Position numbers and translations under genes: made by a program
Shown here: positions 1 through 64,000 of the stretch, piece after piece
Layout of the letters: the number at the start of each line of letters is the position of its first letter
Position numbering within the stretch: the stretch's first letter is position 1
From: Candidatus Gastranaerophilales bacterium
Lineage (GTDB): Bacteria > Cyanobacteriota > Vampirovibrionia > Gastranaerophilales > Gastranaerophilaceae
Assembly: GCA_016280955.1 (NCBI GenBank)
Contig: JAEEHV010000038.1
Span: forward strand, 2,020 to 66,019
Reading direction: 5' to 3'
Length of the DNA stretch: 64,000 nt
The notes under the pieces: generated by a model
What the model saw: only the letters and a program-made list of their open reading frames with translations
Told to the model about the DNA's origin: nothing
Database searches by the model: none

Positions 1-17
1 TATATTCCGGAAAAGAA

Positions 18-695
18 TTGATTCAGGCTATTGAATATATTCAAAAATTAATTAAAACACCGGAAGTGATGATTAAAAAGTCTTTGAAAATAAAAAAACA
101 AAAATCACCCGGAAAGAATGTAAAAAAGGAATTGGCTGAATTTATTCGGTCTGTTAAACAAAGGCTGAATAAATCTTCAGGACAGGAAATACAGAAAACT
201 CTGCAATCTTTTAAACAAAATTTACCGGAAGATTGCTCAGAACGTGAATTAATTGAGTATATTGATGTTATAAAACGAATGTTAACACAATCTTCAAAAC
301 AAGATTTGGCTAACTCCCAAAGACAGCTGCTTGTTTTGCTTAAACAAGTATTAACAAAACTAACTGAACCCAAATTAACACAATACTCCGAACAAAAATT
401 CTCAAAAGAAGGCTTAAATGAATATCTGTCGAATTGGGATTACTATTATAAAAACGGATTTACAAAAAGATTCAGAACATGCAATCTTTTGAATGAGAGA
501 TTAAACATGACGGATGAGGAATATAATGATTATGCGGAAAGAGTTAAAGGCAAAAAAATTTACAATGAAATTATAAAAAGATGCAATCAGGATATTGAAA
601 ATGCAATTTTATCCAATGAATCAAAGGCAACAATTTCAGCATTATTTGATACTTTAAACCTATTTATTTATAAATTTTCACATTATAACAAATAA
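18..695 (+). CDS. hypothetical protein, largely helical
   Basis: 225-aa ORF with no recognisable motif; TTG start uncertain. Confidence 0.55.
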   Translation: MIQAIEYIQKLIKTPEVMIKKSLKIKKQKSPGKNVKKELAEFIRSVKQRLNKSSGQEIQKTLQSFKQNLPEDCSERELIEYIDVIKRMLTQSSKQDLANSQRQLLVLLKQVLTKLTEPKLTQYSEQKFSKEGLNEYLSNWDYYYKNGFTKRFRTCNLLNERLNMTDEEYNDYAERVKGKKIYNEIIKRCNQDIENAILSNESKATISALFDTLNLFIYKFSHYNK

Positions 696-796
696 AATTT
701 GTTAAAATTTGATTTTTTAAAATTTATTATTAATCATTCAAATAGATGAAGTCATAGTGTAAATAATAATACATAATACATGTGTGAGAATATATT

Positions 797-1285
797 ATGC
801 CCTTCAGATACAGATTAGAGAAAATCCTTAAAGATCGTATCAGACAAAAAGAAGCACAACAGGTAGTTGTGCATAAAGCACAAATGGTTGTGTATGAAGT
901 TGAAGAACGTATAAGACAAAACGAAGCAGAAATACAGGAAACCATAAAAAATAAAAGAACGGCAGATTTCAGAATGATGGAATATTACGATAATTACTTA
1001 CATCACCTCTGGGATAAAGCTGAAGTCCTTGAACAGGAACGTAAACAGGCACAGGCAGCACTTGATAAAGAAAAACAGAAACTAATCGAGTGTGAACAAA
1101 AAGTAAAAGTTCTTGAAAAGCACAAAGAACGAAAAAAAGAACTTTATATAGAAGAAGAAAAAAAAGCAGAATTAAAACAATATTCTGAAATCGGTGTACA
1201 GCGGTTCTTCATGCAAAAACGAGACGAAGCTGAAGAAATGGAAATGGAACTGGAATCGGAACAAAACGAATCGGAAGGATATTAG
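797..1285 (+). CDS. fliJ: flagellar export protein FliJ-like
   Basis: N-terminal MPFRYRLEKIL matches the FliJ F.FRL..vL pattern; 162-aa all coiled coil; sits upstream of fliK-like and hook/rod genes. Confidence 0.75.
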   Translation: MPFRYRLEKILKDRIRQKEAQQVVVHKAQMVVYEVEERIRQNEAEIQETIKNKRTADFRMMEYYDNYLHHLWDKAEVLEQERKQAQAALDKEKQKLIECEQKVKVLEKHKERKKELYIEEEKKAELKQYSEIGVQRFFMQKRDEAEEMEMELESEQNESEGY

Positions 1286-1294
1286 GAAAAAAAT

Positions 1295-2428
1295 ATGAAT
1301 ATTGAATCAACAGCAACTACTACAAACATTTCAACTCCATCAGTAAATTCCAAAACAAACACAACAACACAAGTGAATGATTCAAATTCATCACCAAGTT
1401 TTGCTGATGAATTGAAAACATCAAAGACGACAGAAAGTACGGAAACAAAAGAAAAAACTTCTGCAAAGCAAGAATCTCAAGAACAGGTAAAAAATGCTCA
1501 GGAAAAGGTTACAAAAGAAGAGAAAAAAGCCGCAGAAGAAAAGGTTGTAGATGAAACAGGCAATTCCCCGGAAAATACTGAAAACATAGATAGTGCGATT
1601 GACGGACTTAAATATGCAGTTCATGAACTCAATGAAGCAACTCAAAAAGAAAATTATACTAAAAATTTTATTCAGGAAACTTTTACAACTAAAACTGATG
1701 AAAAATATGAGGATAATATTTTGATTGATAATAATATGAATATTCCGGAACCGACGGAAAAGCTAATGATGCAGACCGGTGCGGAAATGAATTTTAACAG
1801 TAACGGTCAACCGTTTGCCGAGTTTATAAACAATGAACAAGATAATAAACTTAGTTCTTCTGCAAAAGATATTGCCGAAGAAAAAGCGATATTATCTTCT
1901 ATGGAAGAAAATATCGCTATTGCGAACAAAAATATAGCTTTATCTAAAACCAAAACCGTAGAAAATGAACAAGGGATTAAAAAAGTTGACAGAAATACAA
2001 ACATAACGGTTGATACTATTGTAAAATACGATTCAGTCATTATGACGGAAGCAGATGTTGACTTTTTTGCAAACCTTGTAAACAATAACGGATTGCTGAA
2101 TATCAGCGATATTGAATCTTCGGCAAAATCCGCTCAGGTATCTAAAACACTGGCAGACATGCTTGCTAAAGCAATGAACGATAACAAACCTATAAGAATA
2201 GATTTTGACAATGACATTTCTGTCATTATAAAAATAGATAGAGCAGGTAAAATATCAGCAGATTTTCTCCCGTCTTCTCAGGTGGCAGAGGCATATCTGA
2301 AAGAAAATTTACCGCTTCTGAAACAAAGATTTGATGACAATAACATTGACTACAATGAATTAAATCAAAGACAACGAAAACAGGAACAAGACCAAGAAAA
2401 CAGAAAGAAGGGACGCAACAATGAATGA
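1295..2428 (+). CDS. fliK: flagellar hook-length control protein FliK-like
   Basis: Long T/S/N/E/K-rich disordered N-terminus; C-terminal IRIDF..ISVIIKID..GKISADF....AEAYLKENLPLLKQRF resembles the FliK C-domain; gene context. Confidence 0.6.
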   Translation: MNIESTATTTNISTPSVNSKTNTTTQVNDSNSSPSFADELKTSKTTESTETKEKTSAKQESQEQVKNAQEKVTKEEKKAAEEKVVDETGNSPENTENIDSAIDGLKYAVHELNEATQKENYTKNFIQETFTTKTDEKYEDNILIDNNMNIPEPTEKLMMQTGAEMNFNSNGQPFAEFINNEQDNKLSSSAKDIAEEKAILSSMEENIAIANKNIALSKTKTVENEQGIKKVDRNTNITVDTIVKYDSVIMTEADVDFFANLVNNNGLLNISDIESSAKSAQVSKTLADMLAKAMNDNKPIRIDFDNDISVIIKIDRAGKISADFLPSSQVAEAYLKENLPLLKQRFDDNNIDYNELNQRQRKQEQDQENRKKGRNNE

Positions 2429-3257
2429 TTTGTACACAACTGCGATAAATACCCAAAAAGCAACAACCCAATGGATGGATTTCCTGGCGGAAAATATGAC
2501 AAACATTTATACGCCCGGCTTCAGAGAAAACAAAATTACATTTAAAACATTTCTTGGCGGTGCGGTAATAGATAATAACGTTAAAAATCAAGACCAGGGA
2601 AAATCAATTCCCGGAACATCAAATGAGAATTTATTTTTCGAAGGCAAAGGTTTCTTTATGCTCAGAACTCCGGAAGGAAATGTTTCATACACACGTTTAG
2701 GTGAATTTACATTTGACTCGGAAGGTGTTTACAGAGCAAAAAGCGGTGCAACAGTTCAGGGCTATATTCTGAACGACAAGGGTGAAATAATGTCCGGTAC
2801 AAAATCTATAAGTGCTGATTTATACGAAGAAACAGCATTAAAAGGCGGTGCATTAAGTATTCCGACAACAAATATCAAACTATGGATTGATCCGAATAAT
2901 GGTAAGTTTTTAGGAAAATATGACGAATACGAAATTAAAAATGACGGTACTATATACGGTAAAGCTGATGGCGGAAATCGTATGGTGCCTTTGTATAAAA
3001 TTGCTACGGCAAACTTCCATAATCCTAACGGTTTGTACGAAGTAAAAGATGGTGTATTTGTAGAAACTCCTGAGTCAGGAAAACCTGTCGTAGGTCGTGG
3101 TGAGATTCGTTCAGGTCTTTTGGAACAGGCTAATACTGATTTTAAGGCAAATATTTCAAATTATCAGCAGGCAAAAGTCCAGATGGAGCTTGTTAATGCC
3201 CTGATTAAATCAAATAAAGACTTGCTGCAATCAGCAATGGAAATGGCTACACAATAG
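2421..3257 (+). CDS. flagellar hook/basal-body rod protein (FlgE/FlgF/FlgG family)
   Basis: AENMTNIYTPGFR N-terminal rod motif, EGKGFF, YTRLGEF, and C-terminal SGLLEQANTDF...YQ. Confidence 0.8.
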   Translation: MNDLYTTAINTQKATTQWMDFLAENMTNIYTPGFRENKITFKTFLGGAVIDNNVKNQDQGKSIPGTSNENLFFEGKGFFMLRTPEGNVSYTRLGEFTFDSEGVYRAKSGATVQGYILNDKGEIMSGTKSISADLYEETALKGGALSIPTTNIKLWIDPNNGKFLGKYDEYEIKNDGTIYGKADGGNRMVPLYKIATANFHNPNGLYEVKDGVFVETPESGKPVVGRGEIRSGLLEQANTDFKANISNYQQAKVQMELVNALIKSNKDLLQSAMEMATQ

Positions 3258-3313
3258 TATTAAATATATAAAAATTATTATAAAAATTTTCATATTAGTT
3301 AAACTCCGTTTTT

Positions 3314-3351
3314 AAGGGAATTAAGGGACACTTTAATTCCTTTTATTTTTT
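3314..3351 (+). terminator. intrinsic terminator after the flagellar genes
   Basis: aagggaattaagg-gaca-ctttaattccttt stem followed by a T-run. Confidence 0.75.
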
Positions 3352-3517
3352 GGTCAATGCTTGTGCCGGTTTAACGAATGACATGTTTGATGAGTGTACA
3401 TGGCAGTAAATGCATAAATTACACAATGGATAGCATAATCTGAGAATGTAAATACATTCAGTCCTTAAAGTTTATTTTTATAGTGATTATAAACATATTT
3501 TATGTTAAAACGTAATT

Positions 3518-4360
3518 ATGGCTAAGTTTGATTTACATTTGCACAGCAATAATTCAGATGGGAGTGAAACCGTTGAGGAGCTTATTCAAACGGTTATAAA
3601 TTCCGGCATCAAAATTTTTGCACTGACTGATCATGATACTGCTGCAGGAATTGAGAAGATTTCGGTCCTCGTTTCGCCGAAAATAAAATTTATTAAAGGT
3701 ATTGAACTTACTTGTAAAACCGGAAATATTAAATGCCACATACTCGGTTACGGAATTAATCCCGAAAATAAGGAGCTAAAAGATCTTATAGCTCTCGGTA
3801 AAAAGTTACGCAGACAGAAACTGGAAACAAGAATCAATTATTTGAAAGAGGTTTGGAATATTGAGCTTACTCAAGAAGAGCTTGACTGGCTATATTCAAG
3901 ACAAAGTGTTGTAAAAACTCATTTTGCTAACATTCTGGTAAACAGGGGGTTATCAGACAATAATGTTGATGCAATGAAAAAATATCTTGACGGTTGTAAA
4001 ACCGGGAATACTAAATTTGATGGTGAAGCTGCAATAAGTACGATTTTGAAAGCCGGAGGTATTCCTGTCTGGGCGCATCCGCTTGGTGGCGAAGGAGAAG
4101 AACATCTTACGGAAGATGAATTTATTTCCAAACTTGAAATAATGGCAAATTGCGGCATACAAGGACTTGAGTGCTATTATTCAAGATATTCGCTTAAGGA
4201 AGAAAAATTCCTTGCTAACTGTGCAAAAAAGTACAATCTGCTTATATCAGGCGGTAGTGACTGGCATGGAAAAAATAAAACAGTACAAATCGGCAGTCTG
4301 AATACAGAATTTTGCGAAATTGATTCAAAGCAAATAACTATTTTAGATAGGCTTTTGTAA
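3518..4360 (+). CDS. PHP-domain phosphoesterase (TrpH/YciV-like)
   Basis: DLHLHS..SDG, ALTDHD, GIEL, AHP and GGSDWHG motifs. Confidence 0.9.
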   Translation: MAKFDLHLHSNNSDGSETVEELIQTVINSGIKIFALTDHDTAAGIEKISVLVSPKIKFIKGIELTCKTGNIKCHILGYGINPENKELKDLIALGKKLRRQKLETRINYLKEVWNIELTQEELDWLYSRQSVVKTHFANILVNRGLSDNNVDAMKKYLDGCKTGNTKFDGEAAISTILKAGGIPVWAHPLGGEGEEHLTEDEFISKLEIMANCGIQGLECYYSRYSLKEEKFLANCAKKYNLLISGGSDWHGKNKTVQIGSLNTEFCEIDSKQITILDRLL

Positions 4361-4364
4361 ACAG

Positions 4365-5612
4365 TTAAATCTTGCCGGCTTGTTCAACGTATGCGTTGAT
4401 ATCTTCATCAGAATTCATTTCGGTTGCACAAACTAAAATTTGTTTATTATTAAGTTTGATTCCGCCCAATATTCCTGTTTCTTTAAGTCTGCTTAAAAAC
4501 ATATCGGAATCTTTAACTTCAATTACAAATTCATTAAAAAAGTTTTTATTCAGAGTCTTAATACCTTTTTCTTGAAGCATTTGAGAAAGTTTATGAGCAT
4601 TATTTGCAGAAATAATTCCGGTTTCTCTGAATCCCTTTTCTCCGAGCAAGCTCAGATATAAAGTTGCAGAAAGGGCAATAAGAGATTGATTTGAACAAAT
4701 ATTACTTGTAGCTTTTTCTCTCTTTATATGCTGCTCTCTTGTCTGAATAGTAAGAGTAAATGCCTGTTTGCCGTCTGCATCTAAAGTTCTTCCGACCAGT
4801 CTTCCCGGAAGTTGACGCATATAAACTTCTTTGCATGCCATATAACCGGCATGGGGACCGCCAAAATTCATCGGAATTCCCAGCGGTTGTATATCTCCGA
4901 CAACTATATCCGCTTCTGCAGGCGGATTGATTACGGAAAGTGCAGACAGATTTGCACAAACAATAAAAGTTGTATCAGGTTTCTTAAGCTGATAAATTTC
5001 TCCGTAATAGTCAGGATATTGAACTAATACACAGCAAGCATCAGATACGTTGTCCGGGAGTTCATCAAACCACTTTAATTCAATATCTTTAGCCCATGCA
5101 TATGTTTTAATAACTTCTTTGTATTCCGGATTAAGCTTGTTTGATATAAGAGCTTTATTTAACTTGCCTCTGTTAATTCTGTGAGCCATTAAAACGGCTT
5201 CTGCACATGCGGAACCGCCATCATACATAGATGCATTTGCAATATCCATGCCGGTAATACGTGATATCATTGTCTGATATTCATATATGACTTGTAAAGT
5301 TCCCTGAGATATTTCAGGCTGATACGGGGTGTATGCCGTTAAGAATTCAAAACGTTGTGCCGTATAGTTAACAGCAGCCGGTATAAATTTATTATAAACT
5401 CCGCCCCCGAGAAAAGATATATAATCTGTTTTATTTTTCTTTGAGAGTGCTTTTATTCTTTTTTGCGTTTCAAGCTCACTCAGCGGATTATCCATCTTAA
5501 ATTCTTTAAACAATACGGGAATGTGTTTGAATAAATCATCAATTGAAGATTTATTCACCGAGTTCAGCATCTCTTGTCTTATATCATCAGTATGTGCGAT
5601 AAAATTTTTCAT
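4365..5612 (-). CDS. gcvPA: glycine dehydrogenase (decarboxylating) subunit 1
   Basis: FLTAYTPYQPEISQG, ANASMYDG, FGGPHAG, LQTREQHI.REKATSNIC-type motifs; 415 aa, the size of the split P1 subunit. Confidence 0.93.
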   Translation of the reverse strand: MKNFIAHTDDIRQEMLNSVNKSSIDDLFKHIPVLFKEFKMDNPLSELETQKRIKALSKKNKTDYISFLGGGVYNKFIPAAVNYTAQRFEFLTAYTPYQPEISQGTLQVIYEYQTMISRITGMDIANASMYDGGSACAEAVLMAHRINRGKLNKALISNKLNPEYKEVIKTYAWAKDIELKWFDELPDNVSDACCVLVQYPDYYGEIYQLKKPDTTFIVCANLSALSVINPPAEADIVVGDIQPLGIPMNFGGPHAGYMACKEVYMRQLPGRLVGRTLDADGKQAFTLTIQTREQHIKREKATSNICSNQSLIALSATLYLSLLGEKGFRETGIISANNAHKLSQMLQEKGIKTLNKNFFNEFVIEVKDSDMFLSRLKETGILGGIKLNNKQILVCATEMNSDEDINAYVEQAGKI

Positions 5613-5986
5613 TATTCCACTTCTTCTTTATAGTCAGAGTAATCAAGCAAATCTGCCATTTCAACCTGATCGGCATCAGATTCGATTTTTATAAACCATT
5701 TATTTTCATAACTTTCATCGTTAAGCAGTTCAGGGCTGTTTACAATTTCCTCGTTAATTTCAATAACTTTTCCGGAAATTGGCATATAAACTTCAGAAGC
5801 AGCTTTAACTGATTCGATTGTTGCAAACACTTCACCTTTTGTAAATTCGCTGTCTGTGTCGGGAAGTTCAACAAAAACAATGTCGCCCAATTGTTCAATA
5901 GCATAATCGGTTATACCGACTTCATATATGCCATCTTTTTCTAAAATGTATTCATGAGTTTTGGTACATAGCATGTTTTCGTCCAT
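5612..5986 (-). CDS. gcvH: glycine cleavage system H protein
   Basis: VGITDYA.EQLGDIVFVELP and lipoyl motif IESVKAASEVY. Confidence 0.95.
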   Translation of the reverse strand: MDENMLCTKTHEYILEKDGIYEVGITDYAIEQLGDIVFVELPDTDSEFTKGEVFATIESVKAASEVYMPISGKVIEINEEIVNSPELLNDESYENKWFIKIESDADQVEMADLLDYSDYKEEVE

Positions 5987-6022
5987 TAATTTTTCTCCTA
6001 TTTATAATATGTGTTCTTATTT

Positions 6023-7132
6023 TCAACCTTTATTTCTCTTTTCGACAAACGGCTTTTTGATAATCTCGGCATCGTGCAATTTATCACGTATCATAATTTG
6101 AATTGTAGAGCCAACATGTAAATTGTCAACATGCTGAGCCGAAGCACCTATATATGCAAGTCCGATATTATCTCCTCTTGTGGGAGATACTCCGCCGGAT
6201 GTTACCGTTCCGATTTTTTCGCCATTGGAATATACGTCATATTCGTGTCTTGCAATTGATTTATCAAGCATTTTGAATCCGATAAGTTTTTTTCTTCCGC
6301 CATTTTGGAGCTGCTCCATTATAACTTTTTTACCGTTGTAATCTTCTGCCTTGTTCTTTGATACAGACCATGACAATCCTGCCTCAACAGGTGTAGTATT
6401 TTCATCTAAATCATTTCCGTACAGATGAAGGGCAGCTTCAAGTCTCAATGTATCACGAGCTCCTAGACCTATCGGTTTAATTCCGTATTCTTTTCCTGCA
6501 TCAAGAAGTTTATCCCAGAGATATTCGGCAAATTCGTTGCTTACCATTATCTCTACTCCGTCTTCACCTGTATATCCGGTTCTTGATATCCAAAGATTAA
6601 TATTAAACAATTCATCACGTTTAATAGAGAAGAACGGAGGCAGGTCTATAATTCCAACAGATCTTATTAAATCACATGCTTTTGGTCCCTGAAGTGCCAA
6701 AAGTGAATATTTGTGAGAAATATTTTCAATATCGGCATTAAAACCGAGTTTATTTCTCATCATCCAGTTCAGATCCTCATCAACTCTTGATGCATTTGCT
6801 ATTATAAGATATTTTTTATCTTCCAGTTTATATATAATCAAGTCATCAATCAATCCGCCTTCTTTATTCGGAAGCTGACAATATACAGCTTTTTTGTCAG
6901 TCAGTTTTGATAATTCCTGCGGAACAAGTTTATTTAAAAACGGGAGAGCATCTTCACCATGTACAATCAATTCTCCCATATGAGAAACATCAAATAAACC
7001 GACATTTTCACGAACGGTTTTATGTTCTTCTATTATTGAGGTATATTGAACCGGCATATCCCATCCGGCAAAATCTACCATTTTAGCCCCAAGTGCAATG
7101 TGTTTGTCATGTAAAAATGTTTGTTTGGTCAT
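6023..7132 (-). CDS. gcvT: glycine cleavage system aminomethyltransferase T
   Basis: FAGWDMPVQY, GLFDVSHMGE, SRTGYTGEDG, GLGARDTLRLEA. Confidence 0.96.
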   Translation of the reverse strand: MTKQTFLHDKHIALGAKMVDFAGWDMPVQYTSIIEEHKTVRENVGLFDVSHMGELIVHGEDALPFLNKLVPQELSKLTDKKAVYCQLPNKEGGLIDDLIIYKLEDKKYLIIANASRVDEDLNWMMRNKLGFNADIENISHKYSLLALQGPKACDLIRSVGIIDLPPFFSIKRDELFNINLWISRTGYTGEDGVEIMVSNEFAEYLWDKLLDAGKEYGIKPIGLGARDTLRLEAALHLYGNDLDENTTPVEAGLSWSVSKNKAEDYNGKKVIMEQLQNGGRKKLIGFKMLDKSIARHEYDVYSNGEKIGTVTSGGVSPTRGDNIGLAYIGASAQHVDNLHVGSTIQIMIRDKLHDAEIIKKPFVEKRNKG

Positions 7133-7189
7133 TTGTATTCTCCTGATACTATAATTACATTTTCGTTACTCGTATTCTATATGTCAAGC

Positions 7190-7207
7190 ATAGTAAACTA
7201 TTGTAAC
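7190..7207 (-). promoter_or_regulatory. HLR1-like direct repeat (OmpR/RpaB-type operator), 1 mismatch
   Basis: Minus strand GTTACAAT-AG-TTTACTAT in the divergent gcvT/purD-like intergenic region. Confidence 0.45.
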
Positions 7208-7275
7208 AAATACAAATATATGAATTGTTATTTTATTCTTTTTACGGACTTATATTATGTGTTATAATTATTGCC

Positions 7276-8514
7276 ATGGGAAAAAAGATATTAATTGTTG
7301 GAAATGGCGCAAGAGAATATGCTCTTGCAAAGAAGTTTTCAGAGGAGCATGAAATATTTGTTGCTCCCGGCAACGATACAATGAAGGAATTTGCGACAAT
7401 AGTCGATATAAGACCTGATAAGGTTAACGAACTGCTTGATTTTGCACTTGAAAACAATATTGATATGACTGTTCCTTTGGCACAGGAGGCTATACAAAAT
7501 GATATTGCTGCAAGGTTTACGGAAAATAAACAATGTATTTTTGCTCCGACAGCCAATGCAAATGTTATCTCTGCAAATAAAGTACTTTCAAAAAAAATTC
7601 TTTATAAACTCAGAATCCCGACACCTAAATTCGGTATTTTTGAAAAAGCCAATCTGGCGCTTGATTATATAAAAAATCAAAAGATTCCTTTTGTATGCAA
7701 GACAAATGACAGTAACAGTGCTGTTATTTTTACTTCTGCTTCAACGGCAAAAAACTACGTAGAAACAGTATTTACCGAAAAAAATAAAAAAATTATTATT
7801 GAAGATTATGTATATGGCACACCATTTTCATATTACGCAATTACTGACGGGTACAAAGCTTTGCCTCTCGGAAGTTCGCTGACATACAAACATTCACTTG
7901 ACGGTAACGGCGGTCAGTTAACAAGCGGTACCGGAGCATGTTCCCCTAATTATAAGTTGTCCTATGATAATGAATATTTTCTAATGGACAATGTTATATA
8001 TCCGACACTGGAATATCTGGAACGTGACGGTAATCCGTATATGGGAATAATTGGCGTAAACGGTATTCTGACAGATGACGGCGAAATAGTGGTTTTAGGA
8101 TGGCAGACATTTATGCAGGATTGTGATTGTGCCGCTGTTCTAAATTCTCTGGATGAAGATTTGTACTCTCTGTTTTACTCTTGTATAATCGGTTCATTCA
8201 GTGATGAGGTAGAGAATATAAGATGTAATAATCTCTATTCTGTTTCGGTTGTATTAAGCTGTGCTAACAGACAAAATTCGGATAATGCAATTGAGGGATT
8301 GGACAATATTGATGAAGGTACAATAATTACGTTCTATCCGTCCGTAACTAAAAACAAATATCTTGAATACAACGTTCAGAACGGAATGTCGCTTATGGTT
8401 ACATCATCTTCATCAAGTGTGGCAAAAGCTGCACAAAAAACTTATTCTGAACTGAAAGAACTCAGTTTTAGAGGTATGCAGTATCGAAAAGATATATGCT
8501 TAATGCATGCGTAA
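7276..8514 (+). CDS. PurD-like ATP-grasp protein with degenerate active-site motifs
   Basis: Keeps LIVGNGAREYALA, VAPGN and TGACSP; the canonical DGLAAGKGV and EFNxRFGDPE motifs are replaced. Start moved to the ATG of MGKKILIVG. Confidence 0.75.
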   Translation: MGKKILIVGNGAREYALAKKFSEEHEIFVAPGNDTMKEFATIVDIRPDKVNELLDFALENNIDMTVPLAQEAIQNDIAARFTENKQCIFAPTANANVISANKVLSKKILYKLRIPTPKFGIFEKANLALDYIKNQKIPFVCKTNDSNSAVIFTSASTAKNYVETVFTEKNKKIIIEDYVYGTPFSYYAITDGYKALPLGSSLTYKHSLDGNGGQLTSGTGACSPNYKLSYDNEYFLMDNVIYPTLEYLERDGNPYMGIIGVNGILTDDGEIVVLGWQTFMQDCDCAAVLNSLDEDLYSLFYSCIIGSFSDEVENIRCNNLYSVSVVLSCANRQNSDNAIEGLDNIDEGTIITFYPSVTKNKYLEYNVQNGMSLMVTSSSSSVAKAAQKTYSELKELSFRGMQYRKDICLMHA

Positions 8515-8539
8515 AATATATTTTTGTATAATAAATAGC

Positions 8540-8557
8540 GTTACAAAACTTTACATT
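8540..8557 (+). promoter_or_regulatory. HLR1 direct repeat, perfect match
   Basis: GTTACAAA-AC-TTTACATT fits (G/T)TTACAWW-N2-(G/T)TTACAWW. Confidence 0.6.
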
Positions 8558-8566
8558 GGCAAAAAA

Positions 8567-8593
8567 TAAAGCAATTTTTTTTTACACCGATAC
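8567..8593 (+). promoter_or_regulatory. sigma28 (FliA/SigD)-like promoter of the RHH gene
   Basis: TAAA-N15-ACCGATAC against consensus TAAA-N15-GCCGATAA. Confidence 0.5.
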
Positions 8594-8642
8594 TTTATAT
8601 ATATATCACAGGGAAATAATTGAGAATATAAAGGAGCAAAAT

Positions 8643-8831
8643 ATGGCAAGAGTATTAATTTCAATGCCTGAAAGTTTTTTAGGTAAAATTGATGAAGTTG
8701 CAGAAAACGAGAGTCGTTCAAGATCTGAACTCATTAGAGAAGCTTTAAGAAGTTACATTACAAGGTCACAAGTCAGACAGAATACAATGGCAGATAAAAA
8801 TGCCAGAATTTTAGAGGCGCTACTGGATTAG
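8643..8831 (+). CDS. ribbon-helix-helix (CopG/Arc/MetJ family) regulator
   Basis: MARVLISMP..FLGKIDEVA....RSRSELIREAL; AAGGAG RBS before ATG 8643. Confidence 0.85.
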   Translation: MARVLISMPESFLGKIDEVAENESRSRSELIREALRSYITRSQVRQNTMADKNARILEALLD

Positions 8832-8987
8832 GATAACAAGTTTTTTGCAAGAAAACGGATGTTCTGTGCAAATACTTGTTTGGCGAGGCGGAAGAAGGCA
8901 TTGCTATGCCAAAACACGGGTATAAACGAGGATAAAATAAAAACACGAGAAAATTAGAGAAAATGAGTTGAAAAGAAAAACAACCAT

Positions 8988-9015
8988 AAGGGTTCTGCGC
9001 AGAACCCTTTTTTTT
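8988..9015 (+). terminator. intrinsic terminator
   Basis: aagggttct-gcgc-agaaccctt followed by a T-run. Confidence 0.85.
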
Positions 9016-9076
9016 GTTTTAAATACTGCACTGCAAATTCACACTTAGTATTTTGGCAAATTTTTACTTACTTTCA

Positions 9077-9418
9077 CTATTTTCCTCTACGAAAATAGGC
9101 AATGGCTGCTGTGATGAGAGCAACAATTCCAAAAATTGTAAAATAGCGCTTAAAATTGAATTCATTTGTTGATTTCTCCTTTTTGGTTCCTTCATATATA
9201 TCAGTATTAAGTTTTTTCAGGTATTGTTCCGCATCAGAAGGTCGATACAGATGTTTTGTCTGTATCAGCGGCGGGGGGACCGAGTTAGTTATTTTCGGTC
9301 GTTTCAGCTTCATATTTGAAGTTGTGTGAGCTTCAATATTAAAGTCGGTGCTTTCACCCCTTAGCGGCGGCGGTTGTGCTGCCGGATAATTGTTGTTTTC
9401 ATTTGTAATTGAATCCAT
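9077..9418 (-). CDS. hypothetical protein with C-terminal membrane anchor
   Basis: Pro-rich N-terminus; C-terminal hydrophobic helix YFTIFGIVALITAAIAYF followed by RRGK. Confidence 0.65.
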   Translation of the reverse strand: MDSITNENNNYPAAQPPPLRGESTDFNIEAHTTSNMKLKRPKITNSVPPPLIQTKHLYRPSDAEQYLKKLNTDIYEGTKKEKSTNEFNFKRYFTIFGIVALITAAIAYFRRGK

Positions 9419-10057
9419 TTAGAAAAGTTCTCCATACCTTAAAAGTTTATGAAGTTGAGTTTTCGGCAGATACATCATACCTATCTGAGCCGGTATATCG
9501 GGCATATTGTTTTTAAGACACTCCTCCATTACTTCATTACACTTAGGATCGGTAAACCTGAATCCCAGTTTGTAAAAGAACAGAGCCGGCGATGATTCAC
9601 GCATAATCGGCGCAGAAAAGGTCACAATTCGCCCATCGGCTCGGGAATCAAACATTGCCTTCTCGGCTAGCTGTTTAATAGCTGTACTTCCCAGTCCGCA
9701 GTGCGGTTTGGGAGATTGTATATAGTCAATAATATAACAATTTTTCAAATATTTAGTCTTACGTTTTATCGCAGGAGAAGAAATTATTTGTTGCGATATA
9801 AACAAATTATGACCGGATGGCGGAGAACTGCTTTTTATTTCTTCCTCTACCGTATCAACATAATCTTCATCAATTTCACCGGGTACAATAATATTATCCG
9901 CTCGCTTGATTTTCTTTACACGAATATTTGCTTTCTGATTTAGTACCGGAGTCTTAAATCCCAGAATGGCCGGCATGCTAAGGCTTGTAACCGAAGGGGT
10001 TGCTTTAGCCACCGACATCCGCGGACGCATGTCCGTAGTTGTGATGTTGTTAATCAT
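9419..10057 (-). CDS. GNAT-fold acetyltransferase-like protein
   Basis: PHCGLGSTAIKQL resembles the acetyl-CoA motif A; FFYKLGF resembles motif B. Confidence 0.55.
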   Translation of the reverse strand: MINNITTTDMRPRMSVAKATPSVTSLSMPAILGFKTPVLNQKANIRVKKIKRADNIIVPGEIDEDYVDTVEEEIKSSSPPSGHNLFISQQIISSPAIKRKTKYLKNCYIIDYIQSPKPHCGLGSTAIKQLAEKAMFDSRADGRIVTFSAPIMRESSPALFFYKLGFRFTDPKCNEVMEECLKNNMPDIPAQIGMMYLPKTQLHKLLRYGELF

Positions 10058-10149
10058 ACCTACCTAACCTATATTTATTCTAACCTTATCTATATAAAGT
10101 AAATTTTTTCCAAAAAATTGCTGTTTTATCCTATTTTCTAAGGTAAATG

Positions 10150-10177
10150 TTTACAATTCTTTACAAGTTGTTACACT
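10150..10177 (+). promoter_or_regulatory. triple HLR1-like direct repeat
   Basis: TTTACAAT-TC-TTTACAAG-TT-GTTACACT at 10-bp period between the divergent GNAT-like gene and polA. Confidence 0.6.
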
Positions 10178-10247
10178 ATCGATTGTATTGATTTGGTATA
10201 ATCAGAATTAGAATACAGACTGCTTTTTTAAGATTAGGAGTGCGTTT

Positions 10248-12926
10248 ATGTCAGAAAAAAAGACTTTGATATTAATTGATGGTCATGCTTTAGCTTTCAG
10301 GCAATTTTTCGCTCTTGAACGTACGGGAATGAAAAATTCGGAGAATTTGCCTACCTGGGCTGTTTACGGATTTTTTAAAGCTATTTTTGACTTACTTGCA
10401 AAAATTCAGCCTGATTTTATAGCAGTTGCTTTTGATGTCGGCAGACAAACCTTCAGGGTTGAAAAATATGAAGAATATAAGGCTCAAAGAGAAGCAATGC
10501 CTGACAGTTTGAGAACACAGATAGGATTAATCTGTGAAGGACTGAATGCTTTTGACATTCCTATTTATACAAAAGAAGGTTTTGAGGCTGATGATGTTAT
10601 CGGCACAATATCAAGAATTGCATCGGAAAACGGGCATAATACACTCATACTGACAGGAGATCAGGATAGTTTTCAGCTTATAGACAGAGATGGAACAGTA
10701 AAAGTATTAATTCCGCACAAAGGGGAACTGATTGAGTATGACTGGAATAAAGTTTACGAAAAATTAGGTGTTTATCCGAATCAGATTACTGATTATAAAG
10801 GGCTTAGGGGAGATACTTCAGATAACATCCCGGGTGTTAAAGGAATTGGAGAAAAAACGGCACAAAAATTATTGAACCGTTATCCTAATTTGGAAGCTGT
10901 TTTAGAAGATTGTCAAAATATTCCGGAAAATGCCGTTAGACAAAAAATATGTGAAGGAAAAGAGATTGCCGTTTTGTCAAAGGATTTGGCAACAATAGTT
11001 CGGGATGTAGAAATTGATTTTGATATAAAAACCGCAAAGGTTACACTACCCAGTTTAGATAAAGTTTCTGAATTTCTCCGTCAAATGCAGTTTTATACTT
11101 TTATAAAAAATATTGATAAAATCTTAGGCTCATTTAACGGTGAAAAAGTCGAGCCCGAAAATTTAAGCATATTTGCTTCTCAGCCGAAAAATAATTCTTT
11201 TGAACCTGTGCAGCAGGGATTATTCAGTCAGGCTATAAAGGAAAATATAGATGATTCCGACTTTGAATATGAAATAGTATCGGATAAATCCGTAATAAAT
11301 AATTTAAAGAATGAAAAACAACTGGCTGTAAGATATTATGTGAAAGACGGTAAAATCGATGCGATATCCGTTTCAAACGGTAAAAAGTCATATTATTTCA
11401 GCGAAGAATATATAAATGATCTGAAAGATATTATTGAATCACCTGATATTAAAAAATTCGGCTATGATATGAAATCGGATTATCATGTTCTTTTAAATAA
11501 CGGTTTAAAACCGGAAGGTTTTGATTATGATGTTCTTTTGGCAAGTTACGTCAAAGATCCGAACAGAAAACACACACTGGATGCACAGGCTTTGGACTTT
11601 TTAAATCATATTATGTGCCAACCGTTTGAACAGGAAAAATATGCCTGTGACGAAGTTTACACAATATACAAGCTGTATGAATACTGGCAAACTAATCTGG
11701 ATGAAGAAGAACAAAAACTTGTTAAAAATATTGAGATGCCGCTAACACTTGTACTTGGGAAGATGGAGCATACAGGGGTAGCAATAGATGTTGATTATTT
11801 GAAGGAACTTTCCGATTACATGACGGAAAAACTTGCAGAGCTTGAGGATTTGATTTTCCAGCTTGCAGGCGAAAGTTTTAACATAAATTCTCCAAAGCAG
11901 GTTGCAGAAGTTCTTTTCGATAAACTGGAATTAAAAACAAAGAAGAAAAAATCCCGTTCTACAAGTGCGGAAGTTTTGGAGGAGCTGGCTCAGGAATATG
12001 AAATTTGCCAGTACATTTTAGAACACAGGAAATTTTCAAAATTAAAATCAACATATACGGATGTTCTTCCGACATTAATCAGCAAACGAGATAATAGAAT
12101 ACATACAACATATAATCAGGCACTGACTGTGACGGGCAGATTATCTTCTTCAAACCCTAACTTACAAAATATACCGATAAGAACCGAAGAAGGGAACAAA
12201 ATACGTTCGGCATTTTGTGCAGAAGATAAAGAAAACTGGCTGATTTTGAGTGCTGATTATTCTCAGATTGAACTCCGCTTATTGGCGCATGTTTCCGGTG
12301 ATGAACATCTGATACACGCATTTACGACAGGTGAAGATATACATACAATGACTGCTGCAAAAGTTTTTGGTGTCGGATTGGATGAAGTTACAAAGGAAAT
12401 GCGCAGAAGAGCGAAGGCTGTTAATTTTGGTATTGTTTACGGTCAGTCAAAATATGGTTTGGCAAAAAGTATAGGAATTACAAATGATGAGGCTCAGGAA
12501 TTTATAGATAAATATTTTGCGACTTATCCCGGAGTCCGTGACTATATGATTAATGAAATAGAGTATGTAAACACTCATGGATACGTAGAAACCATATTTG
12601 GCAGAAAACGATATTTGTCGACCGAGCTTTCAAGTCCGAATTATCAAATAAGAGAGTTTGCACAACGAGCCGCAATAAATCAGCCATTACAGGGAACTGC
12701 TGCCGATTTGATGAAAATGGCTATGATAGAAACGGATAAACTGCTTTCTGAAGGTAATTTTAAAACCAAAATGATTATGCAGGTTCATGACGAACTTATA
12801 TTTGAAGTTCCGAAAGAAGAGCTGGAAGATATAAAATCCCTTGTGCTAAAGGCAATGGAACTAGGACAACCTCTGAAGGTTCCGCTTGATGTTGATATAA
12901 ATTACGGGATATCCTGGAAAGAATAA
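10248..12926 (+). CDS. polA: DNA polymerase I
   Basis: 5'-3' exonuclease (LIDGH, EADDVIG, GDTSDNIPGVKGIG) plus family A polymerase motifs (DYSQIELR, RRAKAVNFG, QVHDEL). Confidence 0.98.
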   Translation: MSEKKTLILIDGHALAFRQFFALERTGMKNSENLPTWAVYGFFKAIFDLLAKIQPDFIAVAFDVGRQTFRVEKYEEYKAQREAMPDSLRTQIGLICEGLNAFDIPIYTKEGFEADDVIGTISRIASENGHNTLILTGDQDSFQLIDRDGTVKVLIPHKGELIEYDWNKVYEKLGVYPNQITDYKGLRGDTSDNIPGVKGIGEKTAQKLLNRYPNLEAVLEDCQNIPENAVRQKICEGKEIAVLSKDLATIVRDVEIDFDIKTAKVTLPSLDKVSEFLRQMQFYTFIKNIDKILGSFNGEKVEPENLSIFASQPKNNSFEPVQQGLFSQAIKENIDDSDFEYEIVSDKSVINNLKNEKQLAVRYYVKDGKIDAISVSNGKKSYYFSEEYINDLKDIIESPDIKKFGYDMKSDYHVLLNNGLKPEGFDYDVLLASYVKDPNRKHTLDAQALDFLNHIMCQPFEQEKYACDEVYTIYKLYEYWQTNLDEEEQKLVKNIEMPLTLVLGKMEHTGVAIDVDYLKELSDYMTEKLAELEDLIFQLAGESFNINSPKQVAEVLFDKLELKTKKKKSRSTSAEVLEELAQEYEICQYILEHRKFSKLKSTYTDVLPTLISKRDNRIHTTYNQALTVTGRLSSSNPNLQNIPIRTEEGNKIRSAFCAEDKENWLILSADYSQIELRLLAHVSGDEHLIHAFTTGEDIHTMTAAKVFGVGLDEVTKEMRRRAKAVNFGIVYGQSKYGLAKSIGITNDEAQEFIDKYFATYPGVRDYMINEIEYVNTHGYVETIFGRKRYLSTELSSPNYQIREFAQRAAINQPLQGTAADLMKMAMIETDKLLSEGNFKTKMIMQVHDELIFEVPKEELEDIKSLVLKAMELGQPLKVPLDVDINYGISWKE

Positions 12927-12953
12927 AAACTTTATACGAGTGTGATTTTGTTT

Positions 12954-13060
12954 CCTGCCGTAAAAGCAGGTGGGTGAGTGCCTGATTACCTCCGTTTCCC
13001 GCTGGCGATTTTTTATCGGCGGGTATACTTCATAATAACCGAGAGCTTACTCTCCCTTTT
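12954..13060 (-). ncRNA. candidate structured non-coding RNA, family unknown
   Basis: GC-rich island in AT-rich intergenic DNA with nested stems gggagagt/actcaccc, attat/gtaat, cccgc/gcggg, cgat/atcg and a cctgc/gcagg hairpin; strand inferred. Confidence 0.45.
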
Positions 13061-13243
13061 AAAAATAATGTAGGAACAAAATAAACACCCGTATAAAGTA
13101 TTAATATTATTGCATATTTTTTTGTGATTGACAACTGCTCTTTCGGCTAAAACTTATTAAGATAAAAACCCCTAAAAAGTGATTACAGGCTGAATATAAT
13201 TAAATTTTTATCATATAAAAGTATGATTTGTATGATTATCAGT

Positions 13244-13271
13244 TAAAGTCGCTGTAATATTCTGCCGTTTT
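13244..13271 (+). promoter_or_regulatory. possible sigma28-like promoter
   Basis: TAAA-N16-GCCGTTTT; spacing and the 3' half of the -10 deviate from consensus. Confidence 0.35.
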
Positions 13272-13328
13272 ACATGTTGACTTTGTCAAAAAAAAAATTA
13301 AAACATGTAAAAAATAGGAGAGTTCGCT

Positions 13329-15197
13329 ATGGGAATGGCAGCATCACAAGCAAGATATTTGGCACTTACTGCAAGAAAAACAAACACCGAATGGGAAGGT
13401 CAGCAGATAAATCAGGCAAGAACTGCTCTTGCAAATCAGAGTGCAAATCTTTTTAATCGTCTTTTGGGGCTTGAAGTTCCGAATGCTCCCAAAACGACCG
13501 ATTATACCGAGCTGCAGTATTCATATTCTGATGGCGAAAATGAATCAGTAATTGAAAAATGGGAACAACTTAGCAATAAGAACCCTGATTATAACTATAG
13601 TGTTAAGCACTATTATATGGCTGATATTTTTACCGGCGCAAAAAAATTGTTGCAAGATCCGCAGATTCAAATGGGCAACGTTCTTAAAGAACTTAATTAT
13701 GATCCAAAAAATTCAACAATAAGTCTTGATGCAAACGGAAATATTACTGTTACTTATAAAATTGAAAATGTAGAGCAAGAGCAGCAGTACACAAAAATAA
13801 CCGATGAACAAGTTGAAAGAGATAATAACTTAAAAACTGCTTTAACAAATTTTGAAACCGCAAAAAACATGGCAAAGTCAGAAGGTACCTTAACAACTGA
13901 TGCAATATACGGTTATCAGGATGCAAGCGGAACTTGGCATTTTTATGTTGCCAATGAATATTCAAAAATCAATGCTTCGCAGGTTGAACAAGATGCAGCT
14001 CTTGAAAAAGCTCTGAAGGAATTTGAAGAAAAGTATAACTTATTAAATGACGATGGAAGTGTTACCATTGAAAACATATTTGGTTCTGTCAATTCCGGCG
14101 GGGAATGGGATTTTACTATTGACGGCAGCCATGCAATAACTCAACAGGAAGTTGATGAAGATGCTGAACTTAAAGCCGCATTGACTACTTTTGAAACAAA
14201 TAATTATATGATTAATGATGACGGCACATTAAATCTCAGTAATATTCATGGATACAAATACGGAGATGAATGGCGGTTCTATTTGGACAAAGATTCTTCT
14301 GCAATTACAGCTGAAAAGGCAGATGCCGATGCTGAATTAAAAGCTGCATTAAGAACTTTTGAAGAAGCAAAAGGAATAATTCCTGCCGGTGGAGATTTGG
14401 TATATGACGATATCAGAGGATATAAAACCGGAAGCAAATGGAATTTCTTTATGGAAAATTCTTCAACTATAAATAATGTTAATATTGCAAAATCTCCGGA
14501 TGATACTGACTATTCCGTAGTTTACGGGCCTGCTTTTGTAGGAAATTCAAAACTTACCGAGTTAAATAAACTCGTTGTTGACAGCGACAGAGATCAGGTT
14601 GCCGATATTGCACAAATTCTGAGAGATTGTCCGGATTCAGCTGTTAGTAAATATGCAAGTTTTGATGATATGGGCAATCTTGTTTACAGCGGCAGCGGTA
14701 TTTATACTTTTGATTTATACGGAAAATCTTATTATACAACATACGAAGATTTAATTAACAGTGTAAATTCAACGTATGACGGCAACAAACCTATTGATAC
14801 ACAAAAAACACGTATGCCTTATTACACTGCATCATATATCCCGACAAAAGTTGAAGAAACAAACTATGCTCTTCTTGAAACTGACGGTCAGGGCAGATTC
14901 AAATCCGTAAAATTTGATAATGACAGTGTTGTTTACAATTTAAATGTTGAAACTGTTACGAATGAAGCTGCATATCAGGATGCAATGAATGAATATTTAT
15001 ACAAAAAAGAACAGTATGAAAAAACAATTGCAGATATTAACGCAAAAACCTCTATAATCCAGCAGGAGGACAGAACACTCGAATTGCGTCTTAAACAGCT
15101 TGATACAGAACAAAATGCACTAGCAACAGAAATGGATGCTGTTAAGAAAGTTATCAAAGACAACGTTGAAAAGACCTTCAAGACATTCTCAGATTAG
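13329..15197 (+). CDS. hypothetical protein with helical N- and C-termini and a repetitive acidic centre (MGMAASQAR family)
   Basis: 622 aa; AGGAG RBS; coiled-coil termini; no signal peptide. Confidence 0.85.
   Translation: MGMAASQARYLALTARKTNTEWEGQQINQARTALANQSANLFNRLLGLEVPNAPKTTDYTELQYSYSDGENESVIEKWEQLSNKNPDYNYSVKHYYMADIFTGAKKLLQDPQIQMGNVLKELNYDPKNSTISLDANGNITVTYKIENVEQEQQYTKITDEQVERDNNLKTALTNFETAKNMAKSEGTLTTDAIYGYQDASGTWHFYVANEYSKINASQVEQDAALEKALKEFEEKYNLLNDDGSVTIENIFGSVNSGGEWDFTIDGSHAITQQEVDEDAELKAALTTFETNNYMINDDGTLNLSNIHGYKYGDEWRFYLDKDSSAITAEKADADAELKAALRTFEEAKGIIPAGGDLVYDDIRGYKTGSKWNFFMENSSTINNVNIAKSPDDTDYSVVYGPAFVGNSKLTELNKLVVDSDRDQVADIAQILRDCPDSAVSKYASFDDMGNLVYSGSGIYTFDLYGKSYYTTYEDLINSVNSTYDGNKPIDTQKTRMPYYTASYIPTKVEETNYALLETDGQGRFKSVKFDNDSVVYNLNVETVTNEAAYQDAMNEYLYKKEQYEKTIADINAKTSIIQQEDRTLELRLKQLDTEQNALATEMDAVKKVIKDNVEKTFKTFSD
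13788..14451 (+). repeat. four tandem 56-57-aa protein repeats
   Basis: Units start at ITDEQV (13797), INASQV (13968), ITQQEV (14136) and ITAEKA (14304); pattern D..L..AL..FE....G.L....I.G....W.F. Confidence 0.85.
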
Positions 15198-15244
15198 TAT
15201 TCTGTTTGATAAAATTTTTATACTTGTATTCAGAGAGAGCTGCA

Positions 15245-16996
15245 TTAAACTTTTTGTTTAAATGCGTGTCCTTTTCTGTCTTGTTCAATGTTTGGAGTAT
15301 CTATTTCAAATACATAAGCATCACAAGGAGCAAGGTTTACTCTCAGCTCACCGTCAACAACCTGAAATTCACTCTTTTCACCATATTCAGGAACCATATT
15401 TTCAAGCTTCTGAGTTTTCTTTAATCCGGGAATTTCAATAATACCTGTTACATTTCTGTTTGGATTTTTATTTGCGACAACAAGTACCGTTCTTCCGTTG
15501 TTGTGTCTTGCAAAAGTTATAATCTGGTCATTCTTGTCATCACGTTTATCAAGTTCAATAAAACTGGAGTTTCTGTCGGCAAAAATATCTGTGTTTTTAG
15601 CCCTCATATTCAGGCAGCCTTTCATAATTCTTTCAATATCGGGTGAATTTCCTCCCGGTTTTCTGGAAAGATTAAATATGGCAAGTCTGAATCTGTGTTC
15701 TTCCATGTTTGTTTTATCGGTAAATGTTTCTTCGTTTGTAGTATTTCTGTACTTGTAATCATAATAATCACCGGACTGGAAACCGTCTACAAAGTACGGA
15801 TTACACATCGGTATTGTTGACTGCAGAACCGTTGTCATTTTACAGAAATTCTCACCGCCGTGAATCATTGAAGAACTGTCATCGTGTGTCAGGAAAGAAC
15901 CGATAAGACTTTTTCCTGCCGGTAATCTGTGTGACATATCAAGATTCATTTTAATATAGTTATTAAATTCTTCTGCATTTCTCCAGTCATGGAATATATG
16001 ATACTGACCGTAATAATCATCGAAACCTGCTCTTAACAAATCTTCCGGTCTGTCATAAGGCATATTTACCTGAGGAGAAGCACATTCATAAGTATAACTT
16101 TCTGCAAGCCATCCGAATTCAGGATCTTTGGTATGAGAATATGTAATTAGCTTATCCCAAAATTCTGTCGGTTTCGCACGTGCAACGTCAGCTCTTATTC
16201 CGTCAAGTCCGAGTTCTATGCAAGCATCTACGTATTGTTTGTGCATTTCATATAATGCAGGATTTAAAATTCTTTGAGTTTCATCTGCCCATGGCTCAAA
16301 CATTCTTATGTCAGCCCAGCCCTGCGGAGTTTTATCTTCGCCATTTCTTCCGAATGCCATTAACTCAGGTTCTGCTTCAAATAAATCTACCGAAGCACAA
16401 CTCGGTAAATCAAGCATTACTTTTATGTTACGTTTGTGGCATTCATCAATAAATGCTTTGAACTGTTCATTAGGAGTTCTCGGATCATCTTTTTCTATAA
16501 GCATCGGATCTATAGCTAAATCACCGTTGTCTTCAACAAATTTTAAAGGAGAGTATAGCGAACCTGCTGTTCCCATTGCATTTTTGTGTCCCGGCGGATG
16601 AATAGGAAGAATATGAATTGTATTAATGCCGTCTTCTTTTAATTCATCAAGCCTTGAAATTGCTCTTAAAAATGTTCCGACTTTTTCGCCTTTGCTTATG
16701 GTAACTTTATCATCACCGTTAACATCTTCTGCGGTAAAAGTTCTTGGTACCATTGCCAGCATAACCGATTCATTGTTTTGAATCATTGAACGCAGATTAT
16801 TTTTATAAGTTATGTTTTGTGTTTTTCCGGGGTTAACTTTTTTTACGGCAGGAGCATTAATCATTGCCAAGTTATCAAGATATTTTTGTGAAACTTTATT
16901 ATCCTGATTTTGGTTTTCTTTAATCGGAGCTGTTTGGTAGTTGTTACTTTCAGCACCTTTGAAAATAATTGAATTAATGCTAGATACTTTTATCAT
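15245..16996 (-). CDS. GH13 alpha-amylase family glycoside hydrolase
   Basis: Catalytic regions DGIRADVA, WLAESY and FLTHDD; C-terminal beta-sandwich. Confidence 0.88.
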   Translation of the reverse strand: MIKVSSINSIIFKGAESNNYQTAPIKENQNQDNKVSQKYLDNLAMINAPAVKKVNPGKTQNITYKNNLRSMIQNNESVMLAMVPRTFTAEDVNGDDKVTISKGEKVGTFLRAISRLDELKEDGINTIHILPIHPPGHKNAMGTAGSLYSPLKFVEDNGDLAIDPMLIEKDDPRTPNEQFKAFIDECHKRNIKVMLDLPSCASVDLFEAEPELMAFGRNGEDKTPQGWADIRMFEPWADETQRILNPALYEMHKQYVDACIELGLDGIRADVARAKPTEFWDKLITYSHTKDPEFGWLAESYTYECASPQVNMPYDRPEDLLRAGFDDYYGQYHIFHDWRNAEEFNNYIKMNLDMSHRLPAGKSLIGSFLTHDDSSSMIHGGENFCKMTTVLQSTIPMCNPYFVDGFQSGDYYDYKYRNTTNEETFTDKTNMEEHRFRLAIFNLSRKPGGNSPDIERIMKGCLNMRAKNTDIFADRNSSFIELDKRDDKNDQIITFARHNNGRTVLVVANKNPNRNVTGIIEIPGLKKTQKLENMVPEYGEKSEFQVVDGELRVNLAPCDAYVFEIDTPNIEQDRKGHAFKQKV

Positions 16997-19538
16997 CGCT
17001 CACCTGCTTCTGTATATTATGTGGATTTTTAACTTTTCCGAATGCGAATTGTGCCAGAATTGTACCGGCAAGAACTGTTCCGCCGATAGCTGATGCGATT
17101 CTCAACCATTTTTGATTTTCAAATCTTGTTTTGGATGCCTTTTTAAAGAAGTCTAAAGGATTTTGAGCTACCAAATTAAACTTCTGCATTCTTGTTTGTG
17201 ATTCGTAGGTATATTTACTACCCATTTCATTAGAATTGTTAAGTAAATGCTCCGGCTGCATAAAGTCAATGTCATTGTTGCCCATTACATCTCTGAATCG
17301 CTTCATATAACTAAGGAATCTATCCCTAATACTTCCAGTTTCAATACTTCCTTCACCCATGGCTTTGCTTGTAGCATCCTGAATACCTCTGTCCCATCCT
17401 ACATAGAATATATCTTTGTATAATTCAGGATTATGTAATGTATCAAGTTTTAAAGTATGGTCTGAAGAAGTTGCTGTTAAAAGAACATCTTTAATCTTTT
17501 TGTTAAGGTCTTTTTGATAACCGTCAACAGGAGTTTCACGTTTGAAGAAATCAAGAGTATGGAGCAATCTCTGTTGAGTATTTCTTACACCCTGTATTCT
17601 TTCAATTATTCTTGAGATTCTCATATCTCTTGATGATCCGACACCTTTTGAGTGTTTTTTAGCATAAGCAACCGCATCTGCCCCATAATTACCTGTTTTT
17701 TCAGGATCATTAGGCAAACGGACACCTTCTATAAAGTCAAACATGTCTTGTCTTGATTCGATTGTATTTGAAAGCTCATTTACATTATCTTTGACAAGTT
17801 TGTTTATTGTTCGTGAGAATTTACCTTGACCGATACGGTCGATTCTCTGAGCGGTTTTGTTAAAGTTATTTTCATAAGCGGTTATAATATCTTTAATGTA
17901 AGATTCTTCTTCAAATTTGCCGTGCAGTGCAACTTCCATATCTGACATTACTTTTGCAAGCTTGCTTATGCCTTTTTCATATTGAGCTTCATTTTTCACA
18001 AATGCTTCAATCTTTTGCTCGATAATTTCTTTTGTGAGTGCTTCGGATTCTTTCATTTGTTTTAAATCTTTGTATTTGATATCAAGAATGTCAAAGATTG
18101 TATTTTCAAATTTCTTGTAATAACGTGCAAGCACAGTTTCCGGTGCGTGCTCTACTTTGAAGGACTTACATTTATCAATGATGTGGTCTTTTTCTTTAAA
18201 ATCACCGATAACTTTTGCAAAATCAGTAATATCTTTGATAATATTTTCACTTACAAACGATGATGGTTTTTTCTGTATTGAATTTGCTATTTCTTCAATA
18301 ATATTATTTTGTTGCATATAAAGAGCTTTTTTACCTGTTGGCTGAGCTTCTATTTTTGCACCAAACAACTTTTTGAGTTCGCCTTTAAAATCGTACAGCT
18401 GTTCTTGTGTCATATATTTGCCGTCAGCTCCGACAGCATTTCTCAAAGCCTGTTCAATTTCTTCTTTTGTGAGATTAAACACTTCTTTTTCTGTAGCGGC
18501 ATTTCTTCCGACAACAGTTTCTTTGATAATGTTTGATATGTCATCAGCAAGACCGGAACCTATTATAAATCCGTTTTTCTCTGCTTTAAGCATTTTGCTG
18601 ATATCTTCTTTTATGCCGTCAGTAATTTTTGCATCGGTTTCATCAGAAAGAATTTTGATTAATTTATCAAATTCTTCTTTCGGCAATTCTTTGTCTTTAT
18701 ATTCTGTTAAAAGTTTCTCAACTTTTCTGCTTAAGCTGTTTGATTCGATGTCTGAGATATTAAGTGTCATATCCTGAGTTAATCTTAACGCATTTGAGAT
18801 TTTTGAATTGTATCTTGAATTTCTCAATGACATCATAGCCGGCGAAATAACTCTTTCCAAACCGCAGCAGATTAATGCTGTCATGACAGGAGTAGCAAAT
18901 CCTGCACCAAGCATCCACAGGGTATTATTTTGAATACCTATTTTTCTCATTTGTTCTTTAATTAAGTCATTGCGGTTTTTAATTCCTCTCGGAATACCCA
19001 TGCTGTCGCCAATAAGCTGTAAATCTTCATCGGTATATTCTCCTCTGTACATATCCATAGGAATGTAGTTAGGATCCTGCAGCACGGATTTTTTTCTGCC
19101 CTGGTCATCAATATATTCTTTACCGATATCAAATCCCTGAATAACTCTTGACGGAGCATTAATTGCAAGTTTCGGATAGAGCGACATAGATGCAAGGAAT
19201 GTTCCGAGACCTAAATACTCCATAACTCTCATTTTTGGATCGGTTGTTCTGGAAGCCAGATATGTAGCAATACCAATACCGCCAAGCTTAAGACCTACGT
19301 CATTAAGTCTGCCTGTCTGGTGATCATTTGCAGTTCCTCTTAAACCATTTCTGATACATTTTACATCGTATGCAATATCTTTTAACCAGAATTTTGGAAT
19401 AGAAAGTAATGTGTCATGTACAAGGTGACCTTCTGCCGGCAGCGGATGTACAAGATTATTGGTCTTAATGGGAGTTTTTGCATCCCTGTAAGTCCTTTGC
19501 GGAGTTTCAATATTCTGTTGTACAGGAGTTATTGCCAT
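16980..19538 (-). CDS. hypothetical 852-aa protein with N- and C-terminal hydrophobic helices
   Basis: Long ORF; hydrophobic Gly-rich segments flank a long helical soluble region. Confidence 0.8.
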   Translation of the reverse strand: MAITPVQQNIETPQRTYRDAKTPIKTNNLVHPLPAEGHLVHDTLLSIPKFWLKDIAYDVKCIRNGLRGTANDHQTGRLNDVGLKLGGIGIATYLASRTTDPKMRVMEYLGLGTFLASMSLYPKLAINAPSRVIQGFDIGKEYIDDQGRKKSVLQDPNYIPMDMYRGEYTDEDLQLIGDSMGIPRGIKNRNDLIKEQMRKIGIQNNTLWMLGAGFATPVMTALICCGLERVISPAMMSLRNSRYNSKISNALRLTQDMTLNISDIESNSLSRKVEKLLTEYKDKELPKEEFDKLIKILSDETDAKITDGIKEDISKMLKAEKNGFIIGSGLADDISNIIKETVVGRNAATEKEVFNLTKEEIEQALRNAVGADGKYMTQEQLYDFKGELKKLFGAKIEAQPTGKKALYMQQNNIIEEIANSIQKKPSSFVSENIIKDITDFAKVIGDFKEKDHIIDKCKSFKVEHAPETVLARYYKKFENTIFDILDIKYKDLKQMKESEALTKEIIEQKIEAFVKNEAQYEKGISKLAKVMSDMEVALHGKFEEESYIKDIITAYENNFNKTAQRIDRIGQGKFSRTINKLVKDNVNELSNTIESRQDMFDFIEGVRLPNDPEKTGNYGADAVAYAKKHSKGVGSSRDMRISRIIERIQGVRNTQQRLLHTLDFFKRETPVDGYQKDLNKKIKDVLLTATSSDHTLKLDTLHNPELYKDIFYVGWDRGIQDATSKAMGEGSIETGSIRDRFLSYMKRFRDVMGNNDIDFMQPEHLLNNSNEMGSKYTYESQTRMQKFNLVAQNPLDFFKKASKTRFENQKWLRIASAIGGTVLAGTILAQFAFGKVKNPHNIQKQVSDDKSI

Positions 19539-19539
19539 G

Positions 19540-20610
19540 TTATATCACCGTACTTTCTTCATTTCTGTCAATTAAATCTTTGTTTGCCAGCTTGCCCATG
19601 TGCTTTGCTCTGTATATAGAGTTTGTTATTGTTCCCAGAGTGAGAGCAGCTGTAAATAATAACCAGCCTTTGCCGGCATGCTTCATAAATCCTTTGGTAC
19701 CCGGTTCGCCGGTCCAGAAGGTTTTACATGCTTTGCCGAATGACTTGCCGAAAGATTTTGTTAATTTAACGGTATTTTTAGATGTGTTAGCGATTTTGCC
19801 GCCCAATTTTGAGAAGAAACCTTCACCTTCTTTTGCAATATATTTAGGTCTGTCAGAGAAGTTCTTAAAGAAGTCTGCCCAGCTGTTCTGAACCGCAAGA
19901 CCTACACCGACACCTGCCCACGCATATGAGGATAAGCTCTTAGCAGTTTTTGTTGTTGCAACAATGCTCTGTATAATTGGTGTTGTTTCCGTAACCGAAT
20001 CATTCAGATTTTCGCCAAGACCGATTTTTCTTGCAATATTATCATAATATGCAGTGCCGTATCTCGGATCTTTTGCCAATAAATCTTTTCTGAAGAATTC
20101 AATACTGTCATAAACTTTTCTTTGCTGGTGCTGAGGTATTATTTCCGCATCTGCTCCCGGTTTTGTAGGAAGCGGATAATAAACATTTCTGTATGGCATT
20201 TCAATATCAACACCTGTTGACCATGCTATCGGACGAGTGATTAAATCATTGGAAAGTGTTTTGCCAAGTCCGTATAAAACAACACCAAGCCCCATCTTTT
20301 TACCGGTCAAAGCTGCTTTTGGAGTTAAGTGTTTATTGACCAGATTAAACATTCCCATAAACATGCCGCTGCCGATTAAATATGGTATTATGCCTATTGC
20401 TAAAAATTCGTAAAAATCAGAATTTACATCTCCTCTTAAACCTTTGACGGGGTATTCTATTATTGCACTGGTTGTTTTGTCGTATTTCTGATTAATTCTT
20501 GTTTTCAGAGTATTTGGAAGAATCATGGATTCCTGATTTTCCGGCTTTTCTTTTTTAGAATTAGCCTGAAAATTTATACTATTATCTGATAATCTTACTT
20601 CCTTAATCAT
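19540..20610 (-). CDS. hypothetical membrane-associated protein, distant paralog of the 852-aa N-domain
   Basis: Four hydrophobic Gly-rich segments; shares an I..P......G.DI...Y motif with its neighbour. Confidence 0.8.
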   Translation of the reverse strand: MIKEVRLSDNSINFQANSKKEKPENQESMILPNTLKTRINQKYDKTTSAIIEYPVKGLRGDVNSDFYEFLAIGIIPYLIGSGMFMGMFNLVNKHLTPKAALTGKKMGLGVVLYGLGKTLSNDLITRPIAWSTGVDIEMPYRNVYYPLPTKPGADAEIIPQHQQRKVYDSIEFFRKDLLAKDPRYGTAYYDNIARKIGLGENLNDSVTETTPIIQSIVATTKTAKSLSSYAWAGVGVGLAVQNSWADFFKNFSDRPKYIAKEGEGFFSKLGGKIANTSKNTVKLTKSFGKSFGKACKTFWTGEPGTKGFMKHAGKGWLLFTAALTLGTITNSIYRAKHMGKLANKDLIDRNEESTVI

Positions 20611-20681
20611 ACGAACCCCATTGGTACCTATATATAAAAAGTCATGTGAAGTTTAATTTTTGCTAGTAAAAGAACAGTAAT

Positions 20682-20699
20682 TTTACATTTCTTTACAAA
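20682..20699 (+). promoter_or_regulatory. HLR1 direct repeat, perfect match
   Basis: TTTACATT-TC-TTTACAAA upstream of the 20610 operon. Confidence 0.6.
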
Positions 20700-20820
20700 C
20701 AAAGTCTGGCTGTAATAATACCACACATCTGTACTCATGGTATCAAAAACATAATTGATTTACAAGGCTTACAAGCGATTTTATTACTAAATACCCGGAA
20801 AAATATTTAAGCCAAAACCA

Positions 20821-22194
20821 TTACTGATGCGGAGTTTTGACACCTTTTGTAATAGCTTCGATAATTCTTTGAACCTTAACTATTTCAATATCGTCAAAAG
20901 ACTCCTGCACTTCATTTGCTTCAGGAATTATTATCCTTTTAAATCCGAGTTTTTTAGCTTCGTTAATACGTTTTTCGATATGATTTACGGCACGAATTTC
21001 ACCGGATAATCCGAGTTCTCCGACAATTGCTGTCTGCATGTCAAAAATAACATCCCGTACGCATGTTACAATAGCAAGTGCAATACCCAAATCCGCAGCA
21101 GGTTCATTGACATCAATTCCACCGATAACATTTACATATACATCTTGTTTGGAAAGGTTCAGACCGATTCTTTTTTCCAAAACCGCAAGAATCTGTAAAA
21201 CACGCCCCGTATCAACCCCATTTGCTATTCTTCTGGGTGCCGGATATGGAGTTGTTCCCACAAGAGCCTGTACTTCAACAAGCAGCGGTCTTGTTCCTTC
21301 GTTGGTAACAATTATCGTACTGCCGGGAGTTTGTGTACGGTTATATTCTTTTAGAAAAAGTTCGCTCGGATTAATAACTTCTTTAAGTCCGTTTGCACCC
21401 ATCTCAAAAATACCGACTTCTGAGGTATTTCCGAAACGGTTTTTGATGGAACGTAAAATTCTGTATGATTTGTATTTATCACCTTCAAACTGTATAACTG
21501 TATCAACCATGTGTTCCAAAACTTTAGGACCGGCAATATTACCTTCTTTTGTAACATGCCCTATAACAATAATTGATAAATTTTTTGATTTGGAAATTTG
21601 CATAAGCACATTACAGCATTCTCTTATTTGAGATACACTGCCTGCCGAACTCTGTATAAGTGATGTATAAATTGCCTGAATACTGTCAACTATAACTAAA
21701 TCCGGCTGCAAAATGTCTATATGTTTTTTTATTAACTCTAAATTTGTTTGCGGATATATGTATAAATTATCTGATTTTACACCAAGTCTTTCGGCACGTA
21801 GTTTAACCTGAGTGGCGGATTCTTCTGCAGATATATATAAAACCTTCTTACTTTGTTTGCAAAGCTCCCCTGATGTTTGCAAAAGAATTGTAGATTTACC
21901 GATTCCCGGATCGCCTGCAAGAAGAATTAATGAACCCTGAACAATACCGCCGCCAAGTACCCGGTCAAACTCTGATATATTTGTTGTAATCCGTATTTCT
22001 GAGTTCATTTCAATTTCTGAAAGTTTTTTCGGTGGCACAGAATCAACAACTTCAGTTACAAATTCCTTTTTTTCGGCAGAAATCGTTTCTTCAACAAAAG
22101 TACCCCAACCACCGCACTCAGGACATTTTCCCAAATACCCTGCCGTTTCATAACCACAATTCTGACATACATATTTTGATTTGATTTTTGCCAT
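20821..22194 (-). CDS. radA: DNA repair protein RadA/Sms
   Basis: C4 zinc finger CQNC...CPEC, Walker A GDPGIGKS, KNRFG motif, Lon-like C-terminus; start set at MAKIKSKY. Confidence 0.97.
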   Translation of the reverse strand: MAKIKSKYVCQNCGYETAGYLGKCPECGGWGTFVEETISAEKKEFVTEVVDSVPPKKLSEIEMNSEIRITTNISEFDRVLGGGIVQGSLILLAGDPGIGKSTILLQTSGELCKQSKKVLYISAEESATQVKLRAERLGVKSDNLYIYPQTNLELIKKHIDILQPDLVIVDSIQAIYTSLIQSSAGSVSQIRECCNVLMQISKSKNLSIIVIGHVTKEGNIAGPKVLEHMVDTVIQFEGDKYKSYRILRSIKNRFGNTSEVGIFEMGANGLKEVINPSELFLKEYNRTQTPGSTIIVTNEGTRPLLVEVQALVGTTPYPAPRRIANGVDTGRVLQILAVLEKRIGLNLSKQDVYVNVIGGIDVNEPAADLGIALAIVTCVRDVIFDMQTAIVGELGLSGEIRAVNHIEKRINEAKKLGFKRIIIPEANEVQESFDDIEIVKVQRIIEAITKGVKTPHQ

Positions 22195-22207
22195 ATTCAC
22201 CATAAAG

Positions 22208-22235
22208 AAAGATTTGACAATAATGCCAAATCTTT
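22208..22235 (-). terminator. hairpin, probable terminator of the LysM gene, just upstream of radA
   Basis: Minus strand aaagatttggca-ttat-tgtcaaatcttt followed by cttt. Confidence 0.55.
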
Positions 22236-22257
22236 TTTATACTACTACACTTTCATA

Positions 22258-22824
22258 CTAACCTTTATTAACGGGAATTATTAATTTTTGACCTATGGAT
22301 AAAGCGTTAGGATTAGCCATTTTATTAGCATCCTGTATCAAACCTACTTTTTCCATGTCAAAAGTTCCGTAAAATCTTATAACTATACTTTCTAAAGTAT
22401 CCCCTTCTTTAACGGTATATTCTTTATTTTTATATGTTGCTGCTGATGTACTCTTTGCTGAGTCAGCCGGTATAAATCTAAACTTGCCGTTATCAGTGGT
22501 AGTAACTTGTTTTGAAGGTTTAATACTTATATCTTCTTTTGGAGTTGTTACATTGATTAATAAACTGACAAAAGTGGTAATTATTAATGTAATTATTACA
22601 CCAACAATCAATCCCATAACGAAATATACCTGAGGAGTCTTTTCGTTTTTCTGAGCTCTGGTTGCAACACCCAGATTTTGCCAAAGAGCATCCAGCTCAC
22701 GGCTTTTTGTTTGTCGTCTGTAAAAATCCTCGTCCTGATGTTCTCTGTTATAGCGATTCAGTGCTTCCATCATTGCGACTTTTTCTCTTGTAATATTTGA
22801 TCTTCTAAGTGTTGTGCTTTTCAT
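22258..22824 (-). CDS. membrane-anchored LysM domain protein
   Basis: One TM helix; C-terminal YTVKEGDTLESI......N.M.NPNAL.IGQKLIIP. Confidence 0.9.
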   Translation of the reverse strand: MKSTTLRRSNITREKVAMMEALNRYNREHQDEDFYRRQTKSRELDALWQNLGVATRAQKNEKTPQVYFVMGLIVGVIITLIITTFVSLLINVTTPKEDISIKPSKQVTTTDNGKFRFIPADSAKSTSAATYKNKEYTVKEGDTLESIVIRFYGTFDMEKVGLIQDANKMANPNALSIGQKLIIPVNKG

Positions 22825-22907
22825 AACTCCTCACTATTCGCAGTATATTGTTACCGCCTACAAAAAATTTAACATAAACTAACATGTCGTGCAAATTTGT
22901 TAAGTAA

Positions 22908-22925
22908 TATGTAAAGATTTGTTAA
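22908..22925 (-). promoter_or_regulatory. HLR1-like direct repeat, 1 mismatch
   Basis: Minus strand TTAACAAA-TC-TTTACATA upstream of the LysM gene. Confidence 0.4.
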
Positions 22926-22942
22926 ATCAATCTGTAGTATCA

Positions 22943-23428
22943 TTATTCTGCGAATTGTTCAGCAACTTCAAACGGCTGCTCGGAAAGTTTAAGTGTTTCT
23001 CTGTCAATAATTCCGCGTTTTAATTCAGTAAATGATGCTTTTTTTGAGTTAAATACTTTTTTTAGAAATTCATAAGCAACCTTAGGATCGCATTTTGTTC
23101 CGCATGTAAATAAATCTACGGCAGCATAGCCTAATTCCGGCCATGTATGAATTGCCAAGTGACTTTCGGATATAATTACTACACCGGATACACCATAGGG
23201 GTTAAACATGTGAAAGCACTTTTGAACGATTGTCGCACCACACTCAAGAGCTGCATCTATCATGTACTTTTCTACTTTATCAATGTTATTTAAAATATTC
23301 GAATCACATTCAAAAAATTCTGCAAGAACGTGTTGACCTAAATTAACTGTGTCTAAATTAGAATGAGTCTCAAGCTCTTTTAGTGATGATGATACAATTG
23401 TCAATTCATGTGCCTCCATTTCTACCAA
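22943..23428 (-). CDS. speD: S-adenosylmethionine decarboxylase proenzyme
   Basis: GVSGVVIISESHLAIHTWPE pyruvoyl autocleavage motif; DLFTCG. Confidence 0.95.
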   Translation of the reverse strand: MVEMEAHELTIVSSSLKELETHSNLDTVNLGQHVLAEFFECDSNILNNIDKVEKYMIDAALECGATIVQKCFHMFNPYGVSGVVIISESHLAIHTWPELGYAAVDLFTCGTKCDPKVAYEFLKKVFNSKKASFTELKRGIIDRETLKLSEQPFEVAEQFAE

Positions 23429-23517
23429 CGCTCAATGCGTTAATTAAACTTTCTACAATTTATATCTTACTATAAAAAACAAAAAATATGTAAAATTTAC
23501 ACTTTTTAGAGGAGATG

Positions 23518-23535
23518 TTAACAAAATGTTACAAT
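23518..23535 (+). promoter_or_regulatory. HLR1-like direct repeat, 1 mismatch
   Basis: TTAACAAA-AT-GTTACAAT upstream of speD. Confidence 0.4.
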
Positions 23536-24381
23536 CTATGCCTGTAATGCTTCAAGCGCAGCTATTTTCATTAATTTTGTATCGGGATTCTTGCCTGTCC
23601 AGATTTGTATTGCACGTTCTGCCTGATAAATTAGCATGTCTAATCCGCCAATAATTTTAAGTCCTCTTTTTTCAGCTTCTTTAAGCAGTATTGTTTTTAC
23701 AGGATTATAGACGATATCATATACGACTGTATCCGGTGATAATTTGTCTAAATCATAAGGTTCAAGCGGCATTTGATCTGCCATATATCCGCGCATTCCA
23801 ATCGGAGTTGCATTAACAATAATTGCTGAACCGGCAAGACTTCTTATTGATTGAATTTGATATACATTAAATGTTATTTTGGGAAACTGTGCTCTTACAT
23901 AGTTTAGTGTATTGTGTGAATTAATTATATTTCTGGTATAAAAATCAATTGAGCTGACACCCTTTTCTGATAAACCCACAACGGCAGCTCTTGCCGCTCC
24001 GCCTGTTCCGAGTATGCTTGCATTTTTACCCTTCAAATCAATATCCAACGGTATTGCTTTTTTAAAACCGTAAATATCAGTATTGTATCCGAAAAATTCT
24101 TTGTTTTCATTAACCTTTATTGTATTAACACATCCTGCAACGTTAGCATAGTCATCAATATCATTTACAAAAAGAGACATTGGAACCTTGAGCGGAATTG
24201 TAACGTTAAATCCCTGATAATCATTTGATTTTATATATTTGATACGGTCTATTAAATTTTCTGCAGGTGTTTCCATAACATCATATACAACATCTTCTCC
24301 GATGCTGTTTAATCCTGCTTTTTGAATAGCTGCAGAAATTGAGTGCCCGAGCGGATATCCTATTATTCCGAGTTTGTACAT
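23536..24381 (-). CDS. aroE: shikimate dehydrogenase
   Basis: GYPLGHSIS, GFNVTIPLK, NTD..GF, ILGTGGAARA, YDIVYNP, GLDMLIYQA. Confidence 0.95.
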   Translation of the reverse strand: MYKLGIIGYPLGHSISAAIQKAGLNSIGEDVVYDVMETPAENLIDRIKYIKSNDYQGFNVTIPLKVPMSLFVNDIDDYANVAGCVNTIKVNENKEFFGYNTDIYGFKKAIPLDIDLKGKNASILGTGGAARAAVVGLSEKGVSSIDFYTRNIINSHNTLNYVRAQFPKITFNVYQIQSIRSLAGSAIIVNATPIGMRGYMADQMPLEPYDLDKLSPDTVVYDIVYNPVKTILLKEAEKRGLKIIGGLDMLIYQAERAIQIWTGKNPDTKLMKIAALEALQA

Positions 24382-24444
24382 AAGCTCTTTCCTCCGATAA
24401 CTAAATTATACATTAGTTAACCGGTGTTGTGAATAGCTTAGTTT

Positions 24445-25221
24445 TTAATTTTCAATTGAAAGATTCATAAATTCAATATCATCATAATCGGTATATGAAG
24501 TTTGCATGACATTGTATCCGGTTTTTATTGTGACTTCGTTAATCTGATTTTTCCTTATCAGGTTTGCAGGAATTTTTATCTTTTGTCCGTCACCGTTTAT
24601 CTGTATATCAGCAATTTTATTACCGTTAAAAAATATTTGGGGAGCTGTGGCGTACGCATTTGGTCTGCGATTTTGGTTCATTGTTCTTGCCATCAGTGTA
24701 TCTATCCCTATAATAGAGCCTATTACAAGATACACAGGCGAACTTGTGTTAATATTTTTCAGATTAAATTTTTTTGTAAAAAAAGGTCCTGTTGCATCAC
24801 CCACAAACTCTCCTGCATTTGCCGAATTTTCCGAATAACTGTTATCTCCGAGGTGATGCATATTCATATCTATTGCAAGAGCATTTCCGTCAGATTTTTC
24901 TATGGATACTTCGAGCGGCTTGTTAAATGTTTTTTCATTAATTGTCATTGAAAAGGGTTTGTATTTGTCTTTTTGGACAGACATAATGCTTGTTCCTTCT
25001 ATTGCTGTGTTTAGTTCAAAAAAACCGTCTTTGTTGGTTTTTGTCATGTAATTTTCTTTGGGAAGAGTTATTTTGGCACCGCCAACACCTTTGCCTGTTG
25101 CTTTGTCTATTATTCGGTGTGAATTGCTGCCTCCTTTTTCAGAAACGGCACCCTCTATTGTTTTGGCATATACAGGTGCAATAAATGCCAATATGATAAA
25201 AGCTGATATTATTTTTTTCAT
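24445..25221 (-). CDS. exported protein with a carboxypeptidase-regulatory-like beta domain
   Basis: Signal peptide MKKIISAFIILAFIAPVYA (start moved to 25221); IIDKATGKGV.GAKI......T.TNKDGFF pattern. Confidence 0.65.
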   Translation of the reverse strand: MKKIISAFIILAFIAPVYAKTIEGAVSEKGGSNSHRIIDKATGKGVGGAKITLPKENYMTKTNKDGFFELNTAIEGTSIMSVQKDKYKPFSMTINEKTFNKPLEVSIEKSDGNALAIDMNMHHLGDNSYSENSANAGEFVGDATGPFFTKKFNLKNINTSSPVYLVIGSIIGIDTLMARTMNQNRRPNAYATAPQIFFNGNKIADIQINGDGQKIKIPANLIRKNQINEVTIKTGYNVMQTSYTDYDDIEFMNLSIEN

Positions 25222-25262
25222 AAGTAATTTACCTCTTTGCTCATTTACCATGTACTCCTTTA

Positions 25263-25811
25263 TCACCCTTGAATGTATTTGGTGGAAATATACATATTTA
25301 ACAGAACCATTCCCGAAAGAACAAAATCTAAACCGGCTGCCACTCCTACAAGCCACAGTGCAGAAGATGGTATCGTAATAATAATGATTATTCCGGAGAA
25401 AAATTCAAAAATTGCTAAAAACATACACATCCACCAAAAATTTAGTGTTTTTCTTGTCTGAACCGAAAATGCCGATGAAGATATGCTTTTTAAAATAAAA
25501 TAAATTCCGCCCAGTCCGGTAATTAATGCAATATCAAAAACGGGAATTGCAAAAAGTGAAAATCCTGCAACAGCTAAGATTAAACCCTCCAGAATATCCA
25601 ATATATAATGTCTGGAAAAATTTCTTGTAAATAATGCACAAATAATTTTAAATATCCCGTAAACAATAAAAGAAACACATATTAAAAATCCGAATGATAT
25701 AAACGAGATTTTTGGTAATATAAGCACAGTCAGCCCTAAGACCAAAAGTAAAATACCTTCGGTCAAAACAAACATTAAAAATTTATTTTCAGTCATAATC
25801 AATCCTTTCAA
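25263..25811 (-). CDS. HdeD/DUF308 family membrane protein
   Basis: About six TM helices; EGILLLVLG...P and LWLVG...G.D....G pattern. Confidence 0.7.
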   Translation of the reverse strand: MKGLIMTENKFLMFVLTEGILLLVLGLTVLILPKISFISFGFLICVSFIVYGIFKIICALFTRNFSRHYILDILEGLILAVAGFSLFAIPVFDIALITGLGGIYFILKSISSSAFSVQTRKTLNFWWMCMFLAIFEFFSGIIIIITIPSSALWLVGVAAGLDFVLSGMVLLNMYISTKYIQG

Positions 25812-25868
25812 AATAAGAATTGCATACTGACGGAAAAATTTTTATCACCGGGTGGATGTTTTTGGGGG

Positions 25869-27062
25869 TTATAATTTGGAAGCTATAAATTCCATAATTT
25901 CATTTGCGTATTTATCCCATCTGAATAATTTTGCCCTGTTCAAACCTTGTTCCGAACACAAAGCACGAAAAATATTATCAAAATACATTCTTTCAAAAGC
26001 TTCAACCATTTCTTCATCAGATTCGGGATTAATTTTAATTCCTGCATCACCAATAACTTCCGGAAGGGAGGATGTTTTAGAAGTTATTACGGGGCATCCG
26101 CAGGCCATGGCTTCTAATACGGGCAGACCAAAACCTTCATACAAAGACGGAAATATAAACATCATAGCATTGGAATAATATTTTTTCAGCTCATTATCAC
26201 TGATGTATCCTGTTAGTATAACTTTTGACCTGTCATACTTATTCAAAATGTTGTTCAGGTCTTTTTTATATTTTTCCCAAATACTTCCTCCGAGTACAAG
26301 TTTTAAATCATCAATTTTATTTTTGCCGATAAAGTTAAAAAAGTTATGTATTGAAAATTCCAGATTTTTTCTTTTGCCGAGAGTGCAAAGAGAAAATACG
26401 TATTTTTCTTTAATAGGGGCATTCTCATAATCAGGAAAAAAGTTTTCGCTAACTCCGAGCAATGCCGTCTTTACGTTTTCCGGGGTTACATCAAAATACT
26501 TTATAACATCATTTCTTGTTGATTCGGAATCCGTAAAATAGTATTCTTTATTATTTATTGTTGAATATATCTTGTAATACCAATCCTTGGGACTTTTAGG
26601 CAAACCTGAGTCAATTACGGGAATTGTGTCGTGTATAACACGAAATTTCTTTAATTCCGATTCTGCAATTTCTTTTGACGGTGGTGTATATGGTGAAAAA
26701 TAAGCATCAAAAAATTTTAGCTGTTCCTGATTTTTCCTGTTGTTTTTATAAAACCAGGCATCATAAAATCTTGTAAGAATAATAATCCCGTACTTAAACC
26801 TGATAGGAAATTTATCGGTAAAGTAGAGAAGTTTGCCCCAAAATTTGTTTATAAGAGAGTGTTCTTCCAGTAAAGGTAAATTTTTAAATTCATCTGTATT
26901 TTTTAAAAAATAATATCTTCTGTAATCGCATTGGAGGGTAATATCTACTCCGCTTTTTATAAATTCTCTCAGTACATTAAGTGCAACATGAAAAACACCG
27001 GCTCTGTGTCCTGAATTGTCATTATAATAAGAAAGTTCGGTTGCATCAAACAGGAGTTTCAT
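25869..27062 (-). CDS. glycosyltransferase family 4 (GT-B)
   Basis: FPSLYEGFGLPVLEAMACGCPVITS. Confidence 0.92.
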   Translation of the reverse strand: MKLLFDATELSYYNDNSGHRAGVFHVALNVLREFIKSGVDITLQCDYRRYYFLKNTDEFKNLPLLEEHSLINKFWGKLLYFTDKFPIRFKYGIIILTRFYDAWFYKNNRKNQEQLKFFDAYFSPYTPPSKEIAESELKKFRVIHDTIPVIDSGLPKSPKDWYYKIYSTINNKEYYFTDSESTRNDVIKYFDVTPENVKTALLGVSENFFPDYENAPIKEKYVFSLCTLGKRKNLEFSIHNFFNFIGKNKIDDLKLVLGGSIWEKYKKDLNNILNKYDRSKVILTGYISDNELKKYYSNAMMFIFPSLYEGFGLPVLEAMACGCPVITSKTSSLPEVIGDAGIKINPESDEEMVEAFERMYFDNIFRALCSEQGLNRAKLFRWDKYANEIMEFIASKL

Positions 27063-28377
27063 TGTTTAAGTCCTCTCTTATTTTATTGATGATAATATCT
27101 GATGTTTTCTCCCATGAGAATATTTTTGCTCTTTCAAATCCTTTTTGGGAACATGAGTTTCTGAACTCGGAATCAAAATACATCTTTTCCATAGCCTGAA
27201 CCATTTGCTCATCAGAATACGGGTTTATCATAATTCCGGCATCACCGATTACTTCCGGCATGGATGAATTATCGGATGTTATAACGGGGCATCCGCACTG
27301 CATAGCCTCCAATACGGGAAGCCCAAAACCTTCATAGAGTGTCGGATAGACAAAGAATTCAGCTCCGGAGTACAAAACCGGAACATCTTCATCTTCAACA
27401 TATCCGATTGTTTGTATTAAATCTTTTGCGGATTCAAATTTATTAATCTGAGTTTCAAGTATCTCGGGAAATTTTTGCCATGAGGCACCGCCAAGGACAA
27501 ATACAAAATCTGTTATGTTGTTTTTCTTTACAAATTCCAGAAAATTTCTTATTGCAAAAACAAGGTTTTTTCTGGGTTCAAGTGTACAAAGACTGAAAAT
27601 ATATTTTTTATCGGCGGATATTCCGTATTTTTGTTTTGTTCTGTTGATAACATCTTTATTTTTTTCACAATAGAAACGGTCATCAGCACCGAGCAGTGAA
27701 ACCACAATGTGAGAAGGGTCAATTCCTTTTCTGTATTCGATAATATCTTTTTTTGTATTTTCAGATATAGCAAAATACGTATTTTTATAGTTTATTGATT
27801 TTGCAATTTTTTCCATTCCTGCCAGCTGTTCTTCAAAGCCTTTGTAATACTTTGCAAGTTTTATCGGAATTAAATCGTATATCAATAAATAAGATTTTAT
27901 GTTTTCTTTTGAGAGTATTAACGGATGAATCTTGAAACATGGAGAAAAAAATACGTTATAATTATTTATTACATTTTTAAAATTGGAATGCGGCAAAGCA
28001 AAATTATAAAAAAATCTGAATGCCCTGTAAATAAAAAATCTCAGTATTTTTTTCAGAATGTTATCATTTTTTCCTTTTGCATATTTTAGGCTTAAATCTG
28101 ATAAATAGTCCAGAAAAGGAATAATAGAAGGCGGAACAACATCTTCTACATTCAGGAATTTGCAGTTTTCCGGTACTATTCCGGACTCCTGCAATTTAAC
28201 TATATCTTTATAAGTCTGATATTCATAGAATAAAGTAATCTCAACATCTTCATATTTAGAAAATTCTTTTAGAAGATTTAAAGATGCAAAAAGTATTCCG
28301 CTGCGGTTTTTATTGTTGTGCAAAAAACTCGGCAGCACTGTAGCACTAAACAGCATTTTTATTTTTTTATTACTCAT
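27046..28377 (-). CDS. glycosyltransferase family 4 (GT-B), paralog of its neighbour
   Basis: YPTLYEGFGLPVLEAMQCGCPVITS; shares FSLCTL..RKNL with 25869..27062. Confidence 0.92.
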   Translation of the reverse strand: MSNKKIKMLFSATVLPSFLHNNKNRSGILFASLNLLKEFSKYEDVEITLFYEYQTYKDIVKLQESGIVPENCKFLNVEDVVPPSIIPFLDYLSDLSLKYAKGKNDNILKKILRFFIYRAFRFFYNFALPHSNFKNVINNYNVFFSPCFKIHPLILSKENIKSYLLIYDLIPIKLAKYYKGFEEQLAGMEKIAKSINYKNTYFAISENTKKDIIEYRKGIDPSHIVVSLLGADDRFYCEKNKDVINRTKQKYGISADKKYIFSLCTLEPRKNLVFAIRNFLEFVKKNNITDFVFVLGGASWQKFPEILETQINKFESAKDLIQTIGYVEDEDVPVLYSGAEFFVYPTLYEGFGLPVLEAMQCGCPVITSDNSSMPEVIGDAGIMINPYSDEQMVQAMEKMYFDSEFRNSCSQKGFERAKIFSWEKTSDIIINKIREDLNNETPV

Positions 28378-29267
28378 AAGCGAATTTTACCATAAATGTT
28401 TAATTTTTGTAGAATATTGTTGCTGTAGAAATTCATCAGTTGTGATAATTGTTTATCATTCCCTTTTTTATTTTGAGAGTATAGTGTTCTTGATTTATCC
28501 AAATTAAGCTGTCTTAAAAAATTCGTTACTGTTAAAGTTTTTATATGATTTTTGACAATTCTTATTTTTCTGTTGGAAACCAAAGCCATAAACCATAACC
28601 AAATATCATCATTTTGCGGAGAATATTTTAAAAATATATCAGAACGGAATACTTCATTCACAAAGCATTTTGGCGGATACAGAACCCCGCCGGCACCGGT
28701 AAGAAAATTGTCATATCTTGCAGACTCTTCGTTTATTTGTTTTTCCCACTTTTCGTATGGTTTGAGCTGATTTTTTGTATCTAAAACTACCCTGTGTGCT
28801 CTGTGGGCATGAATATCCTGAGGTGCTGATAAATATGAGTGGTATAATTTTTCCAGCCAGTTTTTCGGATAATATACATCATCATCGGCTGTTACTATTA
28901 CACATTCACCAAATTCTTTTAGTGCATATATTATTTTTGTATATGGACCAATATCTTTAACGAATCGTATCTCAAGTCCGTTTTTAATATATTTTGTTAC
29001 GGAATACGGAAGCTCTGCAAGAGAATATTCATCACTAAACCATAGTATTATTCTGTCCGGCAGGGTTGACTGGCTGAACAGTGAATATAATGAAAGCTCC
29101 AAATCGTCAAATCTTTCATCAAATGATGTTAGTGAAACAATGAGCGGAACTTCTCGTTTTATTTCAGTTATGCCTTTATAATCCCCTATCATATCCGAAA
29201 GATAACGAACTAAGGGATTAATTAAAAATCTTAAATGAAATTTGCAGTTAATTATTTTGTCAATCAT
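28374..29267 (-). CDS. GT-A fold glycosyltransferase
   Basis: IVSLTSF..R, DIGPYTK, IVTADDDVYYP (DxD) and NDDIW. Confidence 0.8.
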   Translation of the reverse strand: MIDKIINCKFHLRFLINPLVRYLSDMIGDYKGITEIKREVPLIVSLTSFDERFDDLELSLYSLFSQSTLPDRIILWFSDEYSLAELPYSVTKYIKNGLEIRFVKDIGPYTKIIYALKEFGECVIVTADDDVYYPKNWLEKLYHSYLSAPQDIHAHRAHRVVLDTKNQLKPYEKWEKQINEESARYDNFLTGAGGVLYPPKCFVNEVFRSDIFLKYSPQNDDIWLWFMALVSNRKIRIVKNHIKTLTVTNFLRQLNLDKSRTLYSQNKKGNDKQLSQLMNFYSNNILQKLNIYGKIRL

Positions 29268-30141
29268 TATTTATCAGCCTCGAAAGAATGATACTTTCTT
29301 TTGGTGTATTATGTGTGGTTTCCTGAGTTTTTAGCTTTTTGCACCATTCAAGAATCCTCTTTTCTGCTCTTGTGAGCGGTATATTTGCCGATTCTGTATC
29401 GATAAAAGGAGCGGCATATATAAACCAAATATTTTCAGTTAAACCGGATTTTTCTATTTCATTTTTTATATCAGCACCTTTTATTTTCGGTTTTGCAATC
29501 TTTTCTCCAAGGAGTTTATATATATCTTCTTCAATAAATCTGTCAAAAGCAACAGGGTTATTCAATTCAAAAGTTTCTTTAAGTTCTTTTTTTATTCTGT
29601 GATAGCTCATATCATAATTAATATTATTCAGATATGTATTTTGCAGAACTCTTGTTTTTTCGTCAAGTTCAAAACCGAACCGGACAGAAAATTTTAATCC
29701 TCTTATTATTCTTGACGGATCATCAATAAAACTGTTGTTGTGCAAAACTCTCAGTGTTTTATTTTGAATATCATTTATTCCGTTAAAATAATCAATAATC
29801 TCATTATCGGTCGTACGTTTTGCAAGTGAATTTACCGTAAAGTCGCGTCTTTTAACATCCATTTCCAAAGAGCATCCGGTTTGTTCTATTTTTGGCAAAT
29901 GTCCTTTTTGTGGATATGACTCGGTTCGTGTAGATGCTATGTCCGTAATTTGTCCTGATTCAAGACTAACTTTAACTGTGCAGAGTTCGGTATTTTTCTT
30001 AAGAATACGTAAATCATTATTTTCAGCAAATTCTATTGCATTACCTTCATAGCAAAAGTCTGTATCTATACTTTGTATTCCGAGAATTTCATCCCTTACA
30101 GCCCCGCCTATAAAATATAGTTTTTGATTTTTTAAACACAT
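29260..30141 (-). CDS. cca: class II tRNA nucleotidyltransferase (CCA/poly(A) polymerase family)
   Basis: GGAVRD..LG....D.D, RRDFTVN and F.DDPSRIIR motifs. Confidence 0.85.
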   Translation of the reverse strand: MCLKNQKLYFIGGAVRDEILGIQSIDTDFCYEGNAIEFAENNDLRILKKNTELCTVKVSLESGQITDIASTRTESYPQKGHLPKIEQTGCSLEMDVKRRDFTVNSLAKRTTDNEIIDYFNGINDIQNKTLRVLHNNSFIDDPSRIIRGLKFSVRFGFELDEKTRVLQNTYLNNINYDMSYHRIKKELKETFELNNPVAFDRFIEEDIYKLLGEKIAKPKIKGADIKNEIEKSGLTENIWFIYAAPFIDTESANIPLTRAEKRILEWCKKLKTQETTHNTPKESIILSRLINND

Positions 30142-30151
30142 ATTAATTTTA

Positions 30152-31213
30152 TTAATTTTCCGTTTTATTTTCTTTTTGATTTTGTGATTGTTTGTTATGA
30201 ATAACTGATGAAACTACCGCACTGATTATAAATACCAATCCGAGAAGTCCTGTAATAACTTCCGGTACTTCGTGTACCGAAGATATAAACATAAGTATCG
30301 CCAGTGTACCTATAGCCCAGTGTGCCCCGTGTTCAAGATATAAAAATTCTTTGAGAGTCTTCTTTTCAACAAGCATAATTGTCAGTGACCTGACAAACAT
30401 GGCACCGATAAATAATCCTATGGTAATTATAATAATATCTTTACTTAGAGCAAATGCTCCCAATACACCGTCAAGTGAAAAAGAAGCATCAATTAATTCA
30501 AGGTAAAGGAATCCGATAAGCCCTGAACACTTAACCGAATTGGCATAGAGTTTTGCTCTTGCTTCCTGTTTTCTTTCAAGCCATTCAGCAAGTCCGTCTA
30601 TCGCCAGATAGGTCAATATACCGGCAGTTCCGGACAGAAATGTTGACATTCTTTGTGCTACGGGTGTCATAAATAATAAAATTGCAAGTATGCCATATGT
30701 TGCAACCGTGCATATTCCTCTATAATTTCCTAATTTATTTAAAGTGACTTCAACAGGTCTTATCCAGTGTATTTCTTTGTCTTTTTCCGTAAAATAGTCC
30801 AGAAACAGCATAAGCAAAAATGCTCCGCCAAACGTAATTATCGTAGGATGCGCCACCTGAAGATAATGAGCATAAGTATTTACATCGTTAATTGCCATAT
30901 TAAGCACTGACGATATACTATGTTTGGAAAACAGTGCCACAACTGCAAGCGGAAATAAAAATCTCATACCGAATACTGCAATAAGTATCCCCCAGGTAAT
31001 AAATCTGTGCCGCCATTTTGCAGACATATTTTCAAGCTTCATAGCATTAACAACGGCATTATCAAACGATAAACTTATTTCAAGTATTGCAAGAACAGAT
31101 GCAATAAATACGCAGGTCAAACCGGTTCCGGGATGTATTCTTTCTCCCCACAAATAAGCTGCAGCAAGACCTAATATTGTTACTATATAAGAACCTGTAA
31201 AATATTTATACAT
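30152..31213 (-). CDS. DUF475/TerC-like integral membrane protein
   Basis: LEISLSFDNAVVNA and ELIDASFSLDGV motifs. Confidence 0.85.
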   Translation of the reverse strand: MYKYFTGSYIVTILGLAAAYLWGERIHPGTGLTCVFIASVLAILEISLSFDNAVVNAMKLENMSAKWRHRFITWGILIAVFGMRFLFPLAVVALFSKHSISSVLNMAINDVNTYAHYLQVAHPTIITFGGAFLLMLFLDYFTEKDKEIHWIRPVEVTLNKLGNYRGICTVATYGILAILLFMTPVAQRMSTFLSGTAGILTYLAIDGLAEWLERKQEARAKLYANSVKCSGLIGFLYLELIDASFSLDGVLGAFALSKDIIIITIGLFIGAMFVRSLTIMLVEKKTLKEFLYLEHGAHWAIGTLAILMFISSVHEVPEVITGLLGLVFIISAVVSSVIHNKQSQNQKENKTEN

Positions 31214-31341
31214 AAAACACCTCCTTCTTAAGAATTATAATATAAATACATATTTTGTGTAAACAAACGGTAATGTTATATGTTTAATAAATTTGTTTTT
31301 CATGATAAAATATCGGTTGTCAAAATTTTAAGGAGGGAAGA

Positions 31342-32178
31342 ATGAAAAAAATTCTGATATCAATTTTTACTGCAGTACTATTTGTTATACCGGCTAATGC
31401 TGCAACCTGGGATGCATCGGCAAGGATTGATTCCGTATCAAAAGTAATTGTTCAAAAGAACAGTCTGCCGGCAAAACTTCAGTTTAAAACGGTAGAAGGT
31501 GCTGTTAACAACTCAACTACATCAGCTACAAATATCGTACAGATATCAAAAGCTGATTTGGCTTATGCCGGTAACGATAATGAAGTTGCTGCGGTTGTAG
31601 CTTATGAACTCGGACAAATTATTAACGGAAAAGCCGGTAAAGATAATATGAGAAAAGCAGCAAAAGAAATACTTGCTGAAAAATTAAGTTCGGATAACAT
31701 AATTAATACGACAGCAAACAGTGAATTTTGGAATAGCAAAACGACATTGAGAGATCAAAAAGAAGCTGATATGACAGCAGTCGATTTGATGATTAATGCG
31801 GGATATAACCCACTTGCTCTTGTTGTAGTTATTACAAAGATGCCGGGAAGCAATCTTGAACTTATAATGGGTAAACCTGCAAATTCAGAAAGAGCAATGA
31901 GTGTTTACAATTATCTCTTGTATAATTATTCGGACAAAGTAAAAGCCGGATACGGATGTCAGGAGTATCGCAACTTTTTAACTTATGCTGATCCTATTGT
32001 ACAAAAAAGAGAAAGCAGCAAACGTCAAGTTAAAAAATTTGCAAAAGAACAGGAGAAAATTAAAACAATGAGGGCAAAAAGCCTGAATCAATACAAAATG
32101 TCAGGCGGATTAAGCGGATGGGATGCAACTTATGCCGTTTTGAATGAACTTTCAACAACTAACGAAAGCAAAAAATAG
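31342..32178 (+). CDS. exported M48-peptidase-like protein lacking the zinc motif
   Basis: Signal peptide; NEVAAVVAYELGQ in place of HExxH; EAD..A..LM..AGYNP retained. Confidence 0.7.
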   Translation: MKKILISIFTAVLFVIPANAATWDASARIDSVSKVIVQKNSLPAKLQFKTVEGAVNNSTTSATNIVQISKADLAYAGNDNEVAAVVAYELGQIINGKAGKDNMRKAAKEILAEKLSSDNIINTTANSEFWNSKTTLRDQKEADMTAVDLMINAGYNPLALVVVITKMPGSNLELIMGKPANSERAMSVYNYLLYNYSDKVKAGYGCQEYRNFLTYADPIVQKRESSKRQVKKFAKEQEKIKTMRAKSLNQYKMSGGLSGWDATYAVLNELSTTNESKK

Positions 32179-32183
32179 TTATA

Positions 32184-32217
32184 AAAAACTAAGGTGCTAA
32201 TCAGCACCTTAGTTTTT
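32184..32217. terminator. 15-bp perfect hairpin, probably a bidirectional terminator
   Basis: aaaaactaaggtgct-aatc-agcaccttagttttt. Confidence 0.8.
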
Positions 32218-32227
32218 GGGGTGTAAA

Positions 32228-33154
32228 ATGAAAAGAATATTGATAACAGGCGGAGCGGGCTTCATAGGCTCGCATTTGTGCAAAAAGTTAACTGAGGCAG
32301 GTCATTATGTAATCTGTCTGGACAACTTGTTTACGGGTTCTAAAAAAAACATTGAACCATTATTAAAAAATGAAAATTTCAGGTTTGTAGAACACGATGT
32401 TACTGAAGAATTTTGTACGGATATTGATGAAATATACAATCTCGCTTGTCCGGCAAGCCCGCCCCACTATCAATATGATCCGGTAAAAACAATAAGAACT
32501 TCCGTTATAGGCATTTCCAACATGCTTGAAATAGCTAAAAAAAGCAGTGCAAAAATCCTTCAGGCATCAACGAGCGAGGTCTATGGCGATCCTCTTGTTC
32601 ATCCGCAAAAAGAAGAATATTGGGGAAATGTCAACCCTATAGGGATAAGAAGTTGCTATGACGAAGGGAAACGTTGTGCCGAAACAATTATGAGCGATTA
32701 CCACAGACAATTCGGTGTAAATACAAGAATAGTAAGAATTTTTAATACTTACGGACCTAATATGGCGGTAAATGATGGCAGAGTTGTATCTAATTTTATT
32801 ATACAAGCCCTAAAAAATGAAGATATTACTATATACGGAGACGGCTCACAGACTCGTTCTTTCTGCTATGTTGACGATTTGGTTAACGGCTTAATCAAGT
32901 TAATGGAAAGCAATTATCACAAGCCTGTTAATATAGGTAATCCTTCCGAAAGAACTGTTTTGGAGCTTGCATCACTGATTATTGAACTTACAAATTCAAA
33001 ATCCGAAATTGTATATAAACCGCTTCCTTCTGATGATCCAATAAAACGCAGACCTGATATTACATTAGCTCAAAAGCTGCTAAACTGGGAGCCAACGGTT
33101 GATATTAAAGACGGACTTATTAAAACAATAGATTATTTCAAGACAAAAATATAA
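32228..33154 (+). CDS. UDP-glucuronate decarboxylase (UXS, extended SDR)
   Basis: [49 protein letters not shown]. Confidence 0.92.
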
Positions 33155-33246
33155 TATTTTCAAAATTAATATTAAAAAATGTTAATATTTATCCCTATAT
33201 TTATCCGATATTTGCCTGTTTCGGCAATTTGGGGTAATATAAAAAT

Positions 33247-34797
33247 ATGAACAAGGGGAAGATTGTAGTAGTCGATGATGAAACCATAATAACCTCTGCT
33301 TTTAAGACATTGCTTAAAGTAGAGGGGTTTAATGACGGTCATTTTTTTAATTCTCCGGCAGAAGCATTGGAATTTTTGAAGGATAATAAGCCTGATATTG
33401 TAGTTTCAGACTTTTTGATGCCTGATATGAACGGGCTTGAATTTCTTACTGAAGTTAACAAACTTTATCCCGAAGTCAGTAAAATACTTTTAACAGGATA
33501 TGCGGATAAAGAAAATGCTATCAGAGCAATCAATGAAGTAGGATTATATCGATACATAGAAAAGCCCTGGGATAACAATGATTTAATTTTAAATATCCGA
33601 AATGGTATAGAGAGAAGTTATTTACTCTCAGAGTTGAGACATACTATAAGTGAGCTTGAGATTGCAAAAAAAGAGCTGGAAAAGTACTCTCATTCTCTGG
33701 AAGAACTCGTTGAAGAACGTACGGCAGATTTAAAACAGTCAAATGCAAAGCTGGAAGGAATTGTCAGTTATTGTGCCGACGGTATAGTTATTCTGAATGA
33801 AGATGGTATAATTGAGCAGGTAAATCCGGCTTGCGAATCAATGATAGGACATATAAGCCAAAAACTAATCAATGCTTCAATTGATGATTTTTTGTTCAGT
33901 CCGAAAACTTTTATATCAAAAGAATTACACAATTTTGAAGAAAGCGAACTTCTGCTTAGAAATTTCTGTGTAAAAAATCCTTTTACAAACTCGGAAACAC
34001 CGGTAGAAATCAGTTTTGCAAGAATAAATCCCGAAGATTGTTTTAAACGGTTTGTTGGGGTAATAAGAGATGTAACCGAGCAAAAGAAAGCAGACAGATT
34101 AAGAGATGATTTTATTGCAACTCTCACGCACGATTTGAGAACTCCGCTGCTTGCCGCAATACAGACCTTAAACTTTTTCCTGGACGGTGCATTGGGCGAA
34201 CTTGATGAAAAACAAAAAGTTCTCCTTTCGACAATGAAAAAAAGTAACGAAGATTTATTGGGATTGGTAAATGCACTTCTTGAAGTGTATAAATATGATG
34301 CTGAAAAATTAACCCTGACCAAAACGAATTTTAATATTTACAATCTGGTTCATCAGGTTTATGAAGAACTTATGCCGCTTGCACAATCTAAGAATGTTGA
34401 ATTTACGATAGATACCGAACTCTTTGATACGGAGATTTATGCTGACAGAAGTGAGCTTCGCCGTGTAATTTGTAATTTATGCGGAAATGCGATTAACTAT
34501 ACACAAGAGGGCGGCAAGGTTGTTATCACGTTAAAGGTGGAAGGACAAGATTTGATATTTTCCGTATCCGATAACGGTTCCGGAATACCTCAGGAGGATA
34601 TCCCAAATATGTTCCAGCGATTTTCTCAGGGAACAAGCAAAAAACGTTCGACAGGAACAGGGCTTGGACTATATTTGTCCAGACAAATAATTGAATCTCA
34701 CGGCGGAAAAATCTGGCTCGAGAGTGTCCTGAATAAAGGCAGTGAATTTTCATTCCTGCTTACGGATGTAGTCAGGGAAAAAGCTGTGCAAAAATAA
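33247..34797 (+). CDS. hybrid REC-PAS histidine kinase
   Basis: N-terminal receiver (VVDDE, SDFLMP), PAS region, H-box HDLRTPL, N/G boxes NLCGNA, DNGSG, GTGLGL. Confidence 0.92.
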   Translation: MNKGKIVVVDDETIITSAFKTLLKVEGFNDGHFFNSPAEALEFLKDNKPDIVVSDFLMPDMNGLEFLTEVNKLYPEVSKILLTGYADKENAIRAINEVGLYRYIEKPWDNNDLILNIRNGIERSYLLSELRHTISELEIAKKELEKYSHSLEELVEERTADLKQSNAKLEGIVSYCADGIVILNEDGIIEQVNPACESMIGHISQKLINASIDDFLFSPKTFISKELHNFEESELLLRNFCVKNPFTNSETPVEISFARINPEDCFKRFVGVIRDVTEQKKADRLRDDFIATLTHDLRTPLLAAIQTLNFFLDGALGELDEKQKVLLSTMKKSNEDLLGLVNALLEVYKYDAEKLTLTKTNFNIYNLVHQVYEELMPLAQSKNVEFTIDTELFDTEIYADRSELRRVICNLCGNAINYTQEGGKVVITLKVEGQDLIFSVSDNGSGIPQEDIPNMFQRFSQGTSKKRSTGTGLGLYLSRQIIESHGGKIWLESVLNKGSEFSFLLTDVVREKAVQK

Positions 34798-34843
34798 TAA
34801 ATATAAAATTTCCTTATCTGTAAAAGAATAGGGGGAGGAGTAA

Positions 34844-35512
34844 ATGATAAACGTATTGTTGGTAGAAGATCATGAATTATGGAGAATGGGGCTTTCAATG
34901 CTTCTGAGCAAGGCTGACGGTATAAATTTACTGGCAGAAGCTGCTGACGGAATTGAAGGTATAAGAAAAGCAAGGGAACTTTCTCCTGATGTAATTTTAA
35001 TGGATATAGGACTTCCTAACATTGACGGAATAGAAGCTACGGCAAGAATTAAAGAATTTAATCCCGATGTAAAAATACTTATATTTACATCCCGTGACAG
35101 TGAAGCAGATGTTTTTGCATCATTTAAAGCAGGTGCAGACGGATATATTATGAAAGGTGCAACTCACGAACAAACAATATCTGCAATAAAGGCGGTTTAT
35201 GAAGGCATTGGCTGGATTGACTCAGGTATTGCGAAAATGGTTTTTGCCAACCTTCAGCAGCCCTCACAAAATCTGGTTTCAGAGCCCGATTCAGTAAAAT
35301 CTGCAAAAAGAAATTCATACGGACTTACCGAAAGAGAACTGGATGTTTTAGAACTTATTGTGGAAGGACTTACAAATCCGCAAATTGCTGAAAAACTTGT
35401 AATATCAAGAGCCACTGCAAAAGCTCATGTACACAGTATTTTACAGAAATTATGCACCACTTCAAGAACACAGGCAACCGTCAGAGCCATAAGCGAAGGA
35501 CTTGTTAAATAA
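34844..35512 (+). CDS. NarL/LuxR family response regulator
   Basis: LVEDH, MDIGLP, C-terminal LTERELDVL..IVEGLTNPQIA.KL.IS..T.K.HV. Confidence 0.95.
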   Translation: MINVLLVEDHELWRMGLSMLLSKADGINLLAEAADGIEGIRKARELSPDVILMDIGLPNIDGIEATARIKEFNPDVKILIFTSRDSEADVFASFKAGADGYIMKGATHEQTISAIKAVYEGIGWIDSGIAKMVFANLQQPSQNLVSEPDSVKSAKRNSYGLTERELDVLELIVEGLTNPQIAEKLVISRATAKAHVHSILQKLCTTSRTQATVRAISEGLVK

Positions 35513-36876
35513 TGTTTTCATGTCTTGCAGGAATGTATATGGCGGCAAAAGTTCATTTAACGCAGGCAAAAAATAATGTCACGCGTAAATCCGACACGCA
35601 AGTTTCCGAAATGGTTTATAAAAATAAAACGGACAAAAAGGACGAAAAAGAAAAATTTAAAAAATCTCGTATGCCTGAATCCGGCTATATGACAGTTGAG
35701 GAATACGAGTCAAAATCCAGAGCTTTAACAAAAAAAGAAATAAATGCAAAAATCCTTGATAAGCCTGATATGCCAAAGGATAAAAATTATGTATATGTTC
35801 CCCAGCATAAGTTCAAGCTGGTTAAATACAATGAGCCTGTAGGCAGTCCTGAGCTTTCACTTCCCAGAAAACTTCAGTTTGACAGACAAATAAATGCTCA
35901 GGGAATTGTTTCCGGTGATTACACAAAACTGATTTATCCTTCAGTTTATTATTATGCTGAAGCAGATTGTGTAAGTTGTGATTTATTCCAGATAAATTTG
36001 GATCCGACACTTTCCAATATTGAAAAAGTCACCAAAGCAAATGTTCTTAATAAAGAGCCAAAACCTATTTTATCAACCAGCAAAGATATTGACAGGAAAT
36101 ATGTATTCAGAACACTTACACCAATTGATTTTTCCGAAGATAATACAAAACTTTTAATAAAAGAAAAAATCGGATATAAACATGACGGTATCTGGAAAAC
36201 AGACATTTGGGTTTATGATTTTGATAAAAAAGAGCCCAAACGTCTTTCAGCTCTCAGGGAAGCAATTATAAATTACTGGCAGAATAAGGAAAATATAGAT
36301 TTAAGCGAAAAACGTTGGGATATATATCCTATGGGGTTTGATGCCAATAATGATAACCGTGTAATCGCAAGTGCCTATGCTTATACCGGAAGTAACCCTA
36401 AATTTCTTGGCACCTGGAGTATTGATATAAATAATCAAATGTCAAAAATTGAATCTCTGACCGGAACATTTGTTCCAATATCCGTTGTCGGATATAAACT
36501 GTCGGAAGAATATGATGTAGTACCTTTTTCAGAACTTAAGTTTGACGAAAAGCAGGCAAAAAAAGAAGTAAGAGCCGAAAAAAAGTCAGAGAAAAAAGAG
36601 AAAAAAATTGAAAATGCCGCAAATAAATTCGAATATATGCAAAAAGTTCGTCAAATGGATGCGGAAACACTTATGAAAATAAAAGCACGGCAAAAGACTC
36701 TGAAAGAAACAAAACAAAAATCCAAAGACGGAATTACAAATAATATCGGAGAAGAAAATCCTCAGCCGGGAGCCGATAATATTGATGTTCAAAATGGTGA
36801 AACATCAATTCAGGGTGAAATAATTGATAAAAATTCCGATGAGGAGCCTTTTGAAAGTATTGATGATTTAGAATAA
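35512..36876 (+). CDS. hypothetical protein
   Basis: 454-aa ORF overlapping the response regulator stop codon; beta-rich core, acidic tail. Confidence 0.7.
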   Translation: MFSCLAGMYMAAKVHLTQAKNNVTRKSDTQVSEMVYKNKTDKKDEKEKFKKSRMPESGYMTVEEYESKSRALTKKEINAKILDKPDMPKDKNYVYVPQHKFKLVKYNEPVGSPELSLPRKLQFDRQINAQGIVSGDYTKLIYPSVYYYAEADCVSCDLFQINLDPTLSNIEKVTKANVLNKEPKPILSTSKDIDRKYVFRTLTPIDFSEDNTKLLIKEKIGYKHDGIWKTDIWVYDFDKKEPKRLSALREAIINYWQNKENIDLSEKRWDIYPMGFDANNDNRVIASAYAYTGSNPKFLGTWSIDINNQMSKIESLTGTFVPISVVGYKLSEEYDVVPFSELKFDEKQAKKEVRAEKKSEKKEKKIENAANKFEYMQKVRQMDAETLMKIKARQKTLKETKQKSKDGITNNIGEENPQPGADNIDVQNGETSIQGEIIDKNSDEEPFESIDDLE

Positions 36877-36901
36877 TTAAATAATAGAAAAGGAGAAAAT
36901 T

Positions 36902-37648
36902 ATGAAAAAAACATTAATTGCAATCGCAATATTATCAATATTTGCCGGATGTACTTATACAACTGCTGCTCAGATTGAAAAGGAACGCGGCTATATCTCC
37001 GTATCGACATCTGCCGATGCCGAAATTGCACCCGATATTGCAGAAATATCTTTTTCCGTAAAAACATCAGACAGTAAATCTATGCAAAAAGCAACACTTA
37101 TGAACAAAGACATTTCGGAAAAAATATATACTATGCTTAAAGAAGTAATTAACACTTCTAACGGTGACTATATAAAAACTTCAAATTACAATGCAACACC
37201 TGTATATAATTACAATGGCAACAAAAGAACACTTGATAAGTATGAGGTTTCAAACAGAGTTACCGTTCATACAAAATCACTGGATAAACTCGGTTCAATG
37301 ATTGATAAAGCAACAGAAGCCGGAGCTACCAATATTGATTCTTTAAAATTTTCAGTATCAAACTATGAAAATAAGTGTAATTCACTAATAGAAACGGCTA
37401 CGCAAAAAGCATCAACAAGAGCATCGATAGCTGCCCGTGGTTCTAATTCTTCTTTAGACGGCATAAAATCAATGGATGTCAGCTGCAGTGAAAGTTATAA
37501 TAATAGCAATATGAGAGTATTTGCCGCAAAAAATATGATGGATACTCTTGCAGAAGGAGCTGCTCAGTCTGCTGTACCGACTACGTCTATTTCCGGTGGT
37601 GTAATTAAAGTTTTTGCAAATGTACACGCAGTTTATTATGTTAAGTAA
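36902..37648 (+). CDS. SIMPL/DUF541 family periplasmic protein
   Basis: Signal peptide; ISVS..A..EIAPD.A.I.F.V and ID.A..AGA..I..L.F patterns. Confidence 0.85.
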   Translation: MKKTLIAIAILSIFAGCTYTTAAQIEKERGYISVSTSADAEIAPDIAEISFSVKTSDSKSMQKATLMNKDISEKIYTMLKEVINTSNGDYIKTSNYNATPVYNYNGNKRTLDKYEVSNRVTVHTKSLDKLGSMIDKATEAGATNIDSLKFSVSNYENKCNSLIETATQKASTRASIAARGSNSSLDGIKSMDVSCSESYNNSNMRVFAAKNMMDTLAEGAAQSAVPTTSISGGVIKVFANVHAVYYVK

Positions 37649-37733
37649 TAACAAACTGCCGACTGCAAAATTCTGTATTTGTAACAAAAATTTATTATTT
37701 GAATTTCAGCAATATTTAATCTAAAATTATGGT

Positions 37734-38444
37734 ATGAAAAGATTCATAGCAATAGTTTTCATATTAGCATTTTCACTGACTTGCGTTTTTGCGGAAGAAC
37801 AGGTTAAAGAAACGTATAAAATTGACGGTCAAATTAAATATGATGACAATTTAATTGAGACAATATATCTTGATACGGATATTGAAAAACCTGAGGTTAA
37901 TATTCCTCAACACACGTTAACTTTGCCTGCAGATACCTTAAATATCACATCAAATGCAAATACCAAAAGAAGTGCTTTGGCTCGTGCCATGATAATGAAA
38001 AATACTCTGGGTGACATTTTGCCGCTTACTGCAAGTGTTTATACTCAGTCAGGCGGTTTTAGTTACGGTTCCAGATACGGGGAAGAATTATCACATTCCC
38101 AAATAGAATCTACGGCATCTTTTTTTTTGCGGTATGACAGTCTGAAGCATTTTTCAATAGAAACAGCCCTCAGACAATCGGCAAACAGAGAACTTGAAGA
38201 CAGCCAGTGGAGTACTATTAAAATATCACCGGAGTGGCATATTACGGACAAATTGACCTTTAAGGATTCTTTTTCAAATTATGTAAGGTCACAAAAAAAT
38301 AAAAATGAATTAACGTTAGTATATAAACCATCTCTCAAAAAGTATGCCGATTCGTTAAAGTTTGAGTTGAGTGTTGCACAGTCATATTATGCAAATGGCA
38401 ATACATCACAAAGTGTCAGTTTTTCATCAGGTTTTAAGTTATAG
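37734..38444 (+). CDS. exported protein, probable outer-membrane beta-barrel
   Basis: Signal peptide; alternating beta-strand pattern ending SFSSGFKL. Confidence 0.6.
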   Translation: MKRFIAIVFILAFSLTCVFAEEQVKETYKIDGQIKYDDNLIETIYLDTDIEKPEVNIPQHTLTLPADTLNITSNANTKRSALARAMIMKNTLGDILPLTASVYTQSGGFSYGSRYGEELSHSQIESTASFFLRYDSLKHFSIETALRQSANRELEDSQWSTIKISPEWHITDKLTFKDSFSNYVRSQKNKNELTLVYKPSLKKYADSLKFELSVAQSYYANGNTSQSVSFSSGFKL

Positions 38445-38447
38445 AAA

Positions 38448-38882
38448 ATGTTTAACAGAAATAAGAATAAAAGACGTGTAATAAATATAAATGATGCTGC
38501 GGAGCAGGAGCAAAAACAAAAAAGTGTCAAAAAGTCTTCAACTCCGGGTAAGGGATTTTATTATTCTTTTTTGACCATAGTTCTTTTGCTATGTCTGGTT
38601 CAGATTACGATAAGTGCCGTTCTGAATATTTCCAAGGTTATATCATACAAAGCCAAAATTATACAGATTACAAAAACAAGAGATGCTGCACTTTCTCTCA
38701 ATGACCAGCTAAAGGATAATATTAAAAACTTTTCGAATGTAAACGGTCTTGAGGCAATCGCAAGAAATAATCTTAAAATGTCAAGCGAAGACGAAGTGCT
38801 TATTATTATAAATACCCCTCAGGATGAAGAAATTGTTAAGCCTGATAAAACTAATTTGTTTGGAATTCTGAAAAACAGATAA
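38448..38882 (+). CDS. FtsB/DivIC-like septum formation initiator
   Basis: One TM helix, coiled coil, LEAIARNNLKM...DE motif. Confidence 0.75.
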   Translation: MFNRNKNKRRVININDAAEQEQKQKSVKKSSTPGKGFYYSFLTIVLLLCLVQITISAVLNISKVISYKAKIIQITKTRDAALSLNDQLKDNIKNFSNVNGLEAIARNNLKMSSEDEVLIIINTPQDEEIVKPDKTNLFGILKNR

Positions 38883-38983
38883 AACATTAACATATTAAAA
38901 AAGCACTATTCAAATCTTATGTTTTGTGTTAATAAATTGTAACAAATCGGCAATTTTGAATACCGGAAGGTTTTTATATATAT

Positions 38984-41758
38984 ATGGTTATGAAAGTAAC
39001 AGGTGTTAATAATCTCTTTTTCAGAGGTAATACTCCGGTATTGCCCGATAATACCGCTATGCAAAAAAAACAAAAGGATGTTAAAGAGCTTGGCTATGTA
39101 ACTCCGGATTTTAATGTCAAAATGCCGGTGAAGTACACTCCGACAGGAGTACATAAGATTCAGAACGGTCTTGAACTTTATACATACAGACTGTCAAACG
39201 GCTATAAAGTCAGTATTGTTCCGATGGAAGGTTCTCCGGCTGTTGTTAAAACTTATGTCAATGTGGGTTCAATGAATGAAACACACAACATCAAAGGTAT
39301 TAGTCATTTTTTGGAGCACATGGCATTTAACGGAACCAACGGTAATGACGGTCATATTGAACTGAAAACGGGCGACTCTTTTAAAAAGATAGATGAAATG
39401 GGCGGATGGGCTAATGCCAGTACCAATTATGCAATTACAGATTATGTCAATTCAACTCCGCAGCTTGACAGCAAGGATTTGGAAACTCAGATAAAAGTTA
39501 TAGCTGCAATGGCAGAAGATATGAAACTGTCGGAAGAAATGATTAAAAAAGAAAAAGGTCCTGTTTCTTCCGAGATAAATATGATTATGGATGATCCGGA
39601 CACAATAGCAATCGATCAAACCGTCAGAACATTATTTAATATTAAAAATCCGGCTGACGAACTTGTAGGCGGAAGTGTTGAACATATTCAAAATCTGACA
39701 CAGCAGGATGTTGTGGATTATTATGATAAATATTACACACCTGATAATACAAATATTGTTATAACCGGAGATGTAAATCCTGATGAAGTAATTGAACTTA
39801 TTTCAAAAAATTTTACTTCAAACAAGGTAAGCCGTGGTAAGAAATTCGAAGAAAGACTTAATCCGATAACAAAAACCGTCAGAAAAGATTTTATATCGGA
39901 TAAAGCTTCCGGTGCAAGTATGGTTTTAGGTTTTGCAGGACCTGTAAATACTGACACAAGGGATAATATTTTATACAGTGTTGTAGGAGAATATATCAAT
40001 TTGGAAAGCTCGGGACTAATAAGAAATCTGAACAAATATAATGCAGATTGCAGTCTCGACAGCCAAAAAATATCAACAAACCCCAACAGTCCACGTATGA
40101 TAAGCATGTTTATTACGTCATCCGAAAAAAATTCAGAAAATGCTCTAAACACTGTTCTGAATACCATAGCTTCATTAAAACCGATTGATGAAGAAACATT
40201 AAATCAAATTCGTGAAAGAATAAAATCTAAAATGGAAAGTAATTTGGAACATTCGGATACGGTAAATGATTTCATAGGTAATTCAATGCTGGATAATGAT
40301 ATGGATTATGCAACAAAGTATAATGAAATACTTGATTCATTAACACCGGAAGAAGCGAATACCGCACTAAAGAAATTTTTTGATATAAATAAAACGGCGA
40401 TAACTGTTGTTCATCCTCCAAAACAAACAGACAATATTTCATTTAAAGGAAACAGAATCCCAATCGAAAAATCCAAAATATCAAAAGAAACAACTCAAAA
40501 TAATTATGATTTGGCTTTTTATGATACAAAAAGCCAAAAAGTAAATCTTAAAATAGAACTGGATGCAAAAGAACCTTTTGTCGGCAAACCGGGTTTAAGT
40601 TTGGTATTAAACGAAATATACCGCAAAGGAACTCTTAAAAATTCAGAAAAAGATTTTTATGATTATCTTGATAAAAATAATATAAATGCAAGTGTATCGC
40701 CATGTGTTTCCGGACTCTCAATTTCTGCCGGCGGCAGAGGGGATAAATACAAATTGGCACTGGAAAAAGCAAAAGAACTTTTGTATTACCCGAATATTAC
40801 GGAAGAAACCCTGAAAGCTGCAATTGAAACAGTAAAAGATAATTTTGAACAAAAACAGGATTCTTCATCTTCTCTTTACTTTAATTATGAATCACAGAAT
40901 CTTCCGTACTATTTTACCGATGAGGAAATAAAAAAATCTTTGGACAGTATTACGGTAGATGATGTCAAGAGCATGCACAAATACCTTTTGGAAAACAGTA
41001 CAGGAGTTGCAGCGGTAAACCTTCCTTCAGGAAAAGAAGCTGAGGTTAAAAACTACGTGACTGATTTTATAAGCGGCTTAGATACTGTTAAACCAAATGA
41101 ATATAGCAGGTATATGTATTATAAACCCACAGAAAAGACTACAGTTTTGACGAAAGCAAATAACAATTCTCAGGCAGACATAAAGCAGACATTTAAGTTT
41201 GAGGCAGATGATGATATTAAAGAAATTGTGTCCGGCAAAATTGCAAACCTGATTCTTTCAAGTTCAAGTATAGGTTTGTTTGATAATTTACGCGAAAAAG
41301 AAAATCTTGCATATTCGGTATATTCCAGCCTTGAAAAGGAAGGAAATATCGGCGAATTGTCATTAAACATTCTGACTACAACCGATAATAAAGAGATCGG
41401 GGAATACAGTTATGATAATGTACAAAAATCAATAAACGGATTTAACCGTCAGATAGGAGAACTTCTTAACGGTAACTTTACAGAGCAGGATTTAGAAAAT
41501 GCCAAACGTTCTATTAAAGCATCATTACTTAATAATGAGGGAAATTATCCAAAATTACATTCACTTATTATGGGAATGGAATCAAAATACGGAATAGATT
41601 ATAAAAATAAAATTTATGACGAAGTTGATAAAATAACCAAGGAAGACATAACTAAGTTTGCAAAAAAAGTATTTACGCAAAAACCTGTTTATACAATAGT
41701 TTGCTCTCAGGATACACTTGATGCTAACAAAGAATTTTTAAAGCAGCTGGAAAAATAA
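38984..41758 (+). CDS. M16 family zinc metallopeptidase
   Basis: VGS.NE....GISHFLEH (HxxEH), NAST, EKG.V..E; duplicated two-half architecture. Real start may be 38990. Confidence 0.92.
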   Translation: MVMKVTGVNNLFFRGNTPVLPDNTAMQKKQKDVKELGYVTPDFNVKMPVKYTPTGVHKIQNGLELYTYRLSNGYKVSIVPMEGSPAVVKTYVNVGSMNETHNIKGISHFLEHMAFNGTNGNDGHIELKTGDSFKKIDEMGGWANASTNYAITDYVNSTPQLDSKDLETQIKVIAAMAEDMKLSEEMIKKEKGPVSSEINMIMDDPDTIAIDQTVRTLFNIKNPADELVGGSVEHIQNLTQQDVVDYYDKYYTPDNTNIVITGDVNPDEVIELISKNFTSNKVSRGKKFEERLNPITKTVRKDFISDKASGASMVLGFAGPVNTDTRDNILYSVVGEYINLESSGLIRNLNKYNADCSLDSQKISTNPNSPRMISMFITSSEKNSENALNTVLNTIASLKPIDEETLNQIRERIKSKMESNLEHSDTVNDFIGNSMLDNDMDYATKYNEILDSLTPEEANTALKKFFDINKTAITVVHPPKQTDNISFKGNRIPIEKSKISKETTQNNYDLAFYDTKSQKVNLKIELDAKEPFVGKPGLSLVLNEIYRKGTLKNSEKDFYDYLDKNNINASVSPCVSGLSISAGGRGDKYKLALEKAKELLYYPNITEETLKAAIETVKDNFEQKQDSSSSLYFNYESQNLPYYFTDEEIKKSLDSITVDDVKSMHKYLLENSTGVAAVNLPSGKEAEVKNYVTDFISGLDTVKPNEYSRYMYYKPTEKTTVLTKANNNSQADIKQTFKFEADDDIKEIVSGKIANLILSSSSIGLFDNLREKENLAYSVYSSLEKEGNIGELSLNILTTTDNKEIGEYSYDNVQKSINGFNRQIGELLNGNFTEQDLENAKRSIKASLLNNEGNYPKLHSLIMGMESKYGIDYKNKIYDEVDKITKEDITKFAKKVFTQKPVYTIVCSQDTLDANKEFLKQLEK

Positions 41759-41761
41759 AAT

Positions 41762-42826
41762 TTACCTTCTGATTTCAGACTTTGGATCCAGAAAATCTCT
41801 TATTGCATCACCCAAAATATTAAAAGATAAAACCGCAATAAATATAAGTCCGCCAGGAGTTAACAGCCATGGGCGATATAATATATTTGTAAATTCCTGA
41901 GCTTCTTTAAGCATATTACCCCAGCTTGCATCAGGCTGCTGGATTCCCAAACCTAAAAAGCTTAATCCCGATTCAGCCAGAATATATGACGGCACACTTA
42001 AAGTCATTGCTATGATGACGTAACTTGTTGTCTGAGGAAGTATGTGTTTAAGTATGATTCTCCACTTTGAAGCACCTAGAACTTTTGCAGCCTGAACAAA
42101 TTCTTCTTCTTTTATCGACAACACCATCCCCCGGACAACACGGGCAAATCCCGCCCAGCCGATAAGAGCCAGAATTACGACAATTAGTGCAAACCTCTGC
42201 ACACTTGTCATTCCTGCAGGAAGAATGGCTGCAAGAATTATAAGCAGATAAAAACTCGGTATAGCCATAACTGCTTCGGCAAATCTCATCATCAGTGTAT
42301 CAATAAATCCGCCTATATATCCGGAAAGCCCTCCGTACAATAATCCTATCGGGAAAACAATAAGTAATGCAAGGAAACCTACTGTCATAGATATTCTTCC
42401 GCCAAAAAGAAGTCTGGAAAATACATCTCTGCCGTTTATATCGGTACCGAGAAGATATAATTGTCCACCCTTTTCCGTTCCGAATAAATGTCTGTGCGTC
42501 GGTATAATACCAAGGAATTTATATTTTTCTGCTTTAGGAAGTAACCTTATATAATATTTTTTTGTTCTGTCCTGTTTAAAAACCGTTTGCATAAGGTTTT
42601 CATCGTATTGTCTTACATAATTATATGTGTATGGTAACGATAAATGACCGTTTTCGTCAATTGTATAAATATTAGAAGGTGGTGCGTATGCAAGTTCTCT
42701 GTTTGAATAAGAACTTGAATACGGAGCAATAAAATCGGCAAATAAAATTATCAGATAAAGTGCTGCGAGTATTATAAATGCCGCTTTTGCAAATTTGTCA
42801 TTCCATATTTTTTTCAGGAGGTTCAT
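41762..42826 (-). CDS. peptide/nickel ABC transporter permease (OppC/DppC-like)
   Basis: LGTD..GRDVFSRL..G.R.S and EEFV.AAK.LGA motifs. Confidence 0.92.
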   Translation of the reverse strand: MNLLKKIWNDKFAKAAFIILAALYLIILFADFIAPYSSSYSNRELAYAPPSNIYTIDENGHLSLPYTYNYVRQYDENLMQTVFKQDRTKKYYIRLLPKAEKYKFLGIIPTHRHLFGTEKGGQLYLLGTDINGRDVFSRLLFGGRISMTVGFLALLIVFPIGLLYGGLSGYIGGFIDTLMMRFAEAVMAIPSFYLLIILAAILPAGMTSVQRFALIVVILALIGWAGFARVVRGMVLSIKEEEFVQAAKVLGASKWRIILKHILPQTTSYVIIAMTLSVPSYILAESGLSFLGLGIQQPDASWGNMLKEAQEFTNILYRPWLLTPGGLIFIAVLSFNILGDAIRDFLDPKSEIRR

Positions 42827-43807
42827 TTATACATCCTCCTGTGATTTTCTTGTTCTCGGGTCTGTCAGCATAAGCAGAATATCAGCCAGTAAATTACCTG
42901 TAATTAGCATAACCGTTCCCATCATTAATGATGCCATTACAAGATTAATATCCGATTTCATTACTGCTTCAAGTATAAGCCGTCCTAAACCGGGGTACTG
43001 AAAAACGTATTCTGTCAAAGCTGCACCGCTTAACAATCCTGCAAATTCAAAGCCCAGAAGTGTTATCATAGGATTGATTGCATTTCTGAGAGCATGTTTA
43101 AAAATAACCTTAAACTCACTAAGTCCTTTTGCTCTTGCAAATTTAACATAATCACTATCCAAAACCTCAAGCATATTTGCTCTCATTTGTCTTTGCAGTC
43201 CTGATAGAGAAATTGCATATAAAACAGTTACCGGAAGAACAAGGTGTTTTGTTATATCAATAAATTTACCCCAAAAACTGAGTTCATTATAATAATAACT
43301 TGTAAGCCCTCCAACCGGAAACCATCCGGTTTTAACCGCAAACATAAGCATAAGAATCGCAAAGAAAAAAGAAGGTATTGCCATTCCGATACTGGATAGC
43401 ACGGTTAGTGTCCTGTCAAAAACGTTCCCCTTGTTTATTGCAGCAAGGATACCAATCGGAATCCCTGATAACCAGGTTAAAAGAATAACAACAGAAGTTA
43501 AAAGAAGTGTGTTTGGAATTCTTTCTTTAAGTTTGACAGATACTTTTTCGCCTGAGGCGGTGTATCCCAAATCACCTTTTATAAATGATTTTGCCCATGA
43601 AGCATACTGTATATATATGGGCTTATCAAGTTTTAACCGTTTTATTTCTTTTTGCAGAGTTTCTTCCGAAATGGAAGGATTAAGACGCAGCTCCGCAAGC
43701 GGATCAATTGGTGCCAGTCTGATTATAAAGAAACTTATAATTGACACTATTATTAAAAGCGGTATTACCTGTAATATTCTTTTTGTTATATATTTAGTCA
43801 AATTCAT
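42827..43807 (-). CDS. peptide/nickel ABC transporter permease (OppB/DppB-like)
   Basis: DYVKFARAKGL...V..KHALRNA, E.VF.YPGLG; start at ATG 43807, coupled to the upstream stop. Confidence 0.92.
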   Translation of the reverse strand: MNLTKYITKRILQVIPLLIIVSIISFFIIRLAPIDPLAELRLNPSISEETLQKEIKRLKLDKPIYIQYASWAKSFIKGDLGYTASGEKVSVKLKERIPNTLLLTSVVILLTWLSGIPIGILAAINKGNVFDRTLTVLSSIGMAIPSFFFAILMLMFAVKTGWFPVGGLTSYYYNELSFWGKFIDITKHLVLPVTVLYAISLSGLQRQMRANMLEVLDSDYVKFARAKGLSEFKVIFKHALRNAINPMITLLGFEFAGLLSGAALTEYVFQYPGLGRLILEAVMKSDINLVMASLMMGTVMLITGNLLADILLMLTDPRTRKSQEDV

Positions 43808-45672
43808 TATTTCCCGCTCCTTGTGTTTTCTTTTACGGGACAACCCGAATCAATATATATTTCATCTAAATTGTATAAAATTCCGCTTAACCGTGTCGGA
43901 AAAATATTTTTAATTTTTTTTCTTATTGCGGAAATTCTTGTCGGAGAATATAAGTAAATGATAGGATTTTCTTCATAAATTATTTCCTGATACCTGTCAT
44001 AAACGGGTTTTCTTTCGGAATAAGTCAGTTTTAAAGCACCCTGTTCAAAAATTGTATCAAGTTCTTTTTCCCATTCTAATCTGTCGTCCGTATTATCTTT
44101 TGAATCTCTCATATTAAACATGTGCAGAGGACCTCTTGATGCCCAGACATTTATGCCGTCATGAGGCTCTAACGGAGAACCGGTAAGTCCCATTATAGCC
44201 ATATCCCAGTCATAAGTTTTTGTTAATTTGTTAACAAGAGAGTTAAACTCGATAGGCTTAAAATTAACCTTTATTCCGAGTTCTTCGAGGTCTTGCTTAA
44301 TCATTACACCGATAGCTTCTCTTTCAAGGTTTCCGGCATTAGTGTACAAATCAAATTCTACAAGATTCCCGTTTTTATCATATAACCTGCCGTATTTTTG
44401 TTCAAATCCCTCTTTTTGAAGCAGTTCTTTGGCTAATTTTATGTTTTGGGGATGTCCTTTTATATTTTTATTCAGATAAATTGAATTTAAGCTTTCAGCT
44501 GTAAACAGAGGTTCTGCAACACCAAATGCAATATTCTGAACCATATTTTTTCTGTCAATAGCATAATCAACGGCACTTCTGAAGTTTTTATTTTGGAACC
44601 ATTTTTGCTTAACCGGATTTATATACGGTTTTCCCTCTTTATTTGTTCTGTTGTTGAGATTTATTACGACAAACAGAGTGCCCGTGCTTGCCCCGAGATT
44701 GTATATAGCATAATCGGAGTTTTGTTCCTGCTGTTTATACCGGGCAACATTATCTCCTTTTAAATCAATAACGTCAATCTCTTTAGCTTCAAATTTCAGA
44801 ATTTGGTTATTAGTGTCACCGATTATTAAAAATACCAGTTTATTTATATACGGAAGTTTTTCATTATTCAGATTGATTTTATAATAATTTGGATTTCTCT
44901 CAAAAACCACTCTTTGTGCGGCAACATACTCTTTAAGTATAAATGCTCCGTTTGATACAATTGTTGACGGTTTGGTATTCGGATTTAAAAATGCATCAAA
45001 TGCGGAAGCTCCTTTATCTGAATATGGTTTAAAGTAATGTTTTGGCACAATAGGATAAGACAGTTGTCTTAAAAAAGGTGCAAACGGTTTTGAGGTAGTG
45101 AATTTAACGGTATAATTATCAATTTTGGTAAGCTTGGGAAGCTCTCCGTTAATCATCATTGCATACATTGCGGATGGATTCCCGAGCCCTTTGAAAACAA
45201 TTTCCTCATATGTATAAATAACATCGTCTGCAGTAATAGGTTTTCCGTCAGTCCACTTTAGTCCTTTTCGGAGATAAATATAATAATCATTTCCTTCAAT
45301 ATGAAAAGCTTCTGCAAGCTGCGGCATAACTTCTCCTGTAGCGGGGTGAGTGCTTACAAGACCGTCATACATCAGGCCTGCCATTTCGGACGAAGTTGCA
45401 TCTTTTGAGTTGCAGGGGTTAAAAGTTTTTGGACCTTCCCCGATAGTTGATATTACCAATTCTCCGCCGAATTTTCCTACCGGTGCCTGAGATTGTATAT
45501 AATGAACTCCGTTTATTGTTACATTTTTATTTTTGTTTGGGTACGTAAATTCTTTTTTTGTTTCCGATAAATTAATTTTGGTATCATTTTCCGGAATATC
45601 AGCTTTTATGCACCCTTTAATACAGAGTGCGAAAACAAAAAATATAATTATAATCCCTAAAATTTTCTTCAT
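43807..45672 (-). CDS. peptide ABC transporter substrate-binding protein (family 5)
   Basis: PKTFNP, PQLAE, LRKGLKWTDGKPITADDV, NGAF; lipoprotein-like signal from MKKIL at 45672. Confidence 0.92.
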   Translation of the reverse strand: MKKILGIIIIFFVFALCIKGCIKADIPENDTKINLSETKKEFTYPNKNKNVTINGVHYIQSQAPVGKFGGELVISTIGEGPKTFNPCNSKDATSSEMAGLMYDGLVSTHPATGEVMPQLAEAFHIEGNDYYIYLRKGLKWTDGKPITADDVIYTYEEIVFKGLGNPSAMYAMMINGELPKLTKIDNYTVKFTTSKPFAPFLRQLSYPIVPKHYFKPYSDKGASAFDAFLNPNTKPSTIVSNGAFILKEYVAAQRVVFERNPNYYKINLNNEKLPYINKLVFLIIGDTNNQILKFEAKEIDVIDLKGDNVARYKQQEQNSDYAIYNLGASTGTLFVVINLNNRTNKEGKPYINPVKQKWFQNKNFRSAVDYAIDRKNMVQNIAFGVAEPLFTAESLNSIYLNKNIKGHPQNIKLAKELLQKEGFEQKYGRLYDKNGNLVEFDLYTNAGNLEREAIGVMIKQDLEELGIKVNFKPIEFNSLVNKLTKTYDWDMAIMGLTGSPLEPHDGINVWASRGPLHMFNMRDSKDNTDDRLEWEKELDTIFEQGALKLTYSERKPVYDRYQEIIYEENPIIYLYSPTRISAIRKKIKNIFPTRLSGILYNLDEIYIDSGCPVKENTRSGK

Positions 45673-45767
45673 ATATATAAAATACCACATATATAAAAAT
45701 AAGTCTTAATTCTGTCGGGTAGTTTTATATACTGGAATTTTAAACAAAAGTATTGTAAAATAAGTTT

Positions 45768-46211
45768 ATGGATAAGATTAATCAAAACAGAATCAACAAC
45801 ATGTCATTTAACGGTACTCCAAAAGTTAATGAGGCAAATGTCGTGACAACAATGGAAGAACTCATAAAAACAATGGTCAAAAATATTCGCAGTTTGGCAG
45901 AAAACAACAACAGGGTGCCTGAATATGGCGATTTTTCTATTTTAGAAGAAAGATTTAAAAACATTAACAAAGATTTTTGTGTTGATGAATTTTGGCTTGA
46001 AATTATGCAGGCACCAAAGGGTGTTGAAAATTATCAGAAAAAAAGAGGACTAAAGTATTGTGCATCTAAACCGCACAGTGATACTGCCATGGAAATTATG
46101 ATTGCATCCGGTACTAAGCAGCATATCTTGGAACAGCTTGATAATCCTGCATTGGTTGAAGAATTAAAAGAATTATCAAAAAAACTTTCTGATAGTTTAA
46201 GAGATTTATAA
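45768..46211 (+). CDS. hypothetical protein with N-terminal NNxSFNG motif
   Basis: 147-aa ORF, no recognised domain. Confidence 0.7.
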   Translation: MDKINQNRINNMSFNGTPKVNEANVVTTMEELIKTMVKNIRSLAENNNRVPEYGDFSILEERFKNINKDFCVDEFWLEIMQAPKGVENYQKKRGLKYCASKPHSDTAMEIMIASGTKQHILEQLDNPALVEELKELSKKLSDSLRDL

Positions 46212-46235
46212 GAGTTTTAGGTTTATAATATATTT

Positions 46236-47144
46236 ATGAACAGAATTATTTTATGCGGATTAGGGGCTGTCGGACTCACTTTTGCTGTAAAGTTTGCACA
46301 AAAGTGCAACAGTTTCAGTGTTCTTGTTGATGAAGGACGGTTAGAAAGATATAAAAACAATCCGCCAATATTTAATGGTATTCCGCAGGAGTTCGATTAC
46401 ATATTGCCGTTTCAAAAGTTTGATGCGGATTTGATTATTATAGCAACGAAGGCATCCGGACTTGATTCTGCAATTGAAAATATTAAAAATTTTGTTTCTG
46501 AAAAAACCAGGATAATTTCTCTGATTAACGGAATATCCTCTGAAGAAAAAATATCTCAGGTTTATCCGCAGGCAAGAGTGTTAAAATCATATTTTATAGG
46601 TCATAGTGCCGTACGTGACGGAAATAATGTTACGCAAGACGGAGTCGGCGAAATTGTTACGGAAAAAGACGAGATTCTTCAAAAAATATTTGAGTTATCC
46701 GGTATCAGATATTCTGTAGCTGAGGATATAAATTACTCTTTGTGGCTTAAATATGTTTTTAATATTTTTTCAAATCAGACTTCTGCAATACTGGGTATGA
46801 CATTTGGTGAAATGAAAAAAAATAAGGAATTTATAGCATTTGCAAAAAAAATTGTTAATGAAATAAAGCCGATTGCAAAAGCTTACGGTGTAAATAATAC
46901 GGAAAAACTTGAAGAAGATGCACTTATTTCGTTAAACAAAATGTGTGATGAAGGTAAAACATCAATGCTTCAGGATATTCTTTCATTCAGAAAAACCGAG
47001 GTTGAAATTTTTTCGGGAGAGATTATTAAACTGGGGGAAAAATACGCAATACCAACACCATATAATAAAGTATTATATGATTTAATAAAGATAAAAGAGG
47101 AGCAAAATGAACATAGCATTCATACCGGTCAGGGGCGGAAGTAA
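46236..47144 (+). CDS. panE: 2-dehydropantoate 2-reductase
   Basis: GLGAVG, ATK, SLINGI, W.K...N, TSMLQD....RKTEVE..SG. Confidence 0.85.
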   Translation: MNRIILCGLGAVGLTFAVKFAQKCNSFSVLVDEGRLERYKNNPPIFNGIPQEFDYILPFQKFDADLIIIATKASGLDSAIENIKNFVSEKTRIISLINGISSEEKISQVYPQARVLKSYFIGHSAVRDGNNVTQDGVGEIVTEKDEILQKIFELSGIRYSVAEDINYSLWLKYVFNIFSNQTSAILGMTFGEMKKNKEFIAFAKKIVNEIKPIAKAYGVNNTEKLEEDALISLNKMCDEGKTSMLQDILSFRKTEVEIFSGEIIKLGEKYAIPTPYNKVLYDLIKIKEEQNEHSIHTGQGRK

Positions 47145-47784
47145 ATCTATTCCTATGAAAAATATACAGATTTTAAACGGGAAACCGCTTGTATATTGGA
47201 CTGCTTATGCGGCACAAAATTCAAATTGTATAGACAAAGTTATTATAGCAACGGATAGTTATGAAATAAAATCTGTAGTAAACGGTTTTTGTTTTTCAAA
47301 ACTTTCCGTTTATGACAGAGAAGAAAAAAATGCACAAGACAATTCTTCCACAGAAAGTGTAATGCTTGAATATATTGAAAAGAGTTCTTTAAAAGACAGT
47401 GATAAATTTTTTCTGATACAGGCAACTTCTCCTATGCTAAAGTCAGAACATATTGACGGTATGTATAAAAAATTCGTTGAAGAAAAACCGGATTCAATGT
47501 TTACCGGTGTCACTGAAAAACAATTCCACTGGACTTTTGAGGGGGACAATAATGTTAAACCTATAAATTATGATTATAAGAACCGCCCCAGAAGACAGGA
47601 TTTTGAAGGTATTTTTGCCGAAAACGGTGCGTGTTATATTAATACTGTCGGTAATATAAAACGTGACAGATGCAGATTATCCGGAAATATAGGTTTTTAT
47701 GAGATGCCTTTTTATACTTCTTATGAAATAGATGAACCGGCGGACTGGGTTGTAGTCAGTGCTTTAATGCAAAATTATAAATAA
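47107..47784 (+). CDS. neuA: acylneuraminate cytidylyltransferase (CMP-Neu5Ac synthetase family)
   Basis: IPVRGGSKSIPMKNI, QATSP, RPRRQD, ENG..Y, EIDE..DW. Confidence 0.88.
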   Translation: MNIAFIPVRGGSKSIPMKNIQILNGKPLVYWTAYAAQNSNCIDKVIIATDSYEIKSVVNGFCFSKLSVYDREEKNAQDNSSTESVMLEYIEKSSLKDSDKFFLIQATSPMLKSEHIDGMYKKFVEEKPDSMFTGVTEKQFHWTFEGDNNVKPINYDYKNRPRRQDFEGIFAENGACYINTVGNIKRDRCRLSGNIGFYEMPFYTSYEIDEPADWVVVSALMQNYK

Positions 47785-47835
47785 AGCAATTAAACCGCCC
47801 AAATTATTATTTTGACGTGTTTATCCAACTGTATA

Positions 47836-49068
47836 TTAAAAAGAAATAACCTCATGGAACGAATCGATTGCAAATGTATCACTCATTCCTGAGAGGAAAT
47901 CCAGAACACAGTTTTTATATTCCTGCTCATCATCAAGATGATAAATAAGTTTGTTTTTGCATCTTTTGTTTTCTTTTTCCGCTAAATTATAGTCGGAGTA
48001 TTTAGTAAGCCATCCTTCATAAATAGTGTATAACTTAGGATACAGGATTTTTTCTTTTGCGATAACATCTCTGACGTTATTGCCTGTTAAATTTTCTCCA
48101 AGCTGTTCATAAAGAGTTTCAATAATGAGAGTTGCATATTTTTTAAACTTCGAAATTCTTGGGTGGTTACAGATATTTTTGTAATTGAATTGTTTTACAA
48201 GTTTAAGCACCTGGAAGCAATCCTCAGAGAAACAAAGCCCGTCCTCTATTGAGGAATTAGCACACAGGTTCAGTATCAAAGAGTGTGTGAAAGAGGATGT
48301 GTTTAACTCGTTTATTTTAATATTGGGATAAATGGTATGAACAACATTCAATAATTCTTCTTTTTGCTCTTTTTTCAGAATACCGTATGAAATGGCATCT
48401 TCTATATCACGTCCTATATAACCGATTTTATCGGATATTTTTACAACACACCCTTCGTAAGTATATGCCCCGTTTTTACCTCCTTTTTGGATTGAATACA
48501 GATCACAGGCATCTTCTCTCGGTTTAACATATCTTTCATCAACTTCTCCGCAATGACATACAATACCGTCACGAACTGCATATGTAAGGTTTAAATTTTG
48601 CTGATAACCGCTATAGTCAGTGATAGTTTCAATTTTATCAATAAATCTAAGACTGTTATTTTCATGCCAAAAAGAGTGAAGGTTATTCGCTTCTGCAATA
48701 TCCTGCAAAACAGTTTCACCATGGTGTCCAAACGGTGCATGTCCTATATCGTGCCCGAGTGCAATAGCTCTTGCAAGCTCTTTATTAAGGTTTAGGTACT
48801 TGGCAATTGTTTCAGCAACGGAGGCTACAAGCTGAACATGCTCCATTCTTGTACAAACGTGGTCATTCTGAGGAGCAAAGAATACCTGAGTTTTATGCTT
48901 TAGCCTTCGGTATCCTTTAGAGTGCATAATCCGCATTTCATCACGTTCAAACGGAGTCCGCAAATCGTTCTCTTTTTGATAAAGTTCGGCTTCTCTTGAG
49001 ATTGCCTGTTCCCACTTGGGGTTGTTTTCATCCATTCTGACACATGAAAAATCTGCAAGCTTATTCAT
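47836..49068 (-). CDS. dgt: dGTP triphosphohydrolase-like HD-domain protein
   Basis: RTPFERD..RI.HS..YRRL.HKTQVF, TR..H, GHDIGHAPFGH.GE, SD.I.Y..RDIED, D..SGMSD. Confidence 0.9.
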   Translation of the reverse strand: MNKLADFSCVRMDENNPKWEQAISREAELYQKENDLRTPFERDEMRIMHSKGYRRLKHKTQVFFAPQNDHVCTRMEHVQLVASVAETIAKYLNLNKELARAIALGHDIGHAPFGHHGETVLQDIAEANNLHSFWHENNSLRFIDKIETITDYSGYQQNLNLTYAVRDGIVCHCGEVDERYVKPREDACDLYSIQKGGKNGAYTYEGCVVKISDKIGYIGRDIEDAISYGILKKEQKEELLNVVHTIYPNIKINELNTSSFTHSLILNLCANSSIEDGLCFSEDCFQVLKLVKQFNYKNICNHPRISKFKKYATLIIETLYEQLGENLTGNNVRDVIAKEKILYPKLYTIYEGWLTKYSDYNLAEKENKRCKNKLIYHLDDEQEYKNCVLDFLSGMSDTFAIDSFHEVISF

Positions 49069-49136
49069 ACTTTATCCGCTCCTGTATCTCTTTACCACTA
49101 TGACCGTTAAAATTATTTTGTTATCGTTTCATTTTA

Positions 49137-51134
49137 TCAGAATCCTATACTGTTTTTCAACTCTTTGGATTTTTTTACTTTTACTTCTTCTCTTAGCATT
49201 GTTACAATTTCGTCCAAATCAATAATATCCAGAAAATCAGTTTTCTTTTTAACGGTTGCAAAATCTCCCGCAGTCAACCCTTTAATATCGATATTTTTAT
49301 CTTTAACTTTTATTCCGAAAAAGTGTTCAATTGCACAATTTACCTGTTCATTGTTCATAAAGTCGAAGCGGATTTTAAATGTAAAGCGTCTCAGAGATGC
49401 TTCGTCCAATGTATCAAGCAGGTTTGTAGTACATACAAACGGATATTCATGCGATTCCATCCAAGTAAGCATTTCATTAACTTGTGTAATTTCCCAGGAA
49501 TGTGATGCATTATTTCTGTTTTGTAAAAAGCTGTCTGCTTCATCAAAAATCAGCATCGCTTTTTTAGATTTTGCTTCCGCAAAAGCAGCGGCAATGTTCT
49601 GCTCTGATTCGCCAACCCATTTGCTCATCAAATCACTTGCCCTTTTATAAATAACTTCAACACCGAGCTGTTTTGCAAGATACCTTGCATATTGAGATTT
49701 TCCTGTTCCCGGCTCACCATACAGGCAAAGTGAAAAATTGAGCTTTCCGCAAGATTTTATTTTTTGTGTAAGATTTTTTATGTCAACGTCAGTATTAACA
49801 AGACTTTCATCGTATTCTTTTAATTCAAATTCTTTTTTGTTTTTTACGTTTTTCTTTTTCGTCACAACCTTGGCAACATTCTCAATTAGACCTTCAAAGT
49901 CATTTTCATCACCGCCAATCATTTTTGTTGTCTGAACGGCATTAGAAATAAGTGATGGAGGAATATCATAGTTTTTATTTAATTCCGTTAATTTTTCTTT
50001 GCTGACCTTTAGTTTATTCTTTTTAATAACTCTGTTCCAGATATTGAGCCTTGTTTCTTCAGACAGTTTTTCAAATTCAATACAATAAGTCATTCTTCTG
50101 AGGAAAGCCGGATCCACATCGTATATGTTATTTGTAGTCCAGATTATTGGAACGGACGTTGTTTCCAGAAGGGTATTAAGATAGCCTTTTGATGCCGAAC
50201 CTCCGTAACCGAACCCTCTGTTCATAACATCTTCGCCTTCATCAAAAAGAATACAGGCACCTTCGGTTCTGGAAAGTAAATGCTGCTTTGCATTCAAATC
50301 CACAAGTCGATCTTCTCTGTCGGCTTCTTTATAATTCATATTTCCCAATTCTGTTATAACGGAATACATAGGAATGTTTGCTTTATTTGCAATCAGTTTT
50401 GAGTATTCGGTTTTTCCTGTTCCGACACCGCCATACAGAAGAATATTAACTCCTTTTTTCTTTTGCATAACTGCCTGAGATAAAATATTTATAACCTTTT
50501 GAGTATCTTTGATATGAGAAAAATCCTCAAGTTTTAATGTTGCTTTTTGTTTTTTTCCTATAAGAATGCTGATTATTTTATCTGCAGAATCACATTGCGG
50601 ATTATCCAGAATTTCCAGAAAAATATCGTTTATACAATCACTGCGTCTGCTTTCGGTAATATTTTTCCGGTGCAGACCGTCTAAAAGACGTTCCTTCTTG
50701 CCGCATCTGAGTCCCAGATAGACTCTTGAAAAAGTGGACAGAGATTGATTTTCCAAACATTCAAAATACTTGTCAAAAATATTATTGATTTCTTTGAATG
50801 CCATATATAGTAATATTTCATACTCCATATTATTTAGTGTAAAAATCTCTTTGATAGTTAATAATTGCTGCTCAAGCTTAGTGTTTCTCGGCTGAATTTT
50901 TTCTTTAAGTTTTTTTACAACTTTTTTCATCTGTTTAGCAAAAACTTCCCTTGCTTTTGTTGACTCAAGTTCAAGGTTTCCGTCTTTATCAATACAATCA
51001 AACTGTTTCGGGTTAATCTTAAATTCGTTCAGCATAAAATCAAATACGGCATCAAACGAATAACTGTTAGTATCAGTTACCGGCATAAGTTTTTCCACAT
51101 AATCTAAAAATTTTCTTTTTTCAAAATTGTTCAT
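49137..51134 (-). CDS. tandem (two-domain) AAA+ ATPase with N-terminal helical domain
   Basis: Walker A GGVGTGKT and GEPGTGKS; Walker B ILFDE and LIFDE; AAGGAG RBS before ATG 51134. Confidence 0.9.
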   Translation of the reverse strand: MNNFEKRKFLDYVEKLMPVTDTNSYSFDAVFDFMLNEFKINPKQFDCIDKDGNLELESTKAREVFAKQMKKVVKKLKEKIQPRNTKLEQQLLTIKEIFTLNNMEYEILLYMAFKEINNIFDKYFECLENQSLSTFSRVYLGLRCGKKERLLDGLHRKNITESRRSDCINDIFLEILDNPQCDSADKIISILIGKKQKATLKLEDFSHIKDTQKVINILSQAVMQKKKGVNILLYGGVGTGKTEYSKLIANKANIPMYSVITELGNMNYKEADREDRLVDLNAKQHLLSRTEGACILFDEGEDVMNRGFGYGGSASKGYLNTLLETTSVPIIWTTNNIYDVDPAFLRRMTYCIEFEKLSEETRLNIWNRVIKKNKLKVSKEKLTELNKNYDIPPSLISNAVQTTKMIGGDENDFEGLIENVAKVVTKKKNVKNKKEFELKEYDESLVNTDVDIKNLTQKIKSCGKLNFSLCLYGEPGTGKSQYARYLAKQLGVEVIYKRASDLMSKWVGESEQNIAAAFAEAKSKKAMLIFDEADSFLQNRNNASHSWEITQVNEMLTWMESHEYPFVCTTNLLDTLDEASLRRFTFKIRFDFMNNEQVNCAIEHFFGIKVKDKNIDIKGLTAGDFATVKKKTDFLDIIDLDEIVTMLREEVKVKKSKELKNSIGF

Positions 51135-51202
51135 GGTTTTGCTCCTTGTTAAACGGGATATCACATTCCCTTTTGCTATTCATTTTCGTTTCTTACATAT
51201 AC

Positions 51203-51234
51203 ATAATATCAGACAAATGCGACAGAAATGGACG
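51203..51234 (-). promoter_or_regulatory. WYL-activator-like (-26 element) promoter of the AAA gene
   Basis: CGTCCATTTC-TGTCGC-N10-TATTAT on the minus strand. Confidence 0.55.
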
Positions 51235-51262
51235 GAGGAAGAAAAACTTTTTTCTTCCTCCG
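51233..51262. terminator. 14-bp perfect inverted repeat between the DUF2130 and AAA genes
   Basis: cggaggaagaaaaa-ct-tttttcttcctccg. Confidence 0.6.
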
Positions 51263-51299
51263 GTAAAATAAAAAAGAAATGTTCTCTGTTGATTCCAAT

Positions 51300-52610
51300 T
51301 TATTTTTTCTTTTTTTTGTCCGTTATTTTTAAGGCATCAAATTTTGCTTTCATTGTCGGATTATTTCTTGTAAGCTTTTTAATACTAAGGTCTTCTACCT
51401 TATTGTTAGCGGAGCTGAGGTGCTTTTCGGATAAAAGCAGTGCATCTTTTATACTCTGCAGATTTTTGATGGCTTTATCAATACCAGATATAGCATCATT
51501 AAACCTCAAGCCTGCATCTTTCACGTTTTTAACAAATTTATCCTTAAAATCGTTTAATTCGGCTTCGAAATTGGACACATCAATGTTTTGCATTTTTATC
51601 CGCTCAAGTTCTTTTCTGTATTCAAGCGAATGTCTTGCTGCATCTCTGAGCAGGGTAATTATCGGAATAAAGAACTGAGGTCTTATTACATACATTTTTT
51701 CATATTTATAAGAAACATCAACAATTCCGCTGTTATATAAATCACTTTCCGGCTCAAGAAGTGATACTAAAACTGCATATTCACATTTCTTTTCTTTGCG
51801 GTCTTTATCGAGTTCTTTAAAGAAATCTTCGTTCTTTTTCTTAGTCGATGTTGTGTCTGCTTCGTTTTTCATCTCAAACATAATCGATATATATTCATTT
51901 TTATCTTCATCGTATGCTCTGAAAATATAGTCGCCTTTACTGCCGGATTTTACATCATTGTCTTTTTCAAAATACGAACCTGAAAAAGCAGTAGAACGGA
52001 ATCTGTTGAACTCTGTTTCGCAGTGTTGTTCAAGAGTTTCACCAATCATTTTAGTTGATAATTTTGCTTTAAAATCTTTGTATTGTTCGATTGTTTCATC
52101 TTTGAGCTTAAGCTGAATTTCATATCTTTCTTTGAGTGATTGTTCTCTGAGCAGACATTCTTTTTCTGTTAATGCCTGTTCGCTTTTAAGTTTTTCAATG
52201 CTGTTTTCTTTTTTCGCTATTTCTTCGGTTAGTTTTGACTCAAGTTTTTTTAATTCAAGCAGCTTATCTTTCTCAAAAGATGAAAGCTGATTCCTGAGTT
52301 CGGCAATTTCTTTATCTTTTTCGGCAGCAGTTTCTTTAACGGCAGATTTTTTAATAAGGTCGCTTTCTTTAATTTTAGCTTCCAGTTTTGCAATTTCAGC
52401 ATCTTTTTTCGTTAATTCAATATTGAAGCCTTTTTCTGCTTCCAGTTTTGCAACCTGAATTGCCTGATTTTTTTCTGATTCAAATTGCTGCTCACGGCTT
52501 TGAAGCTCTTTAGAGAATTCTTTATCTCTTACCTGTTTAAGTATTGCAGCATATCCTGCTTCATCGATTTGAAATTTTTCACCGCATTTTGGGCATTGAA
52601 GATTGTTCAT
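51300..52610 (-). CDS. DUF2130-like coiled-coil protein with a putative PD-(D/E)xK nuclease domain
   Basis: N-terminal CPKCG..F.IDE, long coiled coil, KGD.....IMFEMKNE and YEKMYVIRPQFFIP; start at ATG 52610 with GAGGT RBS. Confidence 0.8.
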   Translation of the reverse strand: MNNLQCPKCGEKFQIDEAGYAAILKQVRDKEFSKELQSREQQFESEKNQAIQVAKLEAEKGFNIELTKKDAEIAKLEAKIKESDLIKKSAVKETAAEKDKEIAELRNQLSSFEKDKLLELKKLESKLTEEIAKKENSIEKLKSEQALTEKECLLREQSLKERYEIQLKLKDETIEQYKDFKAKLSTKMIGETLEQHCETEFNRFRSTAFSGSYFEKDNDVKSGSKGDYIFRAYDEDKNEYISIMFEMKNEADTTSTKKKNEDFFKELDKDRKEKKCEYAVLVSLLEPESDLYNSGIVDVSYKYEKMYVIRPQFFIPIITLLRDAARHSLEYRKELERIKMQNIDVSNFEAELNDFKDKFVKNVKDAGLRFNDAISGIDKAIKNLQSIKDALLLSEKHLSSANNKVEDLSIKKLTRNNPTMKAKFDALKITDKKKKK

Positions 52611-52662
52611 GGTTATTACCTCTTTTTTGTTTAATTTAGTATCATTAGTTTTTGGTTGTTTT

Positions 52663-53109
52663 TTAGTTGTTTTTGTTGTGTACATAAGTACCTCCTTTTA
52701 TTTTAGTACAGTTGGAAAATTTTGGACTTGGTTCGAGTTCGTTAATGTTATCCATTACGAACCGGTAAATCTGCCTGAAGTATTCTATGTTATCGTTTGT
52801 AACAAATTGTTCGTGACAGTTTGTACAGTAGAATTGGATTGTATGTGCGCCGGAAAGAACCGAACCCCCGCACATATAGGGGATTAAAGTATTAATTTTG
52901 CAGTTTGGACAGATTTCTTTTTGAAACAATCCGCTTTTCAGCCGGTATGAACCGAGCCAGATAAGAGCCGCATCAAGCGGCATTTGGTCATTAAGTTCGG
53001 AGCTGTTTATATGAGAAAAAATCTCAGGATAAATTTCTCCGGCATAATGAGTTTTTGTTTTTGACGGAAGCTGCTTTTCAACTTCACTTTTTGATTTGAA
53101 TTTTGTCAT
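52663..53109 (-). CDS. hypothetical protein with a C4 zinc-ribbon
   Basis: CPNC and CTNC pairs; GAGGT RBS; first gene after the SAM riboswitch terminator. Confidence 0.75.
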   Translation of the reverse strand: MTKFKSKSEVEKQLPSKTKTHYAGEIYPEIFSHINSSELNDQMPLDAALIWLGSYRLKSGLFQKEICPNCKINTLIPYMCGGSVLSGAHTIQFYCTNCHEQFVTNDNIEYFRQIYRFVMDNINELEPSPKFSNCTKIKGGTYVHNKNN

Positions 53110-53210
53110 TTTTCGTTACCTCATATTTAATATTTCTTATCAGGTTTCCCTGATTTTATACGTTTGATAACTCATAGAGGCACGAATGGTTAACACATAT
53201 CTTTTTTAAG

Positions 53211-53249
53211 GAAAAGAAAAAGGCTCATCGCAATGACAAGCCTTTTCTT
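53211..53249 (-). terminator. riboswitch-associated intrinsic terminator
   Basis: Minus strand aagaaaaggctt-gtcat-tgcg-atga-gcctttttctttt. Confidence 0.8.
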
Positions 53250-53284
53250 GCAAGCAAAGTTAGTTACACAAAGCAGAAAGGAGG

Positions 53285-53381
53285 TCTCATCATTCAAGCA
53301 TTAGCACCTTCAGAATAAAATATATTTATTCCGGGTTGCTGTGTAGTCATCGGGCTTGTCCCTCGTACACTCTCTATGAGA
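53285..53381 (-). ncRNA. SAM-I (S-box) riboswitch aptamer, P4-less variant
   Basis: P1 tctcat/atgaga; AGAG; P2 gtgta/tacac with kink-turn and GAGGGAC..GCCCGATGA; AGCAACC...AAGGTGCTAA (P3); loop CAAG can pair with CTTG (pseudoknot). Confidence 0.88.
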
Positions 53382-53416
53382 TTGGTTATTCAATTTTCAA
53401 TGTATTTGTTATTGTT

Positions 53417-53488
53417 TTAATCATCAAAGAAATCTTCGAGTTCATCCCAATAACAGAATAAAAGTAGTCCTATTAGCCAGAGAGGCAT
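53417..53488 (-). CDS. unannotated 23-aa small protein MPLWLIGLLLFCYWDELEDFFDD
   Basis: AAGAGGTGG Shine-Dalgarno 5 nt before ATG; candidate promoter directly upstream. Confidence 0.55.
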   Translation of the reverse strand: MPLWLIGLLLFCYWDELEDFFDD

Positions 53489-53527
53489 TTTTACCACCTC
53501 TTTTTGTTTATTTTCTCTGATATTTTT

Positions 53528-53559
53528 ATTGTAAAATACTGCTGTGTCAAAAATGGACG
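53528..53559 (-). promoter_or_regulatory. WYL-activator-like (-26 element) promoter
   Basis: CGTCCATTTT-TGACAC-N10-TACAAT on the minus strand. Confidence 0.55.
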
Positions 53560-53576
53560 TATGTATTTTATTATTT

Positions 53577-53867
53577 TTAAATTACTTTCAGCATCGGATG
53601 TTTTTTTATAAAACGAAGCTTGCTGAATGCTTGTGCTTCAATCTGTCGGACTCTTTCTCTTGTAATTCCGAAAATATTTCCGACTTCATTAAGAGTTTTC
53701 GGAATATTGTCAGCCAAACCGTAACGTAATGCTATTACATCCTGTTCTTTTAATTTAAGCTGCTGAAAGTCAGATACTTTAAAAGTTATTTCAAATTTTT
53801 TGTTGTTAGAATCTTTTGTAATAACTATTTCGTCTTTGTTTCTTGTAACATTAATTTCCTGTTTCAT
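53577..53867 (-). CDS. standalone sigma70 region-4 HTH protein
   Basis: VIALRYGL....[29 protein letters not shown]; no region 2 or 3. Confidence 0.85.
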
Positions 53868-53938
53868 ATTTACCTCTTTTTTTATAAATTGTATTTATTT
53901 ACTTATAACGAGATTCACAAATTTTCCCTTACAAATAC

Positions 53939-53970
53939 ATAATACAATACCCCCTTGTCAAAAACGGTCA
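53939..53970 (-). promoter_or_regulatory. WYL-activator-like (-26 element) promoter
   Basis: TGACCGTTTT-TGACAA-N10-TATTAT on the minus strand. Confidence 0.5.
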
Positions 53971-54015
53971 TATAAATTTGAGGTAAAAGAATAATAAATA
54001 ATATTTGGTTACATT

Positions 54016-54033
54016 AATGTAACACATTGTAAA
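54016..54033 (-). promoter_or_regulatory. HLR1 direct repeat, perfect match
   Basis: Minus strand TTTACAAT-GT-GTTACATT; an adjacent inverted half-site GTTACATT lies at 54008-54015. Confidence 0.6.
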
Positions 54034-54050
54034 TAATATTACCGTGTCAT

Positions 54051-54077
54051 TAAAGTTTTCTAAAAAACTGCCGATAA
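54051..54077 (+). promoter_or_regulatory. sigma28 (FliA) promoter, perfect consensus
   Basis: TAAAGTTT-N11-GCCGATAA, 26 nt upstream of ATG 54104. Confidence 0.85.
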
Positions 54078-54103
54078 TAATATAAAGATTTAATGGAGTA
54101 GTT

Positions 54104-63342: not shown

Positions 63343-64000
63343 ATGCATATTAATAAAATGAAAAAAACAGTTGCCGGTTTATCAATTTTTTCAAATGTCA
63401 TCCTGTCTTTGTTAAAGATTTTTGCCGGAATAGCTACGGGAAGTCTTAGTATAATATCTGAAGCAATACATTCACTAAGCGATTTTGCGGCATCAATACT
63501 TACATTTTTCTCAGTAGTAAAATCTTCACAGCCGGCAGATAATGACCATCCGTACGGACACGGAAAATATGAAGATATGTCAGGCTTTATTGAAGGTTTT
63601 TTAATAATTTTGGCATCATTATTTATAATATACGAAGCTATAAAAAAAATCATTTTAGGTATTCATCCAGAAACAGAAAATACTCTCGGTATTATGGTTA
63701 TGTCTGTTGCAGTTGTAATGAATATAATAGTGAGTTCATTACTTTTTGCGGTTGCAAAAAAATCTAATTCTATTTCCTTATATGCTGACGGAGAACATTT
63801 AAGAACTGATGTATTTTCTTCATTGGGAGTATTGATTGGTTTGGTTCTGATTAAAATCACAGGACATGCTGTATTGGATCCAATTATAGCATTATTTGTT
63901 GCAGCATTTATCTATCGGGCAGGTTATACTATCTCAAAACGGGCTTTAATGCATTTGTTGGATTATTCACTGCCTAAAGAAGATATTGAAAAAATTAAAG
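63343..64000 (+). CDS. cation diffusion facilitator (FieF-like), runs off the window end
   Basis: Translated by hand: KIFAGIATGSLSIISEAIHSLSD, PAD.DHPYGHGKYE, LYADGEHLRTD; absent from the ORF track because it has no stop. Confidence 0.9.
   Translation, partial: MHINKMKKTVAGLSIFSNVILSLLKIFAGIATGSLSIISEAIHSLSDFAASILTFFSVVKSSQPADNDHPYGHGKYEDMSGFIEGFLIILASLFIIYEAIKKIILGIHPETENTLGIMVMSVAVVMNIIVSSLLFAVAKKSNSISLYADGEHLRTDVFSSLGVLIGLVLIKITGHAVLDPIIALFVAAFIYRAGYTISKRALMHLLDYSLPKEDIEKIK

Follow-up and report, generated by a model that had tools for sequence, protein, structure and literature searches.

RpaB is an essential regulator with a central role in how cyanobacteria and red-lineage plastids acclimate to light and redox conditions. 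In the oxygenic cyanobacteria Synechocystis PCC 6803 and Synechococcus elongatus PCC 7942, this protein (Ycf27, Rre26) recognizes the HLR1 operator, composed of two (G/T)TTACA(T/A)(T/A) octamers separated by a 2-nt spacer (PMC6525291). The outcome in Synechocystis depends on where the box is centred, with activation at -51 and repression at -5 (PMC6525291). Homologues of RpaB, RpaA and NblS have also been published for Melainabacteria (PMC3787301, PMC4040986), where, as remarked in 2013, they "may have another function" (PMC3787301). Our literature search found no paper on the melainabacterial box, its regulon or its coupling to promoters. The same operator is present in the stretch analysed here, a 64-kb window from a 2.78-Mb Gastranaerophilales MAG. 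These repeats are probably the operators of an RpaB orthologue encoded at C7:5435-6223, which would act mainly as an activator of promoters placed in phase with them.

The initial annotation reported perfect KTTACAWW-N2-KTTACAWW repeats at 8540-8557 (+), 20682-20699 (+) and 54016-54033 (-). All three were recovered, compared with 0.00 on average when the window was shuffled 100 times with dinucleotides preserved, and the estimate of about 0.03 perfect copies expected by chance agrees with the value calculated from base composition (about 0.025). Four copies carry one mismatch: 7190-7207 (-), 10150-10167 (+), 22908-22925 (-) and 23518-23535 (+). With at most one mismatch there are therefore 7 sites for 0.72 expected, a number that no shuffle reached. 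All 7 are intergenic, as had been stated, according to the crude ORF calls that serve as gene calls throughout. The triple array described at 10150 is genuine and consists of three in-phase octamers, TTTACAAT TC TTTACAAG TT GTTACACT (10150-10177, +). Ten further matches show two mismatches; eight of them are coding and the other two (7180 and 10160) prolong the 7190 and 10150 arrays in phase. The copy presented as weak at 60681 (TTAGCAATTCTTAACAAA, 60681-60698, +) has three mismatches and is followed by a type A promoter (GGCAATT ... ATACTTTATATATA; see below). It cannot stand alone and was left out of the site count.

At the scale of the genome, 77 perfect copies were found, of which 73 are mostly intergenic while 88% of the genome is coding. 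The intergenic enrichment is overwhelming: 69 copies are strictly intergenic, compared with 0.18 in first-order Markov simulations of intergenic DNA. These 69 direct repeats all have the 2-nt spacer, whereas every other spacer length from 0 to 15 gives 0 to 5 copies (a single one for the 3-nt spacer, which corresponds to an 11-bp period) and inverted arrangements of the octamers give 0 to 7 copies each. The reversed-pattern control yields 3 copies. The most informative positions of the box are the C and the flanking bases of TTACA, which recur every 10 bp. The repeats correspond to a genuine and strongly selected operator with the HLR1 architecture. In all, the genome carries about 150 copies of the box; the promoter and clustering comparisons below cover 159 sites.

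The connection with sigma-28 promoters, already suggested for the window, is real and much tighter than first seen. The box, with its TGTAAA strand read towards the gene, ends exactly 17 nt (sometimes 7 or 27 nt) before a sigma-28-type promoter, TAAAGTTTT-N10/11-GCCGATAA. Ninety-five sequences in the genome match a sigma-28-like pattern (-35 and -10 elements of the type TAAA-N15-GCCGATAA). A box with up to two mismatches precedes them with a gap of 17 nt in 32 cases, 16 nt in 3, 27-28 nt in 8 and 7 nt in 3, always in the same orientation. The consensus of the 32 box-linked promoters is TAAAGTTTT-N10/11-TGCCGATA, i.e. TAAAGTTTT-N10/11-(T)GCCGATA, and an A-tract lies between the box and the -35 element. 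The composite Box-N17-YWAAG occurs 30 times in this genome and is absent (0) from the reversed control. A second promoter class, type A, reads G[C/A]AATT-N16-CTTTATATATAT and carries the box at equivalent phased positions, with gaps of 37-39 and 47-49 nt when the TGTAAA strand points downstream and of 24-26 and 34-36 nt in the other orientation. Under strict patterns, 94 of the 159 sites fit neither class. With transcription start sites deduced from the promoter consensus alone, the centre of the box would be located near -60 (also near -50 and -70), a position expected for an activator.

The sites of the window illustrate both classes. The perfect box at 54016-54033 (TTTACAATGTGTTACATT on the - strand, AATGTAACACATTGTAAA on the + strand) ends, in its + strand reading, 17 nt before the -35 element of a sigma-28-type promoter (54051-54077, +), formed by TAAAGTTTT (54051-54059), N10 and GCCGATAA (54070-54077). 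This promoter precedes a 949-aa gene (54104-56953) without Pfam match. The box at 8540-8557 (+) is oriented as its downstream gene and lies 13 nt before the GCAATTT (8571-8577) of a type A promoter, with CTTTATATATA at 8593-8603. The small gene that follows (ATG at 8643) looks ribbon-helix-helix (CopG)-like by eye. The third perfect box, 20682-20699 (+), is upstream of a 356-aa gene (19540-20610, -). It is of the TGTAAA type on the transcribed strand and ends 18 nt before GCAAAAATT (20655-20663), which together with CTTTTTATATATA (20629-20641) forms a degenerate type A promoter of this gene. On the minus strand, the 10150-10177 array ends 28 nt before GCAATTT (10115-10121), followed by CTTTATATA (10091-10099), the two elements constituting the type A promoter of a 212-aa gene (9419-10057, -). 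The one-mismatch site at 7190-7207 is extended by a third in-phase half-site, TTGACATA (7180-7187), and the resulting array (7180-7207, -) lies where gcvT (6023-7132, -) and a PurD-like gene (7225-8514, +) diverge. The last two sites are located 89 nt upstream of speD (22943-23428, -) for 23518-23535 (+), with TGTAAA downstream, and 83 nt upstream of a LysM-domain gene (22258-22824, -) for 22908-22925 (-), which is co-oriented with it.

Perfect boxes are found in all 40 family genomes sampled (9-38 in each), and the relatives G123, G122 and G121 have 42, 72 and 26 of them. Box-N17-YWAAG is likewise present in 40/40 family genomes, with 2-10 occurrences per genome against 0-3 for the reversed control. 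Individual sites turn over rapidly. Among target homologues of the same genus, 5 of 10 possess a box with at most one mismatch (background 7.2%), and the target of the 20682 box is conserved in G123, which belongs to this genus. Two of the targets initially proposed, polA and gcv, are weakened or unsupported, their sites being unique to this genome: the polA site is absent from 29/29 family relatives and the gcvT site from 24. Moreover, the array attributed to polA is in phase with a promoter firing in the opposite direction and the homologue of the 212-aa gene has a perfect box in G121; the array more likely serves this divergent gene than polA. For speD, the proposal holds in part. The same-genus genome and G122 have a similar site at the corresponding position, but conservation does not extend beyond this genus and a small number of others.

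The box centre near -60, a class I activator geometry, suggests that RpaB is mainly an activator. It would bind the two octamers of the 10-bp repeat as a head-to-tail dimer, contact RNA polymerase from this position and gate some 100-150 promoters. RpaB might instead bind mainly to repress, or to prevent activation, until a signal releases it, as for hliA and hliB in cyanobacteria, where it activates or represses according to position. Several boxes are indeed less than 60 nt from a start codon or possibly overlap a -35 element, and the 7180-7207 array runs into a TTGACA. Since some boxes overlap likely core promoters or have the other orientation, repression is likely at a subset of sites. 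As a general rule it is unlikely, because in the dominant class 17 nt, including the A-tract, separate the end of the box from the downstream -35 element and the core promoter is left free. Helical phase is kept at gaps of 7, 17 and 27 nt, a geometry typical of activation that reproduces the Synechocystis activating class moved by one turn.

The genome encodes three OmpR-family regulators. One of them, outside the window at C7:5435-6223, is an RpaB orthologue: it scores 355.6 bits with the NCBI RpaB equivalog NF045944 (cut-off 330), compared with about 205-206 for its paralogues. This cut-off was exceeded in each of 10 Cyanobacteriota genomes and, among 14 controls, in Synechococcus elongatus only. 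YycF is the third-best NCBIfam match of the protein. In an IQ-TREE phylogeny, the RpaB clade (support 97/99) is separate from RpaA and the other paralogues, and the C7 protein is sister (98/95) to the RpaBs of sampled genomes taken as photosynthetic cyanobacteria. It is 65% identical to a Synechococcus MAG protein and at most 45% identical to proteins from outside the phylum; for the DNA-binding domain, identity to cyanobacterial RpaB reaches 69-73%. The motifs RLTGMEFSLLELLV, DTRVVDVHISRLR and ELILTARG are the same in both. The DNA-reading residues (helix alpha-3, DTRVVDVHISRLR; wing, ELILTARG) therefore match those of the characterised RpaB, and the recognition helix is invariant across 20 orthologues. 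The linker contains a Ser-rich insertion. The rpaB gene itself is not preceded by a box.

The redox-sensitive Cys59 of the receiver domain is a functional feature of RpaB and does not define the family. This residue is a thioredoxin target (PMC4361706). The C7 protein reads GVTREIR where RpaB has GVCQELR and is devoid of any cysteine; the corresponding residue is Thr in all 16 readable Gastranaerophilales/Vampirovibrio orthologues of the 19 checked.

It is improbable, although the boxes are real, that they are bound by another protein, whether RpaA-like C28:48337-49032, the other paralogue (C36:24990-25697) or an unrelated factor of the flagellar hierarchy. Direct repeats with a period of 10-11 bp are general for the OmpR/PhoB family, to which both paralogues belong, and the C28 protein groups with the RpaA-like clade in the tree. 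In addition, one box overlaps the 3' end of the RpaA-like gene. However, the octamer and its 2-nt spacer match exactly the experimentally defined RpaB site, and the RpaB recognition helix and wing are kept only in the C7 protein. The paralogues differ in this region (IETIRVHIRHLR), with 30-31% identity in the DNA-binding domain. The two-component pair encoded in the window itself is probably not the binder, as initially suggested: the window contains no OmpR-family gene.

The RpaB orthologue is presumably phosphorylated by an NblS-like kinase (C59:94628-96487), which appears by eye to be a membrane-anchored HAMP/PAS histidine kinase. Its best match is NblS (NF045911), with 320 bits for a cut-off of 1000, and WalK comes second with a close score of 294.5 bits. 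Melainabacterial homologues are placed at the root of the NblS clade in published trees (bioRxiv 10.1101/2025.01.21.633742).

Another possibility is that RNA polymerase itself reads the box, as a UP-like component of a promoter cassette, or that the box multiplied through duplication, no regulator being devoted to it. Of the 159 sites, 62 are linked when the threshold is set at 75% identity across 50 bp or more, the promoter side of the box included, and before some paralogous genes the composite promoters and their leaders are almost duplicates of each other; the A-tract of the spacer would also fit. The sites nevertheless separate into 132 clusters at 80% over 70 bp and 145 at 85% over 80 bp, which indicates that the sites resemble each other through common functional elements and are not copies. 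The conserved C of TTACA and its flanks every 10 bp differ from A/T-only UP elements, a single box type serves two promoter classes in two orientations at several phased distances, and the same box exists in photosynthetic cyanobacteria, where RpaB binding has been demonstrated. This makes the cassette very improbable. Although intergenic DNA is only 30% G+C and the motif is A/T-rich, a compositional accident is rejected by the simulations (69 against 0.18), the single enriched spacer length and the reversed control (3 against 77).

The box-linked genes are mostly fast-evolving and without assigned function. They also include fliD, speD, ahcY, envelope and secretion genes, a flagellin-like MGMxASQARLL family and many orphan proteins. 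A FliA-family sigma factor is encoded on contig C8 (about 50.9-51.7 kb, -), with 232.8 bits for TIGR02479 FliA_WhiG (cut-off 189.6) and 215.4 bits for NF005413 (cut-off 201). Most genes driven by sigma-28-type promoters have no Pfam domain or recognisable flagellar identity. Of the 12 Flagellin_N genes, only one shows the strict sigma-28 pattern, and neither this pattern nor the box is present at most canonical flagellin genes, so that the flagellar label of these promoters is only partly borne out; fliD, which is driven by a sigma-28-type promoter, fits it.

The proposal that an RpaB regulon predates photosynthesis fits the tree, in which the C7 protein branches as sister to the RpaBs taken as photosynthetic. 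The argument is however one of parsimony, and in the sampled Cyanobacteriota families that branch deeper and are GC-rich, the box is enriched little or not at all. As a tentative scenario, the RpaB-HLR1 pair and an NblS-like kinase may have begun as a control of motility, surface and secretion through alternative sigmas (sigma-28 and the second class) in a non-photosynthetic cyanobacterial ancestor. They would later have been redirected towards photosynthesis genes, with Cys59 and its sensitivity to thioredoxin acquired in the process. In gut Melainabacteria, they would still act as master activator of a flagellar-export-like secretome that evolves fast.

These observations turn the open remark of 2013 into a concrete and testable regulon. 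Oxygenic cyanobacteria and Melainabacteria have kept an operator identical letter for letter since they diverged, but in the latter it is connected to sigma-28-type promoters and a second promoter class preceding motility-linked, surface and orphan genes. This bears on the role of the system prior to photosynthesis or in its absence, on how a regulator-operator pair can be frozen while its regulon is replaced wholesale, and on how sigma-28 promoters become activator-dependent. A defined promoter grammar also provides a handle on orphan genes of uncultured human and animal gut bacteria.

Among known systems, the WalR (YycF) box of Firmicutes, TGTWAH-N5-TGTWAH, has a half-site nearly identical to the other strand of HLR1 (TGTAAA/TGTAAC). 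It is likewise a direct repeat bound by an OmpR-family regulator, and YycF and WalK are among the top matches of the C7 and C59 proteins. However, its period is 11 bp, whereas it is strictly 10 bp here, and both proteins fall well short of the YycF and WalK cut-offs. Class I activation (OmpR/PhoB, CRP-type; sites near -61.5 and -71.5) resembles the present arrangement by the whole-turn gaps of 7, 17 and 27 nt upstream of the -35 element and by the A-tract where the C-terminal domain of the polymerase alpha subunit would sit. The partner holoenzyme would contain sigma-28 or another alternative sigma rather than sigma-70. In model bacteria, transcription from sigma-28 promoters is usually independent of any upstream activator. 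The promoters described here resemble, by their composite consensus, those read by FliA/SigD/WhiG (TAAA-N15-GCCGATAA), coexist with a FliA/WhiG-family sigma and drive fliD, but about half of them have an upstream RpaB-type box and most of the driven genes are not recognisably flagellar. The system of oxygenic cyanobacteria has the same operator, an orthologous regulator with identical recognition helix and wing, an NblS/Hik33-like kinase and a large regulon (about a hundred promoters); a position-dependent logic with an upstream activating position would also be common to both. It differs from the present one by its Cys59 (Thr here), by the absence of the Ser-rich linker insertion and by an activating box at -51, one helical turn downstream of the putative centre near -60; here, orientation is also fixed at sigma-28 promoters. 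In a genome with no photosynthesis genes to regulate, the boxes precede sigma-28-type and type A promoters of fliD, flagellin-like, orphan and envelope/secretion genes and speD.

The genome (2.78 Mb in 93 contigs, 34% G+C) was scanned for the HLR1 box, KTTACAWW-N2-KTTACAWW, the operator of cyanobacterial RpaB. Although 88% of the genome is coding according to crude ORF calling, 73 of the 77 perfect copies and 86 of the 109 copies with one mismatch are intergenic, in agreement with the intergenic bias expected in the initial annotation. Intergenic DNA (335 kb, 30% G+C) contains 69 perfect copies versus 0.18 in first-order Markov simulations. Direct repeats of the octamer occur 69 times with a spacer of 2 nt and 0 to 5 times with every other spacer between 0 and 15 nt; inverted arrangements are present in 0 to 7 copies. 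Similarly, the core TTACA recurs 91 times at exactly 10 bp and 2 to 13 times at other distances. The boxes might represent a dispersed repeat family but stringent clustering rules this out: because a single spacer is enriched, the flanks carry almost no information and the 159 sites form 132 clusters (80% identity, at least 70 bp), they behave as an operator. They are almost certainly functional operators.

In the window (33-36% G+C), perfect boxes are located at 8540 (+), 20682 (+) and 54016 (-). These were correctly located in the initial annotation, and the pattern is absent from all dinucleotide shuffles of the window. Seven sites have at most one mismatch (0.72 expected), among them the copies previously noticed at 7190, 22908, 23518 and 10150. 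The latter is a triple array, as had been described, composed of three in-phase octamers, while the 7190 site carries a third in-phase half-site. A weak copy suggested at 60681 has three mismatches and was therefore left out of the site count.

No fixed distance to a sigma-70 -10 hexamer was found; the fixed distances run to alternative promoter elements. When the sites are oriented by their downstream gene, a regular spacing grammar emerges. Boxes more often have their TGTAAA strand directed downstream, and one of two promoter types then follows the box. Type B, TAAAGTTTT-N10/11-(T)GCCGATA(A/T), is the classic sigma-28/FliA consensus, and a FliA/WhiG-family sigma factor is encoded in the genome. 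Of 95 type B promoters genome-wide, 32 have a box (at most two mismatches) ending 17 nt upstream. Other gaps are 16 nt (3 cases), 27-28 nt (8 cases) and 7 nt (3 cases). At type B promoters the boxes adopt a single orientation, always with the TGTAAA strand downstream, and the consensus of the 32 box-N17 promoters includes an A-tract directly upstream of the -35 element. Type A, G[C/A]AATT-N16-CTTTATATATAT(GTAAG), is very regular and has 116 intergenic instances, including 8571-8603 (+), 10091-10121 (-) and 60703-60740 (+) in the window. GCAATT lies exactly 22 nt before CTTTATA in 36 cases and TGAAAT exactly 23 nt before it in 16, a spacing unlike that of sigma-70. Gaps between the box and ACTTTATA are 37-39 or 47-49 nt for one orientation and 24-26 or 34-36 nt for the opposite one. 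A SigB/F/G-family sigma factor encoded elsewhere in this MAG (C9:20039-20845; C-prefixes designate its contigs) is a candidate reader of type A promoters. With strict patterns, the 159 sites divide into 34 with sigma-28 promoters, 31 with type A promoters and 94 remaining sites, some with degenerate versions of these promoters (for example 20682).

The window includes a textbook composite sigma-28-type promoter: the box at 54016 (-), 17 nt, TAAAGTTTT at 54051 and GCCGATAA at 54070. The gene under its control encodes a 949-aa protein without Pfam domain. Divergent from this promoter (54016-54077), the gene at 53577-53867 (-) encodes a 96-aa protein consisting of sigma-70 region 4 alone (Pfam PF04545, E = 3.8e-15), which might act as an anti-sigma-like decoy or as a small regulator. 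The 8540 box precedes a type A promoter of a small gene whose product appears ribbon-helix-helix-like by eye. The 20682 box lies ahead of a degenerate type A promoter whose gene (356 aa) matches no Pfam family. The box adjoins a gene (20821-22203, -) for a RadA/Sms-like protein with KaiC/RecA-type ATPase and Lon_C/ChlI domains, probably an ordinary DNA repair protein without link to the box. The box at 22908 precedes a LysM gene by 83 nt.

The targets initially named fared less well than the operator. The array at 10150, assigned to polA, is in phase, at 28 nt, with an opposite-strand type A promoter firing leftward towards a 212-aa gene (9419-10057), and 29 family genomes lack a box upstream of polA; this target is rejected. 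The array at 7180-7207 is in the region separating gcvT from a PurD-like gene. Because RpaB targets gcvP in Synechocystis, gcvT was attractive, but 24 relatives lack the site and it is not a conserved target. The box at 23518, 89 nt upstream of speD, is kept in the same genus and in some other genera. The idea that a non-photosynthetic lineage has an operator and regulator of RpaB type is therefore retained, while polA and gcv as its targets are wrong or unproven.

Ten sigma-28/box targets have essentially no Pfam matches. Three of them are members of a family of six whose N-terminus (MGMxxSQxRxLxLTxR) is invariant, whose middle is variable and whose C-terminal helix is conserved (window 13329-15197 (+), C67:7556-8737, C77:98245-99747, C78:1419-2654, C71:36911-38485 and C28:92322-93308). 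Four paralogues lie behind sigma-28-type promoters with an RpaB-type box. That these flagellin-like proteins (MGMxASQARLL) are true flagellins was rejected: they have no Pfam match, and a family profile retrieved no PDB relative. Twelve Flagellin_N genes are present in the genome (e.g. C4:38786-39196, C58:15341-15757 and C93:64-1486); one has the strict sigma-28 pattern, few have boxes, and GGCAC/TGGAAC-like strings occur upstream of some. Further single targets are FliD, a 5'-nucleotidase, a GAF/HD-GYP protein, S-adenosylhomocysteine hydrolase, a GT4 (MraY/WecA-like) transferase, a phosphorylase-like protein, an AAA ATPase and a ShlB-type two-partner-secretion transporter. A one-mismatch box at C36:142849 (+) is located 198 nt upstream of a group-2-like sigma gene (C36:141752-142651, -). 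Since S. elongatus RpaB binds the rpoD3 and rpoD6 promoters (PMC6525291), control of sigma genes may be a shared theme. Another one-mismatch box (C28:49026-49043, -) overlaps the final codons of the gene for the RpaA-like protein (C28:48337-49032) and lies ahead of a type A promoter that belongs to the next gene, C28:49139-50044.

Each of the 40 genomes sampled from the same family has perfect boxes (9 to 38; reversed control 0 to 12). Three closer relatives have 42, 72 and 26, and other genomes of the phylum, most of them presumably photosynthetic cyanobacteria, have 0 to 27. The composite box-N17-YWAAG occurs 2 to 10 times in every family genome versus 0 to 3 in the control, and 30 times versus 0 in the source genome. 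Individual sites turn over fast, and many box-adjacent genes of relatives have no homologue in the source genome. Within the genus, 5 of 10 target homologues have a box with at most one mismatch in the source genome versus a background of 7.2%; the 356-aa gene of the 20682 site is one of these five. The homologue of the 212-aa gene (9419-10057) has a perfect box in one relative (G121). In deeper, apparently GC-rich Cyanobacteriota families RpaB is present and enrichment is weak or absent (0 to 7 boxes versus 0 to 3 in the control); no claim is therefore made for them. Several contigs of another relative (G122) have one and the same box, TTTACATTTCGTTACATT, at or close to their ends (e.g. C30:29-46, C55:10-27 and C26:2361-2378 of that assembly), which suggests a box-carrying repeated element that breaks the assembly.

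The class Vampirovibrionia (melainabacteria) is the non-photosynthetic sister group of oxygenic cyanobacteria. Only three OmpR-family genes are present in the genome. The product of C7:5435-6223 (262 aa) scores 355.6 bits with the NCBI RpaB equivalog model (cut-off 330) and the other two about 205. Each of 10 Cyanobacteriota genomes has a hit above this cut-off, separated from the paralogues by about 90-150 bits, versus one of 14 control genomes, all well known (Synechococcus elongatus only). In a maximum-likelihood tree of the kind called for in the initial annotation, the C7 protein falls inside the RpaB clade (support 97/99) as sister (98/95) to the RpaBs of sampled genomes taken to be photosynthetic cyanobacteria, while the C28 protein falls within the RpaA-like group. 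Close relatives of the C7 protein, 72-93% identical, are encoded by MAGs that carry the label Gastranaerophilales or Vampirovibrio and are mostly of animal-gut origin; next are Synechococcus MAGs (65% and 53%) and, outside the phylum, matches of at most 45%. The source genome is accordingly that of a gut melainabacterium. The DNA-binding domain is 69-73% identical to that of cyanobacterial RpaB, and the positioning helix RLTGMEFSLLELLV, the recognition helix DTRVVDVHISRLR and the wing ELILTARG are fully identical; the C28 and C36 paralogues deviate in these elements. RpaB probably binds the boxes. The 140 nt upstream of rpaB contain no box, and autoregulation was discarded. A 619-aa histidine kinase (C59:94628-96487), which looks membrane-anchored by eye, has NblS as best family match, far below the equivalog cut-off and with WalK close behind.

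Placing TAAA at about -35 to -33 would make the box span roughly -70 to -51, centred near -60; with the other gaps, which differ by whole helical turns, the centre would be near -50 and -70. In Synechocystis, a box centred at -51 is the mark of an RpaB-activated promoter and one at -5 that of a repressed promoter (PMC6525291). The geometry would be that of an activator, probably acting via the polymerase alpha subunit on the A-tract. Activation from about -60 is thus the likely dominant mode, with start-site positions deduced from promoter elements.

RpaA, RpaB and NblS homologues were described in Melainabacteria by Di Rienzi et al. 2013 and Soo et al. 2014, who left their function open (PMC3787301, PMC4040986), and a 2025 preprint roots the NblS clade there (bioRxiv 10.1101/2025.01.21.633742). 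This orthology is not new. For Melainabacteria, our literature search turned up no publication on the box or its regulon, nor on coupling of the box to sigma-28-type promoters. The C7 protein has a Ser-rich insertion in its interdomain linker (GSGSSSSSSKNSKN). The single cysteine of Synechocystis RpaB, Cys59, is a thioredoxin target (PMC4361706). In contrast, this residue is Thr in the C7 protein and in 16 of 16 readable orthologues from Gastranaerophilales/Vampirovibrio (19 checked), most of which have no cysteine at all.

Follow-up and report, generated by a model that had tools for sequence, protein, structure and literature searches.

A probable PurD pseudoenzyme retained after the loss of purine biosynthesis in the Gastranaerophilales

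The PurD-like protein of a Candidatus Gastranaerophilales bacterium, a non-photosynthetic cyanobacterium of the gut, is a 412 aa homologue of GAR synthetase (PurD) and is encoded in the window, the whole 64,000-nucleotide stretch of DNA that was analysed, on contig C53 of a 2.78 Mb genome that is 97.5% complete. It is probably a non-catalytic descendant, or pseudoenzyme, of the native GAR synthetase of its lineage that acts through binding. There is high confidence that some role other than GAR synthesis maintains the protein, which is no GAR synthetase, and moderate confidence that this role is non-catalytic binding. The loss of the catalytic residues, strong selection and the lack of a purine pathway together argue that it now does another, probably non-enzymatic job. 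The first-pass annotation of the window had likewise proposed a PurD that looks catalytically dead and is kept for another role, and the loss of the canonical residues for Mg, glycine, gamma-phosphate and PRA, dN/dS values of 0.04-0.15 and the missing pathway all favour that proposal.

The open reading frame runs on the plus strand from an ATG at 7276 to a stop codon ending at 8514 and is full length and intact, as had been stated. Since M-x-KKILI is the common N-terminus of all homologues, the start is placed at 7276 and not at the upstream TTG at 7225. The gene and the features around it are as follows.

4365-5612, minus strand: gcvPA, divergent from and upstream of the PurD-like gene
5612-5986, minus strand: gcvH, divergent from and upstream of the PurD-like gene
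6023-7132, minus strand: gcvT, divergent from and upstream of the PurD-like gene
7241-7268, plus strand: promoter-like site TTTACG-16-TATAAT with TG (extended -10), from a pattern scan and conservation
7276-8514, plus strand: putative PurD-like pseudoenzyme gene, 412 aa, from Pfam, TIGR00877, HMMER, AlphaFold, Foldseek and the residue table
8515-8642, plus strand: spacer of 128 nt with the conserved block AAAGGCAATTTTTT ... ATACTTTATATATAT and AAGGAG ahead of the RHH start
8643-8831, plus strand: RHH (CopG-type ribbon-helix-helix) DNA-binding protein, 62 aa, Pfam RHH_1 E = 7.5e-9
8988-9009, no strand assigned: bidirectional terminator-like hairpin with a 9-bp stem and T runs on both sides, closing the PurD-like/RHH unit

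The PurD-like protein shares both its fold and the N-A(B)-C order of its domains with canonical PurD (EC 6.3.4.13; E. coli 1GSO, A. aeolicus 2YW2, human GARS 2QK4), with GARS_N at residues 4-96 (Pfam, 68 bits), the ATP-grasp domain GARS_A at residues 100-282 (87 bits) and GARS_C at residues 334-407 (34.2 bits, marginal against a cut-off of 34.8). On GARS_A, canonical PurDs from the same class reach 185-266 bits. The PurD-like protein stays below the cut-off of the NCBIfam purD equivalog TIGR00877 (217.7 bits against 288) and is thus not a member of that family. Weak matches to RimK and ATP-grasp_3 are also present. When the protein is compared with solved structures by HMMER, its best relatives are all PurDs (E = 1e-33 to 5e-43). 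An AlphaFold model derived from 42 family sequences (pLDDT 92.6, pTM 0.90) is matched by Foldseek to 13 PurD structures at TM 0.83-0.93 and 23-27% identity, with biotin carboxylase, PurT and PurK as the next matches far behind. Among the longer proteins examined there were no fused forms. A separate observation concerns P0104, a 468 aa protein on a single metagenomic contig and the one candidate, still unconfirmed, for an ATP-cone fusion.

Three motifs of canonical PurD are replaced exactly as the first-pass annotation had quoted them: in the HMMER alignments against solved PurDs and the MAFFT tables KADGLAAGKGV becomes CKTND-SNSAV, QDHKR..DGD.GPNTGGMG becomes LTYKHSLDGNGGQLTSGTG and EFNxRFGDPE becomes GWQTFMQDCD. 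With the last of these both the PurD signature R-[LF]-G-D-P-E (Prosite PS00184; PMC3261824) and the preceding E-x-N Mg ligands have disappeared, the whole stretch reading G-W-Q-T-F-M-Q-D-C-D. Residue roles were mapped through the same alignments from A. aeolicus PurD, where K103, K143, E185, E192 and K214 bind ATP and D212, R287 and E292 bind glycine (PMC8880213), and from human GARS, where the functional residues are R13, E14, N229, R292, D295, R385 and the B-loop GLAAGK, which touches the gamma-phosphate of ATP (PMC2978367). Their fate in the PurD-like protein is given below.

K103, K143, E185 and K214 (ATP contacts): retained as K102, K142, E176 and K205
R13 (PRA/phosphate site): retained
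YRKDI (C-terminal motif): retained
E192 (ATP contact, ATP-ribose): P183
D212 (glycine binding): T203
Loop Asn of GPNTGGMG (N229 in human GARS): L215
E283 and N285 (Mg ligands): G275 and Q277
R287 (glycine/acyl-phosphate): F279
E292 (glycine binding): D284
Arg of GGRVL (C-domain contact): M371
B-loop GLAAGK (gamma-phosphate): shortened to SNSA, without GKG and without Lys

Like canonical PurD, the protein therefore keeps the adenine-hinge Glu and the phosphate-binding Lys pair that mark the ATP-grasp superfamily, together with YRxDI and several structural glycines. It differs in the replacement of the Mg ligands, the glycine-binding Asp212 and Arg287 (now Thr203 and Phe279), the loop Asn and the GGRVL Arg, and in its short B-loop.

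The same positions were compared between 101 canonical PurDs and 46 members of the clade of eroded PurD-like proteins. In the canonical enzymes the functional positions are conserved at 93-100% (R287 100%, N285 99%, E283 96%, D212 97%, B-loop GKG 94-98%; in RFGDPE, G 99% and P 100%), whereas in the eroded clade the Arg of E.N.R (R287) stands at 0%, the loop Asn at 4%, the B-loop Lys at 2% and D212 at 8-9%, and the Mg ligands are still Glu in 37% and Asn in 26% of members with no consistent substitute. The erosion of E-x-N is stepwise, the motif being G.N or G.D in family f4, D.N in f2, E.N or E.K in some genera of the window's family (f1) and G.Q in the protein studied here. Measured against the positions that are near-invariant in canonical PurD, 27 have been lost in the eroded clade, 26 are common to both and only 7 are newly conserved, which is the pattern of a lost chemistry and not of a rebuilt active site.

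This bears on the possibility, to which a minor but real probability is assigned, that the PurD-like protein is a neofunctionalised enzyme with a new substrate pair or chemistry and a rebuilt site, for example with D282 and D284 as metal ligands and a substrate loop formed by GGQLT. In the subfamily of the window's protein 97 alignment columns are invariant, including the ATP contacts and the remodelled loop GGQLT.G.G.C.PNYK, and among the invariant residues are K102, K106, K142, E176, Y204, K205, D282, D284, R404 and D406. An enzyme of this kind would agree with the retention of ATP contacts, with strong purifying selection and with the invariance of Y204, K205, G213, Q214, L215, G218, G220, P224, N225, K227, D282 and D284 across 19 members of 60-75% identity, and the two aspartates might, in principle, serve as ligands of a new metal site. 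It is opposed by the absence of the Arg of E.N.R and of the B-loop GKG from every member of the clade, by the small number of newly conserved positions and by the variation of the Mg ligands between genera (E.N, E.K, D.N, G.N, G.D, G.Q), which is unexpected under selection for Mg-ATP chemistry.

For the preferred reading of a non-catalytic binding protein, the invariance of K102, K142, E176, K205 and the GGQLT.G.G.C.PNYK loop within the subfamily makes a cleft occupied by a nucleotide or another small ligand the likeliest mode, and the nucleotide contacts retained there point to an adenine nucleotide as the ligand. Another ligand, or a purely protein-protein role, is possible. Clade-wide, however, K/R accounts for only 70-87% at the ATP-contact lysine positions, and some subclades have S, Q, F or N there, which rules out nucleotide binding as a function conserved in all members. 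It is proposed that the ligand-occupied ATP-grasp cleft would control or scaffold a partner, for which the candidates are the 62 aa RHH protein (in this subfamily only), the PurH-like relic described below and, in deeper families, GlmU or Prs.

The genomic setting leaves a GAR synthetase without work. A canonical purD elsewhere in the genome, which the first-pass annotation had named as a check, was not found, the PurD-like protein being the sole match in a GARS_A profile search. Neither purM, purC and purE nor purF, whose single match is a GlmS-like amidotransferase, was found in the 97.5%-complete genome; tblastn searches that used the proteins of relatives as queries gave no purL, purQ or purS, and a search for hisF in the genome was also negative. 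HGPRTase is present and scores above its cut-off. With these genes not found and HGPRTase present, the organism appears as a purine salvager that has no source of PRA-derived intermediates or AICAR. The de novo pathway, with purF upstream of GAR synthetase and purN/T, purL and purM downstream of it, is not in place here, and since purM is also missing from 80 of the 86 members of the family, the PurD-like protein is not needed for purine synthesis. That it is a divergent but active GAR synthetase, and the only one of the genome, is extremely unlikely, even though it is the sole GARS homologue, has the PurD fold at full length and keeps R13 and YRKDI. No purF, purL, purM, purC or purE was found that would supply its substrate or use its product, R287, N285, E283, D212 and the B-loop GKG (94-100% in the 101 canonical PurDs) have all been replaced, and the relatives that do make purines use a separate, intact PurD.

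The distribution of the two forms across the order suggests how this came about. A GARS_A match is present in all 121 Gastranaerophilales genomes sampled, whereas purM is found in only 32 of them and in 6 of the 86 genomes of f1. Families with larger genomes and pur operons have two copies, one a canonical PurD with all motifs whole (GARS_A 185-235 bits) that lies within purL-purF-purM-purN-purD operons, the other an eroded copy of 110-160 bits. In the six f1 genomes with purM an intact PurD adjoins purM; in the two of these that were examined (G081 and G076) the operon PurD is short and motif-intact and an eroded copy is present as well. The remaining 80 genomes of the family, which are without purM, have the eroded copy alone; one genome, G088, gives no more than a marginal match (E = 8e-5). 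More than 120 clusters of PurD-like proteins at 60-98% identity are on record in the protein database, nearly all of them 409-436 aa and one, P0104, of 468 aa, and a species-level genome scan yielded 80 loci at 47-69% identity, referred to here as the subfamily loci.

In a phylogeny of 71 sequences (IQ-TREE, mixture model) the eroded PurD-like proteins are monophyletic with 99% SH-aLRT support. As their sister, joined to them at 100%, stands a fully intact PurD, that of genome G017 (family f10), which shares 51% identity with the least eroded member of the clade. The operon-type PurD forms a separate clade (100%). The PurD-like protein is thus placed by the tree as a derivative of the lineage's native purD, and the branching within the eroded clade, which mirrors the family codes, indicates vertical descent. 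Read most simply, the tree and the distribution mean that the operon-borne purD displaced the native one, which was stripped of its chemistry and retained past the loss of the pathway. The arrival of an operon-borne second purD would have made the native gene redundant, so that it could shed its chemistry while being retained for a second role. The eroded protein outlives the loss of the whole purine pathway under strong purifying selection. A second family of the Vampirovibrionia (f13) has its own, separately rooted clade of eroded PurDs (100%), sometimes without a canonical PurD.

PurH has had a parallel history. In the deeper families, and only outside the window's family, a divergent purH is followed by the PurD-like gene, glmU and prs in one direction; glmU and prs are on other contigs in the window's genome, and the glmU/prs operon may merely mark the ancestral location of purD. 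Homologues of PurH are present in 119 of the 121 genomes of the order, but in f1 their length has dropped from about 505 to some 300-330 aa with loss of the IMP cyclohydrolase domain. Their catalytic KHxNPCG motif has eroded stepwise through RHTKPCG, KAAMPCG, KSAQICS and KNGNLFA to TTTPTGIC, which is the form in the window's genome, where a copy of 295 aa (96 bits; L168:3238-4125) on contig C70 is the sole match of a Pfam-checked PurH query. Of the genera examined, only the two closest have PBP1A upstream of this gene. As there is neither a purine pathway nor hisF, this relic is left without a substrate, and on the sequence evidence PurD and PurH, ancestral neighbours, have met the same fate. 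More doubtfully, the two native proteins, back-to-back ancestrally, may both have become non-catalytic and form a joint and possibly essential ligand-sensing or scaffolding module of the Gastranaerophilaceae that is independent of purine synthesis and would, for example, inform gene regulation or the synthesis of the envelope about nucleotide or PRPP status; the dead PurD of f13 would be a parallel.

That erosion has progressed along the tree, and that the PurH-like gene has eroded likewise, is also what would be expected if the PurD-like gene were a decaying remnant of a lost pathway that had not yet been deleted. Selection makes this very improbable. The nearest relative of the window's gene with DNA available is 58% identical, and dN/dS (Nei-Gojobori) was taken in a species-rich sister genus, where the closest pairs give 0.044 (dS 0.37), 0.052, 0.080 and 0.088 and the median over 163 pairs with dS < 2 is 0.146. 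In the genomes listed for the family, stop-free open reading frames of about 370-490 aa underlie the GARS_A match, even at identities as low as about 30-40%. These values, and an ORF that is intact in nearly all family genomes sampled, speak against the relaxed selection by which the first-pass annotation could have been refuted. The confidently folded AlphaFold model and a conserved promoter are equally at odds with decay, and the eroded form was already present side by side with an intact PurD when the pathway had yet to be lost. The PurD-like gene is therefore not in decay as judged from these data, and with its catalytic residues gone, dN/dS values of 0.04-0.15 and an order-wide presence it has the attributes by which a pseudoenzyme is recognised, namely an enzyme homologue that lacks catalytic residues and is under purifying selection.

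An extended -10 promoter of its own seems to drive transcription of the PurD-like gene. The -10 element at 7241-7268 ends 7 nt upstream of the ATG, and TGnTATAAT likewise ends 6-7 nt ahead of the start codon in 60 of 76 relatives; from this spacing and the lack of a Shine-Dalgarno sequence it follows that the mRNA is probably leaderless. The spacer to the RHH gene is usually about 100-120 nt in an alignment of 74 such spacers, and that at 8515-8642 may hold a weak terminator and a promoter of the RHH gene itself. Homologues of the RHH protein are 62-67 aa long and begin with MARVLISMPES, which places its start at the ATG at 8643 and not at the TTG at 8556.

From the divergent glycine cleavage genes gcvT, gcvH and gcvPA on the minus strand and the RHH gene downstream, an arrangement that was described correctly, the first-pass annotation had drawn a hint of glycine or one-carbon regulation. 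In its fullest form this would make the PurD-like protein the ligand-sensing partner of an adjacent RHH repressor that regulates glycine and one-carbon metabolism, which is improbable. The RHH gene lies directly 3' of the PurD-like gene in 69-74 of the 80 subfamily loci while the other flanks vary, since even the most frequent gene on the upstream side occurs in about 20 of the 80 and the most frequent gene in second place downstream in about 18, and the RHH protein is highly conserved, with a median identity of 79% against 62% for the PurD-like protein. This much of the proposed association stands. The RHH family has about three near-identical copies per genome, however (65-87% identity, in 119 of the 121 genomes of the order), and in other genera none was found beside the PurD-like gene, whose family is far older than the linkage. 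The two other RHH paralogues of the window's genome follow genes for a TPP enzyme and for the gamma subunit of an oxoacid:ferredoxin oxidoreductase, and the possible separate promoter in the 128-nt spacer also counts against a tight partnership. The glycine part of the hint fails. Neither the 80 subfamily loci nor 18 loci from other genera include one with gcvT next to the PurD-like gene, an Rfam search for a glycine riboswitch was negative, and the glycine-binding residues are gone. With the adjacency confined to this one genome and no such riboswitch, no observation links the gene to the control of glycine or one-carbon metabolism. More generally, no conserved synteny partner was found across the clade, where neighbourhoods differ between genera (dnaJ-like/radical SAM/def/fmt, mutS, iPGM, ylxR-infB, FBA, RuvC, MFS). 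A role in a type II toxin-antitoxin or defence system was considered and rejected, there being no PADLOC match, a vertically inherited PurD-like gene and an RHH linkage restricted to one subfamily; matches of the RHH protein to antitoxin families are weak and all under their cut-offs.

The C domain of synapsin has an ATP-grasp fold without ligase activity that still binds ATP, and it is this non-catalytic mode that is proposed by analogy for the PurD-like protein. TTLL12 also keeps the ATP-grasp fold without ligase activity (PMC3520985). Both are eukaryotic and belong to other branches of the ATP-grasp proteins, so that the likeness is one of function, with a sequence relation at the level of the superfamily only. 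A further parallel is given by the 'extra' PurD-like proteins of haloarchaea, rrnAC0307 and Hlac_1553, which are without the Mg-binding sites and the Asp of GDPE and which their authors did not accept as genuine GAR synthetases (Brown et al. 2011, PMC3261824). Compared by description only, they resemble the Gastranaerophilales protein as second PurD homologues without Mg sites, but they are archaeal, sporadic and without GARS_N, whereas the protein described here is full length, keeps the GDPE Asp, is order-wide and survives the loss of the pathway. That remark (PMC3261824) is the only one on PurD pseudoenzymes or paralogues found in the literature; no paper describing this family, and none on the purine metabolism of the Gastranaerophilales, was found. 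The AdoMetDC prozyme of trypanosomes, a dead paralogue that activates its active paralogue (PMC5201418), is similar as a dead paralogue of a metabolic enzyme kept under selection beside the active enzyme. Unlike the prozyme, the PurD-like protein persists after the active PurD and its pathway have gone, and its partner therefore cannot be PurD.

The family shows cleanly, in a natural setting, how an enzyme whose place was taken by a second copy can lose its chemistry and yet be kept after the whole pathway had vanished, and its retention implies that the fold of a core purine enzyme has a second function. The parallel erosion of PurH and the second clade of dead PurDs in another family suggest that this route is repeatable. 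Identification of the ligand or the partner would add a bacterial case to the short list of non-catalytic ATP-grasp proteins. In the databases these proteins are named 'phosphoribosylamine--glycine ligase (family protein)', a name that will lead metabolic reconstructions of gut Melainabacteria to assign them, wrongly, a step of purine synthesis.

The window's own genome encodes a PurH-like protein on another of its contigs, which is reduced to a partial AICARFT domain, the only part of PurH present.

L168:3238-4125 (contig C70), minus strand: PurH-like protein, 295 aa, partial AICARFT domain (96 bits)

The KHxNPCG motif is replaced in this protein by TTTPTGIC, and its gene lies 30 nt downstream of a gene for a class A PBP. 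Both the truncation and the motif erosion recur throughout the window's family. Since neither hisF nor the genes of the purine pathway were found in this genome, the PurH-like protein is likely to be a second pseudoenzyme besides the PurD-like protein.

Erosion of PurD-like proteins also occurs in a separate clade of another Vampirovibrionia family, f13 (loci L030-L037), where it has advanced even further, as exemplified by the sequence LQYRTxxADSDAQ, and some f13 genomes that carry the eroded protein are missing a canonical PurD. The f13 gene is divergently oriented, in five of the eight loci, from a gene encoding a membrane protein of 1200-1325 aa that comprises spermidine-synthase-like, TPR and MFS-like parts. 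Within the window's family the PurD genes in the pur operons of five genomes appear unusually short, with open frames of 371-391 aa, and two short operon PurDs were inspected.

L169:3924-5030, minus strand: short PurD of a pur operon
L170:4772-5908, plus strand: short PurD of a pur operon

These two proteins, of 368 and 378 aa respectively, lack stretches of their N and B domains but keep every catalytic motif intact. P0104, a 468 aa database member of the window's PurD-like subfamily, carries an ATP-cone domain (PF03477, 57 bits) in place of the first ~12 GARS_N residues; being a single observation from one metagenomic contig, this arrangement may reflect either a genuine fusion or a misassembly.

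The genes surrounding the PurD-like gene include the following.

Window 4365-7132, minus strand: contiguous glycine-cleavage genes gcvT, gcvH and gcvPA
Window 8556-8831: RHH open reading frame as called mechanically, TTG start at 8556, 91 aa
L003:8733-8963, plus strand: small protein without a Pfam match, divergent from the PurD-like gene of a relative; equivalents in L004, L005, L008, L009 and L011

No gcvPB was found after gcvPA, the next gene encoding a PHP-domain phosphoesterase on the opposite strand, and an Rfam search found no glycine riboswitch upstream of gcvT. The TTG is probably the wrong start of the RHH gene and the ATG at 8643 the correct one; RHH homologues are 62-67 aa long and begin at the equivalent position. 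Of the 121 genomes of the order, 119 contain the RHH family, with about three copies each (65-87% identity), and every copy in the window's own genome is located directly 3' of a metabolic gene. In six of the nine other genera of the family, the position divergently upstream of the PurD-like gene is occupied by the small protein (76-112 aa), which ends in a near-invariant C-terminal GGYFAGYYNGK.NIVGQRLFIEV.

A putative orphan structured RNA lies between polA and a flagellin-like gene.

Window 12923-13104, minus strand: 6S RNA match (Rfam RF00013), 42.5 bits, below the gathering score of 46.4; E = 5e-6

The match spans the full length of the model (positions 1-187), and the RNA is probably a 6S RNA.

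Follow-up and report, generated by a model that had tools for sequence, protein, structure and literature searches.

A SAM-I riboswitch and an undescribed Zn-ribbon family in a probably mosaic accessory island of a gut Gastranaerophilales bacterium

The block described here occupies positions 47836-53867 of a 64,000-nucleotide stretch of a Candidatus Gastranaerophilales contig, hereafter the window, and holds six genes, all of which lie on the minus strand, as do the other features reported below. In transcriptional order they encode a stand-alone sigma-70 region-4 protein (sigma-R4), a 23-aa peptide, a Zn-ribbon protein (ZnR148), a DUF2130 protein, an ATPase with two AAA+ modules (AAA2) and an HD protein of the dGTPase family (dGTPase-410). 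A sequence-only reading of this DNA had listed the same six co-oriented genes, and every ORF was recovered with matching coordinates and domains, however, that reading omitted a riboswitch with its terminator as well as a hairpin and a promoter between the DUF2130 and AAA2 genes. We interpret the block, with a probability of roughly 0.6, as a mosaic accessory island in a gut-dwelling, non-photosynthetic relative of the cyanobacteria, the genes of which are probably co-regulated. The island is probably stress- or defence-related, and the functions given for its genes are predictions throughout.

The first gene (53577-53867) encodes a 96-aa protein whose identity as a region-4 protein was upheld by Pfam Sigma70_r4 (E 3.8e-15). 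Among 41 genus genomes, short stand-alone homologues occur only in two (G000 and G026), each upstream of a ZnR148 cassette. The 23-aa ORF, MPLWLIGLLLFCYWDELEDFFDD (53417-53488), has a good ribosome-binding site (aaagaggtgg), a hydrophobic N-terminus and an acidic tail. It is kept in three further loci as MPLWFIGLLLFCYWDELEDIYDD (L031), MPLWFIGLLLLCYWDDLEDIYDDE (L048) and a variant (L051), which together with the ribosome-binding site bears out the earlier peptide call.

The riboswitch and its terminator (53382-53217) lie between the 23-aa ORF and ZnR148, directly upstream of the latter. The aptamer (53284-53382) scores 63.1 bits against the SAM-I (S-box) family RF00162 (E 2.7e-12; gathering score 44.4 bits) and shares with that class its conserved P1, P2 and P3 helices and a terminator/antiterminator platform. 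It differs in lacking P4, which is deleted in the RF00162 alignment of the window aptamer and was not seen in conserved form across 11 aligned loci, in which the aptamer is conserved with three compensatory pairs. Binding of SAM by this P4-less variant is predicted. The intrinsic terminator (53217-53247) consists of a 13-bp stem and a T-run. Its hairpin is valued at -15.9 kcal/mol, against -18.3 kcal/mol for the alternative pairing of the terminator 5' arm with the 3' strand of helix P1, which corresponds to an antiterminator. As folded, this platform implies a switch that would be OFF when SAM is high. The 2.78-Mb genome has no other SAM riboswitch, its metK included, and within the genus SAM riboswitches are found solely in the three genomes with ZnR148 and in none of 34 others. 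The riboswitch precedes all 14 close or fused ZnR148 homologues tested (16 contigs), that is, 11 of 11 distinct Gastranaerophilales homologues (13 contigs) and three of three DnaA-like fusion homologues, and is missing from two remote ZnR-like proteins (L078 and L079). SAM-I riboswitches elsewhere stand ahead of metK/metE in Firmicutes and of metK in other Gastranaerophilales (8 of 10 cases in sister families), whereas no methionine/SAM gene is the target here: the aptamer precedes the gene of an uncharacterised Zn-ribbon protein, at some loci joined by that of a nuclease-like protein.

ZnR148 (52663-53109; 148 aa) is an undescribed protein family. Its cysteines C67, C70, C95 and C98 are invariant across 25 homologues, in agreement with the Zn-ribbon proposed earlier, and the protein has no match in Pfam, NCBIfam, PADLOC or PHROG. 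All 39 homologues are unnamed metagenomic proteins, and an AF2 model (pLDDT 87.5) gave no fold match in the PDB or BFVD. Relatives in Elusimicrobia carry the Zn-ribbon domain fused to a DnaA/Hda-like AAA+ domain (Pfam Bac_DnaA, 24.4 bits), and NCBI names the protein 'DnaA ATPase domain-containing protein'. DnaA domain III and Hda are the top Foldseek matches of an AF2 model of the fusion domain (pLDDT 81; E 4e-7 to 1e-4, with matches up to 4e-4), which suggests a structural likeness for the N-terminal domain of these fusions; Walker A is degenerate in most of them, the window ZnR148 lacks the domain entirely, and AAA2 shows no specific similarity to it. Across loci, the neighbours of ZnR148 are DUF2130, WYL regulators, Mu-like transposition genes, DNA methyltransferases and FtsK, with no metabolic genes among those examined. 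This bears on the idea that ZnR148, alone or together with DUF2130, simply belongs to the methionine/SAM regulon, for instance as a small enzyme, carrier or regulator of sulfur or methyl metabolism, and plays no part in DNA processes or defence. The classic targets of SAM riboswitches are met, cys and SAM genes, including metK in the sister families, and Zn sites with Cys ligands are typical of homocysteine methyltransferases. Nonetheless, we regard this as improbable considering that ZnR148 is an accessory gene (3 of 37 genus genomes) that moves together with its riboswitch, that its product matched neither an enzyme family nor a fold, that its neighbours are non-metabolic and that remote homologues are fused to a DnaA/Hda-like domain. 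At the centre of the island we instead place a new family, predicted from its leader to be induced at low SAM and possibly tied to replication.

The DUF2130 protein (51300-52685; PF09903, E 1.2e-86) has an N-terminal CPKCG Zn-ribbon, a coiled coil and a C-terminal PD-(D/E)XK-like domain, and homologue alignments favor a start at M26 (52610). The nuclease-like motif noticed before, KGD...F(E)MK, withstood comparison with 12 homologues, in which D252, M272 and K273 are invariant, and PMC3424549 places the family in the PD-(D/E)XK superfamily. Like RmuC-type proteins, DUF2130 combines a long coiled coil with a D...E-x-K nuclease-like core, however, it has no RmuC Pfam match and carries the N-terminal Zn-ribbon. 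Five of the 11 Gastranaerophilales loci, as well as GCA_016648615.1, have it downstream of ZnR148, and elsewhere it is usually a monocistronic, stand-alone gene; it is an optional passenger of ZnR148. A strong hairpin, GGAGGAAGAAAAA/TTTTTCTTCCTCC (about 51233-51262; about -16 kcal/mol), follows the gene and likely marks the end of the riboswitch-controlled unit, although its U-tract is weak and it is therefore a putative terminator.

AAA2 (49137-51164, with a start likely at M11, 51134, from homologue alignments) matches PF00004 twice, and the sequence shows two Walker A/B pairs (GVGTGKT/ILFDEGE and GEPGTGKS/LIFDEAD), so the two-ring description of the sequence-only reading stands. The first module is RFC/clamp-loader-like and the second a classic AAA module, and the protein matches phrog_10401 over its full length (E 9e-82). 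Among IetA/IteA (IetAS defence) and TRIP13-like AAA+ proteins, the second module is IetA-like (PADLOC E 3e-33), but AAA2 reaches only 105 bits against the NCBIfam IteA cut-off of 510, with one module matching, has an additional RFC-like module and a 200-aa N-terminal domain, and has no IetS protease partner here. On the plasmids examined, which come from diverse phyla, the family adjoins a WYL regulator in seven of seven cases and annotated PD-(D/E)XK or RecB-like nucleases in five of seven, and in one relative (G008) AAA2 adjoins McrBC, a UvrD-PDDEXK nuclease and WYL. The association with nucleases and defence islands is therefore real for AAA2. The pairing of ATPase and nuclease supposed earlier survives only in this form: the nucleases flanking AAA2 elsewhere are UvrD-PDDEXK, RecB-like or DUF2779, and never DUF2130.

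The last gene, dGTPase-410 (47836-49068; 410 aa), lies 68 nt downstream of AAA2. Its dGTPase-family identity is supported by TIGR01353 (164 bits; cut-off 152). Ordinary dGTPase models match it best and, apart from TIGR01353, do so below their cut-offs. It had been suggested that it might equally be the housekeeping copy, but the housekeeping gene is a different one, of 354 aa, which lies on contig C59 and which nearly all relatives possess; dGTPase-410 is, by sequence comparison, an accessory second dGTP-triphosphohydrolase paralogue. As an extra and patchy HD-domain family member it resembles the anti-phage dGTPases that act by dNTP depletion, and it matches the PADLOC dGTPase model (E 1e-53), however, it falls far short of the NCBIfam antiphage_dGTPase model (NF041026; 123 bits, cut-off 400). 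Its neighbours in other genomes are purA, sugar-transferase and MetAP-type genes, and since these are housekeeping genes its presence in the island may be due to chance.

The patchiness of the block was surveyed in 61 related Gastranaerophilales genomes, with genus-level counts out of 37. ZnR148, dGTPase-410, AAA2 and DUF2130 are found in 3, 5, approximately 6 and 13 genus genomes, respectively, each with a separate patchy distribution; all four, the larger genes of the block, are accessory within the genus but are not co-inherited. The block genes are adjacent here only, among the genomes examined. Full-length AAA2 homologues in five other genomes (G008, G059, G029, G032 and G049) have no other block genes within approximately 10 kb. 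The single co-inherited module first envisaged, in its strongest form a six-gene anti-phage system in which AAA2 would be complexed with the DUF2130 nuclease while the dGTPase lowers the dNTP pool, is thus very doubtful. The genes are closely packed, co-oriented and accessory, their units share a promoter type, PD-(D/E)XK nucleases often flank the AAA2 family, and the PADLOC dGTPase model is matched. Against this, besides the lack of adjacency in other genomes, stand the hairpin and separate promoter between DUF2130 and AAA2, the different nuclease partners of AAA2 elsewhere, the low NCBIfam anti-phage dGTPase and IteA scores, and the PADLOC search of the block, which gave no multi-gene, system-level match.

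A further reading is chance juxtaposition, in which the riboswitch cassette, AAA2 and dGTPase would be unrelated accessory genes that built up at one permissive site, tied neither by function nor by regulation. The separate distributions and contexts fit this, as do the ordinary flanking genes (an Opp transporter, panE, a cytidylyltransferase, MIF and MFS) and a window with no integrase and no tRNA gene. What renders it unlikely is the promoters. Three of -26-element type were located: P1 (53939-53969; GACCGTTTTTGAC, 12 nt, TATTAT) upstream of sigma-R4, P2 (53528-53558; GTCCATTTTTGAC, 12 nt, TACAAT) driving the riboswitch leader, and P3 (51203-51233; GTCCATTTCTGTC, 12 nt, TATTAT) upstream of AAA2. 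Genome-wide, the pattern GTCC[AG]TTTYTG[AT]C (<=1 mismatch) followed by 12 nt and TAnnnT occurs at eight sites in 2.78 Mb, compared with 0-2 expected by simulation, and three of the eight are P1, P2 and P3, within one 2.8-kb stretch. This suggests co-regulation, and the earlier proposal that the genes act together is retained to that extent. Two further contexts argue against chance. In G008, AAA2 and a riboswitch-ZnR148-DUF2130 cassette share one contig, approximately 15 kb apart, and at locus L078 an AAA2 homologue (55% identity), which adjoins a DnaB_C helicase, a tubulin-like gene and an integrase, stands directly upstream of that DnaB_C protein, whose C-terminus is weakly ZnR-like.

The promoters of the mosaic island recall those activated by the WYL-domain proteins PafBC, DriD and SiwR, which act at '-26 element' promoters by sigma adaptation (PMC8635444, PMC10693628, PMC9186387). 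With the PafBC consensus, tGTCgg(N10)tA(N3)T (PMC8635444), they share the spacing of a GTC/GAC half-site 12 nt upstream of a TAnnnT -10 element, and wHTH-WYL-WCX regulators are encoded both in this genome (two, elsewhere) and next to homologous loci. They differ in having a palindromic element (GTC-N7-GAC), in belonging to another phylum and in the absence of a WYL regulator gene from the window; WYL binding and activation are putative here. Of 11 ZnR148 loci, seven have a -26-type promoter ahead of the leader. The motif is also common in accessory loci of related genomes, and in one relative (L033:2304) it stands in front of a WYL regulator gene. For P2, a canonical -35/-10 pair, TTGACA-17-AAAAAT, is an alternative reading; the -26-type motif itself includes TTGACA.

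It appears reasonably probable that the island is built of three transcription units, the genes of each being inherited independently in other genomes. Unit 1 would be the sigma-R4 protein; unit 2 would run from its promoter through the 23-aa ORF, the riboswitch and terminator, ZnR148 and DUF2130 to the hairpin; and unit 3 would comprise its promoter, AAA2 and, probably via read-through, a co-transcribed dGTPase-410. Characterised WYL activators of the PafBC class sense ssDNA or DNA damage. Since the three promoters share PafBC-type geometry, a trans-encoded WYL regulator probably switches the island on together, with low SAM as a second condition for unit 2. At high SAM the aptamer would close helix P1 and the terminator would form; when SAM is low, pairing of the terminator 5' arm with the 3' strand of P1 would let ZnR148 and the nuclease-like DUF2130 protein be produced. 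Considering the fusion of ZnR148 to a DnaA/Hda-like domain, the likeliest targets of unit 2 would be the initiation of replication or the integrity of DNA, at times when SAM, and thereby DNA methylation, is short, whether through starvation or a phage SAM-degrading enzyme. Further -26-type promoters drive ftsI paralogues, a difference from PafBC-type regulons, and the regulon is therefore not purely defence-related.

The block at 47836-53867 on the minus strand is, at a probability of roughly 60%, a mosaic of three transcription units composed of independently inherited accessory genes, which probably share a stress-responsive promoter class and of which the central one is also gated by SAM. 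The functions discussed for its genes are all ones that we infer. The sequence-only reading had described six minus-strand genes, and the ORF listing of 44-58 kb returned five substantial genes and one small ORF where it had placed them, with domain scans agreeing with its assignments. The first unit is a gene for a 96-aa sigma region 4 protein (sigma-R4; Sigma70_r4, E 3.8e-15). The second comprises a 23-aa ORF (53417-53488, minus), a riboswitch, the gene for a 148-aa zinc-ribbon protein (ZnR148) and a DUF2130 gene (PF09903, E 1.2e-86, 290.6 bits vs. a gathering score of 26.7), and is probably closed at about 51233-51262 by a strong hairpin 3' of DUF2130, after which a separate promoter serves the third unit. 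This consists of the minus-strand gene for a 675-aa two-ring AAA+ ATPase (AAA2), matched twice by PF00004, probably together with that for a 410-aa dGTPase (dGTPase-410, minus; HD and HD_assoc matches). The 23-aa ORF is probably real, given its strong ribosome-binding site and its conservation in three other loci. A conserved 51-aa ORF (MSMYPFYCEYRTKGGQRCGETIFARDSLEAREIIKMRPDFDYLF...) lies just upstream of it in the fetched homologue loci L031 (6268-6432), L048 (about 5390-5545) and L051 (5559-5714) and is absent from the window. The D...E-x-K motif noticed earlier in the DUF2130 protein holds across 12 homologues, in which D252, M272 and K273 are invariant, and the family has been filed within the PD-(D/E)XK superfamily (PMC3424549). 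The sigma-R4 gene does not amount to an MZA system, which requires full-length MzaA and its Mza partners; it matches only the last 60 residues (region 4) of the MzaA model, at 66.7 bits vs. a cut-off of 800.

It was initially proposed that the six genes act as one set, and a single co-inherited module would be expected to keep its gene order, which it does not. When the genome (2.78 Mb, 93 contigs) was compared with 60 relatives, full-length AAA2 was found in only five others (plus two fragments), DUF2130 in 15 of the 61 genomes, and dGTPase-410 in four other members of the genus (84-88% identity) and three distant genomes (about 45%); ZnR148 occurred in two relatives only (G008 and G026). When all block and flanking proteins were searched by tblastn in a 20-kb region around every homologue, no other block gene came up near any copy of AAA2 or dGTPase-410, and DUF2130 mostly stands alone in other genomes. 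The sole recurring combination is ZnR148 with DUF2130, joined in G026 by sigma-R4; what persists of the proposed module is the riboswitch and ZnR148, with or without DUF2130 and sigma-R4. Neither a tRNA gene nor an integrase, as hallmarks of a mobile element, is present in the window.

The dGTPase illustrates this independence, and here the alternative that it is simply the housekeeping copy at the block edge has to be weighed. A second, 354-aa dGTPase is encoded on contig C59 of the same genome and is of a type found in almost all relatives; dGTPase-410 is therefore an accessory paralogue rather than the housekeeping copy. It is matched by the PADLOC dGTPase model (E 1e-53) and scores above the threshold of the general dGTPase subfamily TIGR01353 (164 vs. 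152 bits). Identity with the anti-phage dGTPase NF041026 was rejected at 123 bits vs. a curated cut-off of 400. Elsewhere its neighbour is purA, a sugar transferase, MetAP or a heptosyltransferase, and these lend no support to a defence context.

What the three units have in common is their promoters. Comparison of the three intergenic regions showed that P1, P2 and P3, upstream of units 1, 2 and 3, all read GTCC[AG]TTTYTG[AT]C, exactly 12 nt and TAnnnT, and each thus combines a GTC element with a TAnnnT 12 nt on and lacks a -35 element at 17-bp spacing; for P2 a canonical reading is possible as well. This geometry is that of the PafBC motif, tGTCgg(N10)tA(N3)T, whose -26 element takes the place of the -35 (PMC8635444). 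Eight sites of this type occur genome-wide vs. 0-2 in Markov simulations, and three of the eight are in the block; of the remaining five, two stand before ftsI paralogues, one before the gene for a P-loop ATPase close to a WYL regulator, and the last two before a small hydrophobic ORF and an uncharacterised gene. Accessory loci of relatives often carry the motif, which also stands before a WYL regulator gene and, at 7 of 11 loci, before the leader of ZnR148. Two regulators of wHTH-WYL-WCX architecture are encoded outside the block, on contigs C6 (47716-48687) and C58 (8117-9070). Taken together, the common -26-type promoter, its rarity in the genome and the WYL regulators encoded elsewhere make co-regulation of the three units plausible. 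The block further suggests that sigma-adaptation promoters of the PafBC type may work beyond Actinobacteria, in gut-dwelling, uncultured relatives of cyanobacteria.

A few further promoter sites were noted. The same promoter type drives the ftsI (PBP)-ftsW operon and its paralogue; the positions are C28:6416 and C90:32241 in this genome and L031:9439, L042:5426 and L048:7030 in relatives. A near-copy of P2, including the downstream AATAAAAAT..TCAGAGAAAAT, precedes another small hydrophobic ORF (MTAIIMCLILIFMVN...) at C23:46224 (plus). At C6:41080-41700 a -26-type promoter drives a gene with an N-terminal P-loop (GENGSGKSN) that is OLD/ABC-ATPase-like by eye; the WYL regulator of that contig is about 6 kb away.

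Control of methionine and SAM metabolism is the textbook role of SAM riboswitches. The sole Rfam match across the 64-kb window is a SAM-I riboswitch (RF00162) at 53284-53382, minus, scoring 63.1 bits vs. a gathering score of 44.4 and sitting between the 23-aa ORF and the ZnR148 gene; the other ZnR148-family loci scanned score 48-68 bits. The aptamer helices (P1-P4, named independently of the promoters) do not form the usual four-way junction in the window, with P4 deleted according to cmscan (model positions about 83-97), and no conserved P4 is present in an alignment of the aptamers of 11 loci. A terminator follows at 53217-53247, a 13-bp hairpin with a T-run, whose 5' arm is complementary to the 3' strand of aptamer helix P1 (-18.3 vs. 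-15.9 kcal/mol for the two hairpins). The window therefore holds an expression platform of terminator against antiterminator, and terminators are found at other ZnR148 loci too. The predicted layout of the leader is that of a classical S-box OFF switch, and it very probably controls both ZnR148 and DUF2130.

The genome has no second SAM riboswitch, its metK (on contig C15) standing without one, and within the genus the element is found in exactly the three genomes carrying ZnR148 and in none of the 34 others; in other families of the order it is upstream of metK in 8 of 10 cases. SAM riboswitches scoring at least the gathering score lie 55-190 nt upstream of ZnR148 in all 11 distinct Gastranaerophilales variants (13 contigs), every fetchable locus having been scanned. 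A phage-collection search with the leader gave one 45-nt match, in an UNVERIFIED faecal scaffold whose flanks (trpB, gdh and an aldo-keto reductase) look bacterial. Other S-box targets were also seen. In L057 (G054:C49:12700-15230, in a related genome) a SAM riboswitch lies ahead of genes for an unrelated, uncharacterised 148-aa protein and for one of 427 aa that has CxxC pairs, another target in the order that is not obviously a methionine or SAM gene. In L060 (G059:C10:43400-48100, Gastranaerophilales) one lies directly before a 264-aa gene, FGase-like by eye, which is followed by a 186-aa gene, Sir2-like by eye.

The ZnR148 protein itself has invariant cysteines at C67, C70, C95 and C98, no family match in Pfam, NCBIfam, PADLOC or PHROGs, and 39 homologues at >=50% identity, all of them unnamed metagenomic proteins. 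Its gene is often monocistronic, with DUF2130 next in 5 of 11 loci and in one more distant NCBI genome. Its AF2 model, at a confident pLDDT of 87.5, had no Foldseek match in the PDB or BFVD at E<=0.001. Likeness to RPA12/Rpb9 (Foldseek) and to the N-terminal Zn domain of MqsA (profile search of PDB sequences, marginal at E 1.4e-3) was set aside as generic zinc-ribbon resemblance. Exhaustive profile searching recovered longer proteins from Elusimicrobia with the ZnR148 domain at their C-terminus. Their N-terminal domain matches Pfam Bac_DnaA (24.4 bits vs. 23), one is named DnaA ATPase domain-containing protein by NCBI (Candidatus Avelusimicrobium), and in an AF2 model (pLDDT 81) the domain finds its best structural matches in DnaA domain III (8btg, 8bv3, 2z4r) and Hda (3sc3) at E 4e-7 to 4e-4, so that Foldseek and Pfam agree on a DnaA domain III fold. 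Most of these fusions have a degenerate Walker A, and a SAM riboswitch lies immediately upstream at all three fetchable fusion loci. Two remote relatives have no SAM riboswitch: a 202-aa protein whose neighbours are two DNA methyltransferases and FtsK, and a DnaB_C helicase whose tail is weakly ZnR-like. The fusion is the only functional clue for ZnR148, and it points to replication-initiator-type AAA+ machinery. Kinship of the fusion domain with AAA2 was also considered, and hhalign gave no specific relationship.

Several neighbours of these genes were recorded in addition. In the Elusimicrobia locus L073 (5960-8856, minus) a second SAM riboswitch, facing the DnaA-like fusion, drives an operon of four uncharacterised small proteins with an FGase (N-formylglutamate amidohydrolase) family gene as the last. 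The ZnR148 cassette of L043 (8525-12685) abuts Mu-like transposition genes (a MuA-like DDE transposase, a MuB-like AAA_22 protein and GemA), and in four relatives ftsI-ftsW lies immediately downstream of the ZnR148-DUF2130 cassette. The ZnR148/DUF2130/ftsI region also has a recurrent neighbour in a small protein whose N-terminus is hydrophobic and resembles a signal peptide and which is built of about six YGYNAHG(D/E)YVPTS repeats in tandem (L031:8934-9353, L033:4271-4690, L042:4848-5276, L048:6524-6997 and L052:4258-4686).

Thus far we have a genome whose only SAM riboswitch stands before a non-metabolic protein family, an arrangement repeated at every close homologue tested and across two phyla. 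A role for ZnR148 in replication or DNA integrity, or in the sensing of phage SAM lyases, can be suggested only tentatively, and it is rather unlikely that the family constitutes a previously unrecognised low-SAM checkpoint on DNA. Such a checkpoint would operate as an AND gate, in which a WYL-type promoter sensing ssDNA or damage and the SAM riboswitch would together allow the zinc-ribbon protein to be made, and ZnR148 might then restrain replication initiation or direct a nuclease once DNA cannot be methylated. It would serve either to keep the host's restriction enzymes from harming the cell itself in SAM starvation or as a guard detecting phage SAM-degrading enzymes. The literature yielded no link of SAM riboswitches to DnaA-like or zinc-ribbon genes, nor to phage SAM-lyase sensing. 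If riboswitch control of this family holds, methyl-donor supply would be tied directly to DNA replication or integrity, or to phage sensing, and this could be tested with a small cassette.

The remaining proposal was that AAA/nuclease pairings common in defence islands apply here, and this stands for the AAA2 family on plasmids and in G008 and fails for DUF2130, the nucleases concerned being others. AAA2 matches phrog_10401 over its full length, and on all seven plasmids examined (Alpha-, Beta- and Gammaproteobacteria and Desulfobacteria) a WYL-domain protein lies no more than 5 kb from the family member, with annotated PD-(D/E)XK or RecB-like nucleases or a UvrD helicase in five of the seven regions. 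The gene order in G008 is WYL, McrB, McrC, UvrD-PDDEXK, AAA2 and FtsZ-like, with the ZnR148-DUF2130 cassette about 15 kb beyond on the same contig. Such contexts mark this widespread, uncharacterised two-ring AAA+ family as one that repeatedly partners nucleases and WYL regulators, both in defence islands and on plasmids. Identity with IetAS was rejected, with a partial IetA match only (residues 431-623; NCBIfam IteA, 105 bits vs. 510) and no protease neighbour of the IetS kind beside AAA2. The L078 homologue, 55% identical, immediately precedes the DnaB_C protein and has a tubulin-like gene and an integrase on its flanks. FtsZ/tubulin-like genes with Pfam Tubulin matches stand beside AAA2 homologues at L018:8039-8971 and L078:1093-1596, and a 291-aa gene at L048:3881-4756 that is FtsZ-like by eye lies near a ZnR148 cassette; such neighbours hint at partition modules of mobile elements.

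Follow-up and report, generated by a model that had tools for sequence, protein, structure and literature searches.

A probable DriD/DdaA-type WYL activator regulon in Candidatus Gastranaerophilales

Main finding

Three promoters in a 64,000-nucleotide stretch of DNA from a Candidatus Gastranaerophilales bacterium (hereinafter, the window) probably depend on a transcription factor of the DriD family of WYL proteins, and appear to be part of a DriD/DdaA-type activator regulon. The kind of switch is a known one, here encountered in a new lineage. At promoters devoid of a -35 element, the rewiring of RNA polymerase by WYL activators is familiar from Actinobacteria (PafBC), Alphaproteobacteria (DriD) and Moraxellaceae (DdaA), and DriD of Caulobacter crescentus is a homodimeric wHTH-WYL-WCX activator of an SOS-independent DNA damage response. 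The observations to be accounted for are a motif with a fixed geometry, its enrichment upstream of genes, its co-occurrence with a clade of WYL proteins, and the homology of the candidate regulator to DriD, with the DNA-reading residues conserved.

In the mechanism that we propose, a homodimeric wHTH-WYL-WCX protein, most likely the product of a gene on another contig of the same genome (C6; Table 1), would bind a pair of GWC half-sites that are separated by one helical turn (yGWCC-N5-TGWCA). The promoter-proximal half-site would occupy approximately positions -28 to -23, with exactly 10 nt between it and the TAnnnT -10 element downstream. Because these promoters contain no -35 hexamer, the bound dimer would take over the role of the -35 element and bring in the housekeeping RNA polymerase; structural work has demonstrated this for Caulobacter DriD and, by a different route, for PafBC. 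Under this mechanism, the factor would activate rather than repress, transcription would start about 7 nt past each -10 element and, by analogy, the inducing signal could be single-stranded DNA (ssDNA), DNA damage or phage.

Table 1. Features of the window discussed in the text and the candidate regulator encoded elsewhere in the genome
Feature	Coordinates	Strand	Details
DriD-type promoter A (predicted)	51203..51234	-	CGTCCATTTC-TGTCGC-N10-TATTAT; distal half-site CGTCC 51234-51230; proximal TGTCGC 51224-51219; -10 TATTAT 51208-51203
DriD-type promoter B (predicted)	53528..53559	-	CGTCCATTTT-TGACAC-N10-TACAAT; distal CGTCC 53559-53555; proximal TGACAC 53549-53544; -10 TACAAT 53533-53528
DriD-type promoter C (predicted)	53939..53970	-	TGACCGTTTT-TGACAA-N10-TATTAT; distal TGACC 53970-53966; proximal TGACAA 53960-53955; -10 TATTAT 53944-53939
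Candidate weak fourth copy	53153..53184	-	CGTGCCTCTA-TGAGTT-N10-TAAAAT; not a site
HD phosphohydrolase, dGTPase-like	47836..49068	-	PF01966 and PF13286; PADLOC dGTPase 1.1e-53; directly 3' of the AAA gene
AAA+ ATPase, IetA-like	49137..51134	-	PF00004 1.5e-39; PADLOC IetA 2.9e-33
DUF2130 protein	51300..52685	-	PF09903 1.2e-86
Cys-rich protein, 148 aa	52663..53109	-	no family in Pfam or PADLOC
SAM-I riboswitch aptamer	53284..53382	-	RF00162, 63.1 bits, E 2.7e-12; between promoter B and the Cys-rich ORF
23-codon hydrophobic/acidic ORF	53417..53488	-	MPLWLIGLLLFCYWDELEDFFDD; read from sequence; between promoter B and the riboswitch
Sigma-70 region 4 only protein, 96 aa	53577..53867	-	PF04545 3.8e-15
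wHTH-WYL-WCX regulator, full-length DriD homolog	G000:C6:47713-48687		PF13280 and PF25583

The three promoters of the window

All three sites lie on the minus strand and, as read from the sequence, conform to the common form yGWCC-N5-TGWCRn-N10-TAnnnT. A matrix trained solely on 15 sites from a sister genome ranks site B second, site C third and site A 16th among 5.55 million positions, so the claim of the initial annotation that three look-alike minus-strand promoters with identical spacing are present here holds up. The annotation also proposed a weak fourth copy ahead of the ORF that starts at 53109; this one scores -7.9 bits, is equalled or surpassed by 7,344 positions in the genome and has both invariant GWC triplets broken, and we attribute it to chance.

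Site A is located 62 nt upstream of the likely start codon of the AAA gene, an ATG at 51134 behind AAGGAG (the ORF list has the protein starting from the GTG at 51164, with 675 aa). Promoter A is predicted to drive the AAA gene and probably also the HD gene, which is likely to reside on the same transcript. Site B precedes the 23-codon ORF and the SAM-I riboswitch, and is predicted to drive both of these along with the Cys-rich ORF and the DUF2130 gene; site C precedes the sigma-region-4 gene and is the putative promoter of that gene. At none of the three sites is there a -35 hexamer 17 bp from the conserved -10 element (0-1 of 6 matches); in promoter A, the sequence in this position is CCATTT, with no match to TTGACA in any of the six positions.

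The genes under these promoters have counterparts in related genomes, including the sister genome (G008) and G026. The AAA protein has a 76% identical homolog inside a genomic island of the sister genome, and homologs of the DUF2130 protein are found downstream of the box in G008, G026 and G059. The Cys-rich protein produced no match in searches against Pfam and PADLOC; G008 and G026 each have a homolog at the corresponding position, with 68-72% identity. The order of promoter, riboswitch and gene seen at site B is repeated in G008, where a SAM-I riboswitch was identified at L042:13010-13137, and G026 has, at the same place, a stretch that matches the riboswitch region. All 61 relatives compared have full-length sigma genes, whose region 4 shares approximately 52% identity with the sigma-region-4 protein; the small stand-alone copy is present only in this genome (G000) and in G026.

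A distinct class of promoters in the genome

A matrix derived from the three window sites alone yielded 12 matches above 14 bits in the genome, 11 of them intergenic. The core GWCC-N5-TGWCA, with no -10 element required, has 37 matches, including 17 in intergenic DNA (P = 3e-6), which makes up 14% of the genome, whereas the reversed core, taken as a control, is intergenic in only 3 of 44 cases. The intergenic matches lie mostly just upstream of genes, and the expected enrichment of the motif in front of genes is thus borne out by the genome-wide scan. Moreover, of the 17 intergenic core matches, 15 are followed by TAnnnT with a spacing of exactly N10, compared to none of the 20 inside genes (Fisher 1.5e-8; base rate 0.04), and in the sister genome, the same is true of 14 of 15 sites. 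In an unbiased profile of offsets, the second most common one, 5, accounts for 6/17 sites here and 8/15 in the sister genome, and none rivals N10. The notion that the resemblance between the three sites came about by chance, for which nothing speaks except the low complexity of AT-rich intergenic sequence, can be considered refuted given P values from 1e-6 to 1e-19 and the independent recovery of these sites from those of another genome.

Altogether, about 20 sites share the sequence yGWCC-N5-TGWCA. Each half retains an invariant G, C and C, and an AT-rich centre separates the two GWC half-sites, which are spaced by 7 bp. The box lacks symmetry, invariably points toward the gene and keeps a single, fixed spacing, with CCrTTT in the would-be -35 position. 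This genome has housekeeping promoters of the canonical form TTGACA-N17-TATAAT (34 matches, 31 intergenic), and therefore the promoters with N10 spacing comprise a distinct class. Other promoter types were considered and rejected. If TTGACA functioned as an ordinary -35 element, the -10 element would be expected at 16-18 nt, and the offset profile has its main peak at N10 and none at 16-18; inspection by eye revealed no GG/GC pair of the kind found in sigma-54 promoters (TGGCAC-N5-TTGC); and the Bacteroidetes-type -33/-7 promoters are not relevant in a genome that uses TTGACA-N17-TATAAT.

The candidate regulator and its proposed mode of action

The initial annotation placed the responsible WYL factor outside the window, and a gene that fits this prediction is indeed present on contig C6, encoding a DriD homolog with conserved DNA-reading residues and carrying the box in its own promoter, 48 nt before the start, in both this genome and the sister genome. 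Seven boxes, this one included, surround the gene (C6:40.4-49.1 kb). Among solved structures, the protein is best matched by those of Caulobacter DriD, 8tp8/8tpk (residues 7-315, E ~1e-42, 32% identity), and three newer PDB entries (9pfq and kin) match equally well; the five sequences retrieved from the PDB at E <= 0.01 all represent one protein, either truncated or in full length, with 8tp8/8tpk in the latter group. The counterparts of DriD Arg2 and of Arg36, Arg37, Thr38, Arg43 and Lys62 in its recognition helix and wing are all conserved, and the recognition helix RRTAERxRDA is retained (RRTAERIRDA vs RRTAERMRDA), with an Ile/Met exchange as the sole difference. The Pfam WYL model alone detected a single WYL gene in the genome; a protein search added a second paralog (C58:8120-9073), which is 42% identical to the C6 protein and has the same recognition helix, as well as a WYL fragment with a stop on C93.

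The ssDNA pocket is preserved in part. Tyr168, Tyr192, Tyr240 and His241 of DriD are kept, and Arg178 is replaced with Lys, Arg189 with Ser, Arg204 with Tyr, Trp206 with Tyr, Arg207 with Ser and Arg288 with Leu. Because four of the five ssDNA-contacting arginines, together with the tryptophan, are replaced, the effector may differ from that of DriD.

Similar architecture and genomic position are also characteristic of repressors, and the box could, in principle, be the operator of a BrxR/CapW-type WYL protein that shuts off constitutive, -10-driven promoters until a signal releases it. Compatible with such repression, the WYL gene is the first of a McrBC defence operon, and genes of BrxR-type repressors likewise come first in defence operons (PMC9122601, PMC11662680); a few sites also have an alternative -10 element at 16-18 nt. 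Furthermore, some promoters of paralogous WYL genes in relatives have the box in reverse. There, it overlaps a complete promoter whose -35 element is mimicked by yGACA, 17-18 nt from TATAAT, and this is the geometry of a repressed promoter. Such an overlap with a complete sigma-70 promoter is confined to these reversed boxes; at the window sites, there is no -35 element, as described above, and just one of them has an extended -10 TG. In addition, an asymmetric box with a fixed orientation and distance is needed for activation by DriD (PMC13004042) but not for a repressor, and neither BrxR nor CapW chains are among the PDB matches at E <= 0.01, the nearest solved relatives being those of DriD. 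On balance, we consider repression at these promoters unlikely and favor activation by the DriD-family factor.

The predicted regulon and its spread among relatives

As predicted from the sites, the regulon consists of about 20 promoters that drive, mostly, phage-defence-like and DNA-handling genes. The defence-like modules are the IetA-like AAA with the dGTPase-like HD protein, a retron reverse transcriptase (RT) with DnaB_C, and the McrBC operon that begins with the WYL gene; the remaining members include DUF2130, a UvrD-PD-(D/E)XK helicase-nuclease, ComM, an MBL nuclease, and accessory PBP2-RodA and FtsZ paralogs. A core SOS-like regulon is not a fitting description: in this genome, recA has no box and a LexA DNA-binding domain is not detectable, and we regard the regulon as accessory rather than as the central damage response.

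The sites on contigs C81, C36 and C80 have a plausible alternative -10 element 16-18 nt after TTGACA/TTGTCA, and may be conventional promoters repressed by the factor.

Across the 61 relatives, the number of boxes tracks the presence of the WYL clade. There are 15 boxes in this genome, 15 in the sister genome (which encodes a 90% identical WYL ortholog), 7 in G059 and 9 in G054; a WYL homolog is present in 18 of the 61 relatives, and 40 of the 43 genomes without a WYL match have 0-2 boxes. A box is found within the 4-kb locus at 13 of the 24 WYL loci of the relatives, compared to the expectation of about 0.05. The linkage between the box and DUF2130 is conserved in four genomes from two families.

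In the sister genome, the target genes form a single 48-kb island with 15 boxes. Nearly all boxes of that genome are in this island, which also carries other small HTH genes, and it could be argued that the actual reader of the motif is some other protein (an alternative sigma factor, an unrelated island regulator or the sigma-region-4 protein of the window), the WYL protein being merely co-resident on a mobile island. Similarly, G026 contains the block with the boxes, and no WYL gene was detected in this 97%-complete MAG at E <= 1e-10, although the gene may simply not have been binned. That a factor other than the WYL protein reads the motif seems very unlikely to us. The sigma-region-4 protein is missing in the sister genome despite its 15 boxes and is thereby rejected as the reader; WYL genes that share just 35-60% identity and belong to differing contexts and families (those in G059, G054 and G053 and the second paralog of the sister genome) are preceded by boxes at 43-70 nt; and the box matches the experimentally defined sites of DriD and DdaA, the recognition helix being nearly identical to that of DriD.

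A more ambitious scenario, which we put forward only tentatively and consider less probable than its negation, is that the DriD-family factor is a positive master switch of the whole multi-system immune island, acting via promoters without -35 elements. Under its control would be the retron-type RT, McrBC, the IetA-like AAA and dGTPase-like HD proteins, RM systems and DUF2130, along with PBP2-RodA, a truncated FtsZ and the free sigma-region-4 domain, and one of the promoters would be gated in series by the SAM riboswitch. Given that the pocket has lost most of the ssDNA-contacting arginines, such a factor might sense a signal other than ssDNA. If this scenario is correct, defence is turned on by activation, not by derepression as known for BrxR and CapW.

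Regardless of this broader scenario, the probable DriD-type regulon gives an uncultured group of gut and rumen bacteria a concrete, predictable set of some 20 promoters, and takes in uncharacterised defence-like genes such as those for DUF2130 and the Cys-rich protein. It is also a natural case of a whole defence island that is probably wired to a single activator, and its reconstruction in E. coli could reveal the signal that starts bacterial immunity. A literature search for WYL together with Gastranaerophilales gave no such combination among the matches listed.

Comparison with known WYL systems

BrxR and CapW are WYL regulators encoded at the head of defence operons and are repressors (PMC9122601, PMC11662680). 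The protein described here has the same domain architecture, and its gene is likewise the first in a defence operon (McrBC). However, those repressors sit on inverted repeats that overlap complete promoters, whereas the promoters found here lack the -35 element and have the box oriented at a fixed position.

The initial annotation compared the three sites to PafBC-type promoters, for which the consensus is tGTCgg(N10)tA(N3)T, with no -35 element (PMC8635444). This comparison holds for the proximal half-site, the N10 spacing, the TAnnnT element and the lack of a -35 element. In contrast, PafBC is a heterodimer of two co-transcribed paralogs that binds a single, non-palindromic -26 element; here, there is a second conserved half-site 10 bp upstream (CGTCC in both A and B), which argues for a DriD/DdaA-type homodimer on two GWC half-sites rather than a PafBC-type factor. 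Nor did we find an adjacent, co-transcribed pair of WYL paralogs: the C6 gene is a lone regulator gene, closest to DriD and followed by that for McrB, and its paralog is on another contig.

DdaA recognises CGWCA-N5-TGWCG and switches on genes of DNA damage and anti-phage defence, a mode of regulation that has been described as a replacement of the SOS system in Moraxellaceae (PMC12392091). The site architecture, compared by its published description, is nearly the same, and in both cases one activator couples DNA-handling genes with anti-phage systems, here by prediction; the undetectable LexA DNA-binding domain in the present genome is another parallel to the replacement of SOS by DdaA. Unlike the present factor, which along with most of its targets is island-borne and patchy in distribution, DdaA is a conserved core regulator of recA, uvrA and ssb.

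The closest resemblance is to DriD itself. The palindrome bound by DriD is ATACGAC-N7-GTCGTAT (PMC10853764), in agreement with the CGAC-N7-GTCG-like form given in the initial annotation, and Arg37 reads the G of CGAC (PMC10853764); the published promoter DNAs are CGTCCGTTTCTGGCGC-N10-CAAGGT and CGACCGTTTCTGTCGC-N10-CAATCT (PMC13004042). The two regulators are homologous over the full length and share the DNA-contacting residues; the GWC-N7-GWC operator with its AT-rich centre is almost letter for letter that of DriD; the promoters lack a -35 element and have the same N10 as the published didA and CCNA_03891 promoter DNAs; the regulator has the box in its own promoter; and cell-division-related genes are in the regulon. 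The differences are that the phylum is Cyanobacteriota, the regulator is accessory, the targets are mostly modules of a defence island with recA free of the box, the two half-sites differ from each other (GWCC distal, TGWCA proximal), and the ssDNA pocket is altered. The same box and spacing are now placed in a non-photosynthetic cyanobacterial lineage, with both box and geometry conserved almost to the letter across phyla.

Three probable promoters with a common box

Re-reading of the sequence reproduced exactly the three minus-strand sites that the initial annotation had described as promoters of one geometry (sites A, B and C in the table). Site A is 62 nt upstream of the likely ATG (51134) of an AAA+ ATPase gene, behind AAGGAG; site B is followed, in order, by a 23-codon ORF, a SAM-I riboswitch, a 148-aa Cys-rich ORF and a DUF2130 gene; and site C precedes the gene of a 96-aa protein comprising nothing but sigma-70 region 4. 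The hexamers 17 bp upstream of the -10s, CCATTT, CCATTT and CCGTTT, match TTGACA at 0, 0 and 1 positions, respectively. In the source genome, G000 (2.78 Mb, 34% GC, 93 contigs; the window is C53:2020-66019), ordinary promoters are canonical (TTGACN-N17-TATAAT; 34 matches, 31 intergenic, the spacing peaking sharply at 17), so the N10 class is something other than an ordinary promoter.

A weight matrix derived from the three sites alone yielded 12 genome matches above 14 bits, of which 11 were intergenic; the pattern yGWCC-N5-TGWCAn-N10-TAnnnT was common to all of them. The core box GWCC-N5-TGWCA, with nothing required downstream, had 37 matches, of which 17 were intergenic (P = 3e-6 at an intergenic fraction of 0.14), compared with 3 of 44 for the reversed-pattern control. 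TAnnnT was found at exactly N10 in 15 of the 17 intergenic core matches vs 0 of the 20 within genes (Fisher 1.5e-8; binomial for the intergenic matches, 1e-19 at a base rate of 0.04); the offset profile of these 17 matches showed no rival to N10, the next being offset 5 (6/17), and no enrichment at offsets 16-18. The three tests agree with one another and, together with the sequence itself, confirm the shared geometry. An independent matrix, trained solely on 15 sites of the relative G008, ranked the window sites 2nd, 3rd and 16th among 5.55 million positions, and 20 of its top 22 matches were intergenic. The weak fourth copy proposed initially (53184-53153) scored -7.9 bits, with 7,344 positions equal or better, and so is not a site.

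Conservation also extends to the spacer and the surroundings of the expected start: GTAA(G/C) starts 6-7 nt past the -10 in about one quarter of the sites (window 51196-51191 and 53932-53927; C6:40456, C25:8564, C25:161 and C36:118734), AAAAnnCAGA lies just past the -10 in another subset, and the spacer frequently contains AGGGGTA.

Coordinates of the box-associated features (contigs are those of G000 unless another genome is named)
Feature	Location	Strand	Remarks
Site A	window 51234-51203	minus	CGTCCATTTC-TGTCGC-N10-TATTAT
Site B	window 53559-53528	minus	CGTCCATTTT-TGACAC-N10-TACAAT
Site C	window 53970-53939	minus	TGACCGTTTT-TGACAA-N10-TATTAT
Sigma region 4 gene	window 53577-53867	minus	96 aa
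SAM-I riboswitch	window 53382-53284		63 bits
Promoter and riboswitch in series	window 53284-53559	minus
Same arrangement, G008	L042:13010-13137	minus
Riboswitch-like stretch, G026	L057 about 6524-6915		sequence match
WYL gene	C6:47713-48687		324 aa
WYL paralog	C58:8120-9073		42% identical
C6 island	C6:40.4-49.1 kb		seven boxes
tRNA gene	C6:38222-38296 (L002:222-296)
UvrD + PD-(D/E)XK helicase-nuclease	C36:118802-121975		regulon
ComM-like	C81:2250-3770		regulon
MBL/RMMBL nuclease	C20:3390-4769		regulon
Zn-ribbon membrane protein	C80:6221-6625		regulon; small, 134 aa
Accessory PBP2-RodA pair	C28:6462-9375		regulon; box-driven
Truncated FtsZ paralog	C53:69830-70498		regulon; box-driven
Two further sites	C25		regulon
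Housekeeping PBP2, RodA, FtsZ	C36:35317-36990, C4, C71
Duplicated fragment	C90:32240-32622		PBP2 promoter, first 111 codons; degraded distal half-site (TGTCA)
recA	C35:13614-14654		no box
G008 island	G008:C13:1-48.7 kb (L041-L043)		~48 kb

A DriD-like regulator linked to the box

The Pfam WYL model detected a single gene in G000, on contig C6, encoding HTH, WYL and WCX domains; a protein search added a paralog and a broken fragment on C93. In the PDB, the C6 protein matched best to Caulobacter DriD (8tp8/8tpk; E ~1e-42, residues 7-315, 32% identity), equalled by the newer entries 9pfq, 9pfv and 9pga, and no BrxR or CapW chain was among its matches at E 0.01. The recognition helix reads RRTAERIRDA vs RRTAERMRDA in DriD, and DriD Arg2, Arg36, Arg37, Thr38, Arg43 and Lys62 are kept, Arg37 being the residue that reads the guanine of CGAC (PMC10853764). 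The aromatic core of the DriD ssDNA pocket (Tyr168, Tyr192, Tyr240 and His241) is retained. Six other pocket residues are replaced (Arg178 by Lys, Arg189 by Ser, Arg204 and Trp206 by Tyr, Arg207 by Ser, Arg288 by Leu), so that sensing of ssDNA by this protein is only an analogy with DriD, not a finding.

Two of the seven C6 boxes lie 48 and 366 nt upstream of the WYL start codon; WYL, McrB, McrC, a DnaB_C-like protein and a retron-type RT are encoded on one strand and a 174-aa protein and an SMC_N fragment on the other. The tRNA gene ~2 kb from the first box of this defence island is a possible integration site.

Among the 61 relatives, the pattern with the -10 was counted against its reversal: G000 has 15 boxes (control 3), G008, with a 90% WYL ortholog, 15 (0), G059, with a 60% ortholog, 7 (0), and G054, with seven paralogs, 9 (2); of the 43 genomes that lack a WYL match, 40 have 0-2. 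A box occurs within the 4-kb locus in 13 of 24 full-length WYL loci vs ~0.05 expected, its usual place being 43-70 nt ahead of the WYL start or the promoter of the gene that comes next. In the G026 MAG, no WYL homolog was found at E <= 1e-10, perhaps because the MAG has a gap; the block on G026:C49 (L057) has its boxes intact, in the order sigma region 4 gene, box, small ORF, box, Cys-rich ORF, DUF2130, box, PBP2.

The proposed regulon and its conserved arrangements

In G000, the predicted regulon comprises the three window operons, the C6 island and the genes so marked in the table. The window AAA protein is similar to IetA (2.9e-33), and its downstream neighbour, the HD gene, to a defence dGTPase (1e-53). 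The box-driven PBP2-RodA pair, truncated FtsZ and Zn-ribbon protein, with housekeeping copies of PBP2, RodA and FtsZ elsewhere, suggest control of elongation and division on induction, comparable to that by DidA in Caulobacter. There is no obvious operator at recA either, and no LexA DNA-binding domain was found in the 97%-complete G000 genome.

The target genes that are scattered in G000 all lie together in one G008 island: the 174-aa gene, SMC fragment and MBL nuclease; retron RT and DnaB_C; an FtsZ-like gene; the AAA gene (76% identical to that of the window); the helicase-nuclease; McrC, McrB and two WYL genes; PBP2-RodA; DUF2130 (75%) and the Cys-rich ORF (72%); and two DNA-methyltransferase-like genes with large adjacent ORFs, predicted to be probable RM systems. 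The second, divergent WYL gene faces the first. Of the 15 core boxes in the island, 14 are followed by TAnnnT at N10, so that a box stands in front of most of the gene clusters there.

DUF2130 has the box in front of it in G026 as well, and also in G059, a member of another family. The SAM-I riboswitch in series behind the DriD-type promoter, upstream of the Cys-rich ORF and DUF2130, is conserved in G008, and G026 has a matching stretch in the same place; expression of these two genes would need two signals, that of the regulator and low SAM.

The 96-aa protein amounts to sigma region 4 on its own, ~52% identical to this region of full-length sigma-70-family genes in all 61 relatives, and among these the small stand-alone copy is present in G000 and G026 only. 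Its own promoter would need no -35. Speculatively, the protein might act as a decoy that draws off phage anti-sigma factors, or might compete so as to switch off -35-dependent transcription with DriD-type promoters remaining on.

Proposed mechanism and relation to known WYL systems

A WYL dimer would bind the two half-sites, centred near -31, with the proximal one at about -28 to -23. The box is asymmetric, GWCC being distal and TGWCA proximal, and always oriented toward the gene, which fits the asymmetric docking of DriD. At promoters of several WYL paralogs (L017, L020, L030 and L031, in relatives and at G000:C58:9181), the same box in reverse lies over an entire promoter in which yGACA, 17-18 nt from TATAAT/TAAAAT, mimics a -35; this looks like autorepression. 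The box thereby seems to serve in two geometries, forward N10 at targets and reversed at paralog promoters.

The published sites are ATACGAC-N7-GTCGTAT, with an AT-rich centre, for DriD (PMC10853764), CGWCA-N5-TGWCG for DdaA (PMC12392091) and tGTCgg(N10)tA(N3)T, an element at -23 to -28 without a -35, for PafBC (PMC8635444). According to the DriD cryo-EM paper, DriD promoters have no -35 and an identical distance from site to -10; the two promoter DNAs printed there read ...ACGTCCGTTTCTGGCGC-ATGGCTCGGC-CAAGGT... and ...ACGACCGTTTCTGTCGC-AATGCGCGGA-CAATCT... (PMC13004042). Site A (CGTCCATTTCTGTCGC) shares their letters and, after an equal gap of 10 nt, is likewise followed by a hexamer whose second base is A and whose sixth is T; hence, as judged from these sequences, the window box is a DriD box. 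The initial proposal of a WYL regulon with its regulator outside the window is supported, in a refined form: with a single regulator gene and two half-sites, the system does not look PafBC-type. Nor is it likely to be BrxR/CapW-type, given the absence of a -35, the fixed, oriented geometry and DriD as the closest homolog. By sequence, it is a DriD/DdaA-type WYL system in family and probably also in operation. Coupling of DNA-damage and anti-phage genes by one WYL activator has already been published for DdaA (PMC12392091); new features of the present case are its lineage, an organism of Candidatus Gastranaerophilales with rumen MAGs as nearest named relatives, a box and a spacing that are nearly identical between phyla, wiring that spans an entire island, and an effector pocket with altered residues.

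Follow-up and report, generated by a model that had tools for sequence, protein, structure and literature searches.

Introduction

The genes that are placed under the control of a riboswitch normally relate to its ligand and are usually the best clue to the biology of this ligand. SAM-I riboswitches are the textbook case of such a relationship, in which genes of methionine, cysteine and SAM metabolism are subject to feedback. In this study, we describe a leader that shares its general architecture with the classical S-box leaders of Firmicutes (RF00162), as found in front of the met and cys genes of Bacillus subtilis. By covariance model it belongs to the same aptamer family, and it contains the same exchange between the anti-antiterminator (P1), the antiterminator and the terminator, from which we infer the same OFF logic. 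In contrast to the classical leaders, P4 is deleted in its primary register, an additional helix located after the terminator involves the Shine-Dalgarno (SD) sequence, and the riboswitch is present in one copy per genome that is not placed on metK. Its cargo also differs, since it comprises a zinc-ribbon ORFan and, in related leaders, many non-metabolic genes instead of genes of Met, Cys or SAM metabolism.

The action of one aptamer at more than one level of expression has been described for dual-acting riboswitches, such as lysC of E. coli (translation and RNase E), TPP switches that link translation to Rho termination (reviewed in PMC10907184) and the SAM-II switch of metA in Sinorhizobium meliloti (PMC9373788). 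Common to these systems and the leader described here are the proposed involvement of a single aptamer at two levels and the ligand-dependent sequestration of the SD sequence, whereas in our case the two levels would consist of an intrinsic terminator and an SD hairpin distinct from it, the translational arm being a prediction, and they would be linked by a three-way competition for the 5' strand of P1. To our knowledge, such a linked arrangement has not been described for SAM-I. A structured leader with a different sensor is found in the abiF motif RNA, or RCd22 leader, of a prophage AbiF system in Clostridioides difficile, which acts as RNA antitoxin and for which a metabolite ligand is not known (bioRxiv 10.1101/2025.04.15.648962). 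Both are structured 5' leaders with premature termination, which is predicted in our case, that gate a non-metabolic gene associated with mobile elements. However, the sensor described here is a recognisable SAM aptamer, and any toxicity or defence role of its cargo is hypothetical.

Results and Discussion

Features of the SAM-I leader

The window, by which we refer to the whole stretch of 64,000 nucleotides analysed in this study, had previously been read without database searches as carrying a SAM-I aptamer and an intrinsic terminator in front of a non-metabolic operon. The aptamer proposed in this sequence-only reading is recovered by a search with Infernal, the check it had named, as a match to the Rfam SAM model RF00162 at 53382..53284 (-), with 63.1 bits compared to a gathering threshold of 44.4 (E 2.7e-12). 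The alignment spans the full model (1-108), and it is the sole RNA match at gathering level in the window as well as the only SAM-I copy in the 2.78-Mb genome. P1, P2 and P3 are present in this alignment and the positions of P4 are deleted. The conserved core (J1/2 AGAG, P3 GCAACC...GGUGC and J3/4) aligns to the consensus with posterior probability '*', and the sequence contains both pseudoknot partners, CAAG of the P2 loop and its complement CUUG of J3/4. The details of the earlier description are thus confirmed for the helices, the pseudoknot and the missing P4, but not for P1, where two non-standard end pairs are found instead of a single mismatch. In a scan for the subtype, 87 metagenome stretches were found to share the 42-nt core, and the P4-less design is common to all 97 distinct leaders that we have recovered, including those of metK. 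Judged by sequence, this P4-less form is expected to bind SAM. In relatives with short leaders, Infernal favours a different register, where the antiterminator helix takes the role of P4 and the 3' arm of the terminator closes P1 as its 3' strand, as in L032 with a score of 68.2 bits. Such a four-helix register would be possible in read-through RNA only, and the regulatory logic could differ if it were the main binder of SAM.

Table 1. Features of the riboswitch locus and its surroundings, in window coordinates.
Feature	Position	Strand	Basis or remark
Promoter-like site	53522..53559	-	consensus scan, 10/12 matches
Small ORF of 23 codons, MPLWLIGLLLFCYWDELEDFFDD, with strong SD, directly 5' of the aptamer	53417..53488	-	read from sequence
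SAM-I aptamer (P1, P2 with pseudoknot loop, P3; P4 absent in this register)	53284..53382	-	RF00162, 63.1 bits
J4/1 and P1 3' strand AAUGAUGAG, used by both P1 and antiterminator	53286..53294	-	pairs with 53240..53232 in fold of 53300..53195
Intrinsic terminator (13-pair stem, 5-nt loop, T-run)	53207..53247	-	terminator scan and folding
Putative post-terminator switching element UUCGUGCCUCUAUGAG	53171..53186	-	leader folds and partner-swap tests
SD region GAGGUAACGAA of ZnR gene, predicted to be sequestered by 53186..53177 when the aptamer is folded	53112..53122	-	constrained fold
ZnR gene (148-aa zinc-ribbon protein, new small family)	52663..53109	-	conserved regulated gene
DUF2130 protein (N-terminal CxxC ribbon, coiled coil, PD-(D/E)XK-type C-terminal domain)	51300..52685	-	PF09903, 290.6 bits
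Perfect 14-bp hairpin CGGAGGAAGAAAAA/UUUUUCUUCCUCCG, 38 nt past the DUF2130 stop	51233..51262	-	read from sequence
Double-AAA+ ATPase (675 aa, two AAA stretches)	49137..51164	-	neighbour, outside the conserved unit
dGTP triphosphohydrolase-family HD protein, own promoter-like site at 49160..49131	47836..49068	-	TIGR01353, 164.3 bits

The pairing between the aptamer and a terminator that had been noted from the sequence is reproduced by folding. A terminator-like hairpin of 13 pairs followed by a T-run was placed at 53247..53217 (-), and its 5' arm CUUGUCAUU (53240..53232) pairs with the 3' strand of P1, AAUGAUGAG, in a fold of 53300..53195 to form an antiterminator. The leader thus displays the hallmark of S-box attenuation, the alternative pairing of the terminator 5' arm with the P1 3' strand. 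Its folding surpasses that of all 100 shuffled sequences (z = -4.1), and the same strand exchange between P1 and the terminator is found in 78 related leaders. Since it is also shared by the MetK leaders of this aptamer subtype, and metK must be repressed by SAM, the analogy favours an OFF direction of the switch in the window. In its SAM-bound state, P1 would hold AAUGAUGAG, the terminator would form and transcription would stop, whereas at scarce SAM the same strand would pair with the 5' arm of the terminator and allow RNA polymerase to read through, with both termination and read-through being predictions for this leader.

A second layer of control is suggested by a pyrimidine-rich element 3' of the terminator (53186..53171), which is also carried by related leaders of the subtype. 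Its 3' part CUCUAUGAG (53179..53171) is complementary to the 5' strand of P1 and J1/2, and its 5' part UUCGUGCCUC to the SD region of ZnR. In the minimum free energy and centroid structures of the whole leader, the element pairs with the 5' strand of P1; upon enforcing P1 in a constrained fold, UUCGUGCCUC buries the SD sequence GAGGUAACGAA. Most of the related leaders are also predicted to form SD hairpins. Conservation and co-variation of these extra helices were observed in partner-swap tests on 14 class representatives, in which the pairing of the P1 5' strand with the element reached -10.97 versus -8.44 kcal/mol and that of the element with the SD sequence -13.21 versus -9.34 kcal/mol, values as low being found in 0 of 20000 permutations in either case, while a negative control was not significant. 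The test used structure-independent anchors; indels between leader classes bar a single column register. Because RNAalifold predicted zero pairs on a MAFFT alignment of 55 post-terminator regions, in which the 3' arms were misaligned, the support for the extra helices rests on the partner-swap test. With both pairings backed in this way, the leader sequences suggest a combined transcriptional and translational OFF control, where the element would pair with the SD sequence of the next gene and could be captured by a freed P1 5' strand, thus exposing the ribosome-binding site only if the aptamer is unfolded. In equilibrium modelling, the mean unpaired probability of the SD sequence increases from 0.17 to 0.32 in the presence of a free P1 5' strand, compared to 0.21 for a scrambled strand, whereas in the leader of the window itself no opening by this strand is found, with a value of 0.0 in both states. 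In light of this modest opening at equilibrium, the putative translational arm either requires co-transcriptional kinetics or may be wrong. In one related leader (L019), the central triplet of the element is inverted, which weakens the long-range helix.

A conserved link to a zinc-ribbon protein

The first gene following the leader encodes a Cys-rich protein, termed ZnR, for whose family 39 clusters and 51 representatives were recovered and which contains five invariant residues (C67, C70, C95, C98 and H89). As judged by an AF2 model with a pLDDT of 86.6 and a pTM of 0.80, ZnR is a real folded protein. Matches were found neither in Pfam, NCBIfam, PADLOC nor PHROG, and a comparison of the fold to PDB and BFVD by Foldseek gave a best hit no better than E = 0.13, which does not permit transfer of function. 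In a profile comparison, its residues 65-114 weakly match residues 3-57 of MqsA (E = 1.5e-3). Like the N-terminal zinc-binding domain of MqsA (YgiT) and the zinc ribbons of the TFIIS/RPA12 type, ZnR thus carries a CxxC...CxxC/H ribbon, but in contrast to MqsA it lacks an HTH domain and an adjacent MqsR-like toxin and shows no overall match in Foldseek. An assignment as MqsA-type antitoxin was rejected in view of the weak match of the zinc domain and the absence of both HTH and toxin neighbour. Other proteins combine the ZnR domain with a DnaB_C helicase (P0082) or with degenerate DnaA-like domains, and in L045 and L073 such fusions are themselves preceded by the riboswitch. ZnR is most likely an adaptor that binds nucleic acids or replication proteins and that would be made only when SAM, and with it the capacity for methylation, is low.

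The linkage of riboswitch and gene across genomes, which had been proposed as a check of the sequence-only reading, is strongly conserved. Both riboswitch and ZnR are restricted to three of 37 genomes in the genus (G000, G008 and G026), the same ones in each case, where they are adjacent, a coincidence with a chance of 1/7770. Of 14 distinct loci, with protein identities ranging from 45 to 100%, 13 have the riboswitch immediately 5' of ZnR, and a ZnR lineage devoid of the riboswitch is found in L025/L026. In several species, the cassette resides at one syntenic chromosomal site adjoining ftsI/ftsW. This conservation excludes for practical purposes the view of the riboswitch as a decaying relic that was cut off from its original methionine gene and came to lie in front of ZnR by chance, to which we assign next to no probability. 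Although the missing P4 and the non-standard end pairs of P1 could be taken as signs of decay, the absence of P4 is a property of the subtype that extends to metK leaders, the score exceeds the gathering threshold by a wide margin, and aptamer, terminator, antiterminator and post-terminator element have all been kept together with ZnR over the described range of identities. We consider it likely that the locus harbours a functional P4-less SAM-I OFF switch, with a putative second layer acting on the SD sequence, that controls ZnR and the overlapping DUF2130 gene as part of a family of accessory cassettes.

Extent of the regulated unit

The genes that had been listed downstream of the leader, a Cys-rich ORF, a DUF2130 gene, a double-AAA protein and a dGTPase-family HD protein, are found as described, and a met, metK or methyltransferase gene is absent from the block, in agreement with the proposed placement of the riboswitch before a non-metabolic gene. 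Neither ZnR, which matches no family, nor the PD-(D/E)XK-type protein DUF2130 is recognisable as acting in the metabolism or transport of Met, Cys or SAM, as would be expected for an S-box regulon. Of the proposed four-gene operon, the link to ZnR holds, whereas DUF2130 is found behind ZnR in some loci only, the two further genes follow in the window alone, and a hairpin separates them from DUF2130. The DUF2130 ORF matches PF09903 with 290.6 bits, compared to a gathering threshold of 26.7, over profile positions 2-255 of 255, a family that has been assigned to the PD-(D/E)XK-type superfamily (PMC3424549). It overlaps the stop of ZnR by 23 nt and is found after ZnR in the window and in L018, L019, L029, L031 and L039, with a DUF2130 ORF at matching offset in L063, where ZnR is unconfirmed. 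DUF2130 is thus the probable second gene of the riboswitch unit, which would probably end at the hairpin behind it. Owing to its poor U-tract, this hairpin was not called in a consensus scan, and read-through into the AAA gene might occur.

In the proposed mechanism, the regulated unit would thus consist of ZnR and the overlapping nuclease-like DUF2130 gene, with the AAA+ ATPase and the dGTPase as neighbours. The ATPase belongs to a family of more than 1100 homologue clusters, whose members in L124-L127 reside in mobile-element or defence-island settings without riboswitch. A general tie of this ATPase to the riboswitch was rejected in view of the great size of its family, whose members usually occur without riboswitch. 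It matches IetA/IteA with 105.2 bits, compared to a cut-off of 510, in its second AAA domain only, and an IetS-like neighbour is absent. The dGTPase exceeds the cut-off of TIGR01353 (164.3 versus 152.35 bits) but not that of the anti-phage dGTPase NF041026 (123.3 versus 400 bits), and a second paralogue is encoded on contig C59. Among the ZnR loci compared, the window is the only one where both genes follow the riboswitch.

These observations bear on the proposal that all four genes constitute a back-up defence operon that is switched on when a phage destroys SAM, for example by a SAM lyase. Consistent with this idea, the cargo is non-metabolic, and the neighbourhoods of ZnR show a mild enrichment in defence or mobile-element genes, which include WYL regulators, HNH, Vsr and an AIPR-like gene in L018, MotA/OmpA-like genes and an SNF2 helicase in L019, WYL, a PIF1 helicase and Mu A/B/GemA in L021 and a UvrD-PDDEXK gene in L025. 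Homologues of the ATPase adjoin McrBC, UvrD-nuclease, reverse transcriptase and integrase genes and are also found near other riboswitch cassettes (L042 and L044), the dGTPase matches the PADLOC dGTPase model (E = 1.1e-53), a model without curated threshold, and the promoter motif found 5' of the riboswitch is also located close to a gene for a WYL regulator at another site of the genome. However, the ATPase and dGTPase are confined to the window as riboswitch followers and separated from ZnR-DUF2130 by a strong hairpin and promoter-like sites, the ATPase family is abundant without riboswitch, and the cut-offs for the NCBIfam anti-phage dGTPase and IteA are not reached. Moreover, ZnR, DUF2130 and nine other cargo proteins lack a match to PADLOC models, and recognisable defence genes account for only about 6-7% of 150 neighbour proteins. 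We therefore regard such a four-gene defence operon as improbable.

Distribution of the riboswitch subtype

The 87 metagenome stretches found in the scan for the subtype have yielded 73 distinct leaders in front of 24 downstream families. These families are unrelated, with MetK being the sole SAM-related one, and the pattern that would have spoken against the sequence-only reading, homologous riboswitches that always precede methionine genes, was thus not observed. Near-identical aptamer cores are found on contigs with GC contents between 28 and 56%. Nine other cargo families gave essentially nothing in Pfam, NCBIfam, PHROGs and PADLOC, except for FGase and one weak match to a PHROG of unknown function. 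The unit in the window appears to be a member of a patchily distributed family of cassettes, each combining a riboswitch with an accessory gene, in Gastranaerophilales and other gut bacteria, where low SAM is predicted to be used as signal for something other than SAM synthesis.

A more conventional explanation would assign ZnR a role in methionine or SAM homeostasis, for example as regulator or helper that replaces a metK riboswitch lost in the genus, and thus place it under ordinary feedback. The metK gene of this genome (contig C15) has a short leader of about 70 nt without S-box, and the riboswitch of the window is the sole SAM-I copy, whereas in other families of the order Gastranaerophilales SAM-I precedes metK. 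The general relationship between cargo and ligand points in the same direction, as do MetK, an M20 peptidase and FGase-like enzymes, which are found behind leaders of the subtype. In contrast, the occurrence of ZnR in only three of 37 genomes of the genus argues against a core role, 23 of the 24 cargo families are related neither to each other nor to SAM metabolism, and ZnR itself shows no enzyme-like fold or family match and shares its domain with DnaB-like and DnaA-like proteins. The cargo proteins are also not depleted in sulfur amino acids, a composition test that led us to reject a methionine-sparing cargo. We thus consider a function of ZnR in SAM homeostasis to be very doubtful.

The patchy distribution and the spread of near-identical aptamer cores over contigs of different GC content would fit cassettes that travel as moron-like genes of transposable prophages or integrative elements and read the SAM level of the host, with ZnR-DUF2130 serving as module for replication, recombination or anti-restriction. 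One IMG/VR contig carries a cassette beside a Mu-G-like morphogenesis gene, a Dam-type methyltransferase and a recombinase, ZnR adjoins Mu A/B/GemA in L021, genes for a serine recombinase and an IS1595-type transposase are located near other loci, and the DnaB helicases to which the ZnR domain is fused are of the phage or island type. On the other hand, relatives of ZnR were found in neither IMG/VR nor INPHARED, and the only GenBank match labelled as phage, MT835503.1, looks bacterial, with bacterial housekeeping genes on either side. The syntenic ftsI/ftsW site in several species indicates a chromosomal location, and in the window the block is flanked by housekeeping genes and lacks integrase, tRNA or repeat boundaries. 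A mobile-element origin thus appears possible, though unlikely. A broader proposal, which we view as speculative and rather unlikely, regards the P4-less SAM-I clade as a methyl-donor alarm, where cassettes including ZnR-DUF2130 would belong to defence islands or mobile elements as accessory genes and be switched on only by a collapse of SAM, caused by a phage SAM lyase or any other loss of the ability to methylate DNA. The roles of their products would lie in immunity, superinfection exclusion or restriction alleviation, and terminator and SD lock would silence a potentially harmful cargo at normal SAM.

Irrespective of the function of individual cargo proteins, the described loci place a well-conserved SAM-I subtype in front of a new zinc-ribbon protein and about two dozen unrelated, mostly unannotated small proteins of gut bacteria. 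Provided that the switches behave as predicted, low SAM would serve as a general physiological or danger signal, and the list of cargo would provide a catalogue of low-SAM response genes. In its compact, natural design, the leader itself may unite an intrinsic terminator and an SD lock by use of a single aptamer strand, which is of interest for riboswitch mechanism and synthetic biology.

Upstream elements

The promoter-like site upstream of the leader contains an inverted-repeat motif, CGTCC-N6-TGACA, which overlaps a -35-like TTGACA and is followed by TACAAT or AAAAAT. The motif YGTCC-N5-6-TGACA-N9-13-TAnnnT occurs six times in the genome, including this site, and related motifs are located 5' of the riboswitch in L018, L019, L021, L028, L031, L039 and L046. 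As far as can be told from these motifs, the site is the likely start of a transcript that would contain the small ORF and the riboswitch. The C-terminal tail of this ORF, ...YWD(E/D)L.D..DD, is kept at the same position in L023, and small ORFs at the same place have also been called in L021, L023 and L024.

A SAM-I leader and the gene under its predicted control

Judged by its model score, its core and its attenuation logic, the RNA in the minus-strand leader belongs to the SAM-I family. It departs from other members in the missing P4, in an extra element following its terminator, in a non-metabolic cargo and in its absence from metK. Within the whole window it is the only gathering-level RNA match to Rfam (63.1 bits vs a gathering score of 44.4), in a covariance search of the kind that the sequence-only reading had proposed. 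The alignment contains P1, P2, P3 and every letter of the core junctions, with the P4 positions deleted, and CAAG in the P2 loop could form the family pseudoknot with CUUG in J3/4, which bears out the aptamer described by that reading. P1 has two non-standard end pairs, where that reading had one mismatch at the top of the helix. The intrinsic terminator is found as proposed, and in a segment folded alone (see table) its 5′ arm CUUGUCAUU pairs with the P1 3′ strand AAUGAUGAG as an antiterminator. The fold of the 301-nt leader beats all of 100 dinucleotide shuffles (z = −4.1).

Features of the riboswitch unit and its surroundings
Feature	Coordinates	Strand	Description
949-aa ORF	54104-56953	+	no Pfam match
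Sigma-70 region 4 protein	53577-53867	-	96 aa, region 4 only
Promoter motif	~53522-53559	-	YGTCC-N5-6-TGACA-N9-13-TAnnnT
Small ORF	53417-53488	-	23 codons, MPLWLIGLLLFCYWDELEDFFDD; strong SD GAGGUGG
SAM-I aptamer	53382..53284	-	RF00162
Segment folded alone	53300..53195	-	antiterminator
Terminator-like hairpin	53247..53217	-	13 pairs and T-run
Switching element	53171..53186	-	pyrimidine-rich
ZnR gene	52663..53109	-	148 aa, Cys-rich, zinc ribbon
DUF2130 gene	51300..52685	-	290.6 bits
Hairpin after DUF2130 stop codon	51262..51233	-	perfect, 14 bp; read in window sequence
Double-AAA ATPase gene	49137..51164	-	675 aa
dGTPase-family HD gene	47836..49068	-	

The four downstream genes correspond to their first description; their assignment to a single operon is not supported. 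The conserved gene under the riboswitch is ZnR, in the window together with DUF2130, a conclusion based on genomic linkage, the 23-nt overlap of both reading frames, the hairpin behind DUF2130 and the occurrence of AAA homologues elsewhere without a riboswitch. In the host genome (2.78 Mb, 97% complete) the SAM-I element is the sole one, and within 37 genomes of the genus it is found in exactly the three (G000, G008 and G026) that also encode a ZnR homologue, in each case 180-190 nt downstream on the same strand, with a probability of 1/7770 for the same trio to arise by chance. Linkage is kept in more distant homologues (45-77% identity): of 14 distinct loci drawn from metagenomes and GTDB genomes, 13 have a gathering-level SAM-I immediately in front of ZnR, the sole exception being the most divergent lineage (L025/L026). 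That the riboswitch is a relic we regard as extremely improbable. While metK is preceded by SAM-I in other families of the order, that of the host (contig C15) has a short leader without S-box. DUF2130 follows ZnR in the window and in L018, L019, L029, L031 and L039, and at the putative ZnR locus L063 a DUF2130 ORF is found at the matching offset; the remaining loci have no gene or unrelated ones downstream. The AAA ATPase and dGTPase genes follow ZnR in the window alone, the latter with a promoter-like site of its own. Homologues of the AAA protein (>1100 clusters) reside among McrBC, UvrD-nuclease, DnaB-like, reverse-transcriptase, integrase and Toprim genes. Two of their loci are mobile-element or defence-island settings: L124 (1-16000), where WYL, McrB, McrC and UvrD-PDDEXK genes and then the AAA homologue precede genes for a DnaB_C protein, a reverse transcriptase and an HNH protein, and L127 (1-16000), where the integrative element lies at a tRNA and its genes include integrases, DUF3102, Toprim, resolvase and an HTH protein of excisionase-like type.

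A proposed third switching element

All leaders share a single design, in which the P1 5′ strand, the P4-less aptamer, the P1 3′ strand (AUGAG, AUAGG or AUGGG, depending on the class), the terminator, a pyrimidine-rich element, the Shine-Dalgarno sequence (SD) and the start codon follow each other in this order. The terminator 5′ arm repeats the sequence of the P1 5′ strand, and the element, located immediately 3′ of the T-run, is complementary to two partners. Its 3′ part matches the P1 5′ strand and J1/2 (for instance, in the window CUCAUAGAG with CUCUAUGAG and in L029 CUCAUGGAG with CUCCAUGGG; also CUCAUAAAG with CUUUAUGAG and CCUAUAAAG with CUUAUAGG), its 5′ part the SD (in the window UUCGUGCCUC with GAGGUAACGAA; also GCCUCUCUG with CAGAGAGGU, CACUCUU with AGGAGUG and GCCUCCUAU with AUAGGAGGC).

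Co-variation was assessed in an alignment-free manner by comparing duplex energies of true and swapped partners in 14 class representatives (20000 permutations), with segments cut at the structure-independent anchors aptamer core, terminator-stem end and start codon. True partners gave −10.97 kcal/mol between P1 5′ strand and element (swapped −8.44) and −13.21 kcal/mol between element and SD (swapped −9.34), values as low being reached in 0/20000 permutations in both cases, compared to 1837/20000 for the control pair of P1 5′ strand and SD (−4.15 vs −3.83 kcal/mol). The difference has the same direction in the larger, non-collapsed set. In the unconstrained window leader, the P1 5′ strand pairs with the element in both MFE and centroid structures, and with P1 enforced the element buries the SD to within 3 nt of the AUG.

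In the simplest reading, the leader would act as an OFF switch with two locks, the second of which we infer from these pairings. With SAM bound, P1 and the terminator would form, and in RNA that is read through, the element would sequester the SD. Without SAM, the antiterminator would form, and the freed P1 5′ strand would capture the emerging element, thereby leaving the SD open. Leaders of metK in this subtype, in which the strands are exchanged in the same way, support the OFF direction. In equilibrium modelling, the SD is mostly paired (mean unpaired probability 0.17); a free P1 5′ strand increases this value from 0.17 to 0.32, compared to 0.21 for a scrambled strand, and in the window leader it stays at 0.0 with or without the free strand. 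In light of this weak opening, the translational arm may depend on co-transcriptional kinetics or be wrong. In short-leader relatives, the Rfam model prefers the antiterminator helix as P4 and the terminator 3′ arm as the strand closing P1 (68.2 bits in L032), thus a complete four-helix aptamer could re-form in read-through mRNA, as would fit a translational switch acting post-transcriptionally.

Riboswitches known to act at two levels include that of lysC, certain TPP switches and the SAM-II switch of metA (PMC10907184, PMC9373788). Non-metabolic genes under cis-RNA control have a loose precedent in the abiF motif, a leader gating a prophage Abi toxin. None of the dual-level cases is known to join an intrinsic terminator to a separate SD hairpin that the P1 5′ strand drives. 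The SAM-I switch itself is textbook, unlike its systematic placement 5′ of ORFan accessory genes and unlike the inferred double lock.

The ZnR protein

ZnR has no family match and belongs to a tiny family placed in the Gastranaerophilales, which are the 'Melainabacteria' of gut and rumen that do not photosynthesize. At 90% identity the family forms 39 clusters, and profiles searched exhaustively against 1.84 billion proteins recovered 51 representatives. Among the invariant residues are C67, C70, H89, C95 and C98 and the motif PYxCGGSxLSGxHTIQFYC. Its confident AlphaFold model (pLDDT 86.6, pTM 0.80) has no significant match among PDB or BFVD structures, and in a profile search of PDB sequences the only matches were weak ones, namely RPA12-type ribbons and the zinc domain at the N-terminus of MqsA (E = 1.5e-3). 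The domain is also a C-terminal module of longer proteins, in one case (P0082) together with a DnaB_C helicase domain (216 bits with DnaB model TIGR00665) and in others of ~300-440 residues with an N-terminal domain resembling, weakly but consistently, the DnaA ATPase domain (Pfam 3.7e-5, NCBIfam 6e-4, PDB 8bv3 9e-3). The same riboswitch precedes at least two fusion types (L045, L073). At most, this points to a module interacting with nucleic acids or replication proteins. DUF2130 is listed in the PD-(D/E)XK superfamily, with no assigned function (PMC3424549).

Other cargo of the same riboswitch subtype

When the aptamer core was searched for with a degenerate 42-nt pattern, the metagenome collection yielded 87 stretches and IMG/VR a single one, with 97 distinct leaders after duplicate removal. 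Rather than always preceding methionine genes, the 73 leaders with assignable start codon are followed by 24 mutually unrelated protein families: ZnR-domain proteins (21 leaders), a ~200-aa 'MEQQ' family (10), a ~100-aa 'MRTIA' family (7), FGase-like proteins (4), MetK (3), further families with four (two families), three and two leaders, and many singletons. The cargo is small (median 141 aa), not sulfur-poor, and almost without matches in Pfam, PHROG and PADLOC, on contigs of 28 to 56% GC. A role of ZnR in SAM homeostasis that has escaped recognition appears improbable.

In L006 (G059:C10, 1501-3245), a SAM-I match of 245 nt that contains a large insertion has an N-formylglutamate-amidohydrolase-like gene downstream and, behind this, a SIR2-like gene of 185 aa; L065, L084 and L102 also have FGase-like cargo. 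In L079 (~11400-12100, minus strand), two riboswitch copies are 492 nt apart, one followed by a 156-aa gene whose family motif GSPLSGSNS is reminiscent of GGSxLSGxHT in ZnR, the other by no assignable start codon. L128 (MT835503.1, 5851-13895) has the same leader design (SAM-I of 49 bits, terminator, SD hairpin) before a ~91-aa ORFan; labelled 'UNVERIFIED: Bacteriophage sp.' in GenBank, the record looks bacterial from the surrounding ABC transporter, TrpB-like, glutamate dehydrogenase and aldo-keto reductase genes.

Genomic neighbourhoods

Neighbours of the cassettes are heterogeneous (196 Pfam families among 150 non-redundant proteins); GmrSD, Mrr, type I R-M, resolvase and ankyrin/TPR proteins are scattered among them. 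One viral contig places a cassette next to a Mu-G-like gene, a Dam-type methyltransferase and a recombinase, and in L021 ZnR adjoins Mu A/B/GemA; neither IMG/VR nor INPHARED contains ZnR itself. An accessory function in mobile elements or a replication-related role, which overlaps with our main reading, is possible if doubtful. A defence sensor switched on upon SAM depletion by a phage, as initially envisaged, is an attractive idea that seems unlikely. The non-metabolic cargo and the location of several loci in defence- or mobile-element-rich regions would suit it, as would the promoter motif of the unit, whose six genomic copies include others on contigs C6, C28 and C80, the two on C6 within ~8 kb of a WYL regulator gene, and which has relatives 5′ of ZnR cassettes in L018, L019, L021, L028, L031, L039 and L046, possibly defining a WYL-type regulon. 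However, known defence proteins have no match among the cargo, the two defence-like genes of the window (AAA ATPase and dGTPase) lie outside the conserved unit and below curated anti-phage cut-offs, and the apparent neighbourhood enrichment, counted at cassette loci only, is modest.

The small ORF is flanked by the promoter-like site and the aptamer; L023 has a similar ORF tail (...YWDDLADIYDDE) at the same position, where gene calls in L021 and L024 also give small ORFs, thus the riboswitch may be internal to a transcript, downstream of a gene for a small hydrophobic/acidic peptide. The sigma-70 region 4 protein, encoded just upstream of the unit, has at least four paralogues in the genome and similar genes 5′ of ZnR cassettes in L018, L019 and L023. 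Directly 5′ of the cassette in L019 (G026:C49, 671-5836), genes for MotA-like (504 aa), OmpA/MotB-like (228 aa) and SNF2 helicase (959 aa) proteins look like a candidate Zorya system. In several species, a secreted 139-aa protein with YGYNAHG(E/D)YVPTS repeats is encoded beside ftsI/ftsW and the ZnR cassette (L018 5271-5690, L019 8934-9353, also L028, L029, L031 and L039). The 949-aa ORF contains a ~90-aa internal repeat (residues ~80-170 and ~125-214, 59% identical) and has weak paralogues on two other contigs.
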